Assembly (NCBI GenBank): GCA_041640595.1 | Contig: JBEPZY010000008.1 | Coordinates: 8,484 to 72,483 of the forward strand | DNA: 64,000 nucleotides | Source of the DNA: Gemmatales bacterium | GTDB lineage: Bacteria > Planctomycetota > Planctomycetia > Gemmatales > HRBIN36 | Direction of reading: 5' to 3' | Shown here: positions 1 through 64,000 of the stretch, one piece after another | How the letters are laid out: every line of letters starts with the position of its first letter | Numbering within the stretch: position 1 is the first letter of the stretch | Program-made: the position numbers and the translations under genes | The notes under the pieces: model-generated | Databases searched by the model: none | Told to the model about the DNA's origin: nothing | What the model saw: the letters and a program-made list of their open reading frames with translations, nothing else

Positions 1-3
1 CCC

Positions 4-3000
4 GTTTCAATCCCACCGTGGTTCGATTAGTACGAGACCCGTATCAGCTGCGTAGTCAATTTCGGACTGTTTCAATCCCACCGTGGTTCGATTAGTACGC
101 GTTTGACGTTCAGCCGCGGGCATATTTCGCCGACGTTTCAATCCCACCGTGGTTCGATTAGTACCAGCCACAGCTCGTACCTGCAATCCCGGTTACATCC
201 GTTTCAATCCCACCGTGGTTCGATTAGTACTGCAGCTTGACATGCTGGTGAAGGTTATTCAACTCAGTTTCAATCCCACCGTGGTTCGATTAGTACTGTT
301 CGGGATATTATCTCACGAGCACCAGTTGTAGAGTTTCAATCCCACCGTGGTTCGATTAGTACTATGTCCTTTTTGCATGTCTCACAGTCAGCAGGAGTAG
401 TTTCAATCCCACCGTGGTTCGATTAGTACCTGACGCAAGAAGAATTAGACGTGATCTATGACTACCGTTTCAATCCCACCGTGGTTCGATTAGTACTTAC
501 TTCACGTACCTGGTCGTAAGCCTCCCATACACGTTTCAATCCCACCGTGGTTCGATTAGTACACAACCGCAGTCAGCTATCCATTTCATGCCCGCTACCG
601 TTTCAATCCCACCGTGGTTCGATTAGTACGTTGATAAGATACTGTCAACTAACGGTGAGGATATTAGTTTCAATCCCACCGTGGTTCGATTAGTACCAAC
701 ACTTTTGCTCATACTTGCATATCTCGGCAATCTGTTTCAATCCCACCGTGGTTCGATTAGTACTGTCGTAGTTGACGTTCCACCTGTTCCACCACCACTG
801 TTTCAATCCCACCGTGGTTCGATTAGTACGCACGTCGAAGTTTACGACGCATGCGATTGTACGCCGTTTCAATCCCACCGTGGTTCGATTAGTACGCGCT
901 TTTTGTGGAACGTGGCTTACGAAGCGTGCAAGTTTCAATCCCACCGTGGTTCGATTAGTACTCTGAATCTACGCAATGATGTATTCGATGCGATTAGTTT
1001 CAATCCCACCGTGGTTCGATTAGTACTTATCACAAACGGTTGATGAGTTGCACGGAGATTGCGTTTCAATCCCACCGTGGTTCGATTAGTACACAACTGA
1101 TGGCAACCGCTACTTGCTAACGCTGAATCGTTTCAATCCCACCGTGGTTCGATTAGTACGCTGTCCTCCTGCTGCCTCAGGCCTGGCTGGGCGTGTTTCA
1201 ATCCCACCGTGGTTCGATTAGTACACTGGCCAAGTGCAAGCCGCCAGCCGACACGACGCACGTTTCAATCCCACCGTGGTTCGATTAGTACGACGTCGCA
1301 GCTAGCGTACATCCGCATCCGTTTACTTGTTTCAATCCCACCGTGGTTCGATTAGTACCTGCGGGCGAGTGGGACGTCTTCCAGGACGGTAGTGGTTTCA
1401 ATCCCACCGTGGTTCGATTAGTACTCAAGCAGCTCTGCCGTCTGCGGAGCAGAAGAACTAGGTTTCAATCCCACCGTGGTTCGATTAGTACGTGCAAGTG
1501 TATCCGCCAGGACACTGGGCACTCGAAGTTTCAATCCCACCGTGGTTCGATTAGTACTCACGGTTCAGATGTTCCCACTGCGCGTTCTCCTCAGGTTTCA
1601 ATCCCACCGTGGTTCGATTAGTACCCACGCAGCAATGTCCTCGCGTGCAACCTTCCACAGGTTTCAATCCCACCGTGGTTCGATTAGTACGCCACTGAGA
1701 CGCTACGGCAGCGGCGGTCGCTTGCCCGGTTTCAATCCCACCGTGGTTCGATTAGTACGCATCGCCCGACCTGTCGGAGCTGCTGCGGATTCAGTTTCAA
1801 TCCCACCGTGGTTCGATTAGTACTGACCTGGCCAGGACGACGGCGCTCACTGCAGCTACGCGTTTCAATCCCACCGTGGTTCGATTAGTACGTGGTTGTG
1901 CGGAAGCAACGCCACACGTGCGTTGAATGGTTTCAATCCCACCGTGGTTCGATTAGTACCGCCTGGCCCGCGGGACTGAGGAACACTTCGCAGTGTTTCA
2001 ATCCCACCGTGGTTCGATTAGTACCGCCCTTGCGGTCTGATTCCGGGATGTCAACGCCGCCGGTTTCAATCCCACCGTGGTTCGATTAGTACACATCGCC
2101 GCGTTCGGCAACGTGCCCAGCTCCAAAGTGTTTCAATCCCACCGTGGTTCGATTAGTACCGCTGGGAGCGAAGCGAGCCATTGTCGTCGCGCTCCTGTTT
2201 CAATCCCACCGTGGTTCGATTAGTACTGCTCCTCGTGGTCGGGCGAGGTTACAATCACCTCACGTTTCAATCCCACCGTGGTTCGATTAGTACCCGCAGA
2301 AGAAGGTGCGGCCCATAAGGAGGTAGCGCAGTTTCAATCCCACCGTGGTTCGATTAGTACTTCCGCAGTCGTAGCGGGAAAAGCGGGAATTGCAACGTTT
2401 CAATCCCACCGTGGTTCGATTAGTACACGAGTACCTCAGCATCACGCATATGCAGCTCTGTGGTTTCAATCCCACCGTGGTTCGATTAGTACGCGGTTGA
2501 CGACGACAGGATACCCGAAGAGCGTGTCGTTTCAATCCCACCGTGGTTCGATTAGTACAGGCTTTCAGGAACTCCTCGCGCGTCAGCCACTCGAGTTTCA
2601 ATCCCACCGTGGTTCGATTAGTACGCTGCGTCAGCTCCAAGTCAATCCCGCAAGTGCTGGGTTTCAATCCCACCGTGGTTCGATTAGTACCAAAAGTGCC
2701 TGGCTGGAGTGTCAACCTGAAGTCAAGTTTCAATCCCACCGTGGTTCGATTAGTACTCGCCAGGCGGGCCAAGTCTGGTCGAACGCATCCCGGTTTCAAT
2801 CCCACCGTGGTTCGATTAGTACCCGCTGTCATTGCACCGTCAGCGAAGCCGCGCCAGTGTTTCAATCCCACCGTGGTTCGATTAGTACCGAACAGAACCG
2901 AATTTTTCTGTGGGGGAGTTAAAACGTTTCAATCCCACCGTGGTTCGATTAGTACGCGAAAAATACTGCCCGTGACCTCGAAAAACGAGAGGTTTCAATC

Positions 3001-6000
3001 CCACCGTGGTTCGATTAGTACCCGCCTTGCTCCCAGAGCGCGTCTTCGAGTAACTCCATGTTTCAATCCCACCGTGGTTCGATTAGTACCGCCTGCGAGC
3101 TTAGAGAGGGAAATCAAACAACTGAGTTTCAATCCCACCGTGGTTCGATTAGTACGTCGGTGTTGGTGATGCTCCCGTCGTCACGGTGAAAGGTTTCAAT
3201 CCCACCGTGGTTCGATTAGTACGTTGCCTGCCTATTGCCTCCGTCAGTTGTGGCAACAGTTTCAATCCCACCGTGGTTCGATTAGTACGATCTGATGCGT
3301 TGCGAAATCAACCAGCAACTCCACGTTTCAATCCCACCGTGGTTCGATTAGTACCGTGGCTCATTGGCATAACAACTCCCTTGTGTTATGTGTTTCAATC
3401 CCACCGTGGTTCGATTAGTACTGCGCTTCTGAAGGTGAAAACAAACATCCTCGGCTTGTTTCAATCCCACCGTGGTTCGATTAGTACAGGAACCGGCGGG
3501 CAAACTCGCGGAACCGCTCCGCAGGTTTCAATCCCACCGTGGTTCGATTAGTACGATTAGGTCAAGAATGACGTTGCGCTTTGCTTTTGAGGTTTCAATC
3601 CCACCGTGGTTCGATTAGTACTCCTCGCATCCGTCATTGCTCTGCTGGCCGAATCCGAGTTTCAATCCCACCGTGGTTCGATTAGTACGCAGACGACGTT
3701 GGCACGGCTCAGATACCACGCGCGCGTTTCAATCCCACCGTGGTTCGATTAGTACTGCCCGCGGCCTGGCGTCCGCGCGCTCATTCCGCCGGTTTCAATC
3801 CCACCGTGGTTCGATTAGTACGAAGGCCCTGGGCAACGCGGAGCGTGGCCACGTCCGGTTTCAATCCCACCGTGGTTCGATTAGTACTGCCCGGCCCCGC
3901 CTTTACGAGGTCGGCGATGCACAGTTTCAATCCCACCGTGGTTCGATTAGTACGTGACCCTGATGGTCATATCGGCATTGCGGTTGCCAAGTTTCAATCC
4001 CACCGTGGTTCGATTAGTACGCTGCTTACAAGGATCGCACGTGCGTTAGCTAACCCGGTTTCAATCCCACCGTGGTTCGATTAGTACTCAGTCGCTGTGC
4101 AACAGCAGCAGGCAGCGTTACTTCCGTTTCAATCCCACCGTGGTTCGATTAGTACTTGCAATTGTGGGCTGCGTACTATCAGCTTGAGCCGGTTTCAATC
4201 CCACCGTGGTTCGATTAGTACCACCGAACAGCACGACCTTCTTATCGGCGGCGAGTTCGTTTCAATCCCACCGTGGTTCGATTAGTACTGCTGGGCAAAG
4301 ACAACGCATTGTCAACGCGGCTTAGTTTCAATCCCACCGTGGTTCGATTAGTACCGCAGACAACCTCGCCAACTCGCACGCTGATGACATGTTTCAATCC
4401 CACCGTGGTTCGATTAGTACTTGGTGGGTAGGCCCGACGATTGCAACTACTGTCCAAGTTTCAATCCCACCGTGGTTCGATTAGTACTATCAACGCTATC
4501 AAGCGCGTTGAGAAACAGACCGGTTTCAATCCCACCGTGGTTCGATTAGTACACGAAGCGTCTCAATGCAGCGCTCACGGAACGTAAGCGTTTCAATCCC
4601 ACCGTGGTTCGATTAGTACCTGGTGTTGGGACTGGCGCTCTGGTCTATTTCAAGTGTTTCAATCCCACCGTGGTTCGATTAGTACAAAACCGGTTCGGTT
4701 CAGTTCGGTTCGGTTCTGTTAGTTTCAATCCCACCGTGGTTCGATTAGTACTGCCTGAGGGCCGAGTATGGAACTCGCATGCGGACTAGTTTCAATCCCA
4801 CCGTGGTTCGATTAGTACGTTCACGTCAACACCTGTAACAAGGCAGTCAAACTTCGTTTCAATCCCACCGTGGTTCGATTAGTACTCAACTTCACGAAGT
4901 TTCTGCTTGACAACGCTGCCGGTTTCAATCCCACCGTGGTTCGATTAGTACGCGTCGTGTGCCGATGCCGACCGCCGATTCTTCCTGAGTTTCAATCCCA
5001 CCGTGGTTCGATTAGTACACGGAGATGGCTATTGGCTGCATCTATTCGATACCGCGGTTTCAATCCCACCGTGGTTCGATTAGTACGCACGAACACGTCT
5101 GTGCGATTCGACCAACACGCTGGTTTCAATCCCACCGTGGTTCGATTAGTACGCTGCTTACAAGGCTCGCACGTGCGTTAGCTAACCCGGTTTCAATCCC
5201 ACCGTGGTTCGATTAGTACAGCGGAAGTGTGGATTGACGTGATAACAGAAGACCGTTTCAATCCCACCGTGGTTCGATTAGTACCGGTAGCGTTCTTGTG
5301 CCCGACCATCTCTCTTGCCTGTTTCAATCCCACCGTGGTTCGATTAGTACCAGAAACTTGCCGACTGCGATTGCCAACTGCGTCGCCGTTTCAATCCCAC
5401 CGTGGTTCGATTAGTACCGAGTCCTGGCTTGGTTTCGCACCTGACGGCGTCCAGTTTCAATCCCACCGTGGTTCGATTAGTACGATAGGCTGGCGGTGAA
5501 CGGGGGCACAAGCCAAGCAGTTTCAATCCCACCGTGGTTCGATTAGTACGCATTTACGCGATACCGCGTGGCGGCAAAGTTATCAGGTTTCAATCCCACC
5601 GTGGTTCGATTAGTACCCTTGATTAGATGAATGGCCCTCGGATAAGCACCCGGTTTCAATCCCACCGTGGTTCGATTAGTACGTGTCTCCGTCGTCCTCC
5701 TGCGCACTTGGTTGCTGGTTTCAATCCCACCGTGGTTCGATTAGTACCGCGGTGGTGTTTGACGTGTGGGACCACGATCTGTCGTGTTTCAATCCCACCG
5801 TGGTTCGATTAGTACGCGGTGCTGGCGATAGACGGTGAGCCGGTGGCTCGCGGTTTCAATCCCACCGTGGTTCGATTAGTACGCAAAGCAGCCCAGCGAT
5901 AATGCCAGACTTTATAGCCGTTTCAATCCCACCGTGGTTCGATTAGTACTTATTCTGAAAGCAGGCACGGCACTGCTGGGACTGAGTTTCAATCCCACCG

Positions 6001-9000
6001 TGGTTCGATTAGTACCAACGCGGCTTACGGAACAGGAATGGCAGCAGATCAGTTTCAATCCCACCGTGGTTCGATTAGTACCTCGGCCGTCGCGGCGCGG
6101 AGCTGCTGAACCTGTTCGTTTCAATCCCACCGTGGTTCGATTAGTACGCATGGCTCTTGTGTATCGCCGCCAACTAAACGACCGTTTCAATCCCACCGTG
6201 GTTCGATTAGTACCAGCGTTATGCTCGTTTGAAGGTGCGCTGCCATAGCAGTTTCAATCCCACCGTGGTTCGATTAGTACCAAAAAGCCGGTGTTGTCCG
6301 TGAAGAAAGAGAGCCGTTTCAATCCCACCGTGGTTCGATTAGTACGTGCGAGCGAAAGAGTCGCTGAACCCGTTGCCTGAGTTTCAATCCCACCGTGGTT
6401 CGATTAGTACGCGGGAAAGTTGCGGCTGGCTAGTGCTGCGGAACTTCGGTTTCAATCCCACCGTGGTTCGATTAGTACCGCACCGCGACCAGGCTGGTAG
6501 CTTTCCGTTGTAGGGTTTCAATCCCACCGTGGTTCGATTAGTACTGTGCTGCGGCTCGCGCTCCGGCTCGGCAAGACATTAGGTTTCAATCCCACCGTGG
6601 TTCGATTAGTACGCGGGAAGACCTGCGCAACGACGTTGCTGCAAAACTTGTTTCAATCCCACCGTGGTTCGATTAGTACTGATGGGTTACTACCTGCGCG
6701 ATGCAATCAAGCGAGGTTTCAATCCCACCGTGGTTCGATTAGTACCCGGAGTTTGGACGTTAGTCTGGACGGACTGAACGTCGTTTCAATCCCACCGTGG
6801 TTCGATTAGTACAACAACGTCAGCATAGATCTGAACAACGTCAGTATTGGTTTCAATCCCACCGTGGTTCGATTAGTACTCGGTCTTGGTCCGACAGCCT
6901 TTGATACTATCCTCAGTTTCAATCCCACCGTGGTTCGATTAGTACCTGCATCCGAAATTGCAGGAGTAAGTTCACCAGTTTGTTTCAATCCCACCGTGGT
7001 TCGATTAGTACCCAGACGCCGTGCCTCGTTTGCCATCCGACGTTGCCGTTTCAATCCCACCGTGGTTCGATTAGTACATGTTCGACTGGACTAGCGACAT
7101 ACTGTTGAAATTCGTTTCAATCCCACCGTGGTTCGATTAGTACCGTTCCGCATAGCCTGTCCTCCATTCTGCCATTCGCCGTTTCAATCCCACCGTGGTT
7201 CGATTAGTACCTGCAGACGCAGGGCAGGGTGTGGAAGGGGAAGGAAGTTTCAATCCCACCGTGGTTCGATTAGTACCGATGAATTCGCAACGTTTGTTTG
7301 GGCAAAAGACTCGTTTCAATCCCACCGTGGTTCGATTAGTACCCGACATGCTTGCTGATAAACTTCAGGAACTGGAAAGTTTCAATCCCACCGTGGTTCG
7401 ATTAGTACTGATGAAGACGAAGCTATGTGGGACGTTCAGGTAAAGTTTCAATCCCACCGTGGTTCGATTAGTACGAAGACGTAGCAAACGGCGTGGCAGG
7501 ATGGGTGTACCGTTTCAATCCCACCGTGGTTCGATTAGTACCTGGACAGGCTTGTTGACAGTGCAAAAGCCGTAAAGTGTTTCAATCCCACCGTGGTTCG
7601 ATTAGTACCCGCAGGTTGCAGCAAACACCAAGCAAGCAACAACCGTTTCAATCCCACCGTGGTTCGATTAGTACCGTGTCGCCGCAGGCGAGCACAAACC
7701 TAGGTTGTTCCCGTTTCAATCCCACCGTGGTTCGATTAGTACTTTCGGAAGTTTCGTCATTACTGGGTTGACGCTATACGTTTCAATCCCACCGTGGTTC
7801 GATTAGTACGAGGCTGCTTGCATAGCAATACTGGCCAAGTAATAAGTTTCAATCCCACCGTGGTTCGATTAGTACGCAAGCCAGAATTCCACAATGGCTG
7901 AGCACTGTGCGTTTCAATCCCACCGTGGTTCGATTAGTACCATTATAGACAAATACGATGAATTCGCAACGTTTGTGGTTTCAATCCCACCGTGGTTCGA
8001 TTAGTACGGCGTGTACGTTTACTGCAGTCAGACTTACAGTTTGCGTTTCAATCCCACCGTGGTTCGATTAGTACCGAGCGTGCTAAAGCTGCCTCAAAAA
8101 CAAACAGAAGTTTCAATCCCACCGTGGTTCGATTAGTACCGATGGCAACGTGGTGTTTGTCGTCGAGCGTGAATTGTTTCAATCCCACCGTGGTTCGATT
8201 AGTACTCAGCGAACCTTACGGTGAATTCACCATCGCTGTTTGTTTCAATCCCACCGTGGTTCGATTAGTACCTGTTCAACCCGATAGCGATATGGCAGGC
8301 TGGTTTGGTTTCAATCCCACCGTGGTTCGATTAGTACGCTGTAAGAACCCGCAAGGGTTACGTGATGTCCAAAGGTTTCAATCCCACCGTGGTTCGATTA
8401 GTACCCTGAATCAGGTTCTGAATGCTCACCTGATTCAGCGTCGTTTCAATCCCACCGTGGTTCGATTAGTACAACTGCGTCGAGCACCAGTAACACTTTC
8501 ATTTTACTGTTTCAATCCCACCGTGGTTCGATTAGTACCTGGTGCCGCCTTTTTCCTTCTTGCCGGTTGTCCAGTTGTTTCAATCCCACCGTGGTTCGAT
8601 TAGTACAAGGCCTCGCAGACCCAGGCCTTGTGGTCGGTCGTATGTTTCAATCCCACCGTGGTTCGATTAGTACCTCCGAACGCACGTTACAGAAGAACAG
8701 GGCGTACCGAAGTTTCAATCCCACCGTGGTTCGATTAGTACACTGACGCCATTCCTTACCCCTCCACGTGTTGCCCGCGTTTCAATCCCACCGTGGTTCG
8801 ATTAGTACCATTTTGTTGTATAACGTTAGTAAGTCCGCGTCCTTACGTTTCAATCCCACCGTGGTTCGATTAGTACTGGCAGCCTCAACTTTCCGACTTT
8901 CACAAAGTTCCACGTTTCAATCCCACCGTGGTTCGATTAGTACTGTCGTCGAGCGTGAATTTGGCGAGTAACGATAACGGTTTCAATCCCACCGTGGTTC

Positions 9001-12000
9001 GATTAGTACGCACCAGCACTGACATCCGCAGTGAAAGCAAAGATTCGTTTCAATCCCACCGTGGTTCGATTAGTACTAGCTGATCTGCTGTGCTGCAGTA
9101 TCGAGTACTCTGATGTTTCAATCCCACCGTGGTTCGATTAGTACAAAATCTCGCAGTTGCAACCGTATGCTTTGACCGCGGTTTCAATCCCACCGTGGTT
9201 CGATTAGTACCGCTTGAGCCGGGCACAACATATATGTTGTTGTCAACGTTTCAATCCCACCGTGGTTCGATTAGTACTGCTTTGAGATCAGCAGCAGCTT
9301 GTAACGCAGCTGCCGTTTCAATCCCACCGTGGTTCGATTAGTACCGTAATCACCATAACGAGCACCAAGCAGGAACCTGTTGTTTCAATCCCACCGTGGT
9401 TCGATTAGTACCGAGGAGGAAAAGCAGCACAGATAGCACTAAGTACGTTTCAATCCCACCGTGGTTCGATTAGTACTGGCTGGATATTCCAGGTTGACGA
9501 AAGGGAAGTGAAGTTTCAATCCCACCGTGGTTCGATTAGTACGCGATATGTCAGTGAAGCTTGTCGCATTCACCCTGACCGTTTCAATCCCACCGTGGTT
9601 CGATTAGTACGTTGACGAATTATTCGGCCAATGCATGGTCTGTGCAGTTTCAATCCCACCGTGGTTCGATTAGTACCGCATAGGCTTGCGTATAAAGGCA
9701 TCAGGCAGGCCCCAAGTTTCAATCCCACCGTGGTTCGATTAGTACTTGTCTGATTTTTGACAAAAATGCCGTCTTGAAGCTGGTTTCAATCCCACCGTGG
9801 TTCGATTAGTACGTTCCATCGCTGTCCTCCTGTCAATTGATGACTTCAGTTTCAATCCCACCGTGGTTCGATTAGTACCAGCAGGCGACAGCGGGAAACA
9901 CTTCAGAGAATCGAGGTTTCAATCCCACCGTGGTTCGATTAGTACCGAGCCCCCATGCAGGCGATAAAACACTATCGAGCTCGTTTCAATCCCACCGTGG
10001 TTCGATTAGTACATGCGGCATGTCTTGGAAAGCTCGCTGCGGAGAAAGTTTCAATCCCACCGTGGTTCGATTAGTACGTGAACTAAGTCTTTCCAGCCGG
10101 GCTCGTGCTATAGTTTCAATCCCACCGTGGTTCGATTAGTACGATTTGCGAATCGTTCGTAGCCAAGCTTATAGACAAGTTTCAATCCCACCGTGGTTCG
10201 ATTAGTACTGCCTTGTCTATTTTGCGAGTCCAAATTCAGTGTCCGTTTCAATCCCACCGTGGTTCGATTAGTACACTTGATTACGCTCTTTGGTGGTGGA
10301 AGCGTGTTGCGTTTCAATCCCACCGTGGTTCGATTAGTACCGAGCAGCGGCGTACGTGTTGTGGTATCAGAAGCAGCGTTTCAATCCCACCGTGGTTCGA
10401 TTAGTACCAAACACCAAGCAAGTAACAAACCTGCCTTATTGTCCGTTTCAATCCCACCGTGGTTCGATTAGTACGCCTATATTCTATTCGATCCAGATAC
10501 AAATAACCTGGTTTCAATCCCACCGTGGTTCGATTAGTACATCTTTTGACGTTAAATCAAATCAGCATACAAAACCGTTTCAATCCCACCGTGGTTCGAT
10601 TAGTACTCCTAATACGTTCCTTACCACGCAGAAAAAATGATAGTTTCAATCCCACCGTGGTTCGATTAGTACTGCCATTCGCCTGTGCGACCGATCCCGT
10701 CCAGTCCGGTTTCAATCCCACCGTGGTTCGATTAGTACTATCAAGCTGCTTCTGATACCACGAAACGTATGAAGGTTTCAATCCCACCGTGGTTCGATTA
10801 GTACTGTGGCGACTAATAATGATAGACCGCAGCCGTTTCGTTTCAATCCCACCGTGGTTCGATTAGTACCTGTTGAAGCAGGAATTCCAATTGACGTGAT
10901 TGTTCGTTTCAATCCCACCGTGGTTCGATTAGTACGCTTTCAAATCAGCAGCAGCTTGCAACGCAGCTGCTGTTTCAATCCCACCGTGGTTCGATTAGTA
11001 CCCGTTTCGTTTTGCCCGGTCCTGGGCCTGGTCAGCCGTTTCAATCCCACCGTGGTTCGATTAGTACGTGTCGTGCACAAAGAAAGCTGTCGGTGCTTTT
11101 ACGGTTTCAATCCCACCGTGGTTCGATTAGTACCTGTGTCGGTGTTGTTGGGGGCTCGGTTGTTTCTTTGTTTCAATCCCACCGTGGTTCGATTAGTACG
11201 TTTGATAGACAATTCCGACCTTGTTTGTCGGAAAGGTTTCAATCCCACCGTGGTTCGATTAGTACCTCAGCAGCTTTCCGTTTCCATTCCTCTAAGTTCA
11301 CCGTTTCAATCCCACCGTGGTTCGATTAGTACTAACTCCGAAATCCCCCATACACAGTTGAAGCATAATGTTTCAATCCCACCGTGGTTCGATTAGTACG
11401 ACAAAAGCGATAGAGATAGTCCAAAATGCACCTATTGGTTTCAATCCCACCGTGGTTCGATTAGTACCTAACCTTGCTCGTGCTATGTGACGTTCGATTA
11501 GTCCGTTTCAATCCCACCGTGGTTCGATTAGTACGATAAGTTGCTGTGTTTCACCGATACCTATCAGACCTGTTTCAATCCCACCGTGGTTCGATTAGTA
11601 CTCGGCAACAAGACTAGCTGCTGCAGGGCTTGCGTTGGTTTCAATCCCACCGTGGTTCGATTAGTACGGAGACTGAAGATTCTCCAAGCTTACTATCGAG
11701 CATGTTTCAATCCCACCGTGGTTCGATTAGTACAGTAGCACCTGCAAATGCTGCTGCACCAGCTGCAATGTTTCAATCCCACCGTGGTTCGATTAGTACC
11801 TGACAAGGCGTGCCTGACCAGCACGCACGGGGGTGTTTCAATCCCACCGTGGTTCGATTAGTACGACGGCGGACCGCCGCCAGTGCCAGTGCCAGTTGTG
11901 TTTCAATCCCACCGTGGTTCGATTAGTACAGGGCCCTTCTGTCAATTTTTCGATCTGCCAGTAGGGGTTTCAATCCCACCGTGGTTCGATTAGTACCCCG

Positions 12001-12597
12001 CGGCCCCAAGTCACGCATCGGGCCAGTGTATGGTTTCAATCCCACCGTGGTTCGATTAGTACCTGCACCAGCACTGACATCCGCAGTGAAAGCAAAGATT
12101 CGTTTCAATCCCACCGTGGTTCGATTAGTACGATAGACCGCAGCCCTTTTTGCTATGTGAGAATCACCGTTTCAATCCCACCGTGGTTCGATTAGTACTG
12201 CATCTGCCTGGGACTTACATGACCCTCAAAGTCAGTTTCAATCCCACCGTGGTTCGATTAGTACTCAATAATTCCCCGCCAGAACGCTTCTGCAGCTTCC
12301 GCGTTTCAATCCCACCGTGGTTCGATTAGTACCAAAGCATAGTCCAGCTCCCGACACCACTCGCATTCGTTTCAATCCCACCGTGGTTCGATTAGTACGG
12401 TCCTCTTCTGTTGGTTCTTCGGGTGCTTGCTCTTGTTTCAATCCCACCGTGGTTCGATTAGTACCACCAGCACTGACATCCGCAGTGAAAGCAAAGATTC
12501 GTTTCAATCCCACCGTGGTTCGATTAGTACGTTGTGCTATGTAGATGGAAGTGAGACGCTAATAGTCGTTTCAATCCCACCGTGGTTCGATTAGTAC
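4..12597 (-). CRISPR. CRISPR array, 30-bp repeat GTTTCAATCCCACCGTGGTTCGATTAGTAC (+), i.e. GTACTAATCGAACCACGGTGGGATTGAAAC in crRNA sense; ~35-39-nt spacers; about 190 repeats
   Basis: Same 30-mer every ~66 bp from 4 to 12568-12597. The minus-strand form ends in ATTGAAAC, the canonical type I-B/III 5' handle, and the leader and cas2 lie at the high-coordinate end. Count is estimated from length/period. Probably cut by the window edge. Confidence 0.99.
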
Positions 12598-12637
12598 CCA
12601 GCGCTTTGGGCCGAGAAATCCGGCTTGTTTTTTTCGG

Positions 12638-12667
12638 ATTATACAGTCGACCCCCGGTGGCCGTCAA
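12638..12667 (-). promoter_or_regulatory. Sigma70-like promoter of the CRISPR array (TTGACG-18 bp-TATAAT)
   Basis: On the minus strand, -35 TTGACG (12667-12662) and a perfect -10 TATAAT (12643-12638) lie about 40 bp upstream of the first repeat and point into the array. Confidence 0.75.
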
Positions 12668-12683
12668 TAGGGCGGGGAGCGAC
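12646..12683. promoter_or_regulatory. Leader inverted-repeat motif GTCGACCCCC...GGGGAGCGAC
   Basis: Imperfect inverted repeat 50-85 bp from the first repeat. Resembles the GTCGAC-type leader motif I recall from type I-B arrays. Confidence 0.55.
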
Positions 12684-12843
12684 GGCACCGTGGACGGGGG
12701 GACAGGTCGTGAGCCTAGAAACTCCCGAGGAGCGACAACTCGCAAGCGACGGCACCAGTGGTCAGTGACGGCGACTGTGGCTCGTTGTAACCGGGAGCAA
12801 GCGATGTGGTCGCAACGCGAAATTTGCCCGCGGGCCGGTGGCT

Positions 12844-13210
12844 GGGGCCATCGTTATTGGGGGTGCGGTGATGGAGTCTGGCAAAACTTTCTGTCGAAGC
12901 GGCGGGTAGGGGGCCAACGTTATTGGGGAGTGGGGCGTACCGGAAATTGCGGCAGCTCCGGGGTTCGCGGGGTTCGGCGAGGGGTTCGCCGGGGAGTGGG
13001 GCGTACCGGAAATTGCGGCAGCTCACCCACGTCGATGCCGTGGGGCCAATGTTATTGGGGACTGGGGGCTTGTTCGACAAGATTGAATCTATTTCTCCGA
13101 TTTGTAGGGGGCCATCGTTATTGGGGAGTGGGGTGGTGGAATGATTCGCGCGTCTATGTACGCCGCAAGTAATCAGCGCCATCGTTATTGGGGGGGTAGG
13201 GTGGTGGAGC
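12844..13210. repeat. Degenerate 66-bp-period repeat array, consensus GGGGCCAWCGTTATTGGGGAGTGGGG, 6 units
   Basis: GTTATT core at 12853, 12919, 13051, 13117 and 13184, plus a half-unit (GGGGAGTGGGG) at 12991. Spacings are 66,66,66,66,67. Confidence 0.85.
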
Positions 13211-13398
13211 GGGATAAGTGTGTGCTAGTCAGGCACGGGTAACGGGAAGTCCGTGCCCGAAATGGGTAGTGTGTCGCGGTCCGTGAACGGTGCCGGGAAA
13301 TGGTTAGTCGGTGGCCGGTCGTGCCGGGGAATTAGCGATGCTTTCGCAACGAGGAATTGAATCCGTGACCGGTGGCTGGGACTTTCGTGACCGGGGGC

Positions 13399-13496
13399 GT
13401 GGAGGAGCGGGATGAGTGAGTGTGATGAACGCTGAATAACGACGCCGGGGAACACGCCCATTGCAGGTGGCGGAACGAGATGAGTGAGTGCGATGA
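13399..13496. repeat. Direct repeat pair, 30 bp (26/30 identical), 38-bp interval
   Basis: gtggaggagcgggatgagtgagtgtgatga (13399) and gtggcggaacgagatgagtgagtgcgatga (13467). A related copy lies at 13201, 198 bp (3x66) upstream. Confidence 0.75.
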
Positions 13497-13675
13497 GGTC
13501 TGCCAAACGGACACGGGATGTGCTGGAACGGAATTGCGCATGATAGTTTTTGGTCGTCGTATGCGAGACTTTGTAAGCGGATAGAGGATGAAACCGTGGC
13601 GAGCGGAAAGAAGTACGGAAGCGGCCAATTTGCGAAAGCGAAAGTACGATAGGGGCGACCAGGATGGTGCGAATT

Positions 13676-13939
13676 TCAAATGATGGGACTGGTGTCGGCT
13701 TTATTGCGTCCGAGGATTTCCTTCTTGACCCAGCGAGCATCGCGGAGGATGTAGAAGTAAACGGAATCGCGGTCTGGCTGAAGGAGGTCTTGCAGGCCGA
13801 GTTTGACAGCTTGCAACTGGGAATAAGTAAGCTCTCCTTCGAAAGCGGAGTTTTGTACCCAGTGCAAATAGCGGCGGAGGAATTGACAGACCTTGGCGAC
13901 GCGTTCCTGCTCGATGTCGTAAACGAGAATGACATACAT
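13676..13939 (-). CDS. cas2: CRISPR-associated endonuclease Cas2
   Basis: 87 aa starting MYVILVYDI, with WVQNSAFEGEL and DSVYFY motifs; directly downstream of cas1. Confidence 0.97.
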   Translation of the reverse strand: MYVILVYDIEQERVAKVCQFLRRYLHWVQNSAFEGELTYSQLQAVKLGLQDLLQPDRDSVYFYILRDARWVKKEILGRNKADTSPII

Positions 13940-13956
13940 GGCAGTGTACCTCGCGG

Positions 13957-15225
13957 TTACCACCAGGCGCGAAGGGCCTGATAAGGTTCGATGCCAAGTA
14001 AGTGGCGTACCAGTTTATAGCATTCCAGTCGAATGAAGCCACGGTAGGAGACGTGGCGAGCCAGGCGACGGTGTTTGACAGTGGTTTGCAATCGGCGTTC
14101 AAACTCCTGTACTATGGTTTTGCGGGCGCGTTCCTTAAGTGCGGCGAAGGCTAGATCCCGCACGAGATCTGCTTCGCTAATCATCTGACGATTGATGAGC
14201 GTGAAAATCATCTTATCCACAATGAGTGGCTTGAAAATCTCAGCGAGGTCCAGCGCTAACGAGAAACGGCGAGTAGCAGGTTCGTGCAGGTAGGAAATGG
14301 CAGGGTGCAAGGGAGTGTGGTAGATTTGCGAAAGAACGGCACTATAAAGGAGCGAATTGCCAAAGCTGAGCAAGGTATTGACCAGGTTATCAGGCGGCCG
14401 CTTCACCCGCTTCAGGAAAGGCGTCTCTAATTGCAGGATTTCGTTGAAAGCCTGGTAGTAGGCTTCGCGTAATCTTCCTTCTGCACCCATAAGGGCGGCG
14501 ATAGAGTCGGCCTGGTCAATTTCAGCGGCGGCCTGGTCGAAGGAAGAAATTGCCGCTTCGACGGCTTTGCCACGGTTGCGATAGTACAAGAGATTGCGTC
14601 GCAGATTATGGCAGGCGCCGCGGGCTATTTCGCGGGCAATGACGAGGCGTTTGCTGGCGTCTGTGTAGTGCTCGACCTGCCGGACGAGCAGGTGTCCCGA
14701 AACGTTCGTTTGACGGGGACAAAAGGAGCCGCTGTAAAAGCCGTAGTAGTTGAAAATATGGATCGGGATAGCTTTCTGGGCCAGGAAATTGAGTAGCCTG
14801 GTGTTGAAAGAAAGTTCACCAAAGACAAAGATTTCAGCGACGTCTTCGACGGGAATGATTCGCCTTGCCGCCGGGGGTGAGCCTGGCGAGTCATTTTGCG
14901 AACCGGCCGAGGAATCGGGCGGAGGCGGGGGAACGTTGTGCGTTTCTGTCCGTGTAAGATCGCCGGTCATCTCCGCTTGCGGTACTTCCCGACAGCAAGC
15001 GGTATCGGTTTGTGACGGTGCAGGATCGCTTGTCGCCTCAGGTTCATGAATTTGCCCAGCGGTTTCCTGTTCGTCTGTTGGTGCAGAATCGCAGGAGGAC
15101 CGCTCTGTCGGCGAAGCGGAGGATTCTTCAGTGTCCGGGGAGTTGCTTGAAGCCCACTCCAGATATAGTGTGTTGCCTTTCCGCCGTAACCGTCCGCTCT
15201 GGAAAATGTAATAGCTTCGTGCCAT
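13957..15225 (-). CDS. cas1: Type I-B Cas1 with a ~95-aa low-complexity insertion near the N-terminus
   Basis: Motifs SYYIFQSGRLRRKGNTLYLE, FNYYGFYSGSF, LMGAEG, RPPDNLVNTLLSFGN, SYLHEP, LDLAEIFKP and a C-terminal WW. Start placed at ATG 15225 by similarity to typical I-B Cas1 N-termini. Confidence 0.97.
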   Translation of the reverse strand: MARSYYIFQSGRLRRKGNTLYLEWASSNSPDTEESSASPTERSSCDSAPTDEQETAGQIHEPEATSDPAPSQTDTACCREVPQAEMTGDLTRTETHNVPPPPPDSSAGSQNDSPGSPPAARRIIPVEDVAEIFVFGELSFNTRLLNFLAQKAIPIHIFNYYGFYSGSFCPRQTNVSGHLLVRQVEHYTDASKRLVIAREIARGACHNLRRNLLYYRNRGKAVEAAISSFDQAAAEIDQADSIAALMGAEGRLREAYYQAFNEILQLETPFLKRVKRPPDNLVNTLLSFGNSLLYSAVLSQIYHTPLHPAISYLHEPATRRFSLALDLAEIFKPLIVDKMIFTLINRQMISEADLVRDLAFAALKERARKTIVQEFERRLQTTVKHRRLARHVSYRGFIRLECYKLVRHLLGIEPYQALRAWW

Positions 15226-15408
15226 GACGGAACCATCCATTCGCAGCGGTATGGAAAAGATTCCCAGCGGGCTTGATTGCCCGATGGCCAACGCTGTCTC
15301 TTTTTCCAGGTGCGAAAATAGGGCTTGGGGCACTCCATGCCGGGCTAAGCCGAAGTACGTAGTCGGCGTTCCGGGTTTCCTGCATGGCCGTGGGGATTGT
15401 TGACTAAT

Positions 15409-15978
15409 TCATCCCCAGCAGAGCTCAGCGTATGCACAGGAGCGACAGAGGGGCATAAATTCGACCAGCGGAGGTACAGGAAGCTGTTCGATGCGGCGGA
15501 TGTCGCGCAGAGCCGCTTCTACCTGCCGCTCAGCCGTCTCGTCGAGCAGCACGGATTCGCGCCGCTTTTCGCGTGGAAAACGCAATTCGCCTGTCAGGCC
15601 TGTCACTCCCAGCCGTTTCAGGTAATAAAGATAGTAAAGCACTTGCAGGCGTGCCGCTTCCCGCATGCGGCGGGAGTATTTGACCTCCAGTACCTTCCCG
15701 GAACCCTCTAACAAGTCAATTTTGATAAGGTTGTCTATCAGTAACTCGCGACGGGACTGGCCACGGTAAGCGCGCTGGTGGAGTAAACGCCCAAGAGTCA
15801 CCCGCTCATTCCTGGTTTCCATACGAATGTCGTGGCTGTATAGCCAGAGTTTCTTCTGACATATCACGTAGTAATTCACCTTGATACCGTTGGTGCGCAG
15901 AGATTCAAACTCTTCGTCGGTGAGCGTCCCGGGTTGCTGAGAAGAAAAATCGAGTTGATCCATGCTAAGTAACTCCAT
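15409..15978 (-). CDS. cas4: CRISPR-associated exonuclease Cas4
   Basis: YYVICQKKLW, KIDLLE, EVKYS, QVLYYLYYLK and C-terminal CRSCAYAELCW Fe-S cysteines. Start codon uncertain (15978 or 15963). Confidence 0.96.
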   Translation of the reverse strand: MELLSMDQLDFSSQQPGTLTDEEFESLRTNGIKVNYYVICQKKLWLYSHDIRMETRNERVTLGRLLHQRAYRGQSRRELLIDNLIKIDLLEGSGKVLEVKYSRRMREAARLQVLYYLYYLKRLGVTGLTGELRFPREKRRESVLLDETAERQVEAALRDIRRIEQLPVPPLVEFMPLCRSCAYAELCWG

Positions 15979-16224
15979 GAGTTGCGCGCCTAGACATTTA
16001 TGCCTATACATGCCCATAAACGGCTCCACCTACTGAGTATTTTATAGTACTCCTGGGCAACCGAATAGCATCGGCAAATTTAGCCCGCACCCTAGCGGCT
16101 CGACTCTACTTTCTTCGGCTAGCATTCCACCGGCGAACCGCGGGCGCACCAGCCCACTATAGCGGGCTTAACTTCGGGTCAGTTCCGGGAAGCGGGAAAA
16201 ACTATCGGTCCCAGCAGTGCTGCG

Positions 16225-16319
16225 ACATAACCTGGATTTCGCCATAATTTTAACTGGGATCGGAAGGCGGCTAGAACACGGCGCGAGCATACATAATCTG
16301 GATTTCGCCATAGGTTTAA
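16225..16319. repeat. Repeat-spacer-repeat unit (29 bp / 37 bp / 29 bp) between cas3 and cas4
   Basis: acataacctggatttcgccataattttaa (16225) and acataatctggatttcgccataggtttaa (16291), 26/29 identical, period exactly 66. Confidence 0.85.
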
Positions 16320-16475
16320 GCCATGCTGTTATAACTCAGCAAGCTATGCTCACTGGGTATGGTTTCACTCGAACCTGGCACTATAAAGCGCTCTATATTG
16401 CGATGCAGGAAGTCAGCCAGAAGTGTTAACGCCGCTCGTGTGTAATAGCGCGAATTAGGGTGGAGCGAAACTGGG

Positions 16476-18656
16476 TTACACAATGGCAACTTGACTCTCG
16501 CCGGAGTCGGAAGGGAACTGCAAACCTAATTCGGAATCATACGGCAGGTAGGTAGCATACGCTCGCAGGTCGGCAATAGCGCAAAACTGCTCCGGAAATT
16601 TGCCGAGCCACCAGATCGGCACAGGTACCAAAAGCTCAGGCAGCCGCCAGGATTCATTTTGTTCCTTGAGCCGGTAGGCTTCCTCGATAAATTGTTCTGG
16701 GAGCACTTCGATAGATACCATCCCCCGCCGTGTGGTAAAGCGCGAGCGCAGTTCATCGTCCGAAAGGTCAATCGTATAGCACCCCAGGATGCGCTGGAGA
16801 TCAGCGACTGTAGCGCGCCCATCGGCAAGCTCTCGTTGCCATTCCTGGCTGGGTACCACACGCTCATAAAGTCGCTGCGTTGCCTCGGCTAAATCCCGAT
16901 CCGTTGGTGTGGGTGGCAACGCTCTAACAATCTCCAAGCTCCAGGCCAATAGCTCCTCTCCATAGACGTATTTAGTTCCTTCTGACCACTGCGTGTAGAT
17001 AATAACGGGTGCGGGAGGTTGCTTTCCTAAACGGTTGACGCGTCCCATTCGTTGTACCAACGCATCGGCCGGTGCTATTTCCGTAATGAGCACATCATAG
17101 GAGATGTCCAGACTCACTTCGACGACCTGAGTGGCAATGAAGATTGTGCCCGGTTGGGCGTGACTAACTTCGTCTTCTTTGGTGGCCCGATCCCGCAAGA
17201 TGAAGCGAGCGTGCAAGAGTGCCAACCTGGGCCAGCCTGATTCCTGTACTATTCGGTAGAAAGTTTGCGCATCACGGATGGTATTGGCAATCACAAGCAC
17301 ACGTTGGCCCTGACGGGCATAGTGAAGGGCTTGTTCGGGGCCTTGCGCTAAGAGGCTGCTCTCTCGGAATTGCATGCGGTGGCGAGTACGCTGCCAAAGC
17401 CCAAGCTCGGCTTCAATAAGTGTTCCACGGGGAAAAAGCCCAAGAAGCGACTCCGGGAGCGTGGCACTGGCTAACGCTAGTCGGGCTGGAGGCTCACTTT
17501 TCAGCGCTTCGAGGAGAAGGCCCAGTGTGTAGGGTTCGTAGGCGTGGATTTCATCCAGTACAACGGTAGCCCGCCGGGCCAGCGTACGACGTTCTTCCCA
17601 ATGACGTCCATGAAGGTGTGCTAGTAGGTATTGGTCGAGCGTGGCCACGGTGACTGGCTTGGCGAAAACCGATCCAAAGAGCCGAGCGTCCAGCGGGTCA
17701 TCGTCAGATTCTTTTCGCAGCAGATAACTTGCCCGTCCGTGGGCGAGTGCCACCTGCTCTTCCCCGTAAATCTTCTGGAGCCGGCGCCACATGGCATTGG
17801 TGGTGGCTTGCGTAGGTAGGAGATACAGCAACCGCTCGGCGTTCCCGGCCCAGAGAAGCAGCGCTTCCGTCTTGCCTGTGCCGGTCGGTGCTCGCAGCCA
17901 AATAACATCTGCGTCCCTGGTGCGTTCAGCGCATAACTGAAACGCACGCGGTGGTTTGTCGAGAGTTCGCAGGTGTGCTTTGACTGCTGAGTCTCCGCTT
18001 TGCAAGAACAACACTGTCGGCTGCAAGCCTTTTGCCGAGGCGAGCCAGTCGGCCAGATGCAACACGGTTTTGACCTGGGCAAACGCCTGCAGAGGCAAGC
18101 CCTGCAAGATGCCCCGCAGCGTTTTGTTTGTGCCATCAAAGGAGAGAGGCATCTCCAGGAGCCCAGCAGGTGAATTCTGTAGCCACTCTTGGAGGGTTCT
18201 CCAGAATTCTCCCACCGATGGCAATCCTTGCACGCCGTGCGACTGAAGCAACTCCCAAACCTGGCGAAGCGCTTGCTCCAGCTCTGGATGGTAAGTGACG
18301 GCTTCGTAGCCTTTATACAACTCCGGTCCTAGCGGCGAATGGTGGGTGAGCACCGCAGCAGTGGCTTCCAGAGCGAGTCGATCCCAGCCGTAATGTTGGG
18401 CAAGTTGAGTTTCGGCAAACAGGATAAAAGGCAACGATGCCAGGGCATGCGGATAGGCTTTTTTTCTCTCCCCTCGGATGTACTTTTGAAAGTCCAGAGT
18501 GCCTTTGCCAATGTCGTGAAACGCGCAGGCGAGCAATGCCTTAACTCGCAACTTTTCTGGCAGGCCTAGCTGGCAGGCAATTTGCAAGCCAAGCGAGGTT
18601 ACCTGTGCGAGATGCTCTATTAGCTCGGCGTCAGGTTTGGCGAGGAGTTGAGCCAT
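16476..18656 (-). CDS. cas3: CRISPR-associated helicase/nuclease Cas3
   Basis: N-terminal HD domain (FHDIGK, THHSPL, LADWLAS), Walker A APTGTGKT, DEIH, SAT, TQVVEVSLDI and QRMGRVNR. Confidence 0.97.
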   Translation of the reverse strand: MAQLLAKPDAELIEHLAQVTSLGLQIACQLGLPEKLRVKALLACAFHDIGKGTLDFQKYIRGERKKAYPHALASLPFILFAETQLAQHYGWDRLALEATAAVLTHHSPLGPELYKGYEAVTYHPELEQALRQVWELLQSHGVQGLPSVGEFWRTLQEWLQNSPAGLLEMPLSFDGTNKTLRGILQGLPLQAFAQVKTVLHLADWLASAKGLQPTVLFLQSGDSAVKAHLRTLDKPPRAFQLCAERTRDADVIWLRAPTGTGKTEALLLWAGNAERLLYLLPTQATTNAMWRRLQKIYGEEQVALAHGRASYLLRKESDDDPLDARLFGSVFAKPVTVATLDQYLLAHLHGRHWEERRTLARRATVVLDEIHAYEPYTLGLLLEALKSEPPARLALASATLPESLLGLFPRGTLIEAELGLWQRTRHRMQFRESSLLAQGPEQALHYARQGQRVLVIANTIRDAQTFYRIVQESGWPRLALLHARFILRDRATKEDEVSHAQPGTIFIATQVVEVSLDISYDVLITEIAPADALVQRMGRVNRLGKQPPAPVIIYTQWSEGTKYVYGEELLAWSLEIVRALPPTPTDRDLAEATQRLYERVVPSQEWQRELADGRATVADLQRILGCYTIDLSDDELRSRFTTRRGMVSIEVLPEQFIEEAYRLKEQNESWRLPELLVPVPIWWLGKFPEQFCAIADLRAYATYLPYDSELGLQFPSDSGESQVAIV

Positions 18657-19357
18657 GTGAAATTTCTTCCATGCCAGTGTAATGCTGGTACCCCAGGCAC
18701 TTCCAGTTCCAGACCGGGTGCAAGGAAGCTCAGTGGAACAGGCGATTCCGGTTGTCGAATGCCTTTGGTATCCACACGAAAACGCAAAGGGAGAGTTTCT
18801 ATGACAGGGGGATCAAACTGCGCTCCGGGTTTCAGGATAGGACGAGCGTCGGGGTGTTTGCGAATATCTATTGGCAGCACAGTGCCCCGGAAACGAGGTA
18901 AACCTTGCGAAGCCTCGGTCAACTGTGATATTTCTTCAACCAGCAGCATTTCGTCCTCCCGACCCAGGGAAAGAGGATATACGGGGTCTTGGAAGGCGTT
19001 TTTTAGTTTGTCCAGCAAGGATGCGTCAGCTCCGTAGAGCAGCGTGTAGCGTGGGAAAAAGAGCAACTCACGGAAATAGGGCGAGCGTTCAGCGATCTTG
19101 CCAGACTTTATCTTGAGCACCGTCCACATGTCGCGAGCACGTCCGGGCTCTTCCTCAATCCATACTGAGACCTTCAGGTTGCTGAGCAAGCTTTTCGGGG
19201 ACCAGAGATCGCGATCGGAAAGGCCCAGCGCTGCACCTGCGATACCCAAAAGCGTGGTAGGTGGCGGCATCGGAAGTGTCCGCTGGTAGTTGTGGTCCAG
19301 CGGTCGCCGGAAGGACGCTACCGTGGCACATACACGAACGGCTACGATTAGCTCCAT
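18620..19357 (-). CDS. cas5: Type I-B Cas5
   Basis: ASFRRP...TLPMPPPTTLLGIAGAALG and SLGRED motifs; between cas7 and cas3. Confidence 0.93.
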   Translation of the reverse strand: MELIVAVRVCATVASFRRPLDHNYQRTLPMPPPTTLLGIAGAALGLSDRDLWSPKSLLSNLKVSVWIEEEPGRARDMWTVLKIKSGKIAERSPYFRELLFFPRYTLLYGADASLLDKLKNAFQDPVYPLSLGREDEMLLVEEISQLTEASQGLPRFRGTVLPIDIRKHPDARPILKPGAQFDPPVIETLPLRFRVDTKGIRQPESPVPLSFLAPGLELEVPGVPALHWHGRNFTWLNSSPNLTPS

Positions 19358-20265
19358 AACCCACCGACATCCTGCTTAGCTTGGGCGAGCGCTTCATGGA
19401 CGGTGAGCACAGCCCCGTACGGCGAGAGTGCCGAGCGGATTTCGTCCTCATTGCCAAAGAGGCCGGGTTCCAGTCCGAAGAGCGTCTGCTCGCGGTAGTC
19501 GTGGCATTTGCCCAGGGCATTTTTGAGCGGTTCCAGCTCCAACGTGTACTTGCCGTCTTCATAGTGGGCAACCAGCGCTTCCAGGAACACCGGATGCTTG
19601 ACCCGAAGCCTCACGTAAGCAAAAAATTTCGGAGAAAGGTCCGCCAGCATCCGCGCTGTGCGTCCGCCGCCCCAAAGGAGGTTGAGCGCTTCGAAAAGCG
19701 TTTGGAGTCTTTTGCGGCGTTCACCAGCGGGAAGGATACGTTCGGCCTCCTCGCCTATCTCTAAGGGTCGGAATACGCCGACCCGGTCGAGCTCCACCAG
19801 CATCGTGCCCTTGAAGAGGTTGGCGTACAGCTCGGTCTCAAACATGTTTCCGCCAGCAGCCAACGCTTGCCCAAAGCGTTCAAAGGAGCGGGTGCCCAGG
19901 TCCCGGTCGCCCTGGAAAGGGAATAGCCCCACCGCTGCCGAGACGCGGACAGGCGAAGTCCGTCGCCGTCCTCCGGAAGGGTCCAAATAGCCAAAGAAGT
20001 CCTCGTCCACGAACTCCCACGGGCGCACGGGCGGAGTGACTTCCTGCCCATCTACCTTGGCGAACGGCTCAGATAGTTGATACCCCAACTCCTCCAGCCG
20101 GTCGCGGAGCATCCGCCGCACAGCTTGCCCAGAAATGTACGGAACGGTGCTACCGTCTGGGAGCGTGACCTTTTTAGCCACCAGCACGTTACCTTCCGTG
20201 TGGGAGGCATTGACGTTGGCCGCGGAAACTTTCATCAGATACCCAACGACAATGGCTTTGCTCAT
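19348..20265 (-). CDS. cas7: Type I-B Cas7 (Cst2/DevR family)
   Basis: PYISGQAVRRMLR, DEDFFGY, RRTSPVRVS, ADLSPKF. Start at ATG 20265 immediately after the cas8 stop. Confidence 0.93.
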   Translation of the reverse strand: MSKAIVVGYLMKVSAANVNASHTEGNVLVAKKVTLPDGSTVPYISGQAVRRMLRDRLEELGYQLSEPFAKVDGQEVTPPVRPWEFVDEDFFGYLDPSGGRRRTSPVRVSAAVGLFPFQGDRDLGTRSFERFGQALAAGGNMFETELYANLFKGTMLVELDRVGVFRPLEIGEEAERILPAGERRKRLQTLFEALNLLWGGGRTARMLADLSPKFFAYVRLRVKHPVFLEALVAHYEDGKYTLELEPLKNALGKCHDYREQTLFGLEPGLFGNEDEIRSALSPYGAVLTVHEALAQAKQDVGGLWS

Positions 20266-20266
20266 G

Positions 20267-21667
20267 TCAGCTCTCCTGCATTGGTTGCATTTCCTCTGTT
20301 TGCGGAGCACCCCTCCGCAAATACGCGTTCATGGCGTAGATGGAAAGGAGTGTCTTGACCCGGAGCCAGGGGACACCGGCGATACGTTCGCCCTTCTCGA
20401 TGCGCAATACTGCCTCGGGGATGGTGACCCCCAGACGAAATTGCGCGTCGTTGAGCATGCGGTAGAAGTCCTCGGGATTCTTGGCATTGCGCAGGGCATA
20501 GAGCAGACCCATCTCGTTGTGCTGTTGGGCTGCCGCGCCCAGCGAATGCCCAAAGCCTGCCAGCGTGCGTTGGAATTGCTCATCCATTGGGAAGACCTCC
20601 TGCAAGTATTGATTCAAAACTTCAATTGTGCCTCGGACCAGAGGGCGGCGGTTCCGCTCCTCTTCTCGGGCACGGACATCGAACAGGAACTGCTCGACAA
20701 AAGGCGCGGGGTCGCCAAACTCCAAGATCGCCCAAGCGATGCGGTCCCGCCAGATGCTCTCCCGGTTTTGTCCCTGCTGAGCCCAGAATTGACCGAAGAT
20801 CAGCCCCAATTGGCGATGCGGATTATCCACCCTAAGCTTTTGAGCAAGCAGCTTCACCCAGCCTTTGTACATCCGGAAAAGCCGCTGCAGCTTGGAGAAC
20901 TCCCGCAGGGCTTTCATCTGGAAGGCTTGTCCGGGCGTGCCGGTGATGGCATAGAGCGTGACGGGAGGCGGCGGACGATTCGTTGCTCCCAGGAGAGTCG
21001 CCAGAAGCTGGCGTGCACCTTCTGGGAGTACATTCGACTGCTGAACTTCCTGAAAGAGCGCTAGAAGCAACCCTAATGTTGTCTCATTCACATACGGGCC
21101 CGAAAATACTACGGGCGCGGTGCCACCTTTCTTACCTGCCACGCGCAGTGGTTCCAAAACCTGCCCGTGCAACCGCTCCATCTCCCGCAAGTCGGAGTGA
21201 AATATGAAGAAATGCAGGGCATCACGTCCCTGGGCTTTCCAGAGCCAGCCGAGATAGCCTGCCAGTCCTGCCAGGGCACACCGGGCACACAGCCGCAAAC
21301 CACGTTTGGTGCCGGGATAGAACGTGCCGAACTTCTGCGGATCCACTACGAAGGGGTACATCCACATTTTGGCGTCAATCGTTGCCCCAGCTTGGCTACA
21401 TATATCGCAGCTAACTTTACGGTCGCGAAGGTCCCGAACAAGATTTTGCGGACGTGCCTGCAAGTTAATAAACTTATTAGCGGGGTATAGCCAACCTTTT
21501 CCTTCGCCTTTGAGTCGGCTGAGAAGCCACGCTAGCACGCTCTCGATTTCGTGTTCCCCCTGCCCAAACTGCCGCAGGAGGACTACGAGTCCCGTGTCCA
21601 CCCAGAAGTTACCCGTGGCGTTGTCCCACGCCAACTTTACTGTCGCAGTGGTGTGTGTCTGCTTCAT
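20267..21667 (-). CDS. cas8: Type I-B large subunit Cas8 (Cst1-like, CXXC-CXXC)
   Basis: TGNFWVDTGL N-terminus, CDIC and LCARC zinc motifs, helical C-terminus; first gene of cas8-7-5-3. Confidence 0.85.
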   Translation of the reverse strand: MKQTHTTATVKLAWDNATGNFWVDTGLVVLLRQFGQGEHEIESVLAWLLSRLKGEGKGWLYPANKFINLQARPQNLVRDLRDRKVSCDICSQAGATIDAKMWMYPFVVDPQKFGTFYPGTKRGLRLCARCALAGLAGYLGWLWKAQGRDALHFFIFHSDLREMERLHGQVLEPLRVAGKKGGTAPVVFSGPYVNETTLGLLLALFQEVQQSNVLPEGARQLLATLLGATNRPPPPVTLYAITGTPGQAFQMKALREFSKLQRLFRMYKGWVKLLAQKLRVDNPHRQLGLIFGQFWAQQGQNRESIWRDRIAWAILEFGDPAPFVEQFLFDVRAREEERNRRPLVRGTIEVLNQYLQEVFPMDEQFQRTLAGFGHSLGAAAQQHNEMGLLYALRNAKNPEDFYRMLNDAQFRLGVTIPEAVLRIEKGERIAGVPWLRVKTLLSIYAMNAYLRRGAPQTEEMQPMQES

Positions 21668-21679
21668 CGAATGATCTCG

Positions 21680-21913
21680 CTACGTGCTACGGTCAAAAAT
21701 ACAAACTTCCCCGGTAACGGGGGAGAAGTACAGAACCGGTTCGCCACGCCATGCAGAACGTGTGCAATGGTCAAGTACATCCAGACTGGAGTCTGTCCGG
21801 TTGAGCACGATCTCAGTCCCTCGGCCAGTCAGTTCCTTGGCGTGTTCGATGTAGCGCGGCAGTTCGTTTAACCATGCAGTGTCCGGATAGAAGGCGCGCT
21901 AGTCGACGGCCAC
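21680..21913 (-). pseudogene. csx3: Csx3-like (Crn3 ring nuclease family) pseudogene
   Basis: Manual translation: VAVD*RAFYPDTAWLNELPRYIEHAKELTGRGTEIVL /+1/ TGQTPVWMYLTIAHVLHGVANR /-1/ LYFSPVTGEVCIFDRST*. This fits the short Csx3 pattern LTG..PVWxYLxIAHxLHG...SPVTGxVxIFD. One in-frame TAG and two compensating frameshifts. Not in the ORF track. Confidence 0.75.
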
Positions 21914-22039
21914 GCAGGCACCAGGCAAGACGACAACGGGTACCAAGTTAACCAGTGCCCGGAGTTTCTGCGGAACCCTGCTGCTGGATGTGTTTGCGAC
22001 CCACCAGTGCCGAGTAAAGCTGTGCGCGGAGTTTCTGCC

Positions 22040-22263
22040 ACCTGATCGCCGAGTTTGACCAGCAGCATTTCCACATACCTGGGTTCCGACTCGGAGGCAC
22101 GGGAATTCTTCGCCTTTTCCGTCACGAAAACGATGACCTTCTCCGGCTCAAAAACCCGCGCCAAGGCTTCCGGGAAGAGGCGGGTCGTGTGGGAGCGCTC
22201 TTCCCACACATAAGTCACCGCCTCGTACCTGCCGGCGCCCACGAAGGAAAAGGCTTTCACCAT
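22040..22263 (-). pseudogene. 5' fragment (~73 codons) of a TM1812/Csx1-like DxTHG-family CARF protein
   Basis: MVKAFSFVGAGRYEAVTYVW...TRLFPEALARVFEPEKVIVFVTEKAK is a typical N-terminus. Similarity ends before the DxTHG motif and the frame runs through unrelated sequence to 21868. Confidence 0.8.
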
Positions 22264-22308
22264 AGGTTACTCTCCTGAGTATTTCGCTCGTCTCATGGTC
22301 TCAAGAAT

Positions 22309-22362
22309 CTATCGAGCATTGGTAAGAAGCGAGGTGCCTACAGTGACTAAGACGGTGCGCAT
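22309..22362 (-). pseudogene. 17-codon remnant of an APE2256-like CARF gene
   Basis: Strong RBS AAGGAGG, then MRTVLVTVGTSLLTNAR*. TVGTSLLxN is the characteristic N-terminal motif of APE2256/Csm6-type CARF domains. Confidence 0.65.
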
Positions 22363-22392
22363 ATATCCTCCTTCGTTCTCATCGTCTTCTCT

Positions 22393-23223
22393 TCATTCCT
22401 TCCACAGGCCGTAGCCGGCCACGGTCTTTGCTCCAACGCCCATTTCTTCGATGGCCTTCTTAAGCCACTCTTTGGCCTTGGTCGCCAACTCGGCTTTCTG
22501 GGAAACTACTGCAAATAGGAACTCACTGCCCGGGCCGATGGTGAGGAAGAAGACGGGCACAGGATTGTGGTAGTCCGCCGGTGGTTGTGCGCCCTGATAA
22601 TACGGAGCGTAATGAGGATTCATCACATCCAGCTCCAACTTTAGGCTGGCGGAATTCGCAGGAATGGCATCAAAGAAGATGACTTGGCCGGCTTCAGCAT
22701 CAGGTGGACTCTTGCCGAAAACCTTTGCAAACAGGGGATCGTTTTCGTTTTTGCACTCCACAAGCTCTGCGTATGCTCGGGCCAGTCCTTTGAGGGCACT
22801 TCCCGGAATAATCGGAAACCCATAGATTCGGTGCAAGCGGATGCTGGTCTCCAGCACACTCTCCGCTCCCAGGCCCACGATGACGCGGCTGGCGGCCCGA
22901 AGCACTAAAGGCCTTACTTCCCACTCAGAGTTCCGGTAAGCTTGCAACATTGCTTCCCATCGCGCTTTGTAGTCACGCACAGGAACAATATCATCCGTAA
23001 AGGTAAGAAATTTCCTGCCATTTGTCGAAAGGGCAAATCGCTCCTTGGATTGTTTTGTGAGTCCCCAGTTTTTGCTGTCGCAAAGTAGGAGTCGATCTAC
23101 CCTCAAACCGTAGTTCTGAGGTTCTTTTTGGCTTGTCTCCAATATGCTCCGTGTATCCTTAGGCAAAGGATAAATGCCCACGCTTGCTTGTGAAGAGCGA
23201 TGCCGCTGAGAAGGACGAGACAT
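22393..23223 (-). CDS. cmr6: Type III-B RAMP Cmr6
   Basis: RVIVGLG, YGFPIIPGSALKG, LDVMNPHY, PVPVFFL, GVGAKTVAGYG. Confidence 0.95.
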   Translation of the reverse strand: MSRPSQRHRSSQASVGIYPLPKDTRSILETSQKEPQNYGLRVDRLLLCDSKNWGLTKQSKERFALSTNGRKFLTFTDDIVPVRDYKARWEAMLQAYRNSEWEVRPLVLRAASRVIVGLGAESVLETSIRLHRIYGFPIIPGSALKGLARAYAELVECKNENDPLFAKVFGKSPPDAEAGQVIFFDAIPANSASLKLELDVMNPHYAPYYQGAQPPADYHNPVPVFFLTIGPGSEFLFAVVSQKAELATKAKEWLKKAIEEMGVGAKTVAGYGLWKE

Positions 23224-23226
23224 AGG

Positions 23227-23637
23227 TCATTCCTCCTCCGCTGGCAGTTCGGCTTCGGCAAAACGCTTGAGCCAGGTCAGGAAAGCCAGGGCTTCTACGG
23301 TCGCCCGACGATAGGAAGCGCTGTCGTTCTGAAGCACCCACTGGAGCAGGTCTCCATTCGTGGCAGGTGAGCTCGGGGCCACTTGACTTAGCACCCACCT
23401 TGAAAGATGGCGAAATAGCACGGTATGCTCATCGGCCGGATCGTTTTTTCCTTTCGCTTTTAGAAAGGCCAACGTCTGTCCGAGACCGTTCGTGAGGATG
23501 AGGGTCGGGACCTTGCGGGCCAGGGACCCGTACTTTTTCTTGAAGTCCTGAGATTTGCTGGTCACCTCGTCCACGCATTCCCACGCCCGCGTGGCTCGTT
23601 GTTGTTCCAGGGTCTTTGGAAGCGACTTCGTGCTCAT
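23227..23637 (-). CDS. cmr5: Type III-B small subunit Cmr5
   Basis: TLEQQRA, ILTNGLGQTLAFLKAK, WLKRFAEA. Start at ATG 23637 overlapping the cmr4 stop. Confidence 0.95.
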   Translation of the reverse strand: MSTKSLPKTLEQQRATRAWECVDEVTSKSQDFKKKYGSLARKVPTLILTNGLGQTLAFLKAKGKNDPADEHTVLFRHLSRWVLSQVAPSSPATNGDLLQWVLQNDSASYRRATVEALAFLTWLKRFAEAELPAEEE

Positions 23638-24599
23638 GGTTGACCTCCGGACTGGGTTGTACTGGCTGCCTGAGCCTGGGCTTGTGGTTTCAGCACGCGC
23701 ACTTTGACGATCCCGCGTCCCACGGTGGCATCGCCGCCAAGTTGCAAGCGTTTGCCGTCGGTGGCTTTCTCCACGAACTCCAGGAGCTTTCCAGCTCGGT
23801 CGTTGGCCTGTTTCCAATCGTCGGGTAACTCGTCGTCTTTTACTCGTGGCTTGCTGGCAAAGAGTGTCGCATACAGGAGGGTCTCCGAGGGCAGATGCTC
23901 TTCGGTCCAGAGGACGCCCTGCTCGACTGTCTTTTTGGTGTCATCGATGCGCACCCGGGCAATGATTTCCGTGGAGAGCTGGACGAAATCCCGGAAGGCA
24001 TTTTCTGGCAAGATGACCAGGCGCTTTTCCAGGGAATCACGCCAGTAGCTGTACTCAGCTTCCTGGGGCAGAGCATGCGCTTTGAGCCATTCTGCGATGG
24101 TTTTTACGTTCTCATTCCCTTGAGCTGTAAAGGCAAATTCCTCCAACACGACCTTTCCGTTCACCAGAAGTGCACTTTGCTGGGACACGAAGGCGGTGCC
24201 GTCGTCCGGCGGCCCAATCGGACGCCAATTCACTGCAAGACCCGCCATTTCTGCTTCCCGCTGGAAGCGGGCCAAGACATTCTTGCTGGTGACCCAGGCA
24301 AAAACCCCGATGAGGGACCGTACTGGGAAAAGCAAAATCCGGGCATCGCCGACGGAAAGGGCGCCGGCGTGATCGGAGGCCTGTTGGGTATCGGGACCAA
24401 AAACAATCTCCACCTTTTGTTGCGAGTTGCCACTGGCTACATCCCGCAAGCACCCCTTGAGTCCCGAGGCCTGAATCATGGGATAGCCCGTGGTGCGCTC
24501 CCGCTGGATGGGCAGGTCCACGATTCCCAGGCTCGTGCCGCTCCCCGCATGGAGCGGGGTTTCCGTGTAAAGGAAAAGCATTGCTGCCTGGTCAAACAT
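23634..24599 (-). CDS. cmr4: Type III-B RAMP Cmr4 (target-RNA nuclease)
   Basis: TPLHAGSG, VDLPIQRE (catalytic Asp present), LLFPVRS, LWTEEHLP, QLGGDATVGRG. Confidence 0.96.
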   Translation of the reverse strand: MFDQAAMLFLYTETPLHAGSGTSLGIVDLPIQRERTTGYPMIQASGLKGCLRDVASGNSQQKVEIVFGPDTQQASDHAGALSVGDARILLFPVRSLIGVFAWVTSKNVLARFQREAEMAGLAVNWRPIGPPDDGTAFVSQQSALLVNGKVVLEEFAFTAQGNENVKTIAEWLKAHALPQEAEYSYWRDSLEKRLVILPENAFRDFVQLSTEIIARVRIDDTKKTVEQGVLWTEEHLPSETLLYATLFASKPRVKDDELPDDWKQANDRAGKLLEFVEKATDGKRLQLGGDATVGRGIVKVRVLKPQAQAQAASTTQSGGQP

Positions 24600-24610
24600 T
24601 GCAACCTCCT

Positions 24611-25747
24611 TTATGCATAGTTCCACTCACCGATGGCGCAGGTGCCAAATCCGATTTGTCCGTAGTCGCCCTCCCCCATGGGAGTTTCGGTGAAGGGCTT
24701 GCTGGCCCACGAAGCCAAGTCCTCACCCTCAAAGAAGTACACGCTTCCGGCTGGCACGAAGCGACGCATGGGCTTCTGGAAAGCCCCCTTGCGTCGCTGG
24801 TCATCTACATACGCCCCGCCGATCGCCTGATAGCGAGGGACAATAGCCGAAACCAGCCGAACCGAGCCCTTGGGGTCATTGAAAAACTCTCCCCAGTTTC
24901 CGCCTAATGGCATCCAGCCCTCGGAAAACCATGCTGGCGTCAAAAGCACTACCTTGAAGCGATGGGGCAAGGGATTTGGCGGGCTCAGGAGCGAACCTAA
25001 TCCAGACTCCTGCACCTCGTAATAAGCCGCACGGGACTCTCCCCCAAGCTGGAGAAAACCCTTTTTCCCTTTCCAATCTTTCGAGGCGATGCCGCCCACT
25101 TCTACCCAAAAGGCCACCCCTTCTTTGAGCCGGAGGAATTCCGCCAAGTAAAGATACGATTCGCGTACGGTGCGCCTATCCCGTTCCATCGCTATGCCGA
25201 AGCGATGTTCCCGCTCCACGAACTCGCATTCCTTATGCACTTGGCTCGGAGCTACTCCCTGGAGGTAGCGTCTAAGCTCTGCCTCACTTATCCATCCCTG
25301 CGCTTCTTCTAGGTGCTCGGTCGTTCGAATCCATGGTGACTGAAGGTTATCCGGCAGATTGGATCGCCAGGGTGAGTCTTTGAGGGGTTGCAGAACCCTA
25401 TAGGAGCCTCCCACACGCACCACATCGGCTGGTAAGGGAAAGTAGCACGACCACTGGCCGTTCTCCTGTCGGGCAAGGAACGGTCCACGAAAATGGAGTG
25501 TCCCGTAACTTCCCTGAGGGGTCCCGATCAACTGGCGTAGCTGCTGGGCTGCCGGCGTTGAGCCCTGGGCATAATCCCCAGGGCTCACGCCGCTGGAAAA
25601 GAGCACCCGTGCTCGGATGGAACCCTGAATAGTAAAAGGCGTTGGTGGAAAGAGGCTCCGGGCCCGTATGTCTGTGCCCGCCGAGAAAGGTTTCCCATCC
25701 CGGAAAAGCAGGACATCATGAGGTTCTATGAGGAGTGAAAAGTTCAT
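24611..25747 (-). CDS. cmr3: Type III-B Cmr3
   Basis: EPHDVLLFRDGKPF, LGGESR, LLTPAWF, VPAGSVYFF, IGFG. Confidence 0.95.
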   Translation of the reverse strand: MNFSLLIEPHDVLLFRDGKPFSAGTDIRARSLFPPTPFTIQGSIRARVLFSSGVSPGDYAQGSTPAAQQLRQLIGTPQGSYGTLHFRGPFLARQENGQWSCYFPLPADVVRVGGSYRVLQPLKDSPWRSNLPDNLQSPWIRTTEHLEEAQGWISEAELRRYLQGVAPSQVHKECEFVEREHRFGIAMERDRRTVRESYLYLAEFLRLKEGVAFWVEVGGIASKDWKGKKGFLQLGGESRAAYYEVQESGLGSLLSPPNPLPHRFKVVLLTPAWFSEGWMPLGGNWGEFFNDPKGSVRLVSAIVPRYQAIGGAYVDDQRRKGAFQKPMRRFVPAGSVYFFEGEDLASWASKPFTETPMGEGDYGQIGFGTCAIGEWNYA

Positions 25748-28611
25748 GCTTCCCCTCCTCGGACCATGAAACTGCAAACCAGCAGCCAACGACTCATCTC
25801 AACGAAGCCGCTGGGAGACGAATCTTTTTCAGGCTCACAGGGGTCAAGTGGTGGAGGGACTGTTGCTTGCACCCACTGGACGAGCTTCTCCGAAAACTCT
25901 TCTGCCTGAGCCTCCTTCTCCTCTCCACGGAGCTTCTCGCCCGCTTGTCGCGTGAGCAAGCGCCTGAGCTCGGCTGCCTGGGCATCGGAGGAGAGTCCCT
26001 CCAGAGTCCAGGCTTCTGCCTGGACTACATAGGGCCATTTGCCGCTGATTTGTTCCTCCTGAAGACGTTGAATCAGCTTGATGAGTAATGCCATCACATC
26101 CGGGATTGTGTCATAGCTCCAGTTCGTGCCCACTGTTATGGCCTCGCCGGAGCGCTTGAGGACTTCCACGGCCAGGGCATTGCGGCCGTAGTGGTGCTTA
26201 GCGGCGTGCTCTGCCCGACGCACGGCCTGCAGAGCCAAGTCCAGCGGCTGGAGGTGATGGGTAAAGACCATTCCCATCGAGGCGGTCGCCTGCGGCCCCA
26301 TCGTAAGGAAGACCCCATTCCCCCACTCTACATAGCCGGTCACGGCATCCTTCAGGCACACCTCCAGATTCCCGTTCACGAACCGAATATGCCCGCTGAA
26401 GGCGGCCCGTAGTTCTCGGGCTACCGCCAGTGCATCCTCCAATGGCACCAGGGCCAGCACATCGTCCCCACCGGCGTAAACGAGGCGCCCGGGGTAACGT
26501 TCTTCGACAATATGAGGCACAACTCTCATGGCAAAGTGCCCTAACGCTTGGGAAATAGCCGCATGCACGGCAGGCGTGATCAAGCGCTTCGTTTCAAGAA
26601 TCGACCCCCAGTTGGGATCGTTCTGCAATGCCGCCCGGATTTTAGGATGAAGAATATCGCCCAAGGTGGCTAATCCTGCATGGGTACCGCTGAGCCACCG
26701 CCCCATGTGATCGCCGTCCATGTAGAGCAAGGCGTAATACTTGGCAGGCTTTGTGCCCAATGTCTGGCAAAGCCTACGGAGGGCTTCTTTGGCTTTCTGA
26801 ATATCGCCATCTGTTATCGTGGCTCCGGCTTCTTCGAGACGTTCGTTAGTCCAAGACTCAACATGGAGCCACTCTCCGTCTATGTGTAGAAGCTTTTCGA
26901 CCAGATCGCCTTCTGCACCGCTGAGGCTTTGCTTCTGGTTTTCAAGGTACGGCACAGCGCCTTGAGCGACCGTTGCCAGGGGCGGATGGGCTATCTTGAG
27001 AAAATCGTCCAGGGCTTGCCGGACCTCTTGCCGGCCTTCCTTCAAGGCCTCCAGAACTCGTTTCTTGAAAGACGCCGCGGCAATCTCGCTGGTTGAAGGA
27101 AAACCGCTCCGAAGCCCGAACTCGCTTTCCAACACCTCTCGCTGGACGAAACGTTTCACTGTGCAGATAGCACAGAGACGCTCCTTGCCGTCAGGTTTGA
27201 TGTCGTAGCGGTTTTTAGCACGCAGGTTTTTAGCGACCTGCTCCCAAAACGCCTTGCTATCCTGCGTGTTCGAGCGTAGCGCAGCGCGTTGGCCGCACTG
27301 GGTGCACTTGTCGCCTGTTTCCTCAGTCTGAGTGAAGTTTCGCAGGGCTTTCCGAGCATTGAAAGCTCGGTCGACTAAGTCGTATAGGAGGCTCCATACT
27401 GTGCCCCAGTTGGGGTCGTATTGGCCGTTCTTCTGCAGGGATTTGTAAATCCGATGGAATTCCCAGCCATCACCTTCGGGAGGCTGGCAGAGCTGTTCGT
27501 AAAGCTGCTTACCCGCCTCTGCCTGCGCTGTCCCGTGCGGCTGGTCGGTACCAGGGTCGGTACCAGGCCAGGGGAAGACTACCCAGTAGATTTCCAGATG
27601 GCCTTGAATCTGACTCTGCCAGCAGCTGGCCGTTTGCTCATCGGCAGGCAGGATGCTCGAGGTCGCGAGGGCGTTGTAAACTTCCTGCGCTAAGCGTTGC
27701 CATTCTTCCTGGACAGCTTTTTCTGCTCTCTCGGCCGCTTTGGAAGCTTCCTCCGCAGGCAGAAGGGCTAGGAAGCGGTTAGGGAAGGTGGGGCGGCTCA
27801 GGTCCTCCGGAGAGGGTTGGCAGGGTAGGTTATATGTCTTGTGCAGCCAGCGGTCACATAACGGCTGCTCCCGAAGCGAGGGGAACACGATCACATCCGG
27901 TCCGAACTCGTCAGCCAGACACTCCATCGCCTTCCAAGAAAGGTACGAGAGGAGCCAGCTGCCCATCCAGAGGTCCTGGGTGCGCCGGGCCGCTGCAATG
28001 AAGTCTTGCACAGGCCCGATCGAGAAAACCAAAAATGCCGGCTGAGGCAAGGCACCCGCAATCGCCGCCGAAATGGAAAGATGCTGCTCCAGAGGATGAT
28101 CCGGCTGGCGAGTGTCCGCCGGCAGAAGATTCACCCAGCTTTTGAGGCTTGTCTGTCTCGCCAGCTCTGCATACAAAAGGCGCCAGATATGAAAGTACAG
28201 GCATTTCTCTTTGTCGGGCTGTTTGGTTAACTGGTCCACCCATCGCTGGAGGATGTTCTGGCCGGCCACTGCCTGAACCTCGTTGTCCAGTTGCTGAAGA
28301 TTTTGAGCAGGCAGTTGCACGCGCTGAGATTGTGCACCTGCTGCGAGAGGATGCGTAAGAGTGGGCTCGACCTGGTCCCAGTAAGCTGTCGCCCCTGCTG
28401 GGAAATTCACCCGGTCGGCGGCCGAGGCAATATGGTCGGCTTTCGTCGCCTGGGCTTTCTCGTCCGCATCAGCTGGACGCCCTAAGGCGATTTTCTGGAG
28501 AGCCTCCGCCAGCTGTTCGTGCGAAGTGCCCTGCACCGACCGCAATACCAGCGCCTTCCCCGGTGGGTCGTGCAGAAAGGCGACGATTTTGCGCGTCCAG
28601 CGCGTTACCAT
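25744..28611 (-). CDS. cmr2: Type III-B Cas10/Cmr2
   Basis: FLHDPPGK, ADHIASAADR, IGPVQDFIAAARRTQDLWMGSWLLS, two CxxC pairs, MDGDHMG and intact cyclase motif VYAGGDD. Confidence 0.97.
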   Translation of the reverse strand: MVTRWTRKIVAFLHDPPGKALVLRSVQGTSHEQLAEALQKIALGRPADADEKAQATKADHIASAADRVNFPAGATAYWDQVEPTLTHPLAAGAQSQRVQLPAQNLQQLDNEVQAVAGQNILQRWVDQLTKQPDKEKCLYFHIWRLLYAELARQTSLKSWVNLLPADTRQPDHPLEQHLSISAAIAGALPQPAFLVFSIGPVQDFIAAARRTQDLWMGSWLLSYLSWKAMECLADEFGPDVIVFPSLREQPLCDRWLHKTYNLPCQPSPEDLSRPTFPNRFLALLPAEEASKAAERAEKAVQEEWQRLAQEVYNALATSSILPADEQTASCWQSQIQGHLEIYWVVFPWPGTDPGTDQPHGTAQAEAGKQLYEQLCQPPEGDGWEFHRIYKSLQKNGQYDPNWGTVWSLLYDLVDRAFNARKALRNFTQTEETGDKCTQCGQRAALRSNTQDSKAFWEQVAKNLRAKNRYDIKPDGKERLCAICTVKRFVQREVLESEFGLRSGFPSTSEIAAASFKKRVLEALKEGRQEVRQALDDFLKIAHPPLATVAQGAVPYLENQKQSLSGAEGDLVEKLLHIDGEWLHVESWTNERLEEAGATITDGDIQKAKEALRRLCQTLGTKPAKYYALLYMDGDHMGRWLSGTHAGLATLGDILHPKIRAALQNDPNWGSILETKRLITPAVHAAISQALGHFAMRVVPHIVEERYPGRLVYAGGDDVLALVPLEDALAVARELRAAFSGHIRFVNGNLEVCLKDAVTGYVEWGNGVFLTMGPQATASMGMVFTHHLQPLDLALQAVRRAEHAAKHHYGRNALAVEVLKRSGEAITVGTNWSYDTIPDVMALLIKLIQRLQEEQISGKWPYVVQAEAWTLEGLSSDAQAAELRRLLTRQAGEKLRGEEKEAQAEEFSEKLVQWVQATVPPPLDPCEPEKDSSPSGFVEMSRWLLVCSFMVRGGEA

Positions 28612-29552
28612 GAGGTGTTTCCTCGCATTATCCAAGTTCCTTGCCAACTTTGCGCACAATCTTTTAAGAAGTTTTCAAGCTTCCTCCAATTTGGAGGGCT
28701 GCTCGCGAAGCGGCTTCGGAAAGCGGTCATGAGCAAGTGATACTTGCTTCCAATTTTCACGACGCGCAAATGTAAAGGAGAAGCCTGACGCCCAGCACCA
28801 CCGGTAAAACCGAAAACACGATCGTCCCGATATTTTTCAGACCTTAGCAGGTCCCAGAAGTTCTTCATTGCTTCTTCCCACGTTGCCAACTGGTGTTTGC
28901 AGAAAAGGATCCTCGTGTGATCGGGGTGCAAAATCGGAAAAGCAGGAGGTGTGCCGGGAACATCTGTGGCGATTTTCAGTATGCTTGTCAGCGTTTGGGC
29001 TTCGGTTTGGGCTTTCGTGATGACTTGGTCCAGCGCCATCTGAAACTTAGCTGCGTTCTGGTAATCCTCAGGGGTAAAGGGAGGAAAGTCTTCCGCCTTT
29101 TGCAGACGAAGGGTACCGAAGCCTCGCCTTGAGCGCTTTCCCACCCCACCCAGTAAAAACCAGAGGGCTGTTGTAAAAAGCACAATCTGACTCACACTGG
29201 TATAAGGCCGCCGGGGGATAAGTTCGAGAGAGAAGGTCTCAGATGGTTTTATGCCGCTGAAAGTGAAGGATTTCTGAGAATTGTGGAGCAAAGGTCGGTA
29301 GGGACCTTGTTGTACGTTGCCAGCAACTCGCATCACAACCGGTGAAGCGCCACTATCTGTGCTTCCAAAGACAGTCGCTTCGGCTTGGCGGAGCGCGTCG
29401 AGATTTTTATCCCCAATCATGCCGCCCAGGAGGGCCCGGAGCCAGAAGCGGAGGGCGCCCCGAAAAGAAGCGGCGCGTAGTTCTGGCTCTCCCCGCGGGT
29501 CGGCTCCACCGAGAAATAAGGGGGTAACTGTTTCGAGGTGTAGCACAGCCAT
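28605..29552 (-). CDS. cmr1: Type III-B RAMP Cmr1
   Basis: VTPLFLGGAD, ELRAASFRGALRFWLRA, GGVGKRSRRGFG, RQASPL. Confidence 0.95.
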   Translation of the reverse strand: MAVLHLETVTPLFLGGADPRGEPELRAASFRGALRFWLRALLGGMIGDKNLDALRQAEATVFGSTDSGASPVVMRVAGNVQQGPYRPLLHNSQKSFTFSGIKPSETFSLELIPRRPYTSVSQIVLFTTALWFLLGGVGKRSRRGFGTLRLQKAEDFPPFTPEDYQNAAKFQMALDQVITKAQTEAQTLTSILKIATDVPGTPPAFPILHPDHTRILFCKHQLATWEEAMKNFWDLLRSEKYRDDRVFGFTGGAGRQASPLHLRVVKIGSKYHLLMTAFRSRFASSPPNWRKLENFLKDCAQSWQGTWIMRGNTSW

Positions 29553-29572
29553 GGGTACTTCCCCTAACTACT

Positions 29573-29761
29573 TCAGGCACTTTTGCCACCCTGCCGCAGC
29601 AGCTCCTCGGCAAAGGCGGCGGCGATTCCGCTCGTCAGCACCAGGTGCTCGTACAGCGAAATCCGGCCGACTCGACCATCGGCCAGAAGGTAACTTTCCT
29701 GGCCCAGCGATTCTTCAAATTCCCGGTGAAAACTCGCTACAAGTTCTTCCAGGTCGCTCAT
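29573..29761 (-). pseudogene. Short fragment resembling a Cas10-family N-terminal region
   Basis: 62 aa containing LADGRVGRISLYEHLVLTSGIAAA, comparable to the Cas10 motif ISLYxHLxxTxAIA (Cmr2 here has PADTRQPDHPLEQHLSISAAIA). Ends 20 bp before cmr1. Confidence 0.5.
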
Positions 29762-30252
29762 GCTTTCCGCCCATTTCGACGAATGCCGTTCGCAGTCAGC
29801 TCTGCGGACTGCAATTCCTTTTTCCAGCGGTTGACGCTGGCCACGATCACAGGCCCGACGCTTCTGGAGCATATCTTCATTCACGGCTCCCTTTCGTTTC
29901 ACCTGGTTACCGTGGATTCGGGCCGAACGTGCTCCTTGATTTCAGGAAGAGTCAGAAAGACCTCCGCACGATGTTTCGCGTCGCCAGTCTGAAGCAACAC
30001 CACCAGCCGCGTATGTCCCTAGCGATTTTCTGGCTCAACGGACTCGCCAAAGGTAACTGATGCGATCCCGGTGATTTACCACGCGGGTGGGCCACAAAGG
30101 ATGTTGTGAACACGGGCGACATCGGTGGCATCCTCGTTTGGTGCATTTTACACGGTTGCTATACTTGTATTCGAGAATCCAAACCGCGGCAATGGTCAAC
30201 ACTCGATTTTGTCTCTGATTGGCACAATGGCGACCGGCCGCGGAAACGGCAG

Positions 30253-30545
30253 CTATGGACGCCACCGGTTGGGAACCTGCCCGGGCTTCTTCCCCATTGG
30301 TATTTATCGCACAGTAACTACGGACGCCGCCGGTTGGGAATCTGCCTCAGCTTCCTCTCGTGGCTCGACGACCTGTTCGCGCCTATGGGATGCCACCGGT
30401 TCGGAATCTACCCCAGCAGTGCCTACGACCAGACTCGCCGGGGTCAACGACGCAAGCACGATATCCCGGTTTGGGAATCTACTCCCAGCAGTGCCTACGA
30501 CCAGACGTGCCAAGGTCAGCAGCGGAAGGAAGATGTCCCGGTTTC
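30253..30545. repeat. Degenerate repeat array, ~30-bp unit CTAYGGACGCCRCCGGTTGGGAAYCTGCC, periods 65/66/71/72
   Basis: GGAAYCT core at 30272, 30337, 30403 and 30474. The first two intervals are distinct 35-mers; later units share cagcagtgcctacgaccagac. Confidence 0.75.
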
Positions 30546-30839
30546 GCGGCTGATGGTGTGTGGCAACTTGTTCCCGTGCCGTGTGCAGATTCCCCAGTGG
30601 CCGTGCAATGACGAAATGGCAACTCGCAATCGGCATGTCCACGTGCTTGGGCAGGTGCACAGAGTGCGGTGTGGAGATAGGCCGGGCGCCGTGTAATGAC
30701 AAAAGCGCGGCTCGCCATCTGCAGGCCAAAGCGTTGGCGCAGGTGTGTCCGCAGCAGTTGGCGGCTAATGCGGGCTATGGTGCGGAGTGCGTTCCCGAGT
30801 TGTGTCGGGAGCGGTGGCGGGTAAGCAGTTGGATACCGC

Positions 30840-31387
30840 TGGCGGTGCGTAGTCGGAATGGTCAAGTGCAATCCCACCGTTGGAGGGCGTGGTCAATGAC
30901 CCATGTTCCGATGTGGCAGCGTCTGGTCGGAAAGGCCAAGTGCAATCACCGCCTGCGGCTCCGGCTTCGGCCAACCAGGCACCCCGCTGGCAGTGTCTCG
31001 TCGGAATGGCCAAGTGCAATCACACCGTTGGAGGCCGTGGTCAATGACCCATGTTCCGAAGTGGCAGTGTCTGGTCGGAAAGGCCAAGTGCAATCACCGC
31101 CTGGGGCTTCGGCTTCGGCCAACCAGGCATCCCGCTGGCAGCGTCTCGTCGGAATGGCCAAGTGCAATCACACCGTTGGAGGGCGTGGTCAATGACCCAT
31201 GTTCCGAGGTGGCAGCGTCTGGTCGGAAAGGGCAAGTGCAATCACCGCCTGCGGCTCCGGCTTCGGCCAACCAGCCACCCCGCTGGCAGTGTCTGATCGG
31301 AATGGCCAAGTGCAATCCCACCGTTGGAGGGCGTGGTCAATGACCCATGTTTCGAGGTGGCAGCGTCTGGACGGAAAGGGCAAGTGC
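30840..31387. repeat. 74-bp-period array: 8 copies of a ~36-bp core with two alternating ~38-bp intervals (148-bp higher-order repeat)
   Basis: caagtgc at 30863, 30937, 31011, 31085, 31159, 31233, 31307 and 31381, all exactly 74 apart. Core TGGCAGYGTCTSGTCGGAAWGGCCAAGTGCAATC. Confidence 0.95.
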
Positions 31388-31500
31388 GAGGCCGCTAGCG
31401 TTTCCCGATGAGGGAGATGCCCAAAGTGTACCGTTCGCGTTGCCAGGCGGAATCGCTGCTAAGTGAGCTGAAGCGAACCACCGGCTCGCAATTGACGGCC

Positions 31501-31659
31501 CGGCGGGAGAAGATGTTGAACAATAAGCAAGGTCTCGTAAATCGTGGATGCATTGTAATCGATCCACCAGCCACCAAGAGTTGAACAATAAACGAGTTCT
31601 CGTGAATCATAAGTTTCGCGGTGTCTCGCCGCGCGGCGGGAGAAGACGTTGAACAATAA
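31501..31659. repeat. Three copies of a GTTGAACAATAA-containing repeat, periods 65 and 68
   Basis: gttgaacaataa at 31515, 31580 and 31648. Copies 1 and 3 share cggcgggagaagaygttgaacaataa. Confidence 0.8.
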
Positions 31660-31937
31660 CCGGCCCTGCGCGTGCTGGCCCACCCCGTTCGCCGCTATTG
31701 GCCGCTAGTTCCCGCCGCACGCAACTATATTTTCGACAGAGCAGCCGCGATTCCACGGCGTCATCAGACGCATGGCGGGTGCCGGACACCTTTTGCGAAA
31801 AATTTTTGCGAACAGAATTGTCCTCTTGAGACGGCCGCGGATTTTTGATAAAAGCAAGTTCAGCGGCCCAATTCAGCATCACGTCCACGTTCTAAAGGAG
31901 ACACAACTATGAGCACGCTCTACTTCGCCGACGGTGT

Positions 31938-34298
31938 GTGCAACCAGCACACACACGGAAGCTGCGTGCTTTGTTCCGTGTGTGGCTTACTAAACTTTTC
32001 GGTCGTACCGTAAAACCACGTCCAGCTGTTCGCCTGCAGTTCGAATGCCTGGAATCCCGCGACCTGCCGGCGACCAATTTCAGTTTGGAGGCCTCGCCCG
32101 CCGTGACTAAGTATGAGGACGAACCGATTGATGGCGGCGAAGCTTATGTTCGTGTCGTTTACGACCCGAACCTGGCCGGGAGTCTGACGTTTAGTGTCAG
32201 CGACTTGCCACCCGGCATTAGTTACGACCCGACCACCGGTGAGTTTCGTGGTGCCGCTCTCCGCAGTGCTATGCCACGTAACGGTTCACCCGTAACCTAT
32301 AATGCGACTATCACGGTCTCCGATGGCACCGAAACTGAGTCGGCCATCGTGCCGTTTATTATTCTCGATAACACCTTTTCGGTGGAGACGCCCGGCACAC
32401 AGGTTAGCCATCCCGGCGAGACGGTGTTCTTCGCTCCGCCGCTGAGTTACACGCAGGGCAACTTCTCCGGCCCCTTGATGTTTAGTTATGAAAATCTGCC
32501 TTCGGGACTAAGTTTCGACTCCCTCTATGGCACGGTACAGAGGACTATAGACGCGGACTTAGTCACTCCTGAATCACACATTCGCGACTATACGGTGGTT
32601 CTCACAGTTACTGACCCGGTAAGCGGCGACTGGGAGGAGATTAGTTTCCAGTGGCGGGTGGAGACGGATCCCTATCCCGCCTATGTTGCGCGTGTCGAGC
32701 AAGCGAACGCTATCTATATTTCCGCCGTCGAGCAAGCTCTAAGCGAACGCGACTCCGCCTGGCAAACCGCAGTTGCCACGGTGCAGAATCTAGCGGACGA
32801 AGCTTATGCGCAATATCTGCAGGCAGCCGACCAAGCAGCGCAGGAATACAGCACTGCGATAGAGGAAGCGGACGCGGCTTATACGGCAGCGGTGGCGCAA
32901 GCAGATGCTGCCTATCAGGAGGCCGAGTCGCAGGCGAGTGCTCAGTTGCATGCTACTTTAGACCAGATTTGGGCCGATTATCTGCAGCGTGTGGAGGCAG
33001 ATTATCAGGCAGACTTAGCGGCCGCGGATGCGGCTTACAGCGAATATGTAGCTCCCTATCAATTGGCACGCGACTTAGCTTATGAGTACTGGCAAGAGCA
33101 CCCCGATGATGCGGATGCTTATGCGGCGTATCAGCAAACTCAGCAAGACTTAGACAATGCTATTGCGTATGCCACTGCCATGCGCGACCAGGCCTATGTG
33201 GCAGCGGCAGCCAGGCGGGATGCGCGATTGGCAGACCCATATCAAGACGAACAATACGCTAATCAAGAGGCGGAGGGTTACGCCGCTTACTATGGTGCGT
33301 TAGATCAGGCGGGGGCGGCGTGGGCAGCGGCAGAGCAGGCGGCGTATGATGAATGGCAGGCAGCGATGAATGCGGCGGAGTCCACCTATACGCAGACGGA
33401 ATCGCAGGCCTGGGGCAGATATATCGAATGTTTAGACGAACTCAATTCGCAACTGGAGCACACATATCTAACTCTCGAAGGGGCATTCCAGACGGCGTGG
33501 AACAACGCCGTGCGTGACTGGACGGAGATGGAATCCGCCGCCTGGGACGCTTATCAGCGTGCCCGCTCCCAAATGGTGCAACAACCGTCGGAAGACCCAA
33601 GACTACTTGAGGTACCGGCAGTGAATATTACCAGCTTGGTCGCCCAAGTAGCAAACGCCGACTTAAGGAAAAGCAATATTACATGGGAGCTGAGGCTGGA
33701 CCTTAAACTCAAACAGGCAGTATTAGCTAATTGGTCTGTCTGGGCATGGGACCATTTCTTTCCAAACCCGGGTCAACAGTTGTCAGAGTTAATTCAATCG
33801 CTCCGCAGAGCGCAAAGCATGCAGGATGTACTAACTATCGCGCGAAACGGCTTTATCAGGGCGGTTGGAATACCTTTTGAACAACTCAGTTCCGCGGTTC
33901 TGGGTTTGTTCCTTGACTTACTCTGCCATTATCCTATCGGAGCGCGTCTGGTCGTATATTGTGGGCGAAAGGATGGCATGCCCTATTTACGAAGCGCTGA
34001 GCTAGAGAGGCTGGGTAAATGGAGGAATGTTATAGACTTGACAGGCATACGGATCGCCGGCATAGACATCGGAAGAGTTGGATTTGAATTGAAGGCGGAA
34101 ATCTCTCACTCGGGCCTACTGGATCTGTTTCAGCGCGGCAGTGAACCGTTGGTCGTGGAAGGAAGTGTTCGCTATGAATTGAATATCACCGTCTTAGGAA
34201 TGCAAATTACAACTCATTGCAGTCAGCGTTGGCGGATTTTTGTGAACCCAGACTTCTCTCTGGACTTCATGCGGTCTCCCGCGAGAGATTTTCAGTGA
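31938..34298 (+). CDS. Secreted protein: Planctomycete extracellular motif, two putative Ig domains, Ala-rich helical stalk and unique C-terminal domain (polymorphic-toxin-like)
   Basis: RLQFECLESRDLPA motif; LPPGISYDPTTGEF and LPSGLSFDSLYGTV Ig-like repeats; long A/Y/Q/E-rich helical region; lower-GC C-terminal ~230 codons. Start uncertain. Confidence 0.8.
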   Translation: MQPAHTRKLRALFRVWLTKLFGRTVKPRPAVRLQFECLESRDLPATNFSLEASPAVTKYEDEPIDGGEAYVRVVYDPNLAGSLTFSVSDLPPGISYDPTTGEFRGAALRSAMPRNGSPVTYNATITVSDGTETESAIVPFIILDNTFSVETPGTQVSHPGETVFFAPPLSYTQGNFSGPLMFSYENLPSGLSFDSLYGTVQRTIDADLVTPESHIRDYTVVLTVTDPVSGDWEEISFQWRVETDPYPAYVARVEQANAIYISAVEQALSERDSAWQTAVATVQNLADEAYAQYLQAADQAAQEYSTAIEEADAAYTAAVAQADAAYQEAESQASAQLHATLDQIWADYLQRVEADYQADLAAADAAYSEYVAPYQLARDLAYEYWQEHPDDADAYAAYQQTQQDLDNAIAYATAMRDQAYVAAAARRDARLADPYQDEQYANQEAEGYAAYYGALDQAGAAWAAAEQAAYDEWQAAMNAAESTYTQTESQAWGRYIECLDELNSQLEHTYLTLEGAFQTAWNNAVRDWTEMESAAWDAYQRARSQMVQQPSEDPRLLEVPAVNITSLVAQVANADLRKSNITWELRLDLKLKQAVLANWSVWAWDHFFPNPGQQLSELIQSLRRAQSMQDVLTIARNGFIRAVGIPFEQLSSAVLGLFLDLLCHYPIGARLVVYCGRKDGMPYLRSAELERLGKWRNVIDLTGIRIAGIDIGRVGFELKAEISHSGLLDLFQRGSEPLVVEGSVRYELNITVLGMQITTHCSQRWRIFVNPDFSLDFMRSPARDFQ

Positions 34299-34350
34299 CC
34301 GCGCGATCGCTTTCGTTTCAAGAACTTTCAGGGAAGGAGGAGGATTTGAG

Positions 34351-35031
34351 ATGGCATGGTGCAGCTTGAGTGAACTCAGAACTGGCTTCATAGCCGCAGC
34401 GTTTCTCGTACTATCGCAAGCTTCAGCTGATGCACCTGAGCAATGGAAGGCTACAGGTGAACGTAGCGACCAGATGTGTGTTGGCTATGTTACCATAAGA
34501 GTCTCTGATTTTATTTACCACTATATCGCAAAGGAAATCATGGCAGTTGTCTTTGGAGAAGACTCACCTATAGCAGAAGGCTCGTGTGGCTTATTCCGCA
34601 ACGCTGCTATCGCGGCGCCCACCTTGTCAATACTAATGCGCTGCTGGTTGCAAGCACTGGACGATGAAATCCAACTAGTACTTGTGGTGCAGAAAACGCA
34701 AGCTGGAAATTGGCGCGTCGTAGTACCGTGCCGTGTTCCCGACAGAAGTAAGCTAATCTTCGTCAAGGAGATTACCGTGCCTAAAACGCTCAGTAGCGAA
34801 CCGGTTATCTTATCAGTCCAAATCAATCACGAAGGTGAAATGACAGAGTTTACCAAGAAACCCTCATATTTATATCACCTTGAGACCTCGATAAAGTCAG
34901 AAACAGGTACATATTACCTTGGCTACCAGACCTGGTTTGTAGTATATGCCAATGAGGTCGGTAAACCTCGCGTAGGTTTGCTAGGTTGGCGAAACACCCG
35001 ATACACTCCTCGGGTAATAACTTCTCAATGA
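34351..35031 (+). CDS. Hypothetical exported protein, candidate partner/immunity protein
   Basis: RBS GGAGGAGG, signal-peptide-like N-terminus (FIAAAFLVLSQASA), lower GC, directly behind the large gene. Confidence 0.7.
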   Translation: MAWCSLSELRTGFIAAAFLVLSQASADAPEQWKATGERSDQMCVGYVTIRVSDFIYHYIAKEIMAVVFGEDSPIAEGSCGLFRNAAIAAPTLSILMRCWLQALDDEIQLVLVVQKTQAGNWRVVVPCRVPDRSKLIFVKEITVPKTLSSEPVILSVQINHEGEMTEFTKKPSYLYHLETSIKSETGTYYLGYQTWFVVYANEVGKPRVGLLGWRNTRYTPRVITSQ

Positions 35032-35046
35032 CGCGGGTGTTCCGAC

Positions 35047-35485
35047 GGCGTGGGCAGCTGCAGAGCAGGCGGCGATGAATGCGGCGGGGTCCACCTATAC
35101 ACAGACGGAGTCGGACGCCTGGGGCAGATATATCGAATGTCTAGACGAACTCAATTCGCAACTGGAGCACACACGTCTAACTCTCGAAGGGGCATTCCAG
35201 ACGGCGTGGAACAACGCCGTGCGTGACTGGACGGAGATGGAAACCGCCGCGTGGGACGCCTACCAGCGTGCCCGCGCGCGGATGCTGCAACCACCGCCGG
35301 AAGGCGAGCGCCAAGTCGGGCCACCACCGGAAGGCGAGCGACAGCCTGCTGTTGGGCTGCCCCCTCAGCGGGCTCTGCGAGCCGCAAGCCGGTGCACTGT
35401 CGGAAGGGCGAGCGACACGTCGGGCTACCGCAGACGAATGTCCAGCGGGTCCTTTTACAAGGTACTGTCGCAGCTTCCAGCTTAG
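35047..35485 (+). pseudogene. Orphan cassette: ~255-bp copy of the stalk end of 31938..34298 followed by a different, decayed 3' sequence
   Basis: 35047-35303 closely matches 33316-33594 (WGRYIECLDELNSQLEHT.LTLEGAFQTAWNNAVRDWTEME) with a 21-bp deletion, then diverges at the start of the C-terminal domain. Confidence 0.85.
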
Positions 35486-35812
35486 CGCAGGTGATACCTC
35501 CGGGTGGAGTAAGCACGCGTCGGATTAGTGAAGCGATGCAGGTAAGCAATTCCTAAACTGTAACCGTTTGTGTAGGACCCGTATCGGGACCCAGCATATC
35601 CTGAAAGGATGCAGGCAAGGAATTCCTCAACCTGGAAATGCTCACCAGTCAACGGCAGCTCCGGCCCAACAGTCACCGGCAGCGATGGAAGCAAGCGACT
35701 CGTCAAGCTGGAAATGCTTACCCAGCTAATCACCGCCGGCTAATTGTTGGCACCGAGATGTAAGCGGTGCACTTTGTATGCAAGTGTTTTGGTACGGGCC
35801 GGGGGGGTATTG

Positions 35813-35998
35813 TCGTAACTGCTCAGCTCGGGCGGGAAGCATTCGGCAGGCCTTGTGGCGACGTCTGGCAGAGTAATTTGGCGCGGCCGTAACCAGTCAG
35901 CCTATCCGGGAAGCATTTGGCAGGATGCCCCGATTCGTCCGAGAATATCCTAATCTTCGTCCGTAACCGGTTAGCCCATCGGGGAAGCATTCGGCAGG
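35813..35998. repeat. Three 38-bp repeats separated by two unique 36-bp intervals (period 74)
   Basis: ycgtaac...gggaagcattyggcagg at 35813, 35887 and 35961. Confidence 0.85.
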
Positions 35999-36280
35999 GC
36001 CGTCCCCGAACGGTTCCGCAGTGAAGCTGTTTGCTTCGTTATCGCTGTAAAAGCTCTCGCAGGGCTGTCCCATAACCGTTCGGTAGTGAAGAAAGGAGCT
36101 GCTGGCGTGAGTTCTGTGACCGGGATGCTTGTTGCGGTTTTTGTTTTTGGGAGCAGAGTCTCCTGTCTCCGGGGGCTGCAGGAGGTACGCCTATAGCGAC
36201 ATAACTCCTCCGAGAAGCCCAGCAGCTACCGCCAGGGCTGCCGGGAGCCGGCAGGAGGTAAGCCTATCGAGACGGATGCT
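35994..36280. repeat. Two further direct-repeat pairs (periods 65 and 73)
   Basis: gcagggcygtccc...gtgaag at 35994/36059; gcaggaggtamgcctat at 36178/36251. Confidence 0.65.
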
Positions 36281-36527
36281 CGTTGTGGTTTTGGCAGCGG
36301 AATCCACTGGGGAGTCGGCTGACAAAGGGCAACCGGCATCCGGTGGGGAAGAGAATTTGTCACGTTTTCGCGCGGTGTTGCGTTAATGGGTGTGAGGCTT
36401 TGAAGGGTGCAGCAAAGTCAGGCGCGAAAGCAGCAGTGCGTCGGGCTGTACGTAAGCAGTCCGTAGTAAATGGTTCGCGCGGGGCTAAGCCCCGCAGCGG
36501 CCAAGCACAATGACAGGAGTCCAAGCT

Positions 36528-37973
36528 ATGGCACGTCGCAACCGAGCTGAGGTCTTTGTGGATCGTGCGAGCGGTTTACGAGGCTGGAAGGTGCGGTTAC
36601 CAGCTGGGCGACCACTGGCTACGCCAGCGATCGCTGATGGGCGTTTATTTCTGGGCGGCGGTTTCGGTACTTATGACTTCTACGCCCTCGACGCTTTAGA
36701 GGGACAACTCCTGTGGCGACATCGCACCAGCGATGACGGGCCGACCGCTGCCGTAGTGGAAGACGGTCTGGTTGCCTACAACACGGAAAGTTGCACTCTG
36801 GAAATCCTGACGACCGAGGGAAAATCGGTCTGGCGGCTATGGCTGGGTGATCCGCTGTTGAGCATGCCGGCCATCTGTGCAGGCCGCGTTTACATGGCTT
36901 ATCCGGACAGTCGCGGTGATCACCGGCATTACCTGGCCTGTTTTGACTTGCGGAGCGGCGAACTAATATGGCGGCATCCCATTATCTGCGACGTGATCAC
37001 AGCGCCGGTAGTGCAGGATGGCCTGGTGTACGCCAGTTGTATGGACGGAACGGTTTTCTGCCTGTCCAGTGAGGATGGTCAATGCGTCTGGCAACGAGCG
37101 ATGCGTGCCACCAGTGCACCGACGGTGGTAGCGGGGGAAGTTTTCGTCAGTCAGCGACATGACGATCCCCAGTATGGCGTGCGGGAACGCTGGATTCGGC
37201 AGCGCCATGAGCGAGCGGCACGTGCAAGAGAGACACGCGAAGCAAGCATGGCCCGGGGAAAGACCGGTCGGGCTACTGCATCGGTAGCGGAGACCGGCCT
37301 GGAAGTGAGTGAACCGCATAGCGAAGTGCTTTTTGAGTGTCAGGAATTCTGCGCACACCTCGACCTGGAAGCCAAGCGGCGAACCGAGGAATATCGTTCC
37401 TACATGCACATGGATGCATCGGTGGGTTTTGCAGCGGCTCCTGCAGCGGCTAAGTTTCACTATGCGGCAATGCATCTGGGCGTTGATCGCGTGAGTGCGG
37501 CCTGGGGATTTCAAGGTTCACGACCGTGCGTGTATCGGGGAAGGCTTTACGCTGCCTCGGGACGCTGGCTGCGCTGTTTGCGGTTGCAGAATGACTTTGG
37601 GAAACCGCAGGACCAGCTTGTGTGGGAATTCGACGTTTATGGTGCGGCCCAACTGGCGGAAGCGGCGTTTGTGCCTACGGTAACTCCGCCGATAGTGCTG
37701 AATGATAGGGTCATTGTCGGTTCTACGGCGGGCGACTTGTTCTGCCTGGACGCAGAACACGGGGAAGTGCTCTGGCGTGTGCATCTCGGTGAACCGATCA
37801 GTTACCAGCCCGCGGTGGCTTACGGTCGTGTGTATGTCCCAACGGCCACCGGCACACTGTATGCCATTGAGACCGGCAGCGATACCGATGACGGCTGGTA
37901 CATGTGGGGAGCCAACGCTGCTCACACCAATTCGGTCAGCCCGGAATGCGAATTAGTCCACGCCGTCGAGTAA
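36528..37973 (+). CDS. PQQ-binding-like beta-propeller repeat protein
   Basis: Repeated TPAIADGRLFLG / YALDALEGQLLW / CLDAEHGEVLW blades. Start at 36510 or 36528. Confidence 0.9.
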   Translation: MARRNRAEVFVDRASGLRGWKVRLPAGRPLATPAIADGRLFLGGGFGTYDFYALDALEGQLLWRHRTSDDGPTAAVVEDGLVAYNTESCTLEILTTEGKSVWRLWLGDPLLSMPAICAGRVYMAYPDSRGDHRHYLACFDLRSGELIWRHPIICDVITAPVVQDGLVYASCMDGTVFCLSSEDGQCVWQRAMRATSAPTVVAGEVFVSQRHDDPQYGVRERWIRQRHERAARARETREASMARGKTGRATASVAETGLEVSEPHSEVLFECQEFCAHLDLEAKRRTEEYRSYMHMDASVGFAAAPAAAKFHYAAMHLGVDRVSAAWGFQGSRPCVYRGRLYAASGRWLRCLRLQNDFGKPQDQLVWEFDVYGAAQLAEAAFVPTVTPPIVLNDRVIVGSTAGDLFCLDAEHGEVLWRVHLGEPISYQPAVAYGRVYVPTATGTLYAIETGSDTDDGWYMWGANAAHTNSVSPECELVHAVE

Positions 37974-38165
37974 ACTGAGCCAGCCGTCGCCAGTCGGCTT
38001 ATTCGCCTGCTGCCCGGTGCGGTCAGCCCGGAATTCGAATCCGTCCACGTCAACGAGTTAACTAAGCCGCCCACTGATTTCCGGCTAAACGGGACATAAA
38101 AAGGCTCATTCTCGCAGGCCCGGTGTCTGGCCGCTCCCGAAACTACCGATCAGGGCATGAAGGAT

Positions 38166-39332
38166 TTATGACGAAAGTGGCGGAGCGACAGTTGAGCCGG
38201 GCAAAAAACGGTGGGGGCAAACGTGGTGCTCTGGAGCCCGCTGCGACGATGACGGAGAGCCAGGGGACTGCTGAATGCCCGCCGTACAGCTGCCTTGGTG
38301 CCGCAGCAAGATTTCTACGGCGAGGCGTCCCATGGTTTGCCAGTCAGCCTGATGACAGGTGAGTCCGGTTACACTTTCGCCGCCGCCACCAACGATGCTG
38401 AAGTCTTCGGGAACGCGATATTGGCGTGCCTGCAGTTCTTCGCAGACATATCGGGCCAGGGTGTTATTGAAACAGTAGAGTGCGGTGGGCCGCGGTCGTA
38501 AAGCCAGGAGTTGTTCAACAGCCTGGCGGGCACCGGAACGGTTGAGGGGTACGCCGATCTCCCAAGCTCGACGGTGTGGCAAACCTGCCTCCCGCAACCC
38601 GTCTCGATAACCGCGCAAGCGCCAGGGATTTAAGTCCTCGCGTCGCCAGTTTACGAAAGCGATCCGCCGATGTCCAAGTTGAACCAGGTGGGCTACGACA
38701 TCTTTGGCTGCCTGGTACGAATCATCGCGTACAGAATGAACCTGAACGCTGGGTAAATCGTGGTCCAGCAACACAATGGGCACGCCCAGTCCCAGCGCGG
38801 CTCGCACCACCTTTTCCTCGCCGAAAGAGGCGAAAATCAAACCGGCTGCTGGCATGGTCTGCAGCAGCTCCGATAACACCCGCTGAACTTGATGAATGGC
38901 CACCTGCCGGACCAGAAGTCCTATATTCTGTTCGCAGCAAGCCTGAAGTGCGCCCTGAAGCATAAGGCCACTAATAGTTTCGACGACACCTGTCTCAGAC
39001 AAAGGCGAGGCCGCGTAATCCGCTTGCAAATAAAAGAGCACCCGTGCCTTTTTCGCTGTCAGTCGTCTGAGCAAGCAAACCGGTTCGAGGAAAGTGCCGC
39101 GTCGCCGTATTTTTCGGATCAGACCTTCCTGCTGCAGACGGGCGCAAGCCAGGCGTACCGTTTCACGGCTAACGCCGAGTTGCTCGGCCAGCTCCGCCAG
39201 AGGGGGCAAACGTCCGCTGGCAAAATAACCATCAGCAATGGCTTGCCGTAACAAATGCTCTACCTGTGTCAGTAAACCTGGCGGGTGTTCGAGTCTTGGT
39301 AATTCTTGTGTGGGCCGTCTGGGTCTTGCCAT
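38166..39332 (-). CDS. Transcriptional regulator, GntR-type HTH plus LacI-type ligand-binding domain (AraR-like architecture)
   Basis: RLPPLAELAEQLGVSRETVRLA...RRRGTF, then HLVQLGHRRIAFV, RLRGYRDGL, PTALYCFN, RVPEDFSIVG. Confidence 0.92.
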   Translation of the reverse strand: MARPRRPTQELPRLEHPPGLLTQVEHLLRQAIADGYFASGRLPPLAELAEQLGVSRETVRLACARLQQEGLIRKIRRRGTFLEPVCLLRRLTAKKARVLFYLQADYAASPLSETGVVETISGLMLQGALQACCEQNIGLLVRQVAIHQVQRVLSELLQTMPAAGLIFASFGEEKVVRAALGLGVPIVLLDHDLPSVQVHSVRDDSYQAAKDVVAHLVQLGHRRIAFVNWRREDLNPWRLRGYRDGLREAGLPHRRAWEIGVPLNRSGARQAVEQLLALRPRPTALYCFNNTLARYVCEELQARQYRVPEDFSIVGGGGESVTGLTCHQADWQTMGRLAVEILLRHQGSCTAGIQQSPGSPSSSQRAPEHHVCPHRFLPGSTVAPPLSS

Positions 39333-39485
39333 CGGTTGGTGTCTCCTATCGCGGTCGGCAATGACAATTTTACAAATGTTTTGCCTAATGATCCTGAATC
39401 AGTCTTATCGGCGTCTAAATGGAGTACAATCAGGGCAGCGATGAAGAAATTTTCGGGCCCACTCCGGGCCGAAAGGAGTAAGTCC

Positions 39486-40640
39486 ATGCTGCGAATCTGC
39501 GTCGCCTTAGGGTTAGCATTGTTATTGCTGGGCGTGACGGAATATGTCCCGCCGAGAAGGAAGGCACTTGCAGCGGACCCGCTGAAGCCAAAACGCTTCG
39601 ATAAGCCGGTGTGGCATCCGGATGCTCGCTGGCAACTCGATCCGCAACCGTACGCATTTGATACGAACATTCGTGCGCATTTAGACGGCCCCAGACACGA
39701 AGCTTTTGCCGTACACGCGATATTTCCCGATTTGCATGCCGGCTTCACTGGCGGTGGGCGCTATGCTTTCCTGATGTATGACAGTACGCTTGACCGTTTT
39801 CATGCCGCCACGAGCGGAGCCACTGGATACTTAGATGGTCCGTTTTCTCGAGCCAGGTTCTACATAGATGATTACCACACCTGTCGGCACGAACGGGCCA
39901 GTTCGCCGGATAAACGCTTCTATTACCTGCTGGCGGATTTTTACAGACAGCGAATCCGCGTGCTGGATTTTCAGCGGCAATGGGTACACACTCTCCCTGT
40001 TTCAGGCGTTGCGTTCGCGTGCGGAGAAAGCGGCAAAGTGTACGTGGTGCATCGCTCGGACAAAGACGGGGGCCGAGCCGACACCATCACCATTCTCAGT
40101 CCCGGCCCCGAGTGGAAAACGCTCCGCACTGTTCGGTTGCACCCGAGCGAACAAGAGGTGCAGGTTTCTGGTCTGGGCACATCAGTAGCCGTGGATGAAA
40201 AGAACGAACGCCTTTACGCCACCACCTATCGGGCCTGGCCCTGGTATGTCTGGTACTGGGATCTCAAAGACGGTTCGCTACACGGTGTCCTGCCGAACTG
40301 TTCCAAGAAACCCACCGCGAGACGATCAGGGGAGGCGGGGCCTTTTGAAGGCACCGTCTTGTACAACCATGGTGAGATTAGCTGGGGGCCCGATGATCCC
40401 GATAAACGATTCCTCTACCTGACGCGGGTGGATGACAACAATTTTTACCGCCTCGACCTGCAACGGCAGATCATCGCAGTCTTTAGCGTCAAACAAGGGC
40501 GTTTCGTGGAACAAGGGCAGGGGGATGGCAGTCCACTGTATATGTACCCTCCCGCCTGGTTGCCGGACGGTAGCTTTGTGGGTTATGTGCCCTGGTACAA
40601 TCCCGCTCCCCATTACAAACTCTTTCGCCGCATCCAGTGA
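39486..40640 (+). CDS. Hypothetical secreted protein, possible NHL-like beta-propeller
   Basis: RBS AAAGGAG, hydrophobic N-terminus, TGYLDGPFSRARF motif, beta-rich. Shares GYLDGP with 47092..48531. Confidence 0.75.
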   Translation: MLRICVALGLALLLLGVTEYVPPRRKALAADPLKPKRFDKPVWHPDARWQLDPQPYAFDTNIRAHLDGPRHEAFAVHAIFPDLHAGFTGGGRYAFLMYDSTLDRFHAATSGATGYLDGPFSRARFYIDDYHTCRHERASSPDKRFYYLLADFYRQRIRVLDFQRQWVHTLPVSGVAFACGESGKVYVVHRSDKDGGRADTITILSPGPEWKTLRTVRLHPSEQEVQVSGLGTSVAVDEKNERLYATTYRAWPWYVWYWDLKDGSLHGVLPNCSKKPTARRSGEAGPFEGTVLYNHGEISWGPDDPDKRFLYLTRVDDNNFYRLDLQRQIIAVFSVKQGRFVEQGQGDGSPLYMYPPAWLPDGSFVGYVPWYNPAPHYKLFRRIQ

Positions 40641-40661
40641 GTCAAGTAAGGAGAACCGGCG

Positions 40662-41957
40662 ATGATCCTGACACTGAACTTGGCGCTTTGCTGCACGTTG
40701 TCCTGTACGCTGGCAGCGAGTGAAGCGGATATCTTTCTGCCGGTGCATGAGGGACGGGATGCATACGAACCAGCCATAGCGTACGGCGATGGAGTTTATC
40801 TCGTGGTATGGAAGTCGGGACATCTGGCGCCAGGGGATCTGCGCGATGGCGTGAAATACCAGGGCGATATTGTGGGCTGCCGTCTGGATAGCTCGGGACG
40901 ATTGCTCGATAAGCAACCGGTTGTGATATGCGCGGCAAAAGATTTGCAGGAACGGCCGCGTGTTGCCTTCGGCGGTGGAGTGTTTTTAGTGGTCTGGCAA
41001 GACCTGCGCAATGGCAAGGACTGGGACGTGTACGCTGCCCGCATTACTCCCCAGGGCCGCGTACTGGACGCGGACGGGTTTGTGGTGAGCAACGCCCGGC
41101 ACAGCCAAGCATTGCCCGATGTTAGCTGGGATGGCCAGAACTTTCAAGTTGTCTGGCAGGATTTTCGTTCGGGAAAAAATTATGCCATCTACGGTGCGCG
41201 AGTTTCTCCCGATGGGAAAGTGTTAGAGGAAAATGGCCGATTGCTCACTAACGTACCGGAACCGTACAGCCGTTATGCCCCCGTGGCAGCAAGCATTCCT
41301 CAACAAGGAACACTGGTGTTCTGGTTAGCTGGTGGACGAGTCGGGGCGAAAAGCGGCAGTCCTGCTGGAGTGGTAGCAGGGGCGCACCTGCTTCGTGAGG
41401 GAGTCCCTGGCGATCAAGCTGTGTACGAAAACAGCTCCCATCAATCCGGGCCCGGCGGACCGACGGGACATCCAACCTTCCCACTGGGGATTGCAGCCGG
41501 ACCGCAACGATATCTGGTAGCGTGGACAACCCAATTGCCGTATGGCCGAGGAAATGCTCCAAACGATTCCCAGGCAGCGTTGTTCGATAGCCAGGGGAAA
41601 CTGCGGAAGATGTTTCTGCTGACGCAAGACCCGTCGGTACGGATCAGCCACCCGCGAGCGGTCTGGGCTGGCCAAATGTTTTGGGTGGTCTGGCATCAAA
41701 TTATGCCCGAACGAAACCAGGGCAATCTTTATCCCTTTGAAGCGATTTTTGCAGCACAGGTAACTGAGGATGGCGAAGTAAGGAACCGTCAACGGCTGGC
41801 TGGAACTGAATCAGCGCCGGCTCAAAAAGCCGCTATCGCCAGTGACGGTCGAGGCCAGGTTGTTATCGTTTACGAGCAGCATCCTGATAAGCCGGAGGTT
41901 CCCATTCGTGTCGGAGTGCGCATTCTTCATGCGGGTAACGGAGGCGAACCTCAGTGA
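40662..41957 (+). CDS. Hypothetical secreted repeat protein (paralogue family A)
   Basis: Signal peptide; repeats of PxVAxxGxxFLVVWQDxRxGxDWDVYAARI. Confidence 0.85.
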   Translation: MILTLNLALCCTLSCTLAASEADIFLPVHEGRDAYEPAIAYGDGVYLVVWKSGHLAPGDLRDGVKYQGDIVGCRLDSSGRLLDKQPVVICAAKDLQERPRVAFGGGVFLVVWQDLRNGKDWDVYAARITPQGRVLDADGFVVSNARHSQALPDVSWDGQNFQVVWQDFRSGKNYAIYGARVSPDGKVLEENGRLLTNVPEPYSRYAPVAASIPQQGTLVFWLAGGRVGAKSGSPAGVVAGAHLLREGVPGDQAVYENSSHQSGPGGPTGHPTFPLGIAAGPQRYLVAWTTQLPYGRGNAPNDSQAALFDSQGKLRKMFLLTQDPSVRISHPRAVWAGQMFWVVWHQIMPERNQGNLYPFEAIFAAQVTEDGEVRNRQRLAGTESAPAQKAAIASDGRGQVVIVYEQHPDKPEVPIRVGVRILHAGNGGEPQ

Positions 41958-42112
41958 AGGAAAATTGCCCGATATTCTCCAGGCTTCAAACTGCTGGAGG
42001 ATGAACGCCATCTAGCCAAAAAGGAAGTCACACAACTGGTGCGGCAAAGACAGGGCGAAGGTAAGCGGAACCTCGCCCTTGATAGTAACCCCCCGATAGA
42101 AGGAGGTGTCAC

Positions 42113-43399
42113 ATGCGTAGCCGCTTGCTAACTCGGATGGGATGGATGGCCGTATGGGCCGGTACCTGCCTGGTCGCCACAGCAGCAGAGCCGATTGCTC
42201 CGGACCAATTCGACCAACTGCGGCAGAAGATCAAACCGCAGGCGGGTGAATCGCGGTTCTGGGAAATCCCCTGGCTGCTGAGCCTGGACGAGGCATTGGT
42301 CAAGGCAGCCCAGGAGGGCAAGCCGATATTCGTTTGGTCTGGAGCAGGCGGACCGCCGCACACCGTGTGCTGAGCTGCGGGTTCTGGCGGCCGTGAGCCG
42401 TGCCTGTGGACCGAGGAAATCGTCAACCTGCTCAAGGAAAAGTTTGTGTGCGTCTCTGTAGATGCCCGCCGCGAATGGGCTCGCAAAGATGCCATCGGGG
42501 AAATGGTCCGCAAAACCCAGTGTGTGACCATCACCGCTAACGGGAAAACCAGCGTCATTACCGCCGATGGCAAAAAACTGGGCGACGTTATGTGGATCAA
42601 CGAAAGGCTGCGCATGAACAGTTTGAAGAAAATCCTGGCCGCCTGGGAAGCCCTGCCGGAAGAGGAACGCAAACCTGGCCGGAAAGTGGATTATGGCCCG
42701 CCTGATCCCAACCGTCCGCTGGTTCGGCCACCGGAAGGCACCCTCATACTTGCAGGGCAATTCCGCCGGTTCATGCGGAATCCGGACGGAACGCTGCGTT
42801 ATACCGAACAAGCAGACTACAACCCCGGCGAAGGCCAGAACGGCTGGCAGCGCTTGCGCGAACCCGCCCAGGATATGATGTGGATTCCTGAGAAAGAATG
42901 GCGTGCCTTGATCCCCGAATCGCCTCAAACAGGGCAGAGTATGCCGGCACCGCCCTCGTTTGTGGCTCGCCTGGCTCGTTACCAGCTCGATCCGGAACGG
43001 GGTCTTGGCGAAAGCGTCAAATTCTTGAATGTGCAACCCAGGCTTGCTGAGCTCACCATCACCGTAGATGAGGTCAGCGAGAAAGAACTACGCCTTCGAC
43101 TAACCGGTCAGTTCGACCTGGCCGTCCGCGAGGCAAACAAGGAAATCGCCTACGCCCCAGCCATTCTGGGTTACGTCACCTACGACCGGCAGGCCCGGCG
43201 GATTACACGCTTCGACCTGCTGGCCTTCGGGGAAGCGAATAACTCGCCCCGCGGTCTGATCACTGGCAAATACTGGTTGGGGATTGTCTATGAGCTGGTA
43301 GAGAAGCCAACGGAAGCCCAGCTTGTCTGGCCTCGCGGTGCGCGGGACGGACTGGCCCAGTATCTCGATCCCAGGCCCCTTGTGAAGGCATCCAAATGA
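42113..43399 (+). CDS. Secreted thioredoxin-like protein with an in-frame TGA (candidate selenoprotein, C-U motif), 428 aa if read through
   Basis: ORFs 42113..42373 and 42446..43399 share a frame with only TGA 42371-42373 between them. The read-through product aligns collinearly with the uninterrupted neighbour 43396..44784, and a hairpin follows the TGA. Confidence 0.7.
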
Positions 43400-44784
43400 A
43401 GCTCGTGAACCGTCAGTCTCCCGACAACGTGCCCAGCCGCCTCTATCATCAGGCGTCTGCTGCACGTCTCTTGCACCTGAAAACAGGTCAGGCGGGTCGC
43501 TCTTTTACAACGACCCGCCTGATCCCTGCACTTGCCTTATGCACGTTGACGGTATGGGTGATCACCGGTACACATGGCATCTGCGAGGACAAGCGTGTTT
43601 CTCCTGCGGAGCTTTCGTGGCAAACTTTTGACCAGCTGCACCGCTTCATCAAACCTCAACCTGGTGAATGCCGATTCTGGGAAGTGGAGTGGGAACTCGA
43701 TGTTGCTGCGGCCAGGGCACGGGCTGCCAAGGAAGCAAAGCCCCTGCTGGTACTTTCTGGCCATCGGGGTTCGCCTTTGGGCAACTGTCGCTGGTCGGTG
43801 GCTGCCGCACGCGACCCCGAAGTCTGGAACGAGACCTTCACTCGTCTGATTCGGGAAAGGTGTGTCGCTGTTACCATTCCCGATGCAGGCACTGCCCGCA
43901 AACGCACCGATTCCACTGGTGCTTTCCTGATCAAGGCGAATGTCGGCCAGACGGCACTGACTTCCAATTTTTGCATGGACGTTGTGACAGCTACCGGAGA
44001 ACATCTGGGAAGAATTCCGTTCAACACTCCCGGGGTCGCTTTGAAGTCTCTGCAAAACGCTCTCGATAAGTTTGCCGCACTCCCGGAAGACCGCAGACGA
44101 GGCAATGTACCAGAAGAGCAATCCGCTATTCCCGGCCCACCACCGGGTACCCTGATACTCCGAATCTATCTTCGCCAGTTAGGACGCAACCCGGATGGCA
44201 CGTTGCGATACACCGAACCAGGGGACTATACCGACAAAACCCCGATGCGAAATCGCGCCTTGTGTCGGCAACCTTTCGATGACTACATGTGGGTTACAGA
44301 AAAAGAGTGGAAAGCTCTGATCCCGGCCGAACCGGCGCCCGGTATGAAAGTTGTCATCCCTGAGTCGTTGCAGTTGCGCCTGTTGCGCTATCACCTGAAC
44401 CCGCGAGTAGGATTCACCGAAGGGCCATGCTTTGCCAGGGCTACGCTGAAAGACGGCAGCCTTCACGCCAAAGTGGAACAAGTGACCAACGAAGAGCTCC
44501 ATCTTCGGATAGAAGGTTCGGCCAAGTTGCATTTGGGAGATGACTTGAGTTTTACACCCACCATTCTGGGAAAGTTGGTGTTTGACCGAGCCCGCAAGCA
44601 GTTCAGGCAGTTTGACCTGGTTGCATTGGGGGATGTAACGGGCCATATCCAGCATGGTGGCGGTGGCTTTCGACCAGGCGCTCAGCCATTGGGCATAGCT
44701 TTCGAACTGATAACCAAGCCCAGACCAACAGACTTCCTGCCACCCGGTGGCCCTGGCGACCCCGGTTATCTCGACCCGAAATGA
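43396..44784 (+). CDS. Paralogue of 42113..43399 without an internal stop
   Basis: Shared blocks FDQL..IKPQ.GE.RFWE, PP.GTLIL, RNPDGTLRYTE, D.MW..EKEW.ALIP, RY.L.P..G, FDL.A.G. Confidence 0.88.
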   Translation: MKLVNRQSPDNVPSRLYHQASAARLLHLKTGQAGRSFTTTRLIPALALCTLTVWVITGTHGICEDKRVSPAELSWQTFDQLHRFIKPQPGECRFWEVEWELDVAAARARAAKEAKPLLVLSGHRGSPLGNCRWSVAAARDPEVWNETFTRLIRERCVAVTIPDAGTARKRTDSTGAFLIKANVGQTALTSNFCMDVVTATGEHLGRIPFNTPGVALKSLQNALDKFAALPEDRRRGNVPEEQSAIPGPPPGTLILRIYLRQLGRNPDGTLRYTEPGDYTDKTPMRNRALCRQPFDDYMWVTEKEWKALIPAEPAPGMKVVIPESLQLRLLRYHLNPRVGFTEGPCFARATLKDGSLHAKVEQVTNEELHLRIEGSAKLHLGDDLSFTPTILGKLVFDRARKQFRQFDLVALGDVTGHIQHGGGGFRPGAQPLGIAFELITKPRPTDFLPPGGPGDPGYLDPK

Positions 44785-44855
44785 AGCCATCATCGCCAGC
44801 CCGCCCATCGTACTACCACGCCACGACATCCTGCCAGCAAGAAGGAGAATTGAGA

Positions 44856-45604
44856 ATGACGCAGCAGGGACCGACCATCAAGAGTTGGCAGTTCCGGAAG
44901 CTGAGGGGGCTACTGTTAGTGGCATTGTTTGCATTGGCGTCTGCGCTTGCGGGCGCCGCATTGGCCGCCGAGCCGACACAAAAGCGTTTTGTGATTGAGC
45001 ACTACGCATTAGCCGGTGCCGCGCTGTATGGTGCCATATTCTGGATGCTGCAGTCTGGGCCTTGGAGCTGGACAAAGCCCCCGCAATCACCGTGACATCG
45101 GAAGGTCCGCCGATCCACCCGGAGAGCACCCCCGCCTGGGCGATAGTCCGGTACACGTTCCCACCCCGCGAAAAACTTCCCGCGGTGACCGTTGTCTGGT
45201 ACCACGGCGGCAAGTTACCCCCGAAAGAGCTGGTTGGGGATTTCAAGTTGCCCAGTAACGGGTCGCTTTTCGTCGGCGAGAAAGGCAAACTGCTGGTTCC
45301 ACACGGTGGCTCATTACAGGTGTTCCCCCAGGAGCTTGGCGAAGAAGTGCAAAAGCTCCAATCCACCATTCCCGCACCTACCGCTGGTCATCATGGCGAA
45401 TGGCTGCAAGCCTGCAAAACCGGACAGGCGACAGGAAGCAATTTTGCCTACGCCGCCAGGTTGACTGAAATAGTCCAGTTGGGCAATGTTGCCTATCGTG
45501 TTGGAAAGGCCGTTGAGTGGGAAGTAGCTGCCATGAAAGCCAAAAATTGCCCCGAAGCCGAAGCTTTCGTTCGCCGTGACTATCGCAGGGGATGGACGCT
45601 TTGA
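44856..45604 (+). pseudogene. Deletion scar: signal-peptide N-terminus of a lost gene joined out of frame to the C-terminal part of a Gfo/Idh/MocA oxidoreductase
   Basis: MTQQ...ALAGAALAAEP start. From ~45030 another frame gives CHILDAAVWALEL...WYHGG...GSLFVGEKG...SNFAYAARLTEIVQLGNVA...YRRGW. No Rossmann N-terminus. Confidence 0.75.
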
Positions 45605-45660
45605 TCGGTCAGCAACACCGCAGGCACTCGCGACAAAGAGGACCAAGGAGGTAACTAAGC

Positions 45661-46977
45661 GTGAAGTACAGTCGTGTGGGGCTGGTGGCTGCATGTGGTT
45701 TGTGCTTGCCGTTTCTTCTGGCAATGACGGCTCTGGCAAATGGCCAGCCGCAGGTCGAGCGAGTCATCGAAGTGGCGCCGCGATGCCCAGGCACACGGTC
45801 GCAAACCTGGGCGAGCCTTGCCTGGTCGCCTCAATCTCAGTGCTGGCTGGTGGCTTGGCGCGAGGGCTACTTGAACGAGGAAGTTTCCGACATCTGGTGT
45901 GCCCGCATCAGTGCCGACGGAAAAGCGCTCGACCCCGCTGGCATCCGCATCACCAGCGGGCCAGGCCTGAAAGACAAGCCACAGGTTGCTTCCGACGGTA
46001 CTGACTTTTTGGTGGTTTGGGAGGATTTGCGCAACGGCCGAGATTGGGACGTGTACGCTGCTCGAATTACCGCCCAGGGAAAGGTGCTCGACGCCAATGG
46101 ATTTGTCGTAGCCGGTGGACAACACAACCAGTGCCGTCCCGATGTCGGCTTTGCCGCCGACTTTTATTTGGTCGTTTGGCAAGAGTTTGTCGGTGATGGT
46201 ACTCCCAACACGCCGGGCAACGCTTATGTAGTTCGGGGCAAACGCGTCAGCAGCAACGGTAAACCAGCGGACGACCAGCCCATCGAAATTGCCAGAATAG
46301 AAAAGGAATCCCACGCTCTCAATCCGGTACTCGCCTGTCAAGAGTCCACTGCCCTGGTCGGTTTCACGGTGCGTGCATTCGCATCGGGCAACGATTATTT
46401 CGCGCGTCGGCCGATTGATGTCGCTAGCGGACGTGTTCTCGGCCCAACTCCAGAACCATCCCGAAACTCAGCCAAGCCCCCTATCCATCTGCCCGCTTCG
46501 GAGGGGGAAGCGCCGCGTCGTGGTGTTCTGGCCATCAACAAAGCCGGTGCGGTTACCGTGCTGCACGACAAGGTACACGGGGCCCAAGTTTGGAAGATGG
46601 CTGCGGATGGAAAAGACCCCCAATTAGTGGCTCGCCTTGCTGCTCCGAACAAGCAGTCCCGCACCGACACAAGTTACCCTGTCTGTCGAGCACTCGCCAG
46701 CGATGGCAACACATTTTTGCTGCTAGCAGAATGGCCTCAATTGCGGCAGGATGGTCGGGTGCGCATGCAAGTGCGTGGCTGGCGACTGGGGCCTGATGCC
46801 AAACCGCAGGATGATGCCGATACGGGATTTATCCTGGCTGCTGATGAACGGCGCGACCAACTCTCGCCAGCCGTGGCTGCCGGGCCGCAAGGTATCTTTC
46901 TGGCAGTCTGGTCAGAACGCCGGGGTCCTGACGACATCAAAGTGGTAGCCCGGCGGGTTTTGCTCGACGCCAAATGA
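45661..46977 (+). CDS. Hypothetical secreted repeat protein (paralogue family A)
   Basis: Signal peptide; PQVASDGTDFLVVWEDLRNGRDWDVYAARITAQGKVLDANGF is nearly identical to a block in 40662..41957. Confidence 0.87.
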   Translation: MKYSRVGLVAACGLCLPFLLAMTALANGQPQVERVIEVAPRCPGTRSQTWASLAWSPQSQCWLVAWREGYLNEEVSDIWCARISADGKALDPAGIRITSGPGLKDKPQVASDGTDFLVVWEDLRNGRDWDVYAARITAQGKVLDANGFVVAGGQHNQCRPDVGFAADFYLVVWQEFVGDGTPNTPGNAYVVRGKRVSSNGKPADDQPIEIARIEKESHALNPVLACQESTALVGFTVRAFASGNDYFARRPIDVASGRVLGPTPEPSRNSAKPPIHLPASEGEAPRRGVLAINKAGAVTVLHDKVHGAQVWKMAADGKDPQLVARLAAPNKQSRTDTSYPVCRALASDGNTFLLLAEWPQLRQDGRVRMQVRGWRLGPDAKPQDDADTGFILAADERRDQLSPAVAAGPQGIFLAVWSERRGPDDIKVVARRVLLDAK

Positions 46978-47091
46978 TCGCCACTCGAACGGCAAGGCGT
47001 GCTGAGCAAAACGACTCGAATCCACCCTTTCTCGGGATTTCGTCGCGGTCAGGAGATTGGCCGCGATTGGGTAAAGTACAGGAGCGCAGAG

Positions 47092-48531
47092 ATGAGCGAA
47101 TCTCTAAGGGCATCTGACAAAACCGGTCTGGATTTCGATTCTCGCCCCTGCGCATCAGGATGTTCACCGAGGTCAAGTGGGGCGTTGTCTGCCGGTCTGG
47201 TGGGCATGGTGCTGGGCGGTTTCCTGAACCTATGCGGCCCGGGCGAGCTGGTCACTTATGCGGAAACCGCCGAGCCGAAGGTACAAGCTCGGCAGAATAC
47301 TCCACCGGCCTATGAGCATTTTGCCTTCTGTTGCGTGGAGGGCTACCTCGACGGACCGAGTAAGCAGGCGATGTCCTCGGTGACCAAAGCTGCCAGCGTG
47401 GACGATGAGGGAAACCTGTTCTTCGTCCCGGTACACGGCGATGGTGGCTTGCGTGTAGCGCGAATGGACGGCAAAGTGCAAACCATTGCCGGTGCCGATT
47501 ACTGGCAAGGATCACTCAGCGCGACCGAAGGGCCGGCTTCGTCCATTCCGCATCTGCAACGCGAGGGCGGCATTGGTACGCCCACTTCGACCTGCGTAGC
47601 GGTGGGCTCGCCTTTGAAGGATGACCCCGATGGTCAGCCTGCCGGTTACTTGCTCACCCGAGCCGGACACGGGACAGGTCTGGATAACGTCATTTACAAA
47701 GTCTGGCGTAATCCGACCCAGGGTGGCCGCTGGTGGTTCAAAGTCATCACCGGCACCGGTACCACTTATCCGCCGACACAAGTGGGACAATCCATCGAAG
47801 CCGCGAAGGCTCGTTTTCGGGTTCTACCATTCATCGCCAAACGCCGGCTTGCCCAGGGGAAAACCGAGGTGGTGTTCTACAGCGAAGGCAATGTCTGGGT
47901 TTACGATGACCAGCGTGGGACTCTAACCTGCATCCTCAGCGCTGCCCAGTACATGGGAGCAGAAATCTGGAAGCGTATTCATCCGCAAGGCAAACCAGTC
48001 ACACAGCCGCCCCGGAGAATGGCATTTCTGCCCGATGGCAGCTTTATCCTGAACACGTATCAGGAAACTTATCCGATTGGTTGCGTTCTGAAAGTTTCTG
48101 CCGACGGAAAAGAGGTGACCCTTTTGTGTACGAATGCGAAAGGGAGCGTGGACAAAGCTTTTGATGGCGATGCCTTGAAAGATGTGGCGTTTTTCGGCGG
48201 ACCGTTACTTGCTGGTGGTGTTTTTCCGCCCGATGTGATTGGTCTGGGTGCCGTAGATGATGCGCTACTTCGTCGGCTCTATCAGGGCCGGGTTGCCACG
48301 TTGTGCAAAGACGGGGAGTGGCGGGAGTTTCCGACCAAGCATGCAGCTGGCGGCGGTGAATTGACCTGGCGCCAGTGCCCACCGGATAAGGCACCAGCCT
48401 GGGGGCGCGGATGGATCATGGCTCCGGGAGGCTACTTCTACCAGCTGTATTGCATGGGAGGCGGGGACGCCTGGGTCTGGCGTGTCGGTCCGGTGGACTG
48501 GACTAAACCATCTATCCAGAAACTGCCGTGA
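47092..48531 (+). CDS. Hypothetical exported protein, possible NHL-like beta-propeller
   Basis: Long ORF with hydrophobic N-terminal segment, EGYLDGP and ASVDDEGNLFFV. Start uncertain (46999 or 47092). Confidence 0.75.
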   Translation: MSESLRASDKTGLDFDSRPCASGCSPRSSGALSAGLVGMVLGGFLNLCGPGELVTYAETAEPKVQARQNTPPAYEHFAFCCVEGYLDGPSKQAMSSVTKAASVDDEGNLFFVPVHGDGGLRVARMDGKVQTIAGADYWQGSLSATEGPASSIPHLQREGGIGTPTSTCVAVGSPLKDDPDGQPAGYLLTRAGHGTGLDNVIYKVWRNPTQGGRWWFKVITGTGTTYPPTQVGQSIEAAKARFRVLPFIAKRRLAQGKTEVVFYSEGNVWVYDDQRGTLTCILSAAQYMGAEIWKRIHPQGKPVTQPPRRMAFLPDGSFILNTYQETYPIGCVLKVSADGKEVTLLCTNAKGSVDKAFDGDALKDVAFFGGPLLAGGVFPPDVIGLGAVDDALLRRLYQGRVATLCKDGEWREFPTKHAAGGGELTWRQCPPDKAPAWGRGWIMAPGGYFYQLYCMGGGDAWVWRVGPVDWTKPSIQKLP

Positions 48532-48556
48532 GGCCTAAAGCGAAGGAGTGGCATCC

Positions 48557-49897
48557 ATGCGCACGAAAAGGCTTTACCTGGCTCTTTACCCGATCGTCCT
48601 TGCGGCTCTCGGAGTCGCTCTCTATTGGATTTGTGGCGGTGAAGCGAAGCCTGCGGATACTTCGCAGCCTTCAGTAACGGTGGGTCGCCCAGTGGATGTG
48701 GCCCCGAAAGTGCCGGGCAGTCGAGCCCAGACCTGGGCTTCCCTGGCCTGGTCCGCTGGTGCCAATGCCTGGCTGGTGGCCTGGCGGGAAGGATGCCTCA
48801 ACGAATCGGCCACAGAAATCTGGTGCGCTCGTGTGGATGCGAATGGGCGGTCGCTGGACCCGGCCGGTATTCGAATCGCAGCGGGAAATGGTCTGCGCAG
48901 CCACGTGAAAGTAGCCTCGGATGGAAACGACTGGTTAGTCGTATGGGCCGACCTGGGAAATGGAAACGACTGGGACATCTATGGCTGCCTGGTGAGTGCC
49001 AACGGTCAGCCCTGCGACAAACCGTTCCTTATCGCCGGCGGGCAGGACAATCAATGTCAGCCTGCCGTGGCTTACGCCGGCGATTCCTATTACGTAGTCT
49101 GGGCCGGCTTTAGCGGTTCCGGACTGCCAAACACGCCGGGCAACGGTTACGGCCTTTATAAATGCCGCGTTTCCAAACAAGGCCGGGTGCTGGATTCGCC
49201 CGTCGAGTTGGTAAGCAACAAATCGTACCAGGCGAGCCATCCAATGATAGCCGCGGGCAAGGACAAGCTCGCAGTCGTCTTCATGGAAACTACACACATC
49301 AAGTGGGGCAAGAATGTCCTGAACTATGTGATTCTCGACGCCCAAACAGGCAAAATAGTGGCCGGGCCTCTCCCTCCTAGCACCGGCAACAATGACCGCC
49401 TGCTGGGAAACAAGGTTACCGCTCGCTGGGTACCGGTAGCCGCCATCGGGGATATGTTCCTGACCCTGGTAAGAGATGTGGAGTCCTTCGGTGGACGAAA
49501 TCCTTACGCGCCAACCTTCTGGACGCTAACATCCTCAGGAACCCTCAAGAAAACCGGGCTCAGCGTGGATGCTCTTATGGCGTCGAGAGTCTATTACGCG
49601 CCAGGTCATGTTGCACTAGCCTCCGACGGCCAGCGCTTCCTGTATGTTTCCGAAAGCCCCAAGAGCCGCAAGGACGCTAACCAGATGCAGATGGGCATTG
49701 TCGGTTGGGTGATCAATCGCGAGGGCAATCAACTTCTAGCCGGTGCGAGTAAAGGGGGTTTCCCAATTGCCGATGAGCCAGGCAAGGAACACATTTTACC
49801 GGCCGTTTGTTCCGGCCCGCAGAACACCTTCCTGGTAGTCAATAGCGAATTACGCGGCATAGACGATCTGAAACTGGTCGCCCGCATCGTCAAATAA
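48557..49897 (+). CDS. Hypothetical secreted repeat protein (paralogue family A, closest to 45661..46977)
   Basis: VAPKVPGSRAQTWASLAWS...WLVAWREG.LNE...IWCAR...LDPAGIRI shared with 45661..46977. Confidence 0.87.
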   Translation: MRTKRLYLALYPIVLAALGVALYWICGGEAKPADTSQPSVTVGRPVDVAPKVPGSRAQTWASLAWSAGANAWLVAWREGCLNESATEIWCARVDANGRSLDPAGIRIAAGNGLRSHVKVASDGNDWLVVWADLGNGNDWDIYGCLVSANGQPCDKPFLIAGGQDNQCQPAVAYAGDSYYVVWAGFSGSGLPNTPGNGYGLYKCRVSKQGRVLDSPVELVSNKSYQASHPMIAAGKDKLAVVFMETTHIKWGKNVLNYVILDAQTGKIVAGPLPPSTGNNDRLLGNKVTARWVPVAAIGDMFLTLVRDVESFGGRNPYAPTFWTLTSSGTLKKTGLSVDALMASRVYYAPGHVALASDGQRFLYVSESPKSRKDANQMQMGIVGWVINREGNQLLAGASKGGFPIADEPGKEHILPAVCSGPQNTFLVVNSELRGIDDLKLVARIVK

Positions 49898-50009
49898 ATC
49901 CCCTGCCGCAGCTTAGCACGTAAAGCGAGTCTGCATCTGTGCGGCTGTGGTAGCACCTGTGGGATTTCTGACCACGAGCCAACACAGTTATGCGGGCCGT
50001 GTAATCCGA

Positions 50010-51287
50010 TCACGGGCCGAGGCGGTCTTTGCCGAGCCAGGGGCGTAAGGCTTCCGGCACGACTACGGAACCGTCCTGCTGCTGGTAGTTCTCCAGAATA
50101 GCGACGATGGCCCGGCTGACAGCAATGGCGGTGCCGTTGAGCGTGTGCACGAAGCGGGTGCCCTTCTGACCCGTCGGACGGTAGCGAATGTTAAGCCGGC
50201 GAGCCTGGTAATCGGTGCAGTTGGAAGTGCTGGTGACCTCCGCATACTCGCCGTGTTCGCCACGACCGGGCATCCACGCTTCCAGGTCGAATTTGCGGTA
50301 AGCCGGGCCGCCCAGTTCACCGGCACAGGTGTCCACTACCCGATAAGGAATGCCCAGTCCCTGAAACAGTTTCTCTTCGATGCGTAGAAGTTCCTGATGC
50401 CAGTGCTCGCTCTGTTCCGGTGTGCAGAAGACAAACATTTCCACTTTCGTGAACTGGTGCACGCGGAACAGTCCCCGGGTTTCCCGTCCTGGTGCGCCGG
50501 CTTCGGTACGGAAACAGTGCGACAGACCCACATAGCGAAGCGGCAGGCGTTTTTCTTCGAGAATCTGATCGCGGTGCATGCCGCCCAGTGTGATTTCCGC
50601 CGTGGCGATCAGGCACAAATCGGAGTTGGCAATACTGTATATCTGCGTCTCCGGGCCGCGGGGGATAAAACCGATTCCCTCGACAACTTCCGCTTTGGCC
50701 AGATCGGGAGTGATGATCGGCGTGAATCCTTCCGCCAGCAGCACGGAAAATGCGTACTGCACCAGAGCCAGTTCCAGCAAGGCACCCTCGTTTTTCAGGA
50801 AATAGAACTTCGGGCCGGTCACCGAGGACCCGGCTTCAAAATCTACCAGGTCGAGTTTTTCCGCGAGGGCCACGTGATCTTTGGGTCGGAAGGAAAAGCG
50901 GGGTGGTTCGCCCCAGGTGCGTATCACGCGGTTGTCTTCGGGGCGAGAGCCGGGCGGTGCATCGGGATGCGTCAGATTGGGAATGGTGTACAACACCGCT
51001 CGTAGGTCGGCTTCCACTTGCCGCAACTGTGCCTCCAACTCGCTGACTTTGGCGCGCAATTCTCGCCCTTCGTCAATGAGCTTTTGCCGACGCTGCGGGT
51101 CTTTTTCCGCACCGGTTTGTTTTTGCAATTCGTTCTGCCGCTGATGCAGTAACTGCACTTCGCGGGTCAGTTGCTTCCGCTGCTGATACAAAGCCACGGC
51201 TCGGTCAACGTCAGCGTGGACGTTGCGTCGGCGGCAATTTTCTTTCACCAGGTCGGCGTTTTCCGCGACAAATTGCGGATCGAGCAT
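50010..51287 (-). CDS. serS: Seryl-tRNA synthetase
   Basis: N-terminal coiled coil, LIATAE, CFRTEAG, RVHQFTKVE, STSNCTDYQARR, HTLNGT. Confidence 0.98.
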   Translation of the reverse strand: MLDPQFVAENADLVKENCRRRNVHADVDRAVALYQQRKQLTREVQLLHQRQNELQKQTGAEKDPQRRQKLIDEGRELRAKVSELEAQLRQVEADLRAVLYTIPNLTHPDAPPGSRPEDNRVIRTWGEPPRFSFRPKDHVALAEKLDLVDFEAGSSVTGPKFYFLKNEGALLELALVQYAFSVLLAEGFTPIITPDLAKAEVVEGIGFIPRGPETQIYSIANSDLCLIATAEITLGGMHRDQILEEKRLPLRYVGLSHCFRTEAGAPGRETRGLFRVHQFTKVEMFVFCTPEQSEHWHQELLRIEEKLFQGLGIPYRVVDTCAGELGGPAYRKFDLEAWMPGRGEHGEYAEVTSTSNCTDYQARRLNIRYRPTGQKGTRFVHTLNGTAIAVSRAIVAILENYQQQDGSVVVPEALRPWLGKDRLGP

Positions 51288-51646
51288 GCTGAGCTCCTGC
51301 TTCAGTTGGCCAGTCGAGCAAAAATAAAACCAGTCGGCGTGCGGCAGCAAGTCTCCATGGGACGTATGCACCGGCTGTATGGTATGGACGCTGTCAAACA
51401 AGTATTAGCTCGATCGCAGCAACCCGGCCAGTCAAGGTGGCGGCGAAAAACAAACCTGCTGCATGTGCCGGGCCTGTGCAAAGCTATTTTCCACCGAGGA
51501 GAGTTTCCCCTGGTTACCGGTTTTCGGTGGATGAAGATTCGCCGGATTGGTCTGGAACGGCAAGGGCAACGCATATATACTTAAATGTGCCGGCAAGCCC
51601 GGTGGTAAGGCTTGCGAATTTCGATTAGCCAGGCTTGTCCGGTTGG

Positions 51647-51722
51647 CGGGGCGTAGCTCAGCTTGGATTAGAGCGCCAGAATGGGGTTCTGGAGGTCGCA
51701 GGTTCAAATCCTGTCGCCCCGA
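51647..51722 (+). tRNA. tRNA-Pro(GGG), CCA not encoded
   Basis: Acceptor stem CGGGGCG/CGCCCCG, anticodon arm CCAGA-ATGGGGT-TCTGG, T-loop GGTTCAAATCC. Confidence 0.96.
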
Positions 51723-51729
51723 CTTTGCG

Positions 51730-51759
51730 AAATGGCCGTCCTGGTGCGACGGCCATTTT
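51730..51759 (+). terminator. Probable intrinsic terminator after tRNA-Pro
   Basis: AAATGGCCGTC-ctggtgc-GACGGCCATTT perfect 11-bp stem followed by T-rich sequence. Confidence 0.7.
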
Positions 51760-51851
51760 GATTTGCTGCCTACCGTCGCGGAGATGGAAAGCCTGACCGG
51801 ATGAGCCAGTGACCAAAGTCCCGGCCCGAACCTGCCAGGGATGAGCAAAAG

Positions 51852-53072
51852 GTGGAATCGGGCGTGCACATCTTTATAAGTGCGGGCGAGCCAAGCGGCG
51901 ATTTGCACGGAAGCAATCTGGCCCGGGCGTTGCGATCCCTTCGGCCTGATGTTTCCCTGAGCGGTCTGGGCGGCCGACGCATGCACGAAAGCGGCTGCCA
52001 TTTGCTCTATCCCCTGGCCGAGGAACCAGTAATTGGATTATGGCCGGCGGTGCAACGTTTACCTTTCTTTGTTCGTTTGCTGCAACAGGTGGAGCAATGG
52101 TTCGCGCGCTCCCGACCCGACCTGGTGGTGCTGGTGGACAATCCCGGTTTCAACTGGTGGGTGGCGCGTCGCGCTCGGCAATACGGCATTCCCGTCTGGT
52201 ACTTTGTCCCGCCGCAGTTGTGGGCCTGGGGAGGCTGGCGGATACGCAAAATGCGCCGGCTGGTGGAACGGGTACTTTGTGGATTGCCGTTCGAAGCGGC
52301 ATGGTTCCGTCGTCGCGGCGTGCGAGCGGAATATATCGGTCATCCTTACTGCGATGCTCTGCACCAACAACGGTATGACGAAACTTTTCTCCAACAACAA
52401 CGGGAGCGTGGCGGCACTATCGTAGGCTTGCTACCCGGTTCCCGACGCCGCGAAGTAGAACACAACTTCCCCTCGCTGTATCGTACCGCACAACTTCTCA
52501 GCCTGGATCGGCCCGAACTTCGTTTCCTGGTGGCGTGTTATCGGCAGGAGCACGCGGATTGGATCCGGCGATACCTGCAACAACACGAGCACAACGCCGC
52601 AGTAGCAGTTTCGTCCCATGGACAAACTCGCGGGCACGCTCCGACATTGTGCGAACGGCTGGAAGTGCACGTGGGACGAACCGCGGAGATCATCCAGTTG
52701 TCGCGGGTTTGTGCCGCGGTGTCCGGATCGGTAACGCTGGAACTGCTCTATCACGCTCGCCCGGCGTGTGTCCTTTACCGCATACCGGCCTGGACGAAGT
52801 GCCTCGCTCCGATACTCCTTCGCTGTCGGTACGTCACGCTGGTCAATCTCCTGGCCGAGCGAGAATTATTTCCGGAATTCGTTCGTGTGCGTTGTCCTGC
52901 CGGGGCTATGGCTCAAACCCTGAGAAACTGGCTCGAAAACGCCGAGCGCTGGCAGGAATGTCACCAGGCACTTCTGGAATTGCGGCAACGTTTCTTTCAA
53001 CCGGGCGCCTGTCAGCGTGCTGCAAGTTTGATGCTGCAACGCTTGCAGGCCGGATATGCCGCAGCGGCGTGA
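51852..53072 (+). CDS. lpxB: Lipid-A-disaccharide synthase
   Basis: ISAGEPSGDLHG, VDNPGFN, PPQLWAW, LLPGSRRREV, SGSVTLE. Confidence 0.96.
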   Translation: MESGVHIFISAGEPSGDLHGSNLARALRSLRPDVSLSGLGGRRMHESGCHLLYPLAEEPVIGLWPAVQRLPFFVRLLQQVEQWFARSRPDLVVLVDNPGFNWWVARRARQYGIPVWYFVPPQLWAWGGWRIRKMRRLVERVLCGLPFEAAWFRRRGVRAEYIGHPYCDALHQQRYDETFLQQQRERGGTIVGLLPGSRRREVEHNFPSLYRTAQLLSLDRPELRFLVACYRQEHADWIRRYLQQHEHNAAVAVSSHGQTRGHAPTLCERLEVHVGRTAEIIQLSRVCAAVSGSVTLELLYHARPACVLYRIPAWTKCLAPILLRCRYVTLVNLLAERELFPEFVRVRCPAGAMAQTLRNWLENAERWQECHQALLELRQRFFQPGACQRAASLMLQRLQAGYAAAA

Positions 53073-53191
53073 CAGACGGGTTTCGTCTGCATGTGCATAG
53101 AACCGTGTTTCATCGGCTGACGCGAAGACACCATTTGCGTGCGTAGTTTGTTCTCCAGCGTAAGGGGCTGTGCCTCTGCGATACAATTGCG

Positions 53192-56100
53192 TCAGGCGGA
53201 GCGGGCCAGTGTAACGCTGCCCGGATGCAACCGTTCCCGCAGGAACACCAGGAGATGTTCCCAGGCCGCCAGACCATCCTGACTGTGTTCGGCCAGCAAC
53301 TGCTCCAGGTCAGCCAGCAAATCCGCAATTTTGCTATAGGGCGGTTCTGCCCGACCCAGTAAACGTTCACAAATGGAACGGTACGGATTATCGGTTTCGC
53401 GTTTCCATTGCGGGCCGGCCTTGAGCCAGCTCATGGCGATGCGTCCCAGTGCCCGGAGATCGGCCAGCCGCAAATCTTCCGGCTCTTCGGTGGAATGTTC
53501 CGGGAAAAGCCAGAGCGGTTCGCCCAGTCCGCAGACTTTGAGTTCGCCGTTTTCGGTGAGCAGAAGCCGACCGGCGTGTAAATGGCCATGAGCCAGGCCC
53601 GCTTCGTGGGCTGCGTTCAGACCAGCAGCGGCCTGATGCACTAACCGCAACCAGACAGCAGGAACCGCTGCGAATTCCTGCCATTCCGGCCCGGGCACGC
53701 CGTCAATCCATTCCACCAGCACTGCCGGGCTGCCTTGCCAGTCAAACACTTCTCGGGTGCGGGCCAGATTCGGATGCTGTAACGGAACGGCACGCTGAAA
53801 TGACTCCCGATATTCTTGTCGTCTCGGTTCCTCGACCGCTGCGGAAAGATGTCGCAATAACCCTTCGCTGCCACTTTCCGGGTCGAAAACGCGATAAATG
53901 GTTTCCAGCGGCGTCAGGCGCAACCGATCCAGGATACGCAACCTGCCCGCCAGTAAGGCGTCCAGGCGGTTGGCCTCGATCATTTCCAGCTGGAAAGCGG
54001 ATAGATATTCGCCTTCCAGGAGCAGGTCACGCAGGGAACATTCACGCCGGCGAGCATCGGCAAGCAAGGCGGCTAATGTCGGGCGGTCAATTACCTCGGC
54101 GGTGAGCAGTTGTTCGGCCAGTTGCAGGTCGGCGGGCGAGGCGGTGGACAGGGAAGGCGTTTCCGAGTCCTCGGCGATGGTCAATAACTTTTTGCCGGCC
54201 AGTTCCCGCAGTTTTCGCCGATACCACGATTGCAAATCCAGCAGTTGCCGTTCCAGTTCCGACTGTTGTGCGGAGACGATGCGGCGGGCTTCGGCAAGAT
54301 GTTCGGCTTCCTGGGCGAGTCGGGAGCTGGCTTGCTGCAACTGAACCGCCTGGTGTTCCAGCTCGGCCTGTTTCTGGGCCAGTTGTGATTCATTCCGGGC
54401 CAGAGCCGACTTCCATTCCTGCACCTGGGCACGCCATTCACTAAGCTGCTGGCGAAACGCAGCAAGAGCGTGGCGATGTTCGGTCTGTGCCAACGCCAGC
54501 GCCTGTTCCTGCTGGCGTAATCGCTGGGCATACTCCTGCAATTCCTGCCAGGCACGCTCCCGAGCTGTTCGAACCTCTTTGGCATAGGCGTGCAACTCGT
54601 CCAGCTGTTCACGCAGGACATTGCGAGCTTGCGAGATTTTCTGCAACAGTTCACGTGCCTGGCCTGCCAGGATGGGTAATTGTTGTTGCCACTGGCGAAC
54701 GGCCTGCTCCCACTGGTCACGTTGCTGCTGCAATTGAGCTTGCTCGGCCTGAAGCTGTTGCTGCTGGCGGGTGAGCTCGTCGCGCTGCTGGCGTAATTCG
54801 CGGTGCTGGCGTAGCAGGTCCTCGAGCTGCTGAGCCAGAGCCTGTTCGCGCTGTTCCAGGGTGCGTTGTCGCTCGGCCAGCTCGGCCTGGGTTGCTTGCT
54901 GATGTTGTTGCCAGTTTCGCTGCTGCTCCAGCCAGGTTTGCTTCTCCTGATCGAGGCGCTGACGCTCGTCGGCCAGCTGTTGTTGCTGAGCTTGCAGCTG
55001 GCGGGTTTGCTCGGCCAGGAGTTGCTGCTGGTGCTGCCAATGCTGTTGCCGCTCAGCCAGGTCCTGTTCGCGCTGGATGAGCGTGGCATGGCGTCGGGCC
55101 AGTTGCCGCAACTGGTGTTTCAAGCGTCGCCGTTTCCAGGCATACTGGCGTGCAAGCATCCGCAGCACAATGGCGGTCTGCGTCTGGGCGACGGTATGTT
55201 CCTCGAGTTCCCATTCGGCCCGCTCCAGTCGGTTCTGCTGGTTCTGGAGTTCCTGCTGGTGTTGCCGCAGCTGCTGCTGGGCTTGTTCGAGTTCGCGGCT
55301 GCGGGTTTCGATAGCTTCCAGACGCGATTGCCAGACCGCCTGTTCCTGTTGCCAGGCCAGCTTCTCCTGTAGCAGCCGCCTGGAGGCACTGGCCAGGTTC
55401 TGCTCCTGTTCATCGAGACGCTCACGCAGAGCGAGCAATTCCTGCTCACGTTCCAGCAACTGGGCACGCAGTCGTTCGAGTCGAGTGCGGGCAGCTACGA
55501 ACAACGCCTGATGTTGTTCGAGGTGGCACTGGCGCTCATGCAACGCCTGCTCGCGTTCGTGAAGTTGTTGCTGACGCTCTTCCAGTTGCCGGCTGAGATT
55601 GTCCAGTTCGGTCTGACGCTGGGCGAGGGCATTTTCCTGTGCCCGACAAGCCTGTTCCCGTGCCGACAATTGCTGGCCCAATTCCTGAAGCTGGCGAGAG
55701 CGCTCATGGAGCTGTTGTTGCTGGTTCAGTAAATCGCTGCGCAAACGTTCGAGCTGAAGGGCGTCTTCGTGCAACCTGGCCACATCAGCGGCGAGTTGTT
55801 GTTGTTTTTCCGCCAGTTCCCGTTGCAGGGAGTCGAGCTGCTGCTGCCGGGTCTGGAGTTCCTGTTCGAGTTCGGCCTGCCATTCGGCGACCAGTCGGCG
55901 TTCCTCGTCGAGTCGTTGCTGTTGCTGGCGAAGCTGTTCGACAGCCGCCTCGTATTCCCGGTATTGCTGGGCAAAACTCTGCTGTTGCTGGCGGAACGAT
56001 TCGAGTTCGGAAGCAAGTTGCCGTTTTTCCCGCTGCACCTTGGCAGCAGCCCGGCGGACAGACTCTCGCAATGCCCGCAGATGATCACGGCGGTGCTGGT

Positions 56101-56899
56101 AAAGTGCGTCCAGTCGCTTTCGTTGCCGAAGCAATTCCTGTTCCTGCTGCTGCAAGCGTAATTGCTCGTGCTGGAGCTGTTCTTGTTGCTGGAGCAAAGT
56201 TTGCCGGTCGGCTTCCAAAGCAGCAAGGGCCTGTTGCAATCTGTCCCGGGCCTGGGTTAAATCCTGTTGCTGACGCTGCAGCTCCTCAGCTCTGCGATTC
56301 AGCTGGGCAAGCTCCTGCTCGGCTTCGTGACGCCATTGCTGCCGTTCCTGCTCGAATTGCCGCTGCTGCTCCTGCAACCATTGCACCGCTTCCAAAACGG
56401 AACGAGGCCAGACCGTCGGCACCGCCGGCAACATCTGTACAGCCTGGCCGGAAGTTTCGCCGGATGGCGTGTGCGAAACGGAAGAATCGGGTCGAACCCA
56501 TTCCGCCTCGATCATCAATGGGCCAATGCTCACCTGACAGGGCGGAACTGCGAAGAGTTGCCTGCCGTCTGGGTGATCGCCTTCGACCAGGCTGTTGGGA
56601 ACCGAATCCGTCGCGCAGTGGGGCGACCAGTCGGGGTGGAGTCGGCGTATGAGCAGCCCGGCAGATTCGGCGAGCATAACTGCGGCCAGCGCGGGAGAAC
56701 CGGACAGACGAATATCGCATTCGGCGGCGCTACCAATCAGCAAACCGCCGGGCAGGGACAATTCCAGCGTGCCGGAGTGCTGGTCGGCATAGCGCCAGCG
56801 GAGGCGCAGACGCCAGCCGAGGCTCTGCCCCGAAGGCTTGTTGCTCACTCCTGGCGAATGGATGACGCCGGCCTTCTCCGGAGCCGGCCGGTCGGCCAT
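53192..56899 (-). CDS. Large coiled-coil protein with an FHA-like N-terminus and a C-terminal degenerate Ser/Thr kinase-like domain
   Basis: LIGSAAECDIRL, ~750 aa of Q/E/R/L heptads, then LQHPNLAR, LVEWIDG, AHEAGLAHGHLHAGRLLL, LKVCGLG, DLRALG. RBS AAGGAG before ATG 56899. Confidence 0.85.
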   Translation of the reverse strand: MADRPAPEKAGVIHSPGVSNKPSGQSLGWRLRLRWRYADQHSGTLELSLPGGLLIGSAAECDIRLSGSPALAAVMLAESAGLLIRRLHPDWSPHCATDSVPNSLVEGDHPDGRQLFAVPPCQVSIGPLMIEAEWVRPDSSVSHTPSGETSGQAVQMLPAVPTVWPRSVLEAVQWLQEQQRQFEQERQQWRHEAEQELAQLNRRAEELQRQQQDLTQARDRLQQALAALEADRQTLLQQQEQLQHEQLRLQQQEQELLRQRKRLDALYQHRRDHLRALRESVRRAAAKVQREKRQLASELESFRQQQQSFAQQYREYEAAVEQLRQQQQRLDEERRLVAEWQAELEQELQTRQQQLDSLQRELAEKQQQLAADVARLHEDALQLERLRSDLLNQQQQLHERSRQLQELGQQLSAREQACRAQENALAQRQTELDNLSRQLEERQQQLHEREQALHERQCHLEQHQALFVAARTRLERLRAQLLEREQELLALRERLDEQEQNLASASRRLLQEKLAWQQEQAVWQSRLEAIETRSRELEQAQQQLRQHQQELQNQQNRLERAEWELEEHTVAQTQTAIVLRMLARQYAWKRRRLKHQLRQLARRHATLIQREQDLAERQQHWQHQQQLLAEQTRQLQAQQQQLADERQRLDQEKQTWLEQQRNWQQHQQATQAELAERQRTLEQREQALAQQLEDLLRQHRELRQQRDELTRQQQQLQAEQAQLQQQRDQWEQAVRQWQQQLPILAGQARELLQKISQARNVLREQLDELHAYAKEVRTARERAWQELQEYAQRLRQQEQALALAQTEHRHALAAFRQQLSEWRAQVQEWKSALARNESQLAQKQAELEHQAVQLQQASSRLAQEAEHLAEARRIVSAQQSELERQLLDLQSWYRRKLRELAGKKLLTIAEDSETPSLSTASPADLQLAEQLLTAEVIDRPTLAALLADARRRECSLRDLLLEGEYLSAFQLEMIEANRLDALLAGRLRILDRLRLTPLETIYRVFDPESGSEGLLRHLSAAVEEPRRQEYRESFQRAVPLQHPNLARTREVFDWQGSPAVLVEWIDGVPGPEWQEFAAVPAVWLRLVHQAAAGLNAAHEAGLAHGHLHAGRLLLTENGELKVCGLGEPLWLFPEHSTEEPEDLRLADLRALGRIAMSWLKAGPQWKRETDNPYRSICERLLGRAEPPYSKIADLLADLEQLLAEHSQDGLAAWEHLLVFLRERLHPGSVTLARSA

Positions 56900-57109
56900 T
56901 ACCCACTCCTTGACCGCGCGGTTAAGTTCCTGGCGAGCCAAAACGGCTTCGCCGCCGGCGGTTATAACTTCGTTTCGGAAATGCGGCAAGGCGGCTTTTG
57001 GCGAGTGTCGCCAGCCATGAACAGCGCAACGACTACCACCCAATCAGCACCGGCCAGCCGCGTATGCCGAAAACTCACCAGCGGCCGGCCGGCGATTGGG
57101 GAAGGCGTC

Positions 57110-58699
57110 TTACAAATGGTTCAGGAACACCAGCAGATCCGCCAGTTCCTGCCGGGAAAGTTCATGGGCCCGACCGTGGCGCCGCTGGAGATTATGTTTC
57201 GTGAAAACTTCTTCGAGCGTAGCCGCCCGACCATCATGAAGATACGGTGCAGTGAGACGCAAACCCCGTAGCGATGGGGTGTCGAATCGGCTTTCATAAA
57301 CGTCGCCGGTACCCACATCATGCGTCAAACCGTCCTGGTAGGTGTCGGGGCGATGGCAGCGAGCGCAGTCCGCTTTGCCGAAAAACAATGCTCGACCCCG
57401 CTGGTAGGCAGCCTGTTTTTCCGCAGGCACAGTTGCCGGCGGCGGTGGAGGCAACGAAGCGACATACGCAACAAGTGCGGAAAGTTCTTCGGCAGTCGGC
57501 TCATAACGGTGTGTAGTGCGGAGTGTGCCGGCAATACGGTCAGCCAGTGTCGGCGAACTGCCCAGCCAGCCATAGGGGGCAGTATCGCGGCAACCCCATA
57601 GCGCACGGGTATTCTTGGGATTACCGACGCCGTCACGGGGCAGATCCCAGTTGAGGCTATCCGCTCCCCCACCGGGATGGCAACTGGCGCAACTGAACTG
57701 TCCGTGCTGCGTCAGCCGCGCGGAGTGAAACAGGATTTCACCTCGTCGAATCACGTCGGGTTTCGGACCACCCAGAGCAATATGTCTCACCAGGCGCATT
57801 CCCGCCGTATCCATCACGGTCAGGGAATCGCTTAGAAAATTGCTGGCGACCAACGTTCGTCCATCTGGCGAAAGGGCCAGGCGTCGGGGATTGCTCTCGG
57901 TTGGAATGCGGGCCAGCACCAGCCAGCGAGAGGACGTAAGATCATCGCGGCGCAAGTAGGGATTCAGTCGGCTGTCAGCGGGTTCTGCGACGACACGCGA
58001 AGCCACTCGGGGGAATTGCCGCAGATCAATCACCGCTACGCAATCGCTGCCCGCCGACGCAATGTACGCTCTCTGCCCGTCGTCTGACACCACGATGTCG
58101 CTGGGATCAGCGAATCCGTGTTCCGGTTCGTCGAGCGCAGCCGTTTCCCACATGTAACCCACCTGCCCTGTCCAGCGCGTCAACCCGCTGGTGAAAACCC
58201 AGCCCTGATTGAGTTGCGTAGCCGGCAGAGAAAACCTCGGCCAGGTGTGTACCATCCAGCCGGATTCGGGCCGACCCCAGAGAGCCCGAATCGGTCCGGC
58301 TCGCGGTGGCTGCAACTGCGATACCAGCCCTCGCAATTCCTGCTGATGAACGACCGGCTCATTCGGGCGGGACTCTTCCCGGTCTGGAGGCCATTTCTCC
58401 CTGGCCAGTATCCGACCCGCCACCAGGTCCACAGTGACCGTTTCCCGCGTACCGGTCAATTCGACCTGTACCTGCGTGGCGCCCACAAACCGCACCGTCA
58501 GGGGATTCAAGTAGGCCGGTCTGCTGGAGTGAGCGGGATCGCTTGCCGCAGGCCCGGCCCCGCCGGTTGCTGCATACAGGCACACCATCCCGACGGCCAG
58601 CCAAACCGCCTTTCTGGCCACCGATCGCACAGTGCTCCGAATCAGGCATTCGCGCCGCCTCATGTCTGACTCTCCAACATCCGGCCGCGATGGTGCCAT
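57110..58699 (-). CDS. Secreted YVTN-like beta-propeller plus di-heme cytochrome c (CCP/MauG-like) protein
   Basis: Two heme motifs, CASCH and CARCH; DTPSLRGL...APYLHDG; NPRRLALSPDG. Start uncertain. Confidence 0.88.
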   Translation of the reverse strand: MAPSRPDVGESDMRRRECLIRSTVRSVARKAVWLAVGMVCLYAATGGAGPAASDPAHSSRPAYLNPLTVRFVGATQVQVELTGTRETVTVDLVAGRILAREKWPPDREESRPNEPVVHQQELRGLVSQLQPPRAGPIRALWGRPESGWMVHTWPRFSLPATQLNQGWVFTSGLTRWTGQVGYMWETAALDEPEHGFADPSDIVVSDDGQRAYIASAGSDCVAVIDLRQFPRVASRVVAEPADSRLNPYLRRDDLTSSRWLVLARIPTESNPRRLALSPDGRTLVASNFLSDSLTVMDTAGMRLVRHIALGGPKPDVIRRGEILFHSARLTQHGQFSCASCHPGGGADSLNWDLPRDGVGNPKNTRALWGCRDTAPYGWLGSSPTLADRIAGTLRTTHRYEPTAEELSALVAYVASLPPPPPATVPAEKQAAYQRGRALFFGKADCARCHRPDTYQDGLTHDVGTGDVYESRFDTPSLRGLRLTAPYLHDGRAATLEEVFTKHNLQRRHGRAHELSRQELADLLVFLNHL

Positions 58700-58719
58700 T
58701 GTATGGGTTGCCGATGCGT

Positions 58720-59967
58720 TTATCGAGTCGCGTCTTCGCCCCGGTATAGAGAATCGCCGACGACCGTGTAACGAACACGCAAACGGTCAGTCGCCACGTC
58801 GAAGAGGACGAAATTGGCCGGCTGCCCGACCACAAATCCCGGTACCGGCATACCGAACAGAACGCGGGGTTGTGTCACGGCCAGGGAAATGGCTTCGCTC
58901 AAGGCGATCTCACCATCCTGCCAAGCACGGAAAATACACGTATCCAGAAACGAGCACGCTCCGGCCAGCAGATTTCCTCCGCGTTCATCCACGACGACAG
59001 CGCGACCACTGGGCGTAACCTCAATCGTAGTGTTCCAGAGCTGATAGCGACCAGCAGGCAGACCGGCCAGCGGACTGGCGTCGCTGACCAGCAAACAACG
59101 TTGCGGCGTTTTGCAACGCAGGATGCATTTAATGACCGCCGCGGGCAGATGGTGACCATCGGCGATCAAACTGGCCCACAACGGATCGGCGGCCAGCTGA
59201 TCCCACAGATAGTTCGGATGTCGCGGCAAGAGTAAATCGCAGCCGTTGCCCAGGTGAGTGCATAAACGCGCCCCGGCACGAATGGCGTCGCAGATCTGCT
59301 CAGCGCTGGCCTGATGGTGTCCTAAGGCCACGATGATCCCCTGTTCGACCAGCCAGGAGATGAAATCGCATACACCAGGCCAGTGAGGAGACAACGTAAC
59401 CATGCGGATTCGACCTTCGGCTGCCTCCTGGAGACGGCGAAACTCGTCCTGGTTCGGTGGGCGAATGTGTTCGGCTGGGTGCGCGCCTCGCGGCCCCGGT
59501 GCCGGGCAAATGTAAGGCCCTTCGAGATGAAAGCCGATAACGGCCTGGCGGATTGTCTCATCCTGCTGTGCCGCCAGTGCCAGGGTTCGCAGGGCTGCGG
59601 TTAGCGTTACTTCATCGCTGGTGATGACGGTTGGGCACAGCATAGTCGTGCCGTGTTGGTGACATAGCTCTGTCACCGCCCGCACCTGCTCGATCGTCAA
59701 GTGTCGCGACGTAAAGTTGTGGCCGAGGGCACCGTTGATCTGAACGTCGCAAAAACCGGGAGCGATGTATTCCGCTTCCAGCACTGTCCCAGCGCTTTCC
59801 GCCGGCGAGGCACTGTCGGCCAGGCGAGATGCTTGCGGGAATGCGTTTTCAGCGCCCGGAGCAAGCTCGGGAAAACGTGGCCGCAACTGTGCAACTTTTC
59901 CGTCGCGCACAACGATTTCGACCGGCTGACCAGTGTCATAGCGCTTGCCGCGCAGCCTCACGCTCAT
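58720..59967 (-). CDS. nagA: N-acetylglucosamine-6-phosphate deacetylase family amidohydrolase
   Basis: PGFCDVQING, HLEGPYI, RGAHP, THLGNG, IADGHHL, LVSDA, LAGA. Confidence 0.88.
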   Translation of the reverse strand: MSVRLRGKRYDTGQPVEIVVRDGKVAQLRPRFPELAPGAENAFPQASRLADSASPAESAGTVLEAEYIAPGFCDVQINGALGHNFTSRHLTIEQVRAVTELCHQHGTTMLCPTVITSDEVTLTAALRTLALAAQQDETIRQAVIGFHLEGPYICPAPGPRGAHPAEHIRPPNQDEFRRLQEAAEGRIRMVTLSPHWPGVCDFISWLVEQGIIVALGHHQASAEQICDAIRAGARLCTHLGNGCDLLLPRHPNYLWDQLAADPLWASLIADGHHLPAAVIKCILRCKTPQRCLLVSDASPLAGLPAGRYQLWNTTIEVTPSGRAVVVDERGGNLLAGACSFLDTCIFRAWQDGEIALSEAISLAVTQPRVLFGMPVPGFVVGQPANFVLFDVATDRLRVRYTVVGDSLYRGEDATR

Positions 59968-60091
59968 AGCCCATTCCTGACAGCAGTCTTCGCCTGGTGC
60001 GAGCCAGCGCCCGTTCACGGTGACCGGCAAGTTGTCACCAGCAAACCGCCGGCATAATTACGGTTACTGGCCCGGTCGCCAGCCGATGTTC

Positions 60092-61642
60092 CTACTCCCA
60101 TTCAATAGTGGCCGGGGGCTTGCTGCTGATGTCATAGACAACGCGATTGACGCCCCTGACTTCGTTGATAATTCGGGTGGCCACGTGGGCGAGAAAATCA
60201 TGCGGCAATCGAGCCCAGTCGGCGGTCATGAAATCTTCAGTGGTCACGGCTCGCAAAGCCACGACGTTTTCGTAGGTGCGATAATCGCCCATGACGCCGA
60301 CCGATTGCACTGGTAACAACACGGCAAAAGCCTGGGCCACCTGGCGGTATAATCCGGTTTTTTTGAGTTCCTCCAGGAAAATGCTGTCCGCCTCGCGGAG
60401 AATAGCGAGCCGCTCTGCGGTCACTTCGCCCAGGCATCGCACCGCCAATCCTGGTCCGGGAAATGGGTGCCGCCAGACCAGCCGTTCTGGTAGGCCGAGT
60501 TCGATGCCCAGTTGTCGAACTTCGTCCTTGAAGAGGTCGCGCAAAGGTTCGAGAAGTTCGAAACCCAGTTCGGCAGGGAGTCCGCCGACATTGTGGTGAG
60601 TCTTAATCGTCGAAGCCGGGCTGTTCGCGTTTCCCCCGCTTTCGATCACGTCGGGGTAGATCGTGCCCTGGGCCAGGAATTTCGCCCCGGGAATGCGGCG
60701 GGCTTCTTCCTTGAAAACTTCGATGAAGACGTGGCCAATAATGCGGCGTTTTTCCTGCGGATCGGTCACACCCCGTAATGCGCCAAGGAACCGTTCCTGG
60801 GCGTTGACGATGTGCAGGTCAGCATGAAACGATTGGCCGAAAGTTTGCCGCACTGCTTCGACTTCGCCTTTGCGTAAGAGGCCGTTGTCCACGAAAATGC
60901 AGGCCACCTGGGGACCAACAGCCTTCAGCAACAAAGCCGCGGTTACCGAGGAATCCACGCCGCCGGACAACCCGCAAATAACCCGGTGAGGGCCAACGCG
61001 CTGACGCAACTGCTGCACTGTCGCTTCAATGAACGATGCCATCTGCCACAGACCCTGGCAACCGCAAATCGAATAGAGGAAATTGCGAAGAATCTGGCGA
61101 CCGTGTTCGGTATGGGCAACTTCGGGGTGAAACTGCAGGCCGTAAATCGGACGCTGACGATGGCGAACCGCAGCAATGGGACATTGCGGTGTGCTCGCCA
61201 GTGAGACGAAATCTTCGCTGACGCGCACCACTTGATCGCCGTGGCTCATCCAGACAACACTCTGTGAAGGCAGGCCCTCCAGCAACGGGTCGCTGGTTAG
61301 AAACCGACAGGGAGTTCGCCCAAACTCGCGGGTGGGTACGGGTTCGACCACGCCTCCCAGGGCCTGACACAGCAATTGCATACCGTAACAAATCCCCAGA
61401 ATCGGGATGTTCAATTGCCACAACGCCGGATCGCAACGGGGAGCATTCGGCTCGTAAACACTGGCCGGGCCACCGGAAAGAATGATGCCTTTCGGAGCCA
61501 GAGCGGCGATTTCAGCGGCAGGGGTGTCGTAGCGGACGATTTGCGAGTAAACGTGCTGCTCGCGCACACGTCGGGCGATCAGTTGTACATACTGCGAACC
61601 GAAGTCCAAAATGACCACACGTTCCCGAATCGGCTCCATCAT
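60092..61642 (-). CDS. guaA: GMP synthase (glutamine-hydrolysing)
   Basis: [46 protein letters not shown]. Confidence 0.98.
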
Positions 61643-61697
61643 ACCGGCATTTTACGCATGGGTATGGACCAGTGCGGCAAGCTTGCAACCGCTCCCG

Positions 61698-61783
61698 GCC
61701 GGCTTGTGTCGTAGCCAATATACATGCGGAAAGCCAGGAACAGATGCGATTATCGCCGTTCGAGCCGGCTTGCGTCGTAGCCA
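61698..61783. repeat. 20-bp direct repeat pair, period 66
   Basis: gccggcttgygtcgtagcca at 61698 and 61764, in the intergenic region upstream of guaA. Confidence 0.7.
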
Positions 61784-61904
61784 GCAAGCCCGGGCGTGGT
61801 TTCCAGGGTTGCACAAGCTCGCTCCGTTTACTATGATGGTACGGACACATGGAAGTTAGGAACCTGCCACGGTCGGGCACAGATTCGTGAGGGAGGTCCC
61901 GTCC

Positions 61905-62342
61905 ATGACGGCTGCATGCTCGCTGCCTGCGGAATGTGCCAGCGTCCTGGAAGAAGGGCGCAAGGAAGCGCTGCGGTACAAGTGGATCAAGAGCGAAAAA
62001 GCTGGCCGCGATCTCGGCCAGGCCGCTATTGACGAATGGTCGCGGCTGCACTGGTGGCCTCACCTGCGCCATTGCTGGTTCCTGCATCTGCAGGGGATTC
62101 GTTATTACCAGGAGTTTGACGAGCGGGATTTCGGTTTGTTGCATCGGGAGTTTACCGACCCGCAAGACCGCGAATTGTTGCGGCAAATTGTCGAACGCAT
62201 TTACTATCACGGTGCGGAGAACCTCGACATTATCCTGTGGGCGCAGGAGAACCGGGTGGATATGGAACGTGTGCATCTGATTCTGGAGCGTCTGGACATC
62301 AATACTCGCCGGCTCCGTTGCAAGTTTCCCCTGGAAGGGTGA
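61905..62342 (+). CDS. Hypothetical protein (KWIxSEKAGRDLG motif, DUF4032-like)
   Basis: RBS GGAGG before ATG 61905; coherent helical protein. Confidence 0.75.
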   Translation: MTAACSLPAECASVLEEGRKEALRYKWIKSEKAGRDLGQAAIDEWSRLHWWPHLRHCWFLHLQGIRYYQEFDERDFGLLHREFTDPQDRELLRQIVERIYYHGAENLDIILWAQENRVDMERVHLILERLDINTRRLRCKFPLEG

Positions 62343-62378
62343 ACTCGTCCTGGCTTCGGGCAACACACGCCAACACCC

Positions 62379-62798
62379 ATGACGTTTGAATATCAGCGCC
62401 GTGTCGAATTCGCTGACACCGACCTGGCAGGAGTAGTGCACTTCACCAAGTTTTTCCAGTACATGGAAGAGGCGGAACATGCGTTTCTGCGTTCGCGTGG
62501 ACTTTCGGTAGTGATGCGCTATGATGGCGAACAACTGGGCTGGCCACGTGTGGCAGCGGCATGTGAGTATTTCCGCCCGGCCTATTTTGAGGACGTGCTC
62601 ACCATTCGCCTGCAGCTGACCCGCATCGGCAGCAAAGCGCTGAGTTACACGGCGGAGTTTTATCGGGGTGAGGAACTGCTTGCCCGCGGTCAGGTGACGA
62701 CCTGTTGCTGCCGCATGGAAGCCAATGGTCGGATGACTGCCATCGAGCTCCCGGCCGAAATCCGTGCGAAGTTGTCCGCAAACGAATCGGCTGGTTAA
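62379..62798 (+). CDS. Acyl-CoA thioesterase (4HBT/YbgC hot-dog family)
   Basis: RVEFADTDLAGVVHF..FFQYMEEAE. Confidence 0.92.
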   Translation: MTFEYQRRVEFADTDLAGVVHFTKFFQYMEEAEHAFLRSRGLSVVMRYDGEQLGWPRVAAACEYFRPAYFEDVLTIRLQLTRIGSKALSYTAEFYRGEELLARGQVTTCCCRMEANGRMTAIELPAEIRAKLSANESAG

Positions 62799-64000
62799 AT
62801 CCTGACCGCGCCGCCGTTGATGCGAATGACCTGACCGGTGATAAACCCCGCCTCCGAAGAAACCAGCCAGCAGGCCACCGCTGCGACATCTTCGGGAGTC
62901 CCCCAGCGACGTAACGGCGTTTCACCAACCGCCCGCTGCTGCCAGTACTCCGACGCCTGTTCTGCCCAAGCGGTGCGAATCCAACCGGGAGCCAGACAGT
63001 TGACGCGCACCTGCGGCGCCAGGCTCAGGGCCAGGCTGCGGGTGTAGGCCATCACTGCTCCCTTGACCAGGGCAAACAACTCACCACTGTCGCCTGCCAT
63101 GCCGGTTTCCGCCTGATCCCAGCCCATGTTGAGAATTACCCCCCAACCGCGAGCCTGCATGCGTGGCCCGACCTCGCGGCAGAGTCGCACCGTGCCCAGC
63201 ACGTCGGTTCGCCAGAGCAATTCGAGTTTGGCTTCGTAGGGCAATCGTCGCGTCTCGCCGGTGAGGATGTCGGCACCGGCATTGTTGATCCAGAAATCCA
63301 CGGGGCCCACGTGCGACCAGACCTCCGCAACGAATCGTCGGCAGGCATCCGCATCGGTCAGGTCGGCGTAATAACACCACGCCTGCACGCCAGACGCGCG
63401 AGCCTTTTCTGCGACCGTCTCCGCCTGGTTGCGGGAACGGTGAGCGTGAATCACGACGTCGGCACCGCGCTCAGCCAGAGCCAGAGCGATGGCGCGACCG
63501 ATCCCGCTCGAAGCTCCCGTTACCACTCCGCGACGACCGTGTAAATCCTGCCGGGTGAGTGTAGCCAGCAGTTCGACCACCGTGCGGCCCAGAACAGGAT
63601 GCACCAGGGTCGGAGCAATCTCTGCCAGAGGTCCAAGCACAAAACGCCGCTGATGTAAACGGGGATGCGGTACGGTCAGCTCCGCCGTTCGGATCACCTC
63701 GGAGCCGTAGAACAGCAAATCCAGGTCGAGCGTGCGCGGAGCATTGGCCTCGCCCCGTTGCCGACCATGCTCGGCTTCAATTCGCAGCAATTCGCGGTGG
63801 AGCTGCTGCGGCGACAGCTCCGTCTCTACAGCGCAAACAGCATTCAGGTAGCGGGGTTGATCGGGCGGACCACCCGCGGGATCAGTTTCCCAGAATCGCG
63901 ACACCGCCACCAGCTTCACACCGGGCGTCTGCCGTAACCGTTCCAGGGCCGAGTTCAGGTTCGCCTGGCGGTCGCCCAGATTGCTTCCCAATGCGATGTA
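62795..64000 (-). CDS. folK: FolK (HPPK)-SDR fusion protein, 5' end outside the window
   Basis: YIALGSNLGDR, YLNAV, RTLDLDLL, VPHPRLHQRRFVL, then in frame VVTGASSGIG, INNAG, VNCLAPGWIRT, FITGQVIRINGG. Confidence 0.92.
   Translation of the reverse strand, partial: YIALGSNLGDRQANLNSALERLRQTPGVKLVAVSRFWETDPAGGPPDQPRYLNAVCAVETELSPQQLHRELLRIEAEHGRQRGEANAPRTLDLDLLFYGSEVIRTAELTVPHPRLHQRRFVLGPLAEIAPTLVHPVLGRTVVELLATLTRQDLHGRRGVVTGASSGIGRAIALALAERGADVVIHAHRSRNQAETVAEKARASGVQAWCYYADLTDADACRRFVAEVWSHVGPVDFWINNAGADILTGETRRLPYEAKLELLWRTDVLGTVRLCREVGPRMQARGWGVILNMGWDQAETGMAGDSGELFALVKGAVMAYTRSLALSLAPQVRVNCLAPGWIRTAWAEQASEYWQQRAVGETPLRRWGTPEDVAAVACWLVSSEAGFITGQVIRINGGAVRI

Follow-up and report, generated by a model that had tools for sequence, protein, structure and literature searches.

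The genome of the hot-spring planctomycete analysed here harbours approximately 400 short units in which copies of a mostly site-specific repeat enclose an unrelated interval, and these units are very probably fossil off-target (ectopic) integrations by the two resident Cas1-Cas2 modules. Attention had been drawn to them in a 64,000-nucleotide stretch of the genome, referred to as the window, for which a sequence-only reading had suggested a natural record of promiscuous spacer integration. This suggestion is supported by the genome-wide analysis, and none of the four observations that it had named as speaking against it (no excess of repeats at lags of 65-75 bp, intervals that are diverged copies of flanking DNA, repeats of a genome-wide REP family, the same pattern in relatives lacking cas1) refutes it.

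The available sequence is a metagenome-type assembly of 42 contigs comprising 4.45 Mb, in which exactly two cas1 and two cas2 matches were detected. The first true CRISPR array (array 1) belongs with the I-B/III-B cas locus of the window. It is read on the minus strand, with the leader at its high-coordinate side, and the reverse complement of its repeat carries the 3' end ATTGAAAC. Within the window it shows a period of 65-69 bp and spacers of 35-40 bp with a mode of 36. The neighbouring adaptation genes, whose cas2 member was placed by a search with PF09827, constitute module 1. The second array (array 2) is located elsewhere in the genome, where it adjoins the cas2-RT-cas1 genes of module 2 on contig C1, and consists of 37-bp repeats and spacers of 33-40 bp with a mode of 37. 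The modal period is 66 in array 1 and 74 in array 2.

A search for gapless repeats with a score of at least 12 at lags of 10-300 in the 51.4 kb of the window outside the true array yielded 15 repeats at lags 65-68 and 13 at lags 72-76; the other lags, approximately 280 in number, together gave about 30, mostly at multiples of 66 or 74. In the whole genome, 433 units with repeats of 20-42 bp were counted at 293 loci over 13 target lags, a number that includes about 36 units expected from the background and, at lag 72, some coding tandem repeats resembling leucine-rich repeats. This corresponds to 33 units per lag at the target lags versus 2.77 at 60 control lags, and the excess for which the sequence-only reading had proposed to search is consequently about 12-fold per lag. 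Isolated pairs were found 12, 35, 19, 7 and 5 times at lags 65 to 69 and 9, 20, 25, 17 and 3 times at lags 72 to 76, compared with 14 in total at lags 40-59, so that their excess amounts to about 20- to 70-fold, varying with the choice of control lags. The phenomenon is genome-wide, not particular to the window, and far larger than had been perceived from the window.

The units can be divided into two classes according to their geometry. Class A comprises a duplication of about 30 bp flanking a unique insert of about 36 bp, and class B a duplication of about 37 bp flanking an insert of about 37 bp. The repeat length reaches its upper limit at about 30-32 for lags 65-68 and at about 37-39 for lags 72-76, and the two duplication widths equal the lengths of the resident CRISPR repeats, 30 and 37 bp. 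Likewise, the lag modes of isolated pairs, 66 and 74, are identical with the modal periods of the arrays, and the spreads are similar. The class with lags of 72-76 bp accordingly belongs with array 2, outside the window. When each unit was compared with itself at its own lag, the identity took the shape of a box, with 80-95% over the core of the repeat and the background level of 25-30% outside; it tails off at the far edge of the box because shorter detected repeats were pooled in. This profile indicates that the intervals are not decayed tandem copies, contrary to one of the outcomes that the earlier reading had envisaged. The loci contain one to eight repeats each, with copies differing by 0-8 mismatches. 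Class A pairs with 0 to 5 mismatches numbered 7, 13, 27, 24, 20 and 11, respectively; most pairs are diverged and few are perfect, and these counts thus give no sign of ongoing activity. The units are depleted from long open reading frames.

Features of the window: true array, adaptation genes, repeat-interval units and an empty target site
Feature	Position	Strand	Description
True CRISPR array 1	4..12597	-	190 perfect 30-bp repeats in the window; runs off the window start
Non-coding stretch, array 1 to cas2	12598..13723		Leader, then three putative ectopic sites
Class A unit	12676..12772		Diverged pair of ~30-bp repeats (12676/12743), lag 67; newly found
Class A putative neo-array	12844..13204		Six GGGGCCATCGTTATTGGGGAGTGGGG-like repeats, period 66-67; five intervals of 36-37 bp
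Class A unit	13399..13496		Pair of 30-bp repeats (13399/13467), lag 68, 4 mismatches; 38-bp interval
Module 1 adaptation genes	13724..16029	-	cas2 13724-13939, cas1 13957-15333, cas4 15409-16029
Class A unit	16225..16320		Intergenic gap between cas4 and cas3; 30-bp pair (16225/16291), lag 66; 36-bp interval
Class A unit	21950..22046		Between the I-B and III-B gene sets; clear core of 17 bp, lag 67 (~21950/22017)
Empty target site	29800..29837		Single copy of a 38-bp sequence in the window
Class A	30253..30544		Three 30-bp repeats (30253/30318/30384; 30253-30413), lags 65-66; intervals of 35 and 36 bp
Class B	30840..31394		Eight 37-bp repeats, period 74; seven 37-bp intervals
Class A	31515..31677		Three repeats beginning GTTGAACAATAA (31515/31580/31648), lags 65 and 68; intervals of 35 and 38 bp
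Class B	35535..35720		Three 37-bp repeats (35535/35608/35684), lags 73 and 76; intervals of 36 and 39 bp; newly found
Class B	35813..35997		Three 37-bp repeats (35813/35887/35961), lag 74; two 37-bp intervals
Class A unit	35994..36088		Pair of 30-33-bp repeats (35994/36059), lag 65
Class B unit	36170..36279		Clear core of 17 bp, lag 73 (~36170/36243); 36-bp interval if the repeat is 37 bp
Class A unit	61695..61790		Core of 20 bp, lag 66 (~61695/61761); 36-bp interval

All eleven sites of the sequence-only reading were recovered with the periods given there and with coordinates that were exact or within about 15 bp, including the site placed at 31501, whose repeats start at 31515. When scored as 30- or 37-bp repeats, the sites of the window have intervals of 35-39 bp, with the exception of two 42-bp intervals in the tandemly duplicated portion of the site at 30253, and the intervals are mutually unrelated except within the class B locus 30840-31394. 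The weakest site of the window is that between the I-B and III-B genes, with an interval of 37 bp if its repeat is taken as 30 bp. In the neo-array next to the leader, units 2 and 3 share an additional stretch of 34 bp that represents a partial internal duplication, and the unit at 61695 sits just past the start of a GMP synthase gene on the minus strand. The first copy of the class A unit at 35994 partly coincides with the final repeat of the class B array before it, which points to serial insertions.

A total of 163 of the 211 unit repeats examined are confined to their own site, occurring at one or two places in the genome. Only two of the 211 are high-copy: one belongs to a REP-like family, and the other is similar to the true CRISPR repeat and was counted inside the arrays. 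A dispersed family of the REP/BIME type, which had been considered a possible source of the repeats, was therefore ruled out; the REP-like family of this genome, a GGCGGGCGTCAGCCCGCC hairpin, peaks separately at lags 87-93. A functional CRISPR array with one conserved repeat was ruled out as well, since each locus has a repeat of its own. The likeness of the targets to the true repeats is small: the best match of class A repeats to the true repeat averages 11.8 of 30 positions versus 11.0 of 30 for random non-coding DNA, and class B targets showed no overall likeness to the repeat of array 2 (p=0.11). The dinucleotide GT is present at one or both unit ends in 36% of the 102 class A cases and 31% of the 104 class B cases examined, compared with 11% at random.

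For 19 of the 433 units, the same genome was found to contain at least one paralogue in which the repeat is single and the interval missing, and four of these empty paralogues were confirmed by alignment. They miss exactly one repeat plus the interval. One 30-bp target carries different inserts in two paralogues and is empty in a third. The empty target site of the window has its filled counterpart at C3:417921, where the 38-bp sequence occurs twice around a 36-bp insert of class B in flanks that are 97.5% identical. Orthologous empty alleles were found neither in same-genus genomes, which are only 72-78% identical in genes, nor in four other metagenome runs and a strain with flanks diverged by about 3.5%, in which all insertions examined were present. 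The empty alleles expected by the sequence-only reading thus exist among paralogues within the genome but were not found in relatives, and insertion is demonstrated against paralogues alone.

A search of the 211 intervals against the genome revealed 32 with a match elsewhere, and most of these matches are to paralogues of the same unit. At C2:174386, 31 nt of the interval coincide with a true spacer of array 1, with one mismatch and a shift of 2 nt. A paralogous pair of units (C2:407699, C3:561426) has intervals that agree with contig C15 at 28 of 30 nt. This contig has 39 matches to true spacers and represents an element targeted by the array; the array 1 spacers nearest to position 12597 match it, and a 5'-CCN PAM accompanies 29 of the 39 matches. 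Four intervals have self or rRNA sources. Among them, the interval 12706-12743 recurs with 100% identity over 38 nt at C1:622934-622971, a copy without flanking repeats, which identifies the insert as self-derived, and two others have matches located in the 23S rRNA gene. For the three ectopic inserts whose source could be traced, no adjacent 5'-CCN PAM was seen. The only CCN-type PAM (CCG) among the ectopic or orphan cases accompanies an orphan mini-array at C3:328836, in which two degenerate true 30-bp repeats surround a spacer matching C15. This mini-array is the sole case comparable to known orphan or isolated mini-CRISPR arrays, whereas the repeats of the other units are unrelated to the true repeat.

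The unit classes present in relatives follow the resident cas1 modules, as judged from four relatives that were sampled with 171-396 kb each and are, being kin, not independent. A genome of the same genus with one cas1 and an array of 37-bp repeats (G002) contained no class A and two class B loci in 393 kb. Another with both cas1 types (G003) contained both classes in 171 kb, on contigs that were picked from search hits and are hence biased to repeat-rich DNA. A relative in which no cas1 match was detected (G010) showed no convincing units in 270 kb, so that the pattern was not encountered where cas1 went undetected. A member of another genus that has cas1 (G004) yielded at most one candidate unit in 396 kb, which indicates that the presence of Cas1 is not sufficient.

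These observations are best accommodated by a model in which two strand transfers are staggered by the length of each module's own repeat, i.e. by 30 bp for module 1 and by 37 bp for module 2. In each event, a prespacer of the usual size (close to 36 or 37 bp) would be inserted, and gap repair would duplicate the target, leaving a site-specific unit of repeat, unique interval and repeat with a period of 65-68 or 72-76. Favoured targets would start with G or GT, like the true repeats, and the units, presumably neutral, would survive mainly in non-coding DNA. A pseudo-repeat might then be hit again, which would give rise to neo-arrays of two to six units, and unequal recombination between the flanking direct repeats could amplify a unit to a tandem repeat of the same period.

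A different integrase or a mobile element generating duplications of 30 and 37 bp around short inserts would be compatible with the traceable inserts that lack an adjacent PAM, but such an agent is improbable. Its two rulers would have to coincide with both repeat lengths and both spacer-length distributions of the resident arrays. The inserts have no common sequence, which argues that no element is carried, some of them coincide in part with a true spacer or with C15, the element targeted by the array, and the classes in relatives track the cas1 types. No other integrase is known to combine duplications of this length with inserts of about 36 bp. Equally unlikely is the assumption that the units of the cas locus (16225, 21950 and 12676-13496) are functional mini-arrays regulating or guarding the cas genes rather than neutral scars. 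Regulators of this crRNA-like kind, CreTA and CreR, have pseudo-repeats that resemble the true repeat, especially in the handles. The location of the units in intergenic gaps between cas genes and beside the leader would fit such a role, as would the repeat end TTTTAAC at 16225 that is loosely similar to the end of the array 1 repeat. Like units, however, occur at about 290 loci without relation to cas genes, and the likeness of class A repeats to the true repeat barely exceeds that of random DNA.

Ectopic integration has also to be weighed against ordinary tandem duplication or satellite DNA of a unit length near 66 or 74 bp, in which the interval halves decayed faster than the repeat halves. 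Whole-unit tandems do exist at about 45 loci in total, including C5:155330-156323. At 30412-30544, following the three repeats of the site at 30253, 72 bp are duplicated in tandem; the site lies within a multi-copy element (29595-31937 in the window) that matches C3:417716-419414 at 94-97%. At 30840-31394, two kinds of intervals alternate and form a higher-order tandem repeat of 148 bp. This locus has a paralogue with fewer units at C1:329452-329624 and is read as a two-spacer ectopic array that was amplified later, and subsequent amplification of a unit explains the whole-unit tandems better than decay. In isolated units the identity drops from about 85-90% to 25-30% over just a few positions around base 30 or 37. 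This box profile largely refutes the satellite explanation, which is very improbable also in view of the empty paralogues and of the target occupied by two different intervals. Chance matches or assembly artefacts, as might be suspected in a metagenome-type assembly of 42 contigs, have a negligible probability and are already refuted by the lag excess and by filled sites recurring in independent contigs of four other public metagenome runs and in two metagenome records.

Ectopic integration by Cas1-Cas2 has precedents. In E. coli, off-target integration was reported to generate neo-CRISPR arrays (Nivala, Shipman and Church 2018, Nat Microbiol 3:310; see bioRxiv 10.1101/148544, PMC7054753 and PMC6698737) in laboratory work with over-expressed type I-E Cas1-Cas2, and according to bioRxiv 10.1101/148544 the natural evidence offered in that study was only circumstantial and came from two other species. 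Common to that system and the present units are the insert of spacer length, the repeat-length duplication at a site outside CRISPR and the formation of small new arrays with their own repeat by repeated hits. In contrast to the E. coli work as described in these sources, the present units form a natural record of approximately 400 cases in one genome of 4.45 Mb and reflect two modules, one of which is RT-associated, that differ in their rulers; they are diverged with age, common to several strains and in part amplified in tandem. For Pyrococcus furiosus Cas1-Cas2, non-CRISPR integration sites spaced by the repeat length of 30 bp were described in vitro, with G preferred as the nucleotide at which integration occurs and G1/T2 of the repeat likewise favoured (Grainy et al. 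2019, PMC6698737). The roughly threefold enrichment of GT at unit ends agrees with this preference, although the Pyrococcus results, as reported there, concern half- and full-site strand transfers by purified proteins on plasmids and the present units are inherited genomic insertions. Ectopic spacer acquisition away from the leader-proximal repeat is likewise documented for CRISPR1 and CRISPR3 of Streptococcus thermophilus (PMC7999890, PMC5338259); the events described there use a true repeat within the array, whereas the target is unrelated DNA in the present case.

Off-target integration has so far been known from over-expression and test-tube work. With approximately 400 natural events and two rulers, the target choice of the integrase in the absence of a leader or repeat becomes testable, as do the unfiltered spectrum of DNA uptake, the birth of new arrays and satellite repeats by ectopic integration and the fitness cost limiting adaptation. 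The combination of a repeat-length duplication with a spacer-length insert moreover provides a simple signature for genome scans that could be extended to all CRISPR-bearing genomes. For this genus of planctomycetes it is quite conceivable, if slightly short of probable, that Cas1-Cas2, including the RT-associated module, has long been generating by ectopic integration, and in quantitatively relevant amounts, new intergenic DNA, new tandem repeats with periods of 66 and 74 bp and seed arrays, and that the stray units, unused for interference, constitute an unselected archive of DNA uptake including pieces of self DNA and rRNA that are barred from the true arrays.

Gapless direct repeats with a score of at least 12 were sought at lags of 10 to 300 in the 51.4 kb of the window outside CRISPR array 1. 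The scan recovered every repeat-interval site listed by the sequence-only reading and added two further units at 12676 and 35535, a unit being a pair of direct repeats around a unique interval and a candidate off-target Cas1-Cas2 insertion. Fifteen hits occurred at lags 65-68 (class A, a repeat of about 30 bp with an interval of about 36 bp) and 13 at lags 72-76 (class B, about 37 bp each), and about 30 were spread over the remaining approximately 280 lags, mostly at multiples of 66 or 74. When 30-bp or 37-bp repeats are taken, the window intervals measure 35-39 bp and are mutually unrelated, with the exception of a 72-bp whole-unit duplication (30412-30544) and an eight-repeat array (30840-31394), built of two alternating intervals with a higher-order period of 148 bp. 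The scan of the whole genome (4.45 Mb, 42 contigs, four true arrays omitted, repeats of 20-42 bp, lags 64-69 and 71-77) yielded 433 units, that is 33 per lag versus 2.77 per lag at 60 control lags, and the excess that had been proposed as a test of natural spacer integration is thus present genome-wide. These units form 293 loci, 75 of them with at least two units and 33 with both classes. The upper repeat length was about 30-32 bp at lags 65-68 and about 37-39 bp at lags 72-76.

The most obvious alternative, by which the intervals are decayed copies of flanking DNA left by ordinary tandem duplication, is at odds with the shape of the identity profile. In isolated units the mean identity at the unit's own lag was 80-95% over the core of the repeat box and dropped on both sides to a background of 25-30% a few positions past the box edge. 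This box-shaped profile indicates that the units are insertions and argues strongly against decayed tandem duplication. A genome-wide REP family does not explain the repeats either, since 163 of 211 are confined to one or two genomic places and only two are high-copy. A dispersed REP-like family does exist, with the hairpin core GGCGGGCGTCAGCCCGCC and hundreds of copies (e.g. at C2:308524, C2:309407 and C5:119896), often paired 87-93 bp apart within units of about 120 bp; it is a frequent target and the source of many empty paralogues. The peak at lags 87-93 was rejected as a third class, as it stems from this one hairpin family, whose sequence does not vary between sites.

The resident CRISPR-Cas features are compiled in the table. 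The second stray class is accounted for by array 2 on contig C1, which combines a 37-bp repeat with spacers of modal length 37, and the two stray classes thus mirror the two resident arrays in repeat and spacer length. The reverse transcriptase of module 2 (550 aa, group-II-intron type) is the sole RVT_1 match in the genome, the cas1 and cas2 matches number exactly two each, and no effector genes are located beside module 2. Since the repeats of both arrays terminate in ATTGAAAC, the Cmr complex encoded in the window may serve array 1 and array 2 alike.

CRISPR-Cas features of the window and of contig C1
Feature	Coordinates	Strand	Composition
True CRISPR array 1	window 4-12597	minus (predicted reading)	190 perfect copies of a 30-bp repeat, period 65-69
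Adaptation genes (module 1), adjoining array 1	cas2 at window 13724-13939	minus	cas2, cas1, cas4
Type I-B set, near array 1		minus	cas3, cas5, cas7, 466-aa gene without family match
Type III-B set, near array 1		minus	cmr6, cmr5, cmr4, cmr3, cas10/cmr2, cmr1
True CRISPR array 2	C1:359749-377935		247 copies of a 37-bp repeat, spacers 33-40 bp (mode 37)
Module 2, directly before array 2	C1:356211-359618 (L006 16212-19618)		cas2, 101-aa ORF, reverse transcriptase, cas1

The spacers of array 1 closest to position 12597 match contig C15, on which 39 true-spacer matches were found, almost all of them by array-1 spacers and often with 100% identity; a 5'-CCN PAM accompanies 29 of the 39, and their strand bias of 33:6 resembles that of primed adaptation. 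Together with the ATTGAAAC end of the reverse-complemented repeat, these matches, the CCN motif and the strand bias indicate a minus-strand reading of array 1, with a leader from 12598 onwards, and past activity. Contig C15 (locus L109; 9585 bp) carries compact ORFs mostly on one strand; nine of its ORFs gave no match in PHROGs, and no relative of a C15 protein was found among viral contigs. This contig probably derives from an unknown virus or plasmid and was binned with the genome. The longest ORF of the window cas1 gene (13957-15333) comprises 458 aa, of which Cas1 models cover only residues 156-458, so that the predicted protein would either start further in or carry about 155 additional N-terminal residues without family match. 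The search for RNA families in the non-coding DNA of the window returned one tRNA and no other known family. Elsewhere, the region C5:155330-156323 was rejected as a further array, as it is made up of two tandem repeats of whole units (periods 73-76 bp); it lies directly beside the sole full cas6 match of the genome (C5:156811-157164), distant from both arrays. The small contig C20 bears 30-bp repeats of a third kind, GTTTCAATACCACACTGGTTCAATTAAAAG, with a period of 67-70 (1210-1581), which may belong to another organism or a plasmid.

Empty sites were likewise proposed as a test, and they were found in paralogues, at least one with a single repeat copy and no interval being present for 19 of the 433 units; four cases were checked by alignment. 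The clearest is window 29800-29837, the empty form of the class B unit at C3:417921, where a 38-39-bp sequence is present twice with 36 extra bases between; the flanks are 97.5% identical. A further family contains two paralogues that differ in the interval inserted at one 30-bp target starting with GT, and a third that is empty; this points to a preferred site that was struck independently. Several units sit within multi-copy elements. One such non-coding element, without Rfam match, occupies window 29595-31937 (the 2.4 kb stretch upstream of cmr1), matches C3:417716-419414 at 94-97% and in parts C1:321296-321927, C1:329353-329961 and C2:80229-80461, and was repeatedly struck by both classes. 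In relatives, the proposal gave no result: gene identity to the same-genus genomes is just 72-78%, and the units are located in unalignable gaps.

In four further public metagenome runs (hot springs, microbial mat, fresh water), the sites spanned by contigs are filled, in the region C4:283000-302000 at its positions 724, 5191, 12834 and 17242, and among the best-supported matches listed for this region no joint or gap of 65-77 bp occurred; the contigs break near positions 2510-2960, which makes the sites there uninformative. A metagenome scan with the neo-repeat of C4:325468 returned two records, both filled, and no empty allele. Even at a unit with perfect repeats in the present genome, a metagenome record with flanks diverged by about 3.5% was filled. 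Mismatches within repeat pairs ranged from 0 to 8, with 7, 13, 27, 24, 20 and 11 class A units having 0 to 5, respectively. The filled sites in other runs, the diverged record and the mismatched repeat pairs indicate that the units are real and mostly predate the present strain diversity.

Among the sampled relatives, the same-genus genome G002 (393 kb), with one cas1 gene and a 37-bp-repeat array, showed nothing at lags 65-68 and two class B loci. Its congener G003, with both cas1 types and 30-bp and 37-bp arrays, gave 13 class A and nine class B hits in 171 kb, including three and two in its own true arrays, on contigs that are biased by selection from earlier hits. Nothing convincing was detected in 270 kb of G010, a member of the same family without a cas1 match, and this DNA thus did not show the pattern in a relative lacking cas1 that had been named beforehand as a refutation of spacer integration. 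At most one candidate occurred in 396 kb of G004, a cas1-bearing member of another genus. Overall, across these four relatives the classes track the resident modules, yet cas1 alone is insufficient, as G004 indicates. A high unit load seems to characterise part of the genus.

A search with 211 intervals revealed that 32 match elsewhere in the genome, mostly in paralogous copies of their own unit, and that most match nothing else. The interval at C2:174386 and a true array-1 spacer overlap by 31 nt, offset by 2 nt and with a single mismatch, and the intervals at C2:407699 and C3:561426 are identical in 28 of 30 nt to C15, the element targeted by array 1. Window 12706-12743 matches all 38 nt of C1:622934-622971, where the flanking repeats are absent, and one interval corresponds to a second chromosomal site with two mismatches in 36 nt. 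Two intervals, one of each class, match within the 23S rRNA gene. The match to this gene (C5:166219-170885; L110 6220-10886) spans 4667 bases versus a model of 2925 positions, and the extra 1.7 kb or so might be an intervening sequence or an intron. No CCN was seen beside the ectopic inserts with a traceable source (three sources); it was found only at the orphan mini-array C3:328836, the repeat of which is a degenerate true repeat. Three exact 30-nt scans of young inserts against viral contigs gave no match.

With respect to target choice, one or both repeat ends carried GT in 36% of the class A units and 31% of those in class B versus 11% of random places, and GT also occurs at an end of both true repeats. 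This enrichment is shared with purified Cas1-Cas2 of P. furiosus, for which a published study describes a G1/T2 preference at non-CRISPR sites 30 bp apart (PMC6698737). Overall, class A repeats resemble the true repeat only slightly (11.8 of 30 positions matched versus 11.0, p about 1e-5), and class B repeats show no such likeness. Long reading frames (at least 200 aa, counted between stops) account for 85.2% of the genome, yet just 28 of the 102 class A units and 35 of the 109 class B units are entirely contained in one; the detectable inserted DNA totals about 30 kb, or 2.7% of the DNA outside long frames. Whole-unit tandem repeats also favour periods of 66-67 and 72-76 genome-wide, which fits a later amplification of units that could proceed by unequal exchange involving both copies of the repeat.

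The two classes mirroring the resident arrays, the insertion geometry and the empty paralogues support the main proposal of the sequence-only reading, a natural record of promiscuous spacer integration. The mechanism belongs to a known kind: according to a citing preprint (bioRxiv 10.1101/148544), Nivala et al. reported arrays spawned by off-target integration in E. coli, along with circumstantial evidence from two other species, and the preprint calls the frequency of such events unclear. Titles and abstracts of the literature on neo-CRISPR arrays and off-target spacers, or citing Nivala et al., describe no natural genome with many such units. As far as this literature was searched, the natural scale of the process and the presence of two rulers within one genome are new, as are the involvement of a reverse transcriptase-associated module and the later amplification of units.

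Follow-up and report, generated by a model that had tools for sequence, protein, structure and literature searches.

A repeat-spacer array inside a decayed IS5-family transposase is probably an off-target CRISPR spacer-integration scar

Within the stretch of Gemmatales DNA analyzed here (the window, 64,000 nucleotides in all), a dead transposase gene holds a tandem array laid out like a CRISPR locus, and the question that it raises is how repeats and spacers came to stand inside a transposase. Eight copies of a 30-nt core alternate with seven inserts of 44 nt between positions 30840 and 31387 at an exact period of 74, with cores starting at 30840, 30914, 30988, 31062, 31136, 31210, 31284, and 31358. 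TRF reported the array at 30836-31387, with a period of 148 (3.7 copies, 93% match) and a period of 74 (7.2 copies). When aligned in the 74-nt register, the inserts proved to be of two kinds, A and B, which take turns along the array (A B A B A B A). Copies of A were identical to one another at 40 to 42 of 44 positions and copies of B at 40 to 43 of 44, and A agreed with B at 18 to 21 of 44, counting their common first six nucleotides, AATCAC. The TRF call and the register alignment confirm the repeat-spacer array in a dead transposase that the initial annotation had described. The count of seven inserts is that of the assembly, four public runs having yielded only short unitigs across the array. 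The features, all on the plus strand, are as follows.

29595 to 31750: decayed IS5-family (PF01609) element, a paralogue of C3:417716-419414, with 94 to 97.5% blastn identity to C3 over 29595-30879
30560 to 30869: left transposase remnant ...LAANAGYGAECVPELCRERWRVSSWIPLAVRSRNGQV, ending at the integration site (ORF list; alignment to intact homologues)
30833 to 30869: first pseudo-repeat, ATACCGC plus the 30-nt core R1 (putative 37-nt target); the copy closest to the ancestral sequence (26/30), which is present once in the empty sites C1:321492 and C3:419038
30870 to 30913: insert A, copy 1, beginning AATCCC
30914 to 30943: core repeat R2, derived type TGGCAGCGTCTGG...
30944 to 30987: insert B, copy 1
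30988 to 31017: core repeat R3
31018 to 31061: insert A, copy 2, beginning AATCAC
31062 to 31091: core repeat R4
31092 to 31135: insert B, copy 2
31136 to 31165: core repeat R5
31166 to 31209: insert A, copy 3
31210 to 31239: core repeat R6
31240 to 31283: insert B, copy 3
31284 to 31313: core repeat R7
31314 to 31357: insert A, copy 4, beginning AATCCC
31358 to 31387: core repeat R8, the last, followed by ancestral downstream sequence GAGGCC...
31388 to 31530: right transposase remnant RGR*RFPMREMPKVYRSRCQAESLLSELKRTTGSQLTARREKMLNN (translation; alignment to intact homologues)

Removal of 30870-31387, which is 518 bp or 7x74, joins ...WIPLAVRSRNGQV to RGR*RFPMREMPKVYRSRCQAES and restores one frame, as had been proposed from the sequence at the outset. 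Both flanks encode parts of a DDE transposase, and the right remnant, RGR*RFPMREMPKVYRSRCQAESLLSELKRTTGSQLT, carries the Y-x2-R-x3-E-x6-K motif. Homologues of 284 to 292 amino acids carry PF01609, and the window's transposase fragments by themselves gave no Pfam hit. The gene is not intact: it reads ANAGY for ADAGY, has a stop after RGR, and has no N-terminal part. The element is one of several decayed copies in the genome, and a tblastn search found remnants of this IS5-family element and no intact copy.

Sites without the array reveal what was there before. At C1:321492 and C3:419038, the 30-nt core occurs once (TGGCGGTGCATAGTGGGGATGGTCAGGTGC) and is followed directly by GAGGCC, and the metagenome loci L021 and L022 are arranged likewise. 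The intact 284- to 292-amino-acid homologues have nothing between AVH(R/S) and (A/G)DG, and the core corresponds to their codons LAVHSGDGQV. These empty paralogous sites and insert-free homologues indicate that the core is transposase DNA and that the 44-nt intervals were added to it. The earlier proposal that the core is duplicated transposase sequence and that the intervals are added material is thus supported, and the collapse and alignment to IS copies and homologues suggested with it found no interval A or B in the homologues. When 40 relatives were searched at the DNA level for the element with its array, the only match was one of 41 nt at chance level, and the GTDB representative genomes gave no match to a degenerate pattern, 21 nt long, based on the derived repeat.

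Two CRISPR systems reside in this genome. The neighboring one is built on a 30-nt repeat, present 317 times on C8 and 27 times on C10, and has spacers of 35 to 40 nt (mode 36, n = 341, none of 44 nt), for a period of 65 to 70. The array under study lies about 18 kb from this CRISPR, about 15.5 kb from its cas1, and about 1.3 kb upstream of a cmr operon. The module in the window is type I-B, with a Cas1b above the curated cut-off, a type I-B Cas7, and Cas5, Cas3, Cas4, and Cas2. A genome scan revealed the second CRISPR at C1:359749-377898, with 247 repeats of 37 nt and a modal period of 74. Its spacers are 33 to 40 nt long, with 81 of 36 nt, 99 of 37 nt (the mode), and 38 of 38 nt. Three genes lie directly upstream of this 37-nt-repeat array.

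C1:356211-356405: Cas2, above the Pfam cut-off
C1:356905-358557: reverse transcriptase (RT), related to group II intron RTs
C1:358590-359618: Cas1

The adaptation genes of the genome are two for Cas1 and two for Cas2, plus Cas4 and an RT.

By its geometry, the period of 74 fits the C1 37-nt-repeat CRISPR and not the adjacent 30-nt-repeat CRISPR. The stretch common to A units and B units is 36 nt long, and it reaches 37 nt in L023, L024, and the C1:329 copy, whose A ends in C; the repeat of the C1 array measures 37 nt. The remainder, 74 - 37 = 37 nt, falls within the C1 spacer range of 33 to 40 nt, while an insert of 44 nt lies outside the 35- to 40-nt range of the adjacent array. The ancestral sequence that is clearly duplicated amounts to 30 nt only. 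The 7 nt that precede the core, ATACCGC, recur after B as ACCCCGC (5/7) but after A at only 2/7 positions, so the 37-nt duplication rests partly on the offset model set out below. All three kinds of insert found in this element (A, B, and an insert C described below) can be read as a 37-nt target duplication plus a 37-nt spacer. The pseudo-repeat itself bears no clear likeness to the 37-nt repeat (9/37 in one orientation and 7 to 8/37 in the other, counted by eye). The link to the neighboring CRISPR array that had first been implied is not supported, since that array has no 44-nt spacer among 341 and a period of 65 to 70 rather than 74.

The genome was also scanned for direct repeats matching at 22 or more of 24 positions around an interval unlike the neighboring intervals, with three arrays left out. 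Repeat-insert-repeat hits at periods 65, 66, 67, and 68 numbered 14, 37, 27, and 13, respectively, and those at periods 72 to 76 numbered 10, 25, 23, 27, and 4; each period from 40 to 64 gave 0 to 2. After filters, 91 units of period 65 to 68 and 74 units of period 72 to 76 remained (165 in all), the latter including four rows for the array under study and at least one leucine-rich-repeat gene. Repeat lengths differed between the classes, with modes of 30 versus 36 to 37 and medians of 29 versus 36 for the shorter and longer periods, respectively (Mann-Whitney p = 7e-13). The repeat sequences are nearly all distinct, and the few that recur do so in paralogous IS copies. Two other groups of hits were rejected as scars: direct repeats of period 87 to 94 belong to a REP-like palindromic family, and those of period 126, with some of period 72, belong to WD40 and leucine-rich-repeat genes.

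For some of these units the source of the insert can be named. Matches elsewhere in the genome were found for 21 of the 165 inserts; several are paralogous IS copies, and some are true donors. With 4 nt added, the insert at C3:643266 comes to 37 nt that are identical to C1:732923-732959, and the duplication that is left measures 30 nt; the insert at C3:484583 is likewise a copy of C5:166631. At C2:174386, the insert nearly equals a native spacer, since 30 of 31 aligned positions are the same as in C8:12372-12402 of the 30-nt array. Units were rarer in long open frames (72/165) than random segments were (1734/2000). Control counts were made over 400 kb per genome in a small sample of relatives. 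The same 400-kb scale gave 21 units of period 65 to 68 and 18 of period 72 to 76 in the source genome; 0 and 1 (period 74, as 38 + 36) in the same-genus genome G002, which has 37-nt-repeat arrays and in which no 30-nt one was found; and 0 and 2, both doubtful, in G006, of another genus of the family, which showed neither repeat. These counts indicate that the scars are a trait of the source genome and that their geometry follows the resident CRISPR systems.

We consider it likely that the array in the window is one such scar, an off-target CRISPR spacer integration of the kind called neo-CRISPR, later enlarged by recombination. Which resident module was responsible must then be weighed. The neighboring type I-B module (Cas1b, Cas2, and Cas4) could have duplicated 30 bp around 44-nt inserts, with A partly captured from CRISPR-repeat DNA. 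The clearly ancestral part of the duplication is exactly 30 nt, the length of the neighboring repeat, and this CRISPR and its cas1 are close by. Further, CAATCCCACCGT, at 30869-30880 (the R1/A junction) and again at 31313-31324, equals positions 5 to 16 of the 30-nt repeat. A match of at least 11 nt to either native repeat was seen in 1 of 657 random 100-nt genome segments and one of at least 12 nt in none, and alignment of the first copy of A to the 30-nt repeat gave p of about 0.004 to 0.008 against shuffles. Yet none of the 341 native spacers exceeds 40 nt, and all three inserts would need 44. The 91 units of this genome with duplications of about 30 nt have periods of 65 to 68, not 74.

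The 12-nt match itself is, on the sequence comparisons, very probably a coincidence. The same 12-mer occurs at two unrelated places, C1:862088 and C2:441544. The second and third of the four A copies in the window, the A copy at C1:329, and all B copies read AATCAC, which reduces the match to 11 of 12. Repeat-like words showed no enrichment in the other 165 units. Under the offset model, moreover, the 12 nt would span three parts, namely, the last base of the core, six bases from the other spacer, and five bases at the start of A. It is for these four reasons that we read the match as chance. The exact match and its positions at 30869 and 31313, as first noted, stand, but its origin in the neighboring repeat sequence is not supported, and we regard integration by the type I-B module as unlikely.

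Other copies of the element and other strains record different states of the array. The IS copy at C1:329453 reads core-B-core-A-core. Fifteen metagenome loci were fetched with a near-intact relative, and 10 of the 15 carry the core: L021 and L022 are empty, L023 has A only, L029 has B only, L024 and L026 have B A, L015 has A B A, and in L016 the contig end falls after B. The states found in metagenome proteins translated across such arrays are B; B B; A B A B A; A B A...; and B A B A.... The period of 74 recurs in L015, L023, L026, and L029, and a 6-nt deletion in B shortens it to 68. No insert other than A and B was seen in the window array, the C1:329 copy, the 8 array-bearing loci among the 15 fetched, or the 6 array-bearing proteins among the 12 examined. 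The restriction to A and B indicates that later change was by gain and loss of whole units and not by addition of new spacers. Across copies and strains, the number of inserts varies between 0 and 7. The one-insert states (L023 and L029) and multi-insert states (B A; A B A; A B A B A) bear out the early suggestion of amplification after target duplication. In public runs, other strains carry further units in the same IS, one with a 36-nt back-step and 38 new letters and another with a 27-nt back-step and 39.

The repeats also carry a trace of exchange between copies. All repeats but R1 share a cluster of changes in the 5' half (TGGCAGYGTCTGG vs TGGCGGTGCATAG), and the derived form is also present in the first repeat of the C1:329 copy and in some metagenome copies. 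The left flank of the window array is nearest to the empty copy at C3:418 (122/140), and its right flank is nearest to the array-bearing copy at C1:329 (104/120). Simple duplication does not predict a cluster found in every repeat but R1, and thus either origin in a divergent IS with recombination or homogenization of units is needed. These patterns suggest that the array arose in a divergent IS copy and was carried into others by recombination, the first repeat being the place of the crossover.

In a fifth, strongly diverged IS copy, at C3:610539, two cores enclose a different, AT-rich 44-nt insert (insert C), again with a period of 74. Insert C and the target edges share CCGC and GAG, which permits the 37 + 37 reading. 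This copy looks like an independent event at the same transposase site.

Gain and loss of whole units would also be expected of a plain minisatellite, in which replication slippage doubled 74 nt of the transposase and the copies then drifted apart, without the action of a CRISPR enzyme. The presence of two insert types only, and no further new spacers, agrees with such an origin. So does insert C, which matches its downstream flank in register at 19 to 23 of 44 positions, a score reached by 0 to 15 of 1,000 shuffles; this hints at a plain 74-nt tandem duplication for the C3:610539 copy alone. A and B, however, do not resemble their flanks, while the cores in the window keep 19 to 26 of 30 positions. 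In an ungapped split test of A and B against the flanks, p was 0.09 to 0.83. Local alignment of B to the flanks gave p of 0.22 to 0.73, and that of A gave mostly 0.05 to 0.82; a single A copy reached 0.016 to 0.03 when aligned to the collapsed sequence of the window array, via a short TGGTCAA match. Neither the 60 nt on either side nor the core was matched by A or B beyond the level of shuffles. An alignment of the intervals to the upstream flank, named at the start as the result that would speak against insertion, was thus not observed for either A or B. A likeness of A and B to the upstream flank and core junction, seen by eye, failed the shuffles and was dropped.

Slippage likewise leaves much of the genome-wide pattern unexplained. 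It does not account for the way in which the periods fall into two narrow classes, each equal to one native CRISPR period, for duplicated lengths that track the two native repeat lengths, or for inserts copied from distant loci and one that nearly equals a native spacer. Nor does it account for 1 unit per 400 kb in the same-genus genome against 39 in the source genome. We consider a plain minisatellite quite unlikely for the window array. Searches for the source of the inserts in the genome itself, in phages and plasmids (best E, 2 to 9), and in IMG/VR by exact 20- to 22-mers gave no donor for A, B, or C.

A working mini-CRISPR or other functional RNA locus, transcribed, processed, and under selection, is very improbable: the repeat-spacer layout with eight repeats just upstream of the cmr operon, and the contigs of an RNA-labeled metagenome run that cover the array region, would suit it, but that run is indistinguishable from a DNA run of a like sample, such that DNA carry-over is possible, there are only two spacer types, the pseudo-repeat resembles neither native repeat save for the 12-nt junction match, and copy number varies from 0 to 7 among copies and strains, with paralogue sites empty.

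The off-target integration that we favor may have proceeded in four steps. First, a Cas1-Cas2 integrase would have made cuts staggered by about 37 bp in the decayed IS5-family gene at the LAVHSGDGQV codons; a 37-nt spacer would have been joined in, and gap repair would have doubled the 37-bp target. Second, another spacer would have entered at the upstream pseudo-repeat in a register shifted by 6 nt, such that the unit duplicated was C + core + AATCAC, or 37 nt. A shift of 6 nt would yield both the AATCAC with which A and B begin and the 36 to 37 nt common to A units and B units. We know of no precedent for such an offset. The order of the two events can be argued either way: the last spacer is A in all six mixed arrays seen, which favors A first, and B has the better duplication edge, which favors B first. 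Third, unequal crossing-over between pseudo-repeats would gain and lose units of 74 and 148 nt, with seven inserts as the outcome in the window and one to five or more in other copies and strains. Fourth, recombination between IS copies would spread the array.

The integrase was most likely that of the Cas2-RT-Cas1 module beside the C1 37-nt array, rather than that of the window's type I-B module. To our knowledge, off-target integration by an RT-associated Cas1-Cas2 has not been reported. The array that resulted is probably without function.

A fuller account would join these elements. It would hold that the locus is a snapshot of the birth of a CRISPR array, that the pseudo-repeat was reused as an acceptor with a 6-nt shift, and that a transposase hot spot was hit independently in a divergent IS copy. 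It would further hold that the agent was an RT-associated Cas1-Cas2 and that the genome records two promiscuous integrases, each with its own ruler and about 70 to 90 scars. We put this combination forward tentatively, as possible rather than probable in all its parts.

The source genome amounts to a large natural data set, with two integrases in one cell that have their own duplication and spacer lengths. It holds about 165 scars, some of which permit reconstruction of their empty sites, donors, and hot spots, and one scar grew to an eight-repeat array that a CRISPR finder would report. How an integrase chooses sites away from the leader, what misintegration costs a genome, and how orphan or new arrays start can be put to the test with such material. 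A caution also follows for annotation: among loci labeled "orphan CRISPR arrays" or "fixed-step minisatellites," some are scars of integration.

Non-canonical spacer integration giving rise to neo-CRISPR loci in E. coli was described by Nivala et al. (2018), as summarized in bioRxiv 10.1101/148544. According to that summary, the E. coli system needs its genes for acquiring spacers to be up-regulated artificially, and the evidence for off-target integration in two other species is circumstantial only. Our literature search, in which subscription journals were thinly covered, found no account of natural genomes with many such scars and none of off-target integration by RT-linked Cas1.

Three known systems offer a comparison. 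Bacterial minisatellites (VNTRs) resemble the window array in the change of whole-unit copy number between paralogues and strains, and unequal recombination or slippage is a likely cause of the amplification in the window; they differ in that more than half of each window unit is inserted DNA unrelated to the flanks. The genome's canonical arrays share with it the repeat-spacer layout, the period of 74, and the 36 to 37 nt common to all units, which correspond to the C1 repeat plus the modal spacer. In contrast with those arrays, the repeat in the window is transposase DNA, there are two spacer types rather than hundreds, and there is no recognized leader and no sign of Cas6 processability. 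A functional array would be expected to hold many polar, leader-adjacent spacers and a repeat recognized by Cas6 or an effector; here only A and B are present, and only the 12-nt junction match recalls a native repeat.

The closest likeness is to the neo-CRISPR loci of Nivala, Shipman, and Church (2018, Nat Microbiol), as summarized in the same bioRxiv paper. As in those loci, a spacer-length insert is accompanied, at a place that belongs to no array, by a repeat-length duplication, the new unit is able to accept another spacer, and the resident integrase is the agent. The window case differs in being natural and not induced, in a planctomycete from hot-spring metagenomes. Its source genome has two integrase rulers (30 + 36 and 37 + 37) and about 160 to 165 scars, and the window array fits an RT-associated Cas1 module, has been amplified to seven inserts of two kinds, and is spread among IS copies. 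The window array is a natural instance of the known neo-CRISPR kind, unusual in its size, its reconstructable history, and its genome-wide context.

Repeat-insert-repeat units, which we read as probable scars of off-target spacer integration, were found throughout the genome outside the native CRISPR arrays (~91 with periods of 65-68 and ~74 with periods of 72-76; C numbers below denote contigs of this genome, and C8 carries the window). Their repeats are nearly all different. Across the whole genome, the duplication lengths and periods of the units agree with both native CRISPR systems, and the inserts of some units come from distant loci. Of 31 aligned positions, 30 are identical between the insert of the C2:174386 unit and a native spacer of the type I-B 30-nt array, the two being offset by ~2 nt.

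C1:11763, C1:90476, C2:27005, C3:146547: example units, period 65-68
C1:210852, C3:52526, C7:236291: example units, period 72-76
window 3889-3919 (C8:12372-12402): native spacer matched by the C2:174386 insert

The decayed IS5-family element that holds the seven-insert array carries further units.

window 30253-30347: unit of period 65; C3 holds a paralogue
window 30389-30546: 72-nt tandem repeat
window 31498-31660: unit with two inserts (spacings, 65 and 68) at ...GTTGAACAATAA

Since different inserts occupy this last site, in the transposase C terminus, at C1:321769 and C2:407699 / C3:561426, it looks like another insertion hot spot. Contigs from X3 and X4, public sequencing runs from other hot-spring samples, contain extra insertions in the element that are missing from the window's copy. 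In one, at window 30602-30637, the sequence steps back 36 nt and gains 38 new letters (sum, 74); in the other, at window 30386-30412, it steps back 27 nt and gains 39 (sum, 66).

The 30-nt array's own leader region also holds a unit, in which a ~32-nt sequence, GGGGAGTGGGGCGTACCGGAAATTGCGGCAGCTC, occurs twice; the leader contains five copies of the motif GGGGCCAACGTTATTGGGG.

window 12928-13025: period-66 unit, between cas2 and the first repeat

Two small arrays were observed elsewhere: C20:1208-1448, located on a short contig, is built on a variant 30-nt repeat (GTTTCAATACCACACTGGTTCAATTAAAAG), and C3:328836-328932 is an orphan pair of degenerate 30-nt-repeat copies whose spacer matches C15:699-732. 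Separately, a REP-like palindromic family (CAAGAGCGGCGGGCGTCAGCCCGCCGTGG) occurs at ~175 places in the genome, paired 87-94 nt apart.

C1:764199-764985, C2:38530-39837: example sites, REP-like family

The second CRISPR locus lies outside the window.

C1:356211-377898: second CRISPR locus

In its array, a 37-nt repeat (CTCGCAACTTAGACCCCAACCAATAGGGGATTGAAAC) is present 247 times. This locus has no adjoining effector genes and may therefore use the Cmr genes of the window. The array is preceded, in order, by genes for Cas2, a 101-amino-acid open reading frame, a reverse transcriptase, and Cas1; the reverse transcriptase is akin to those of group II introns.
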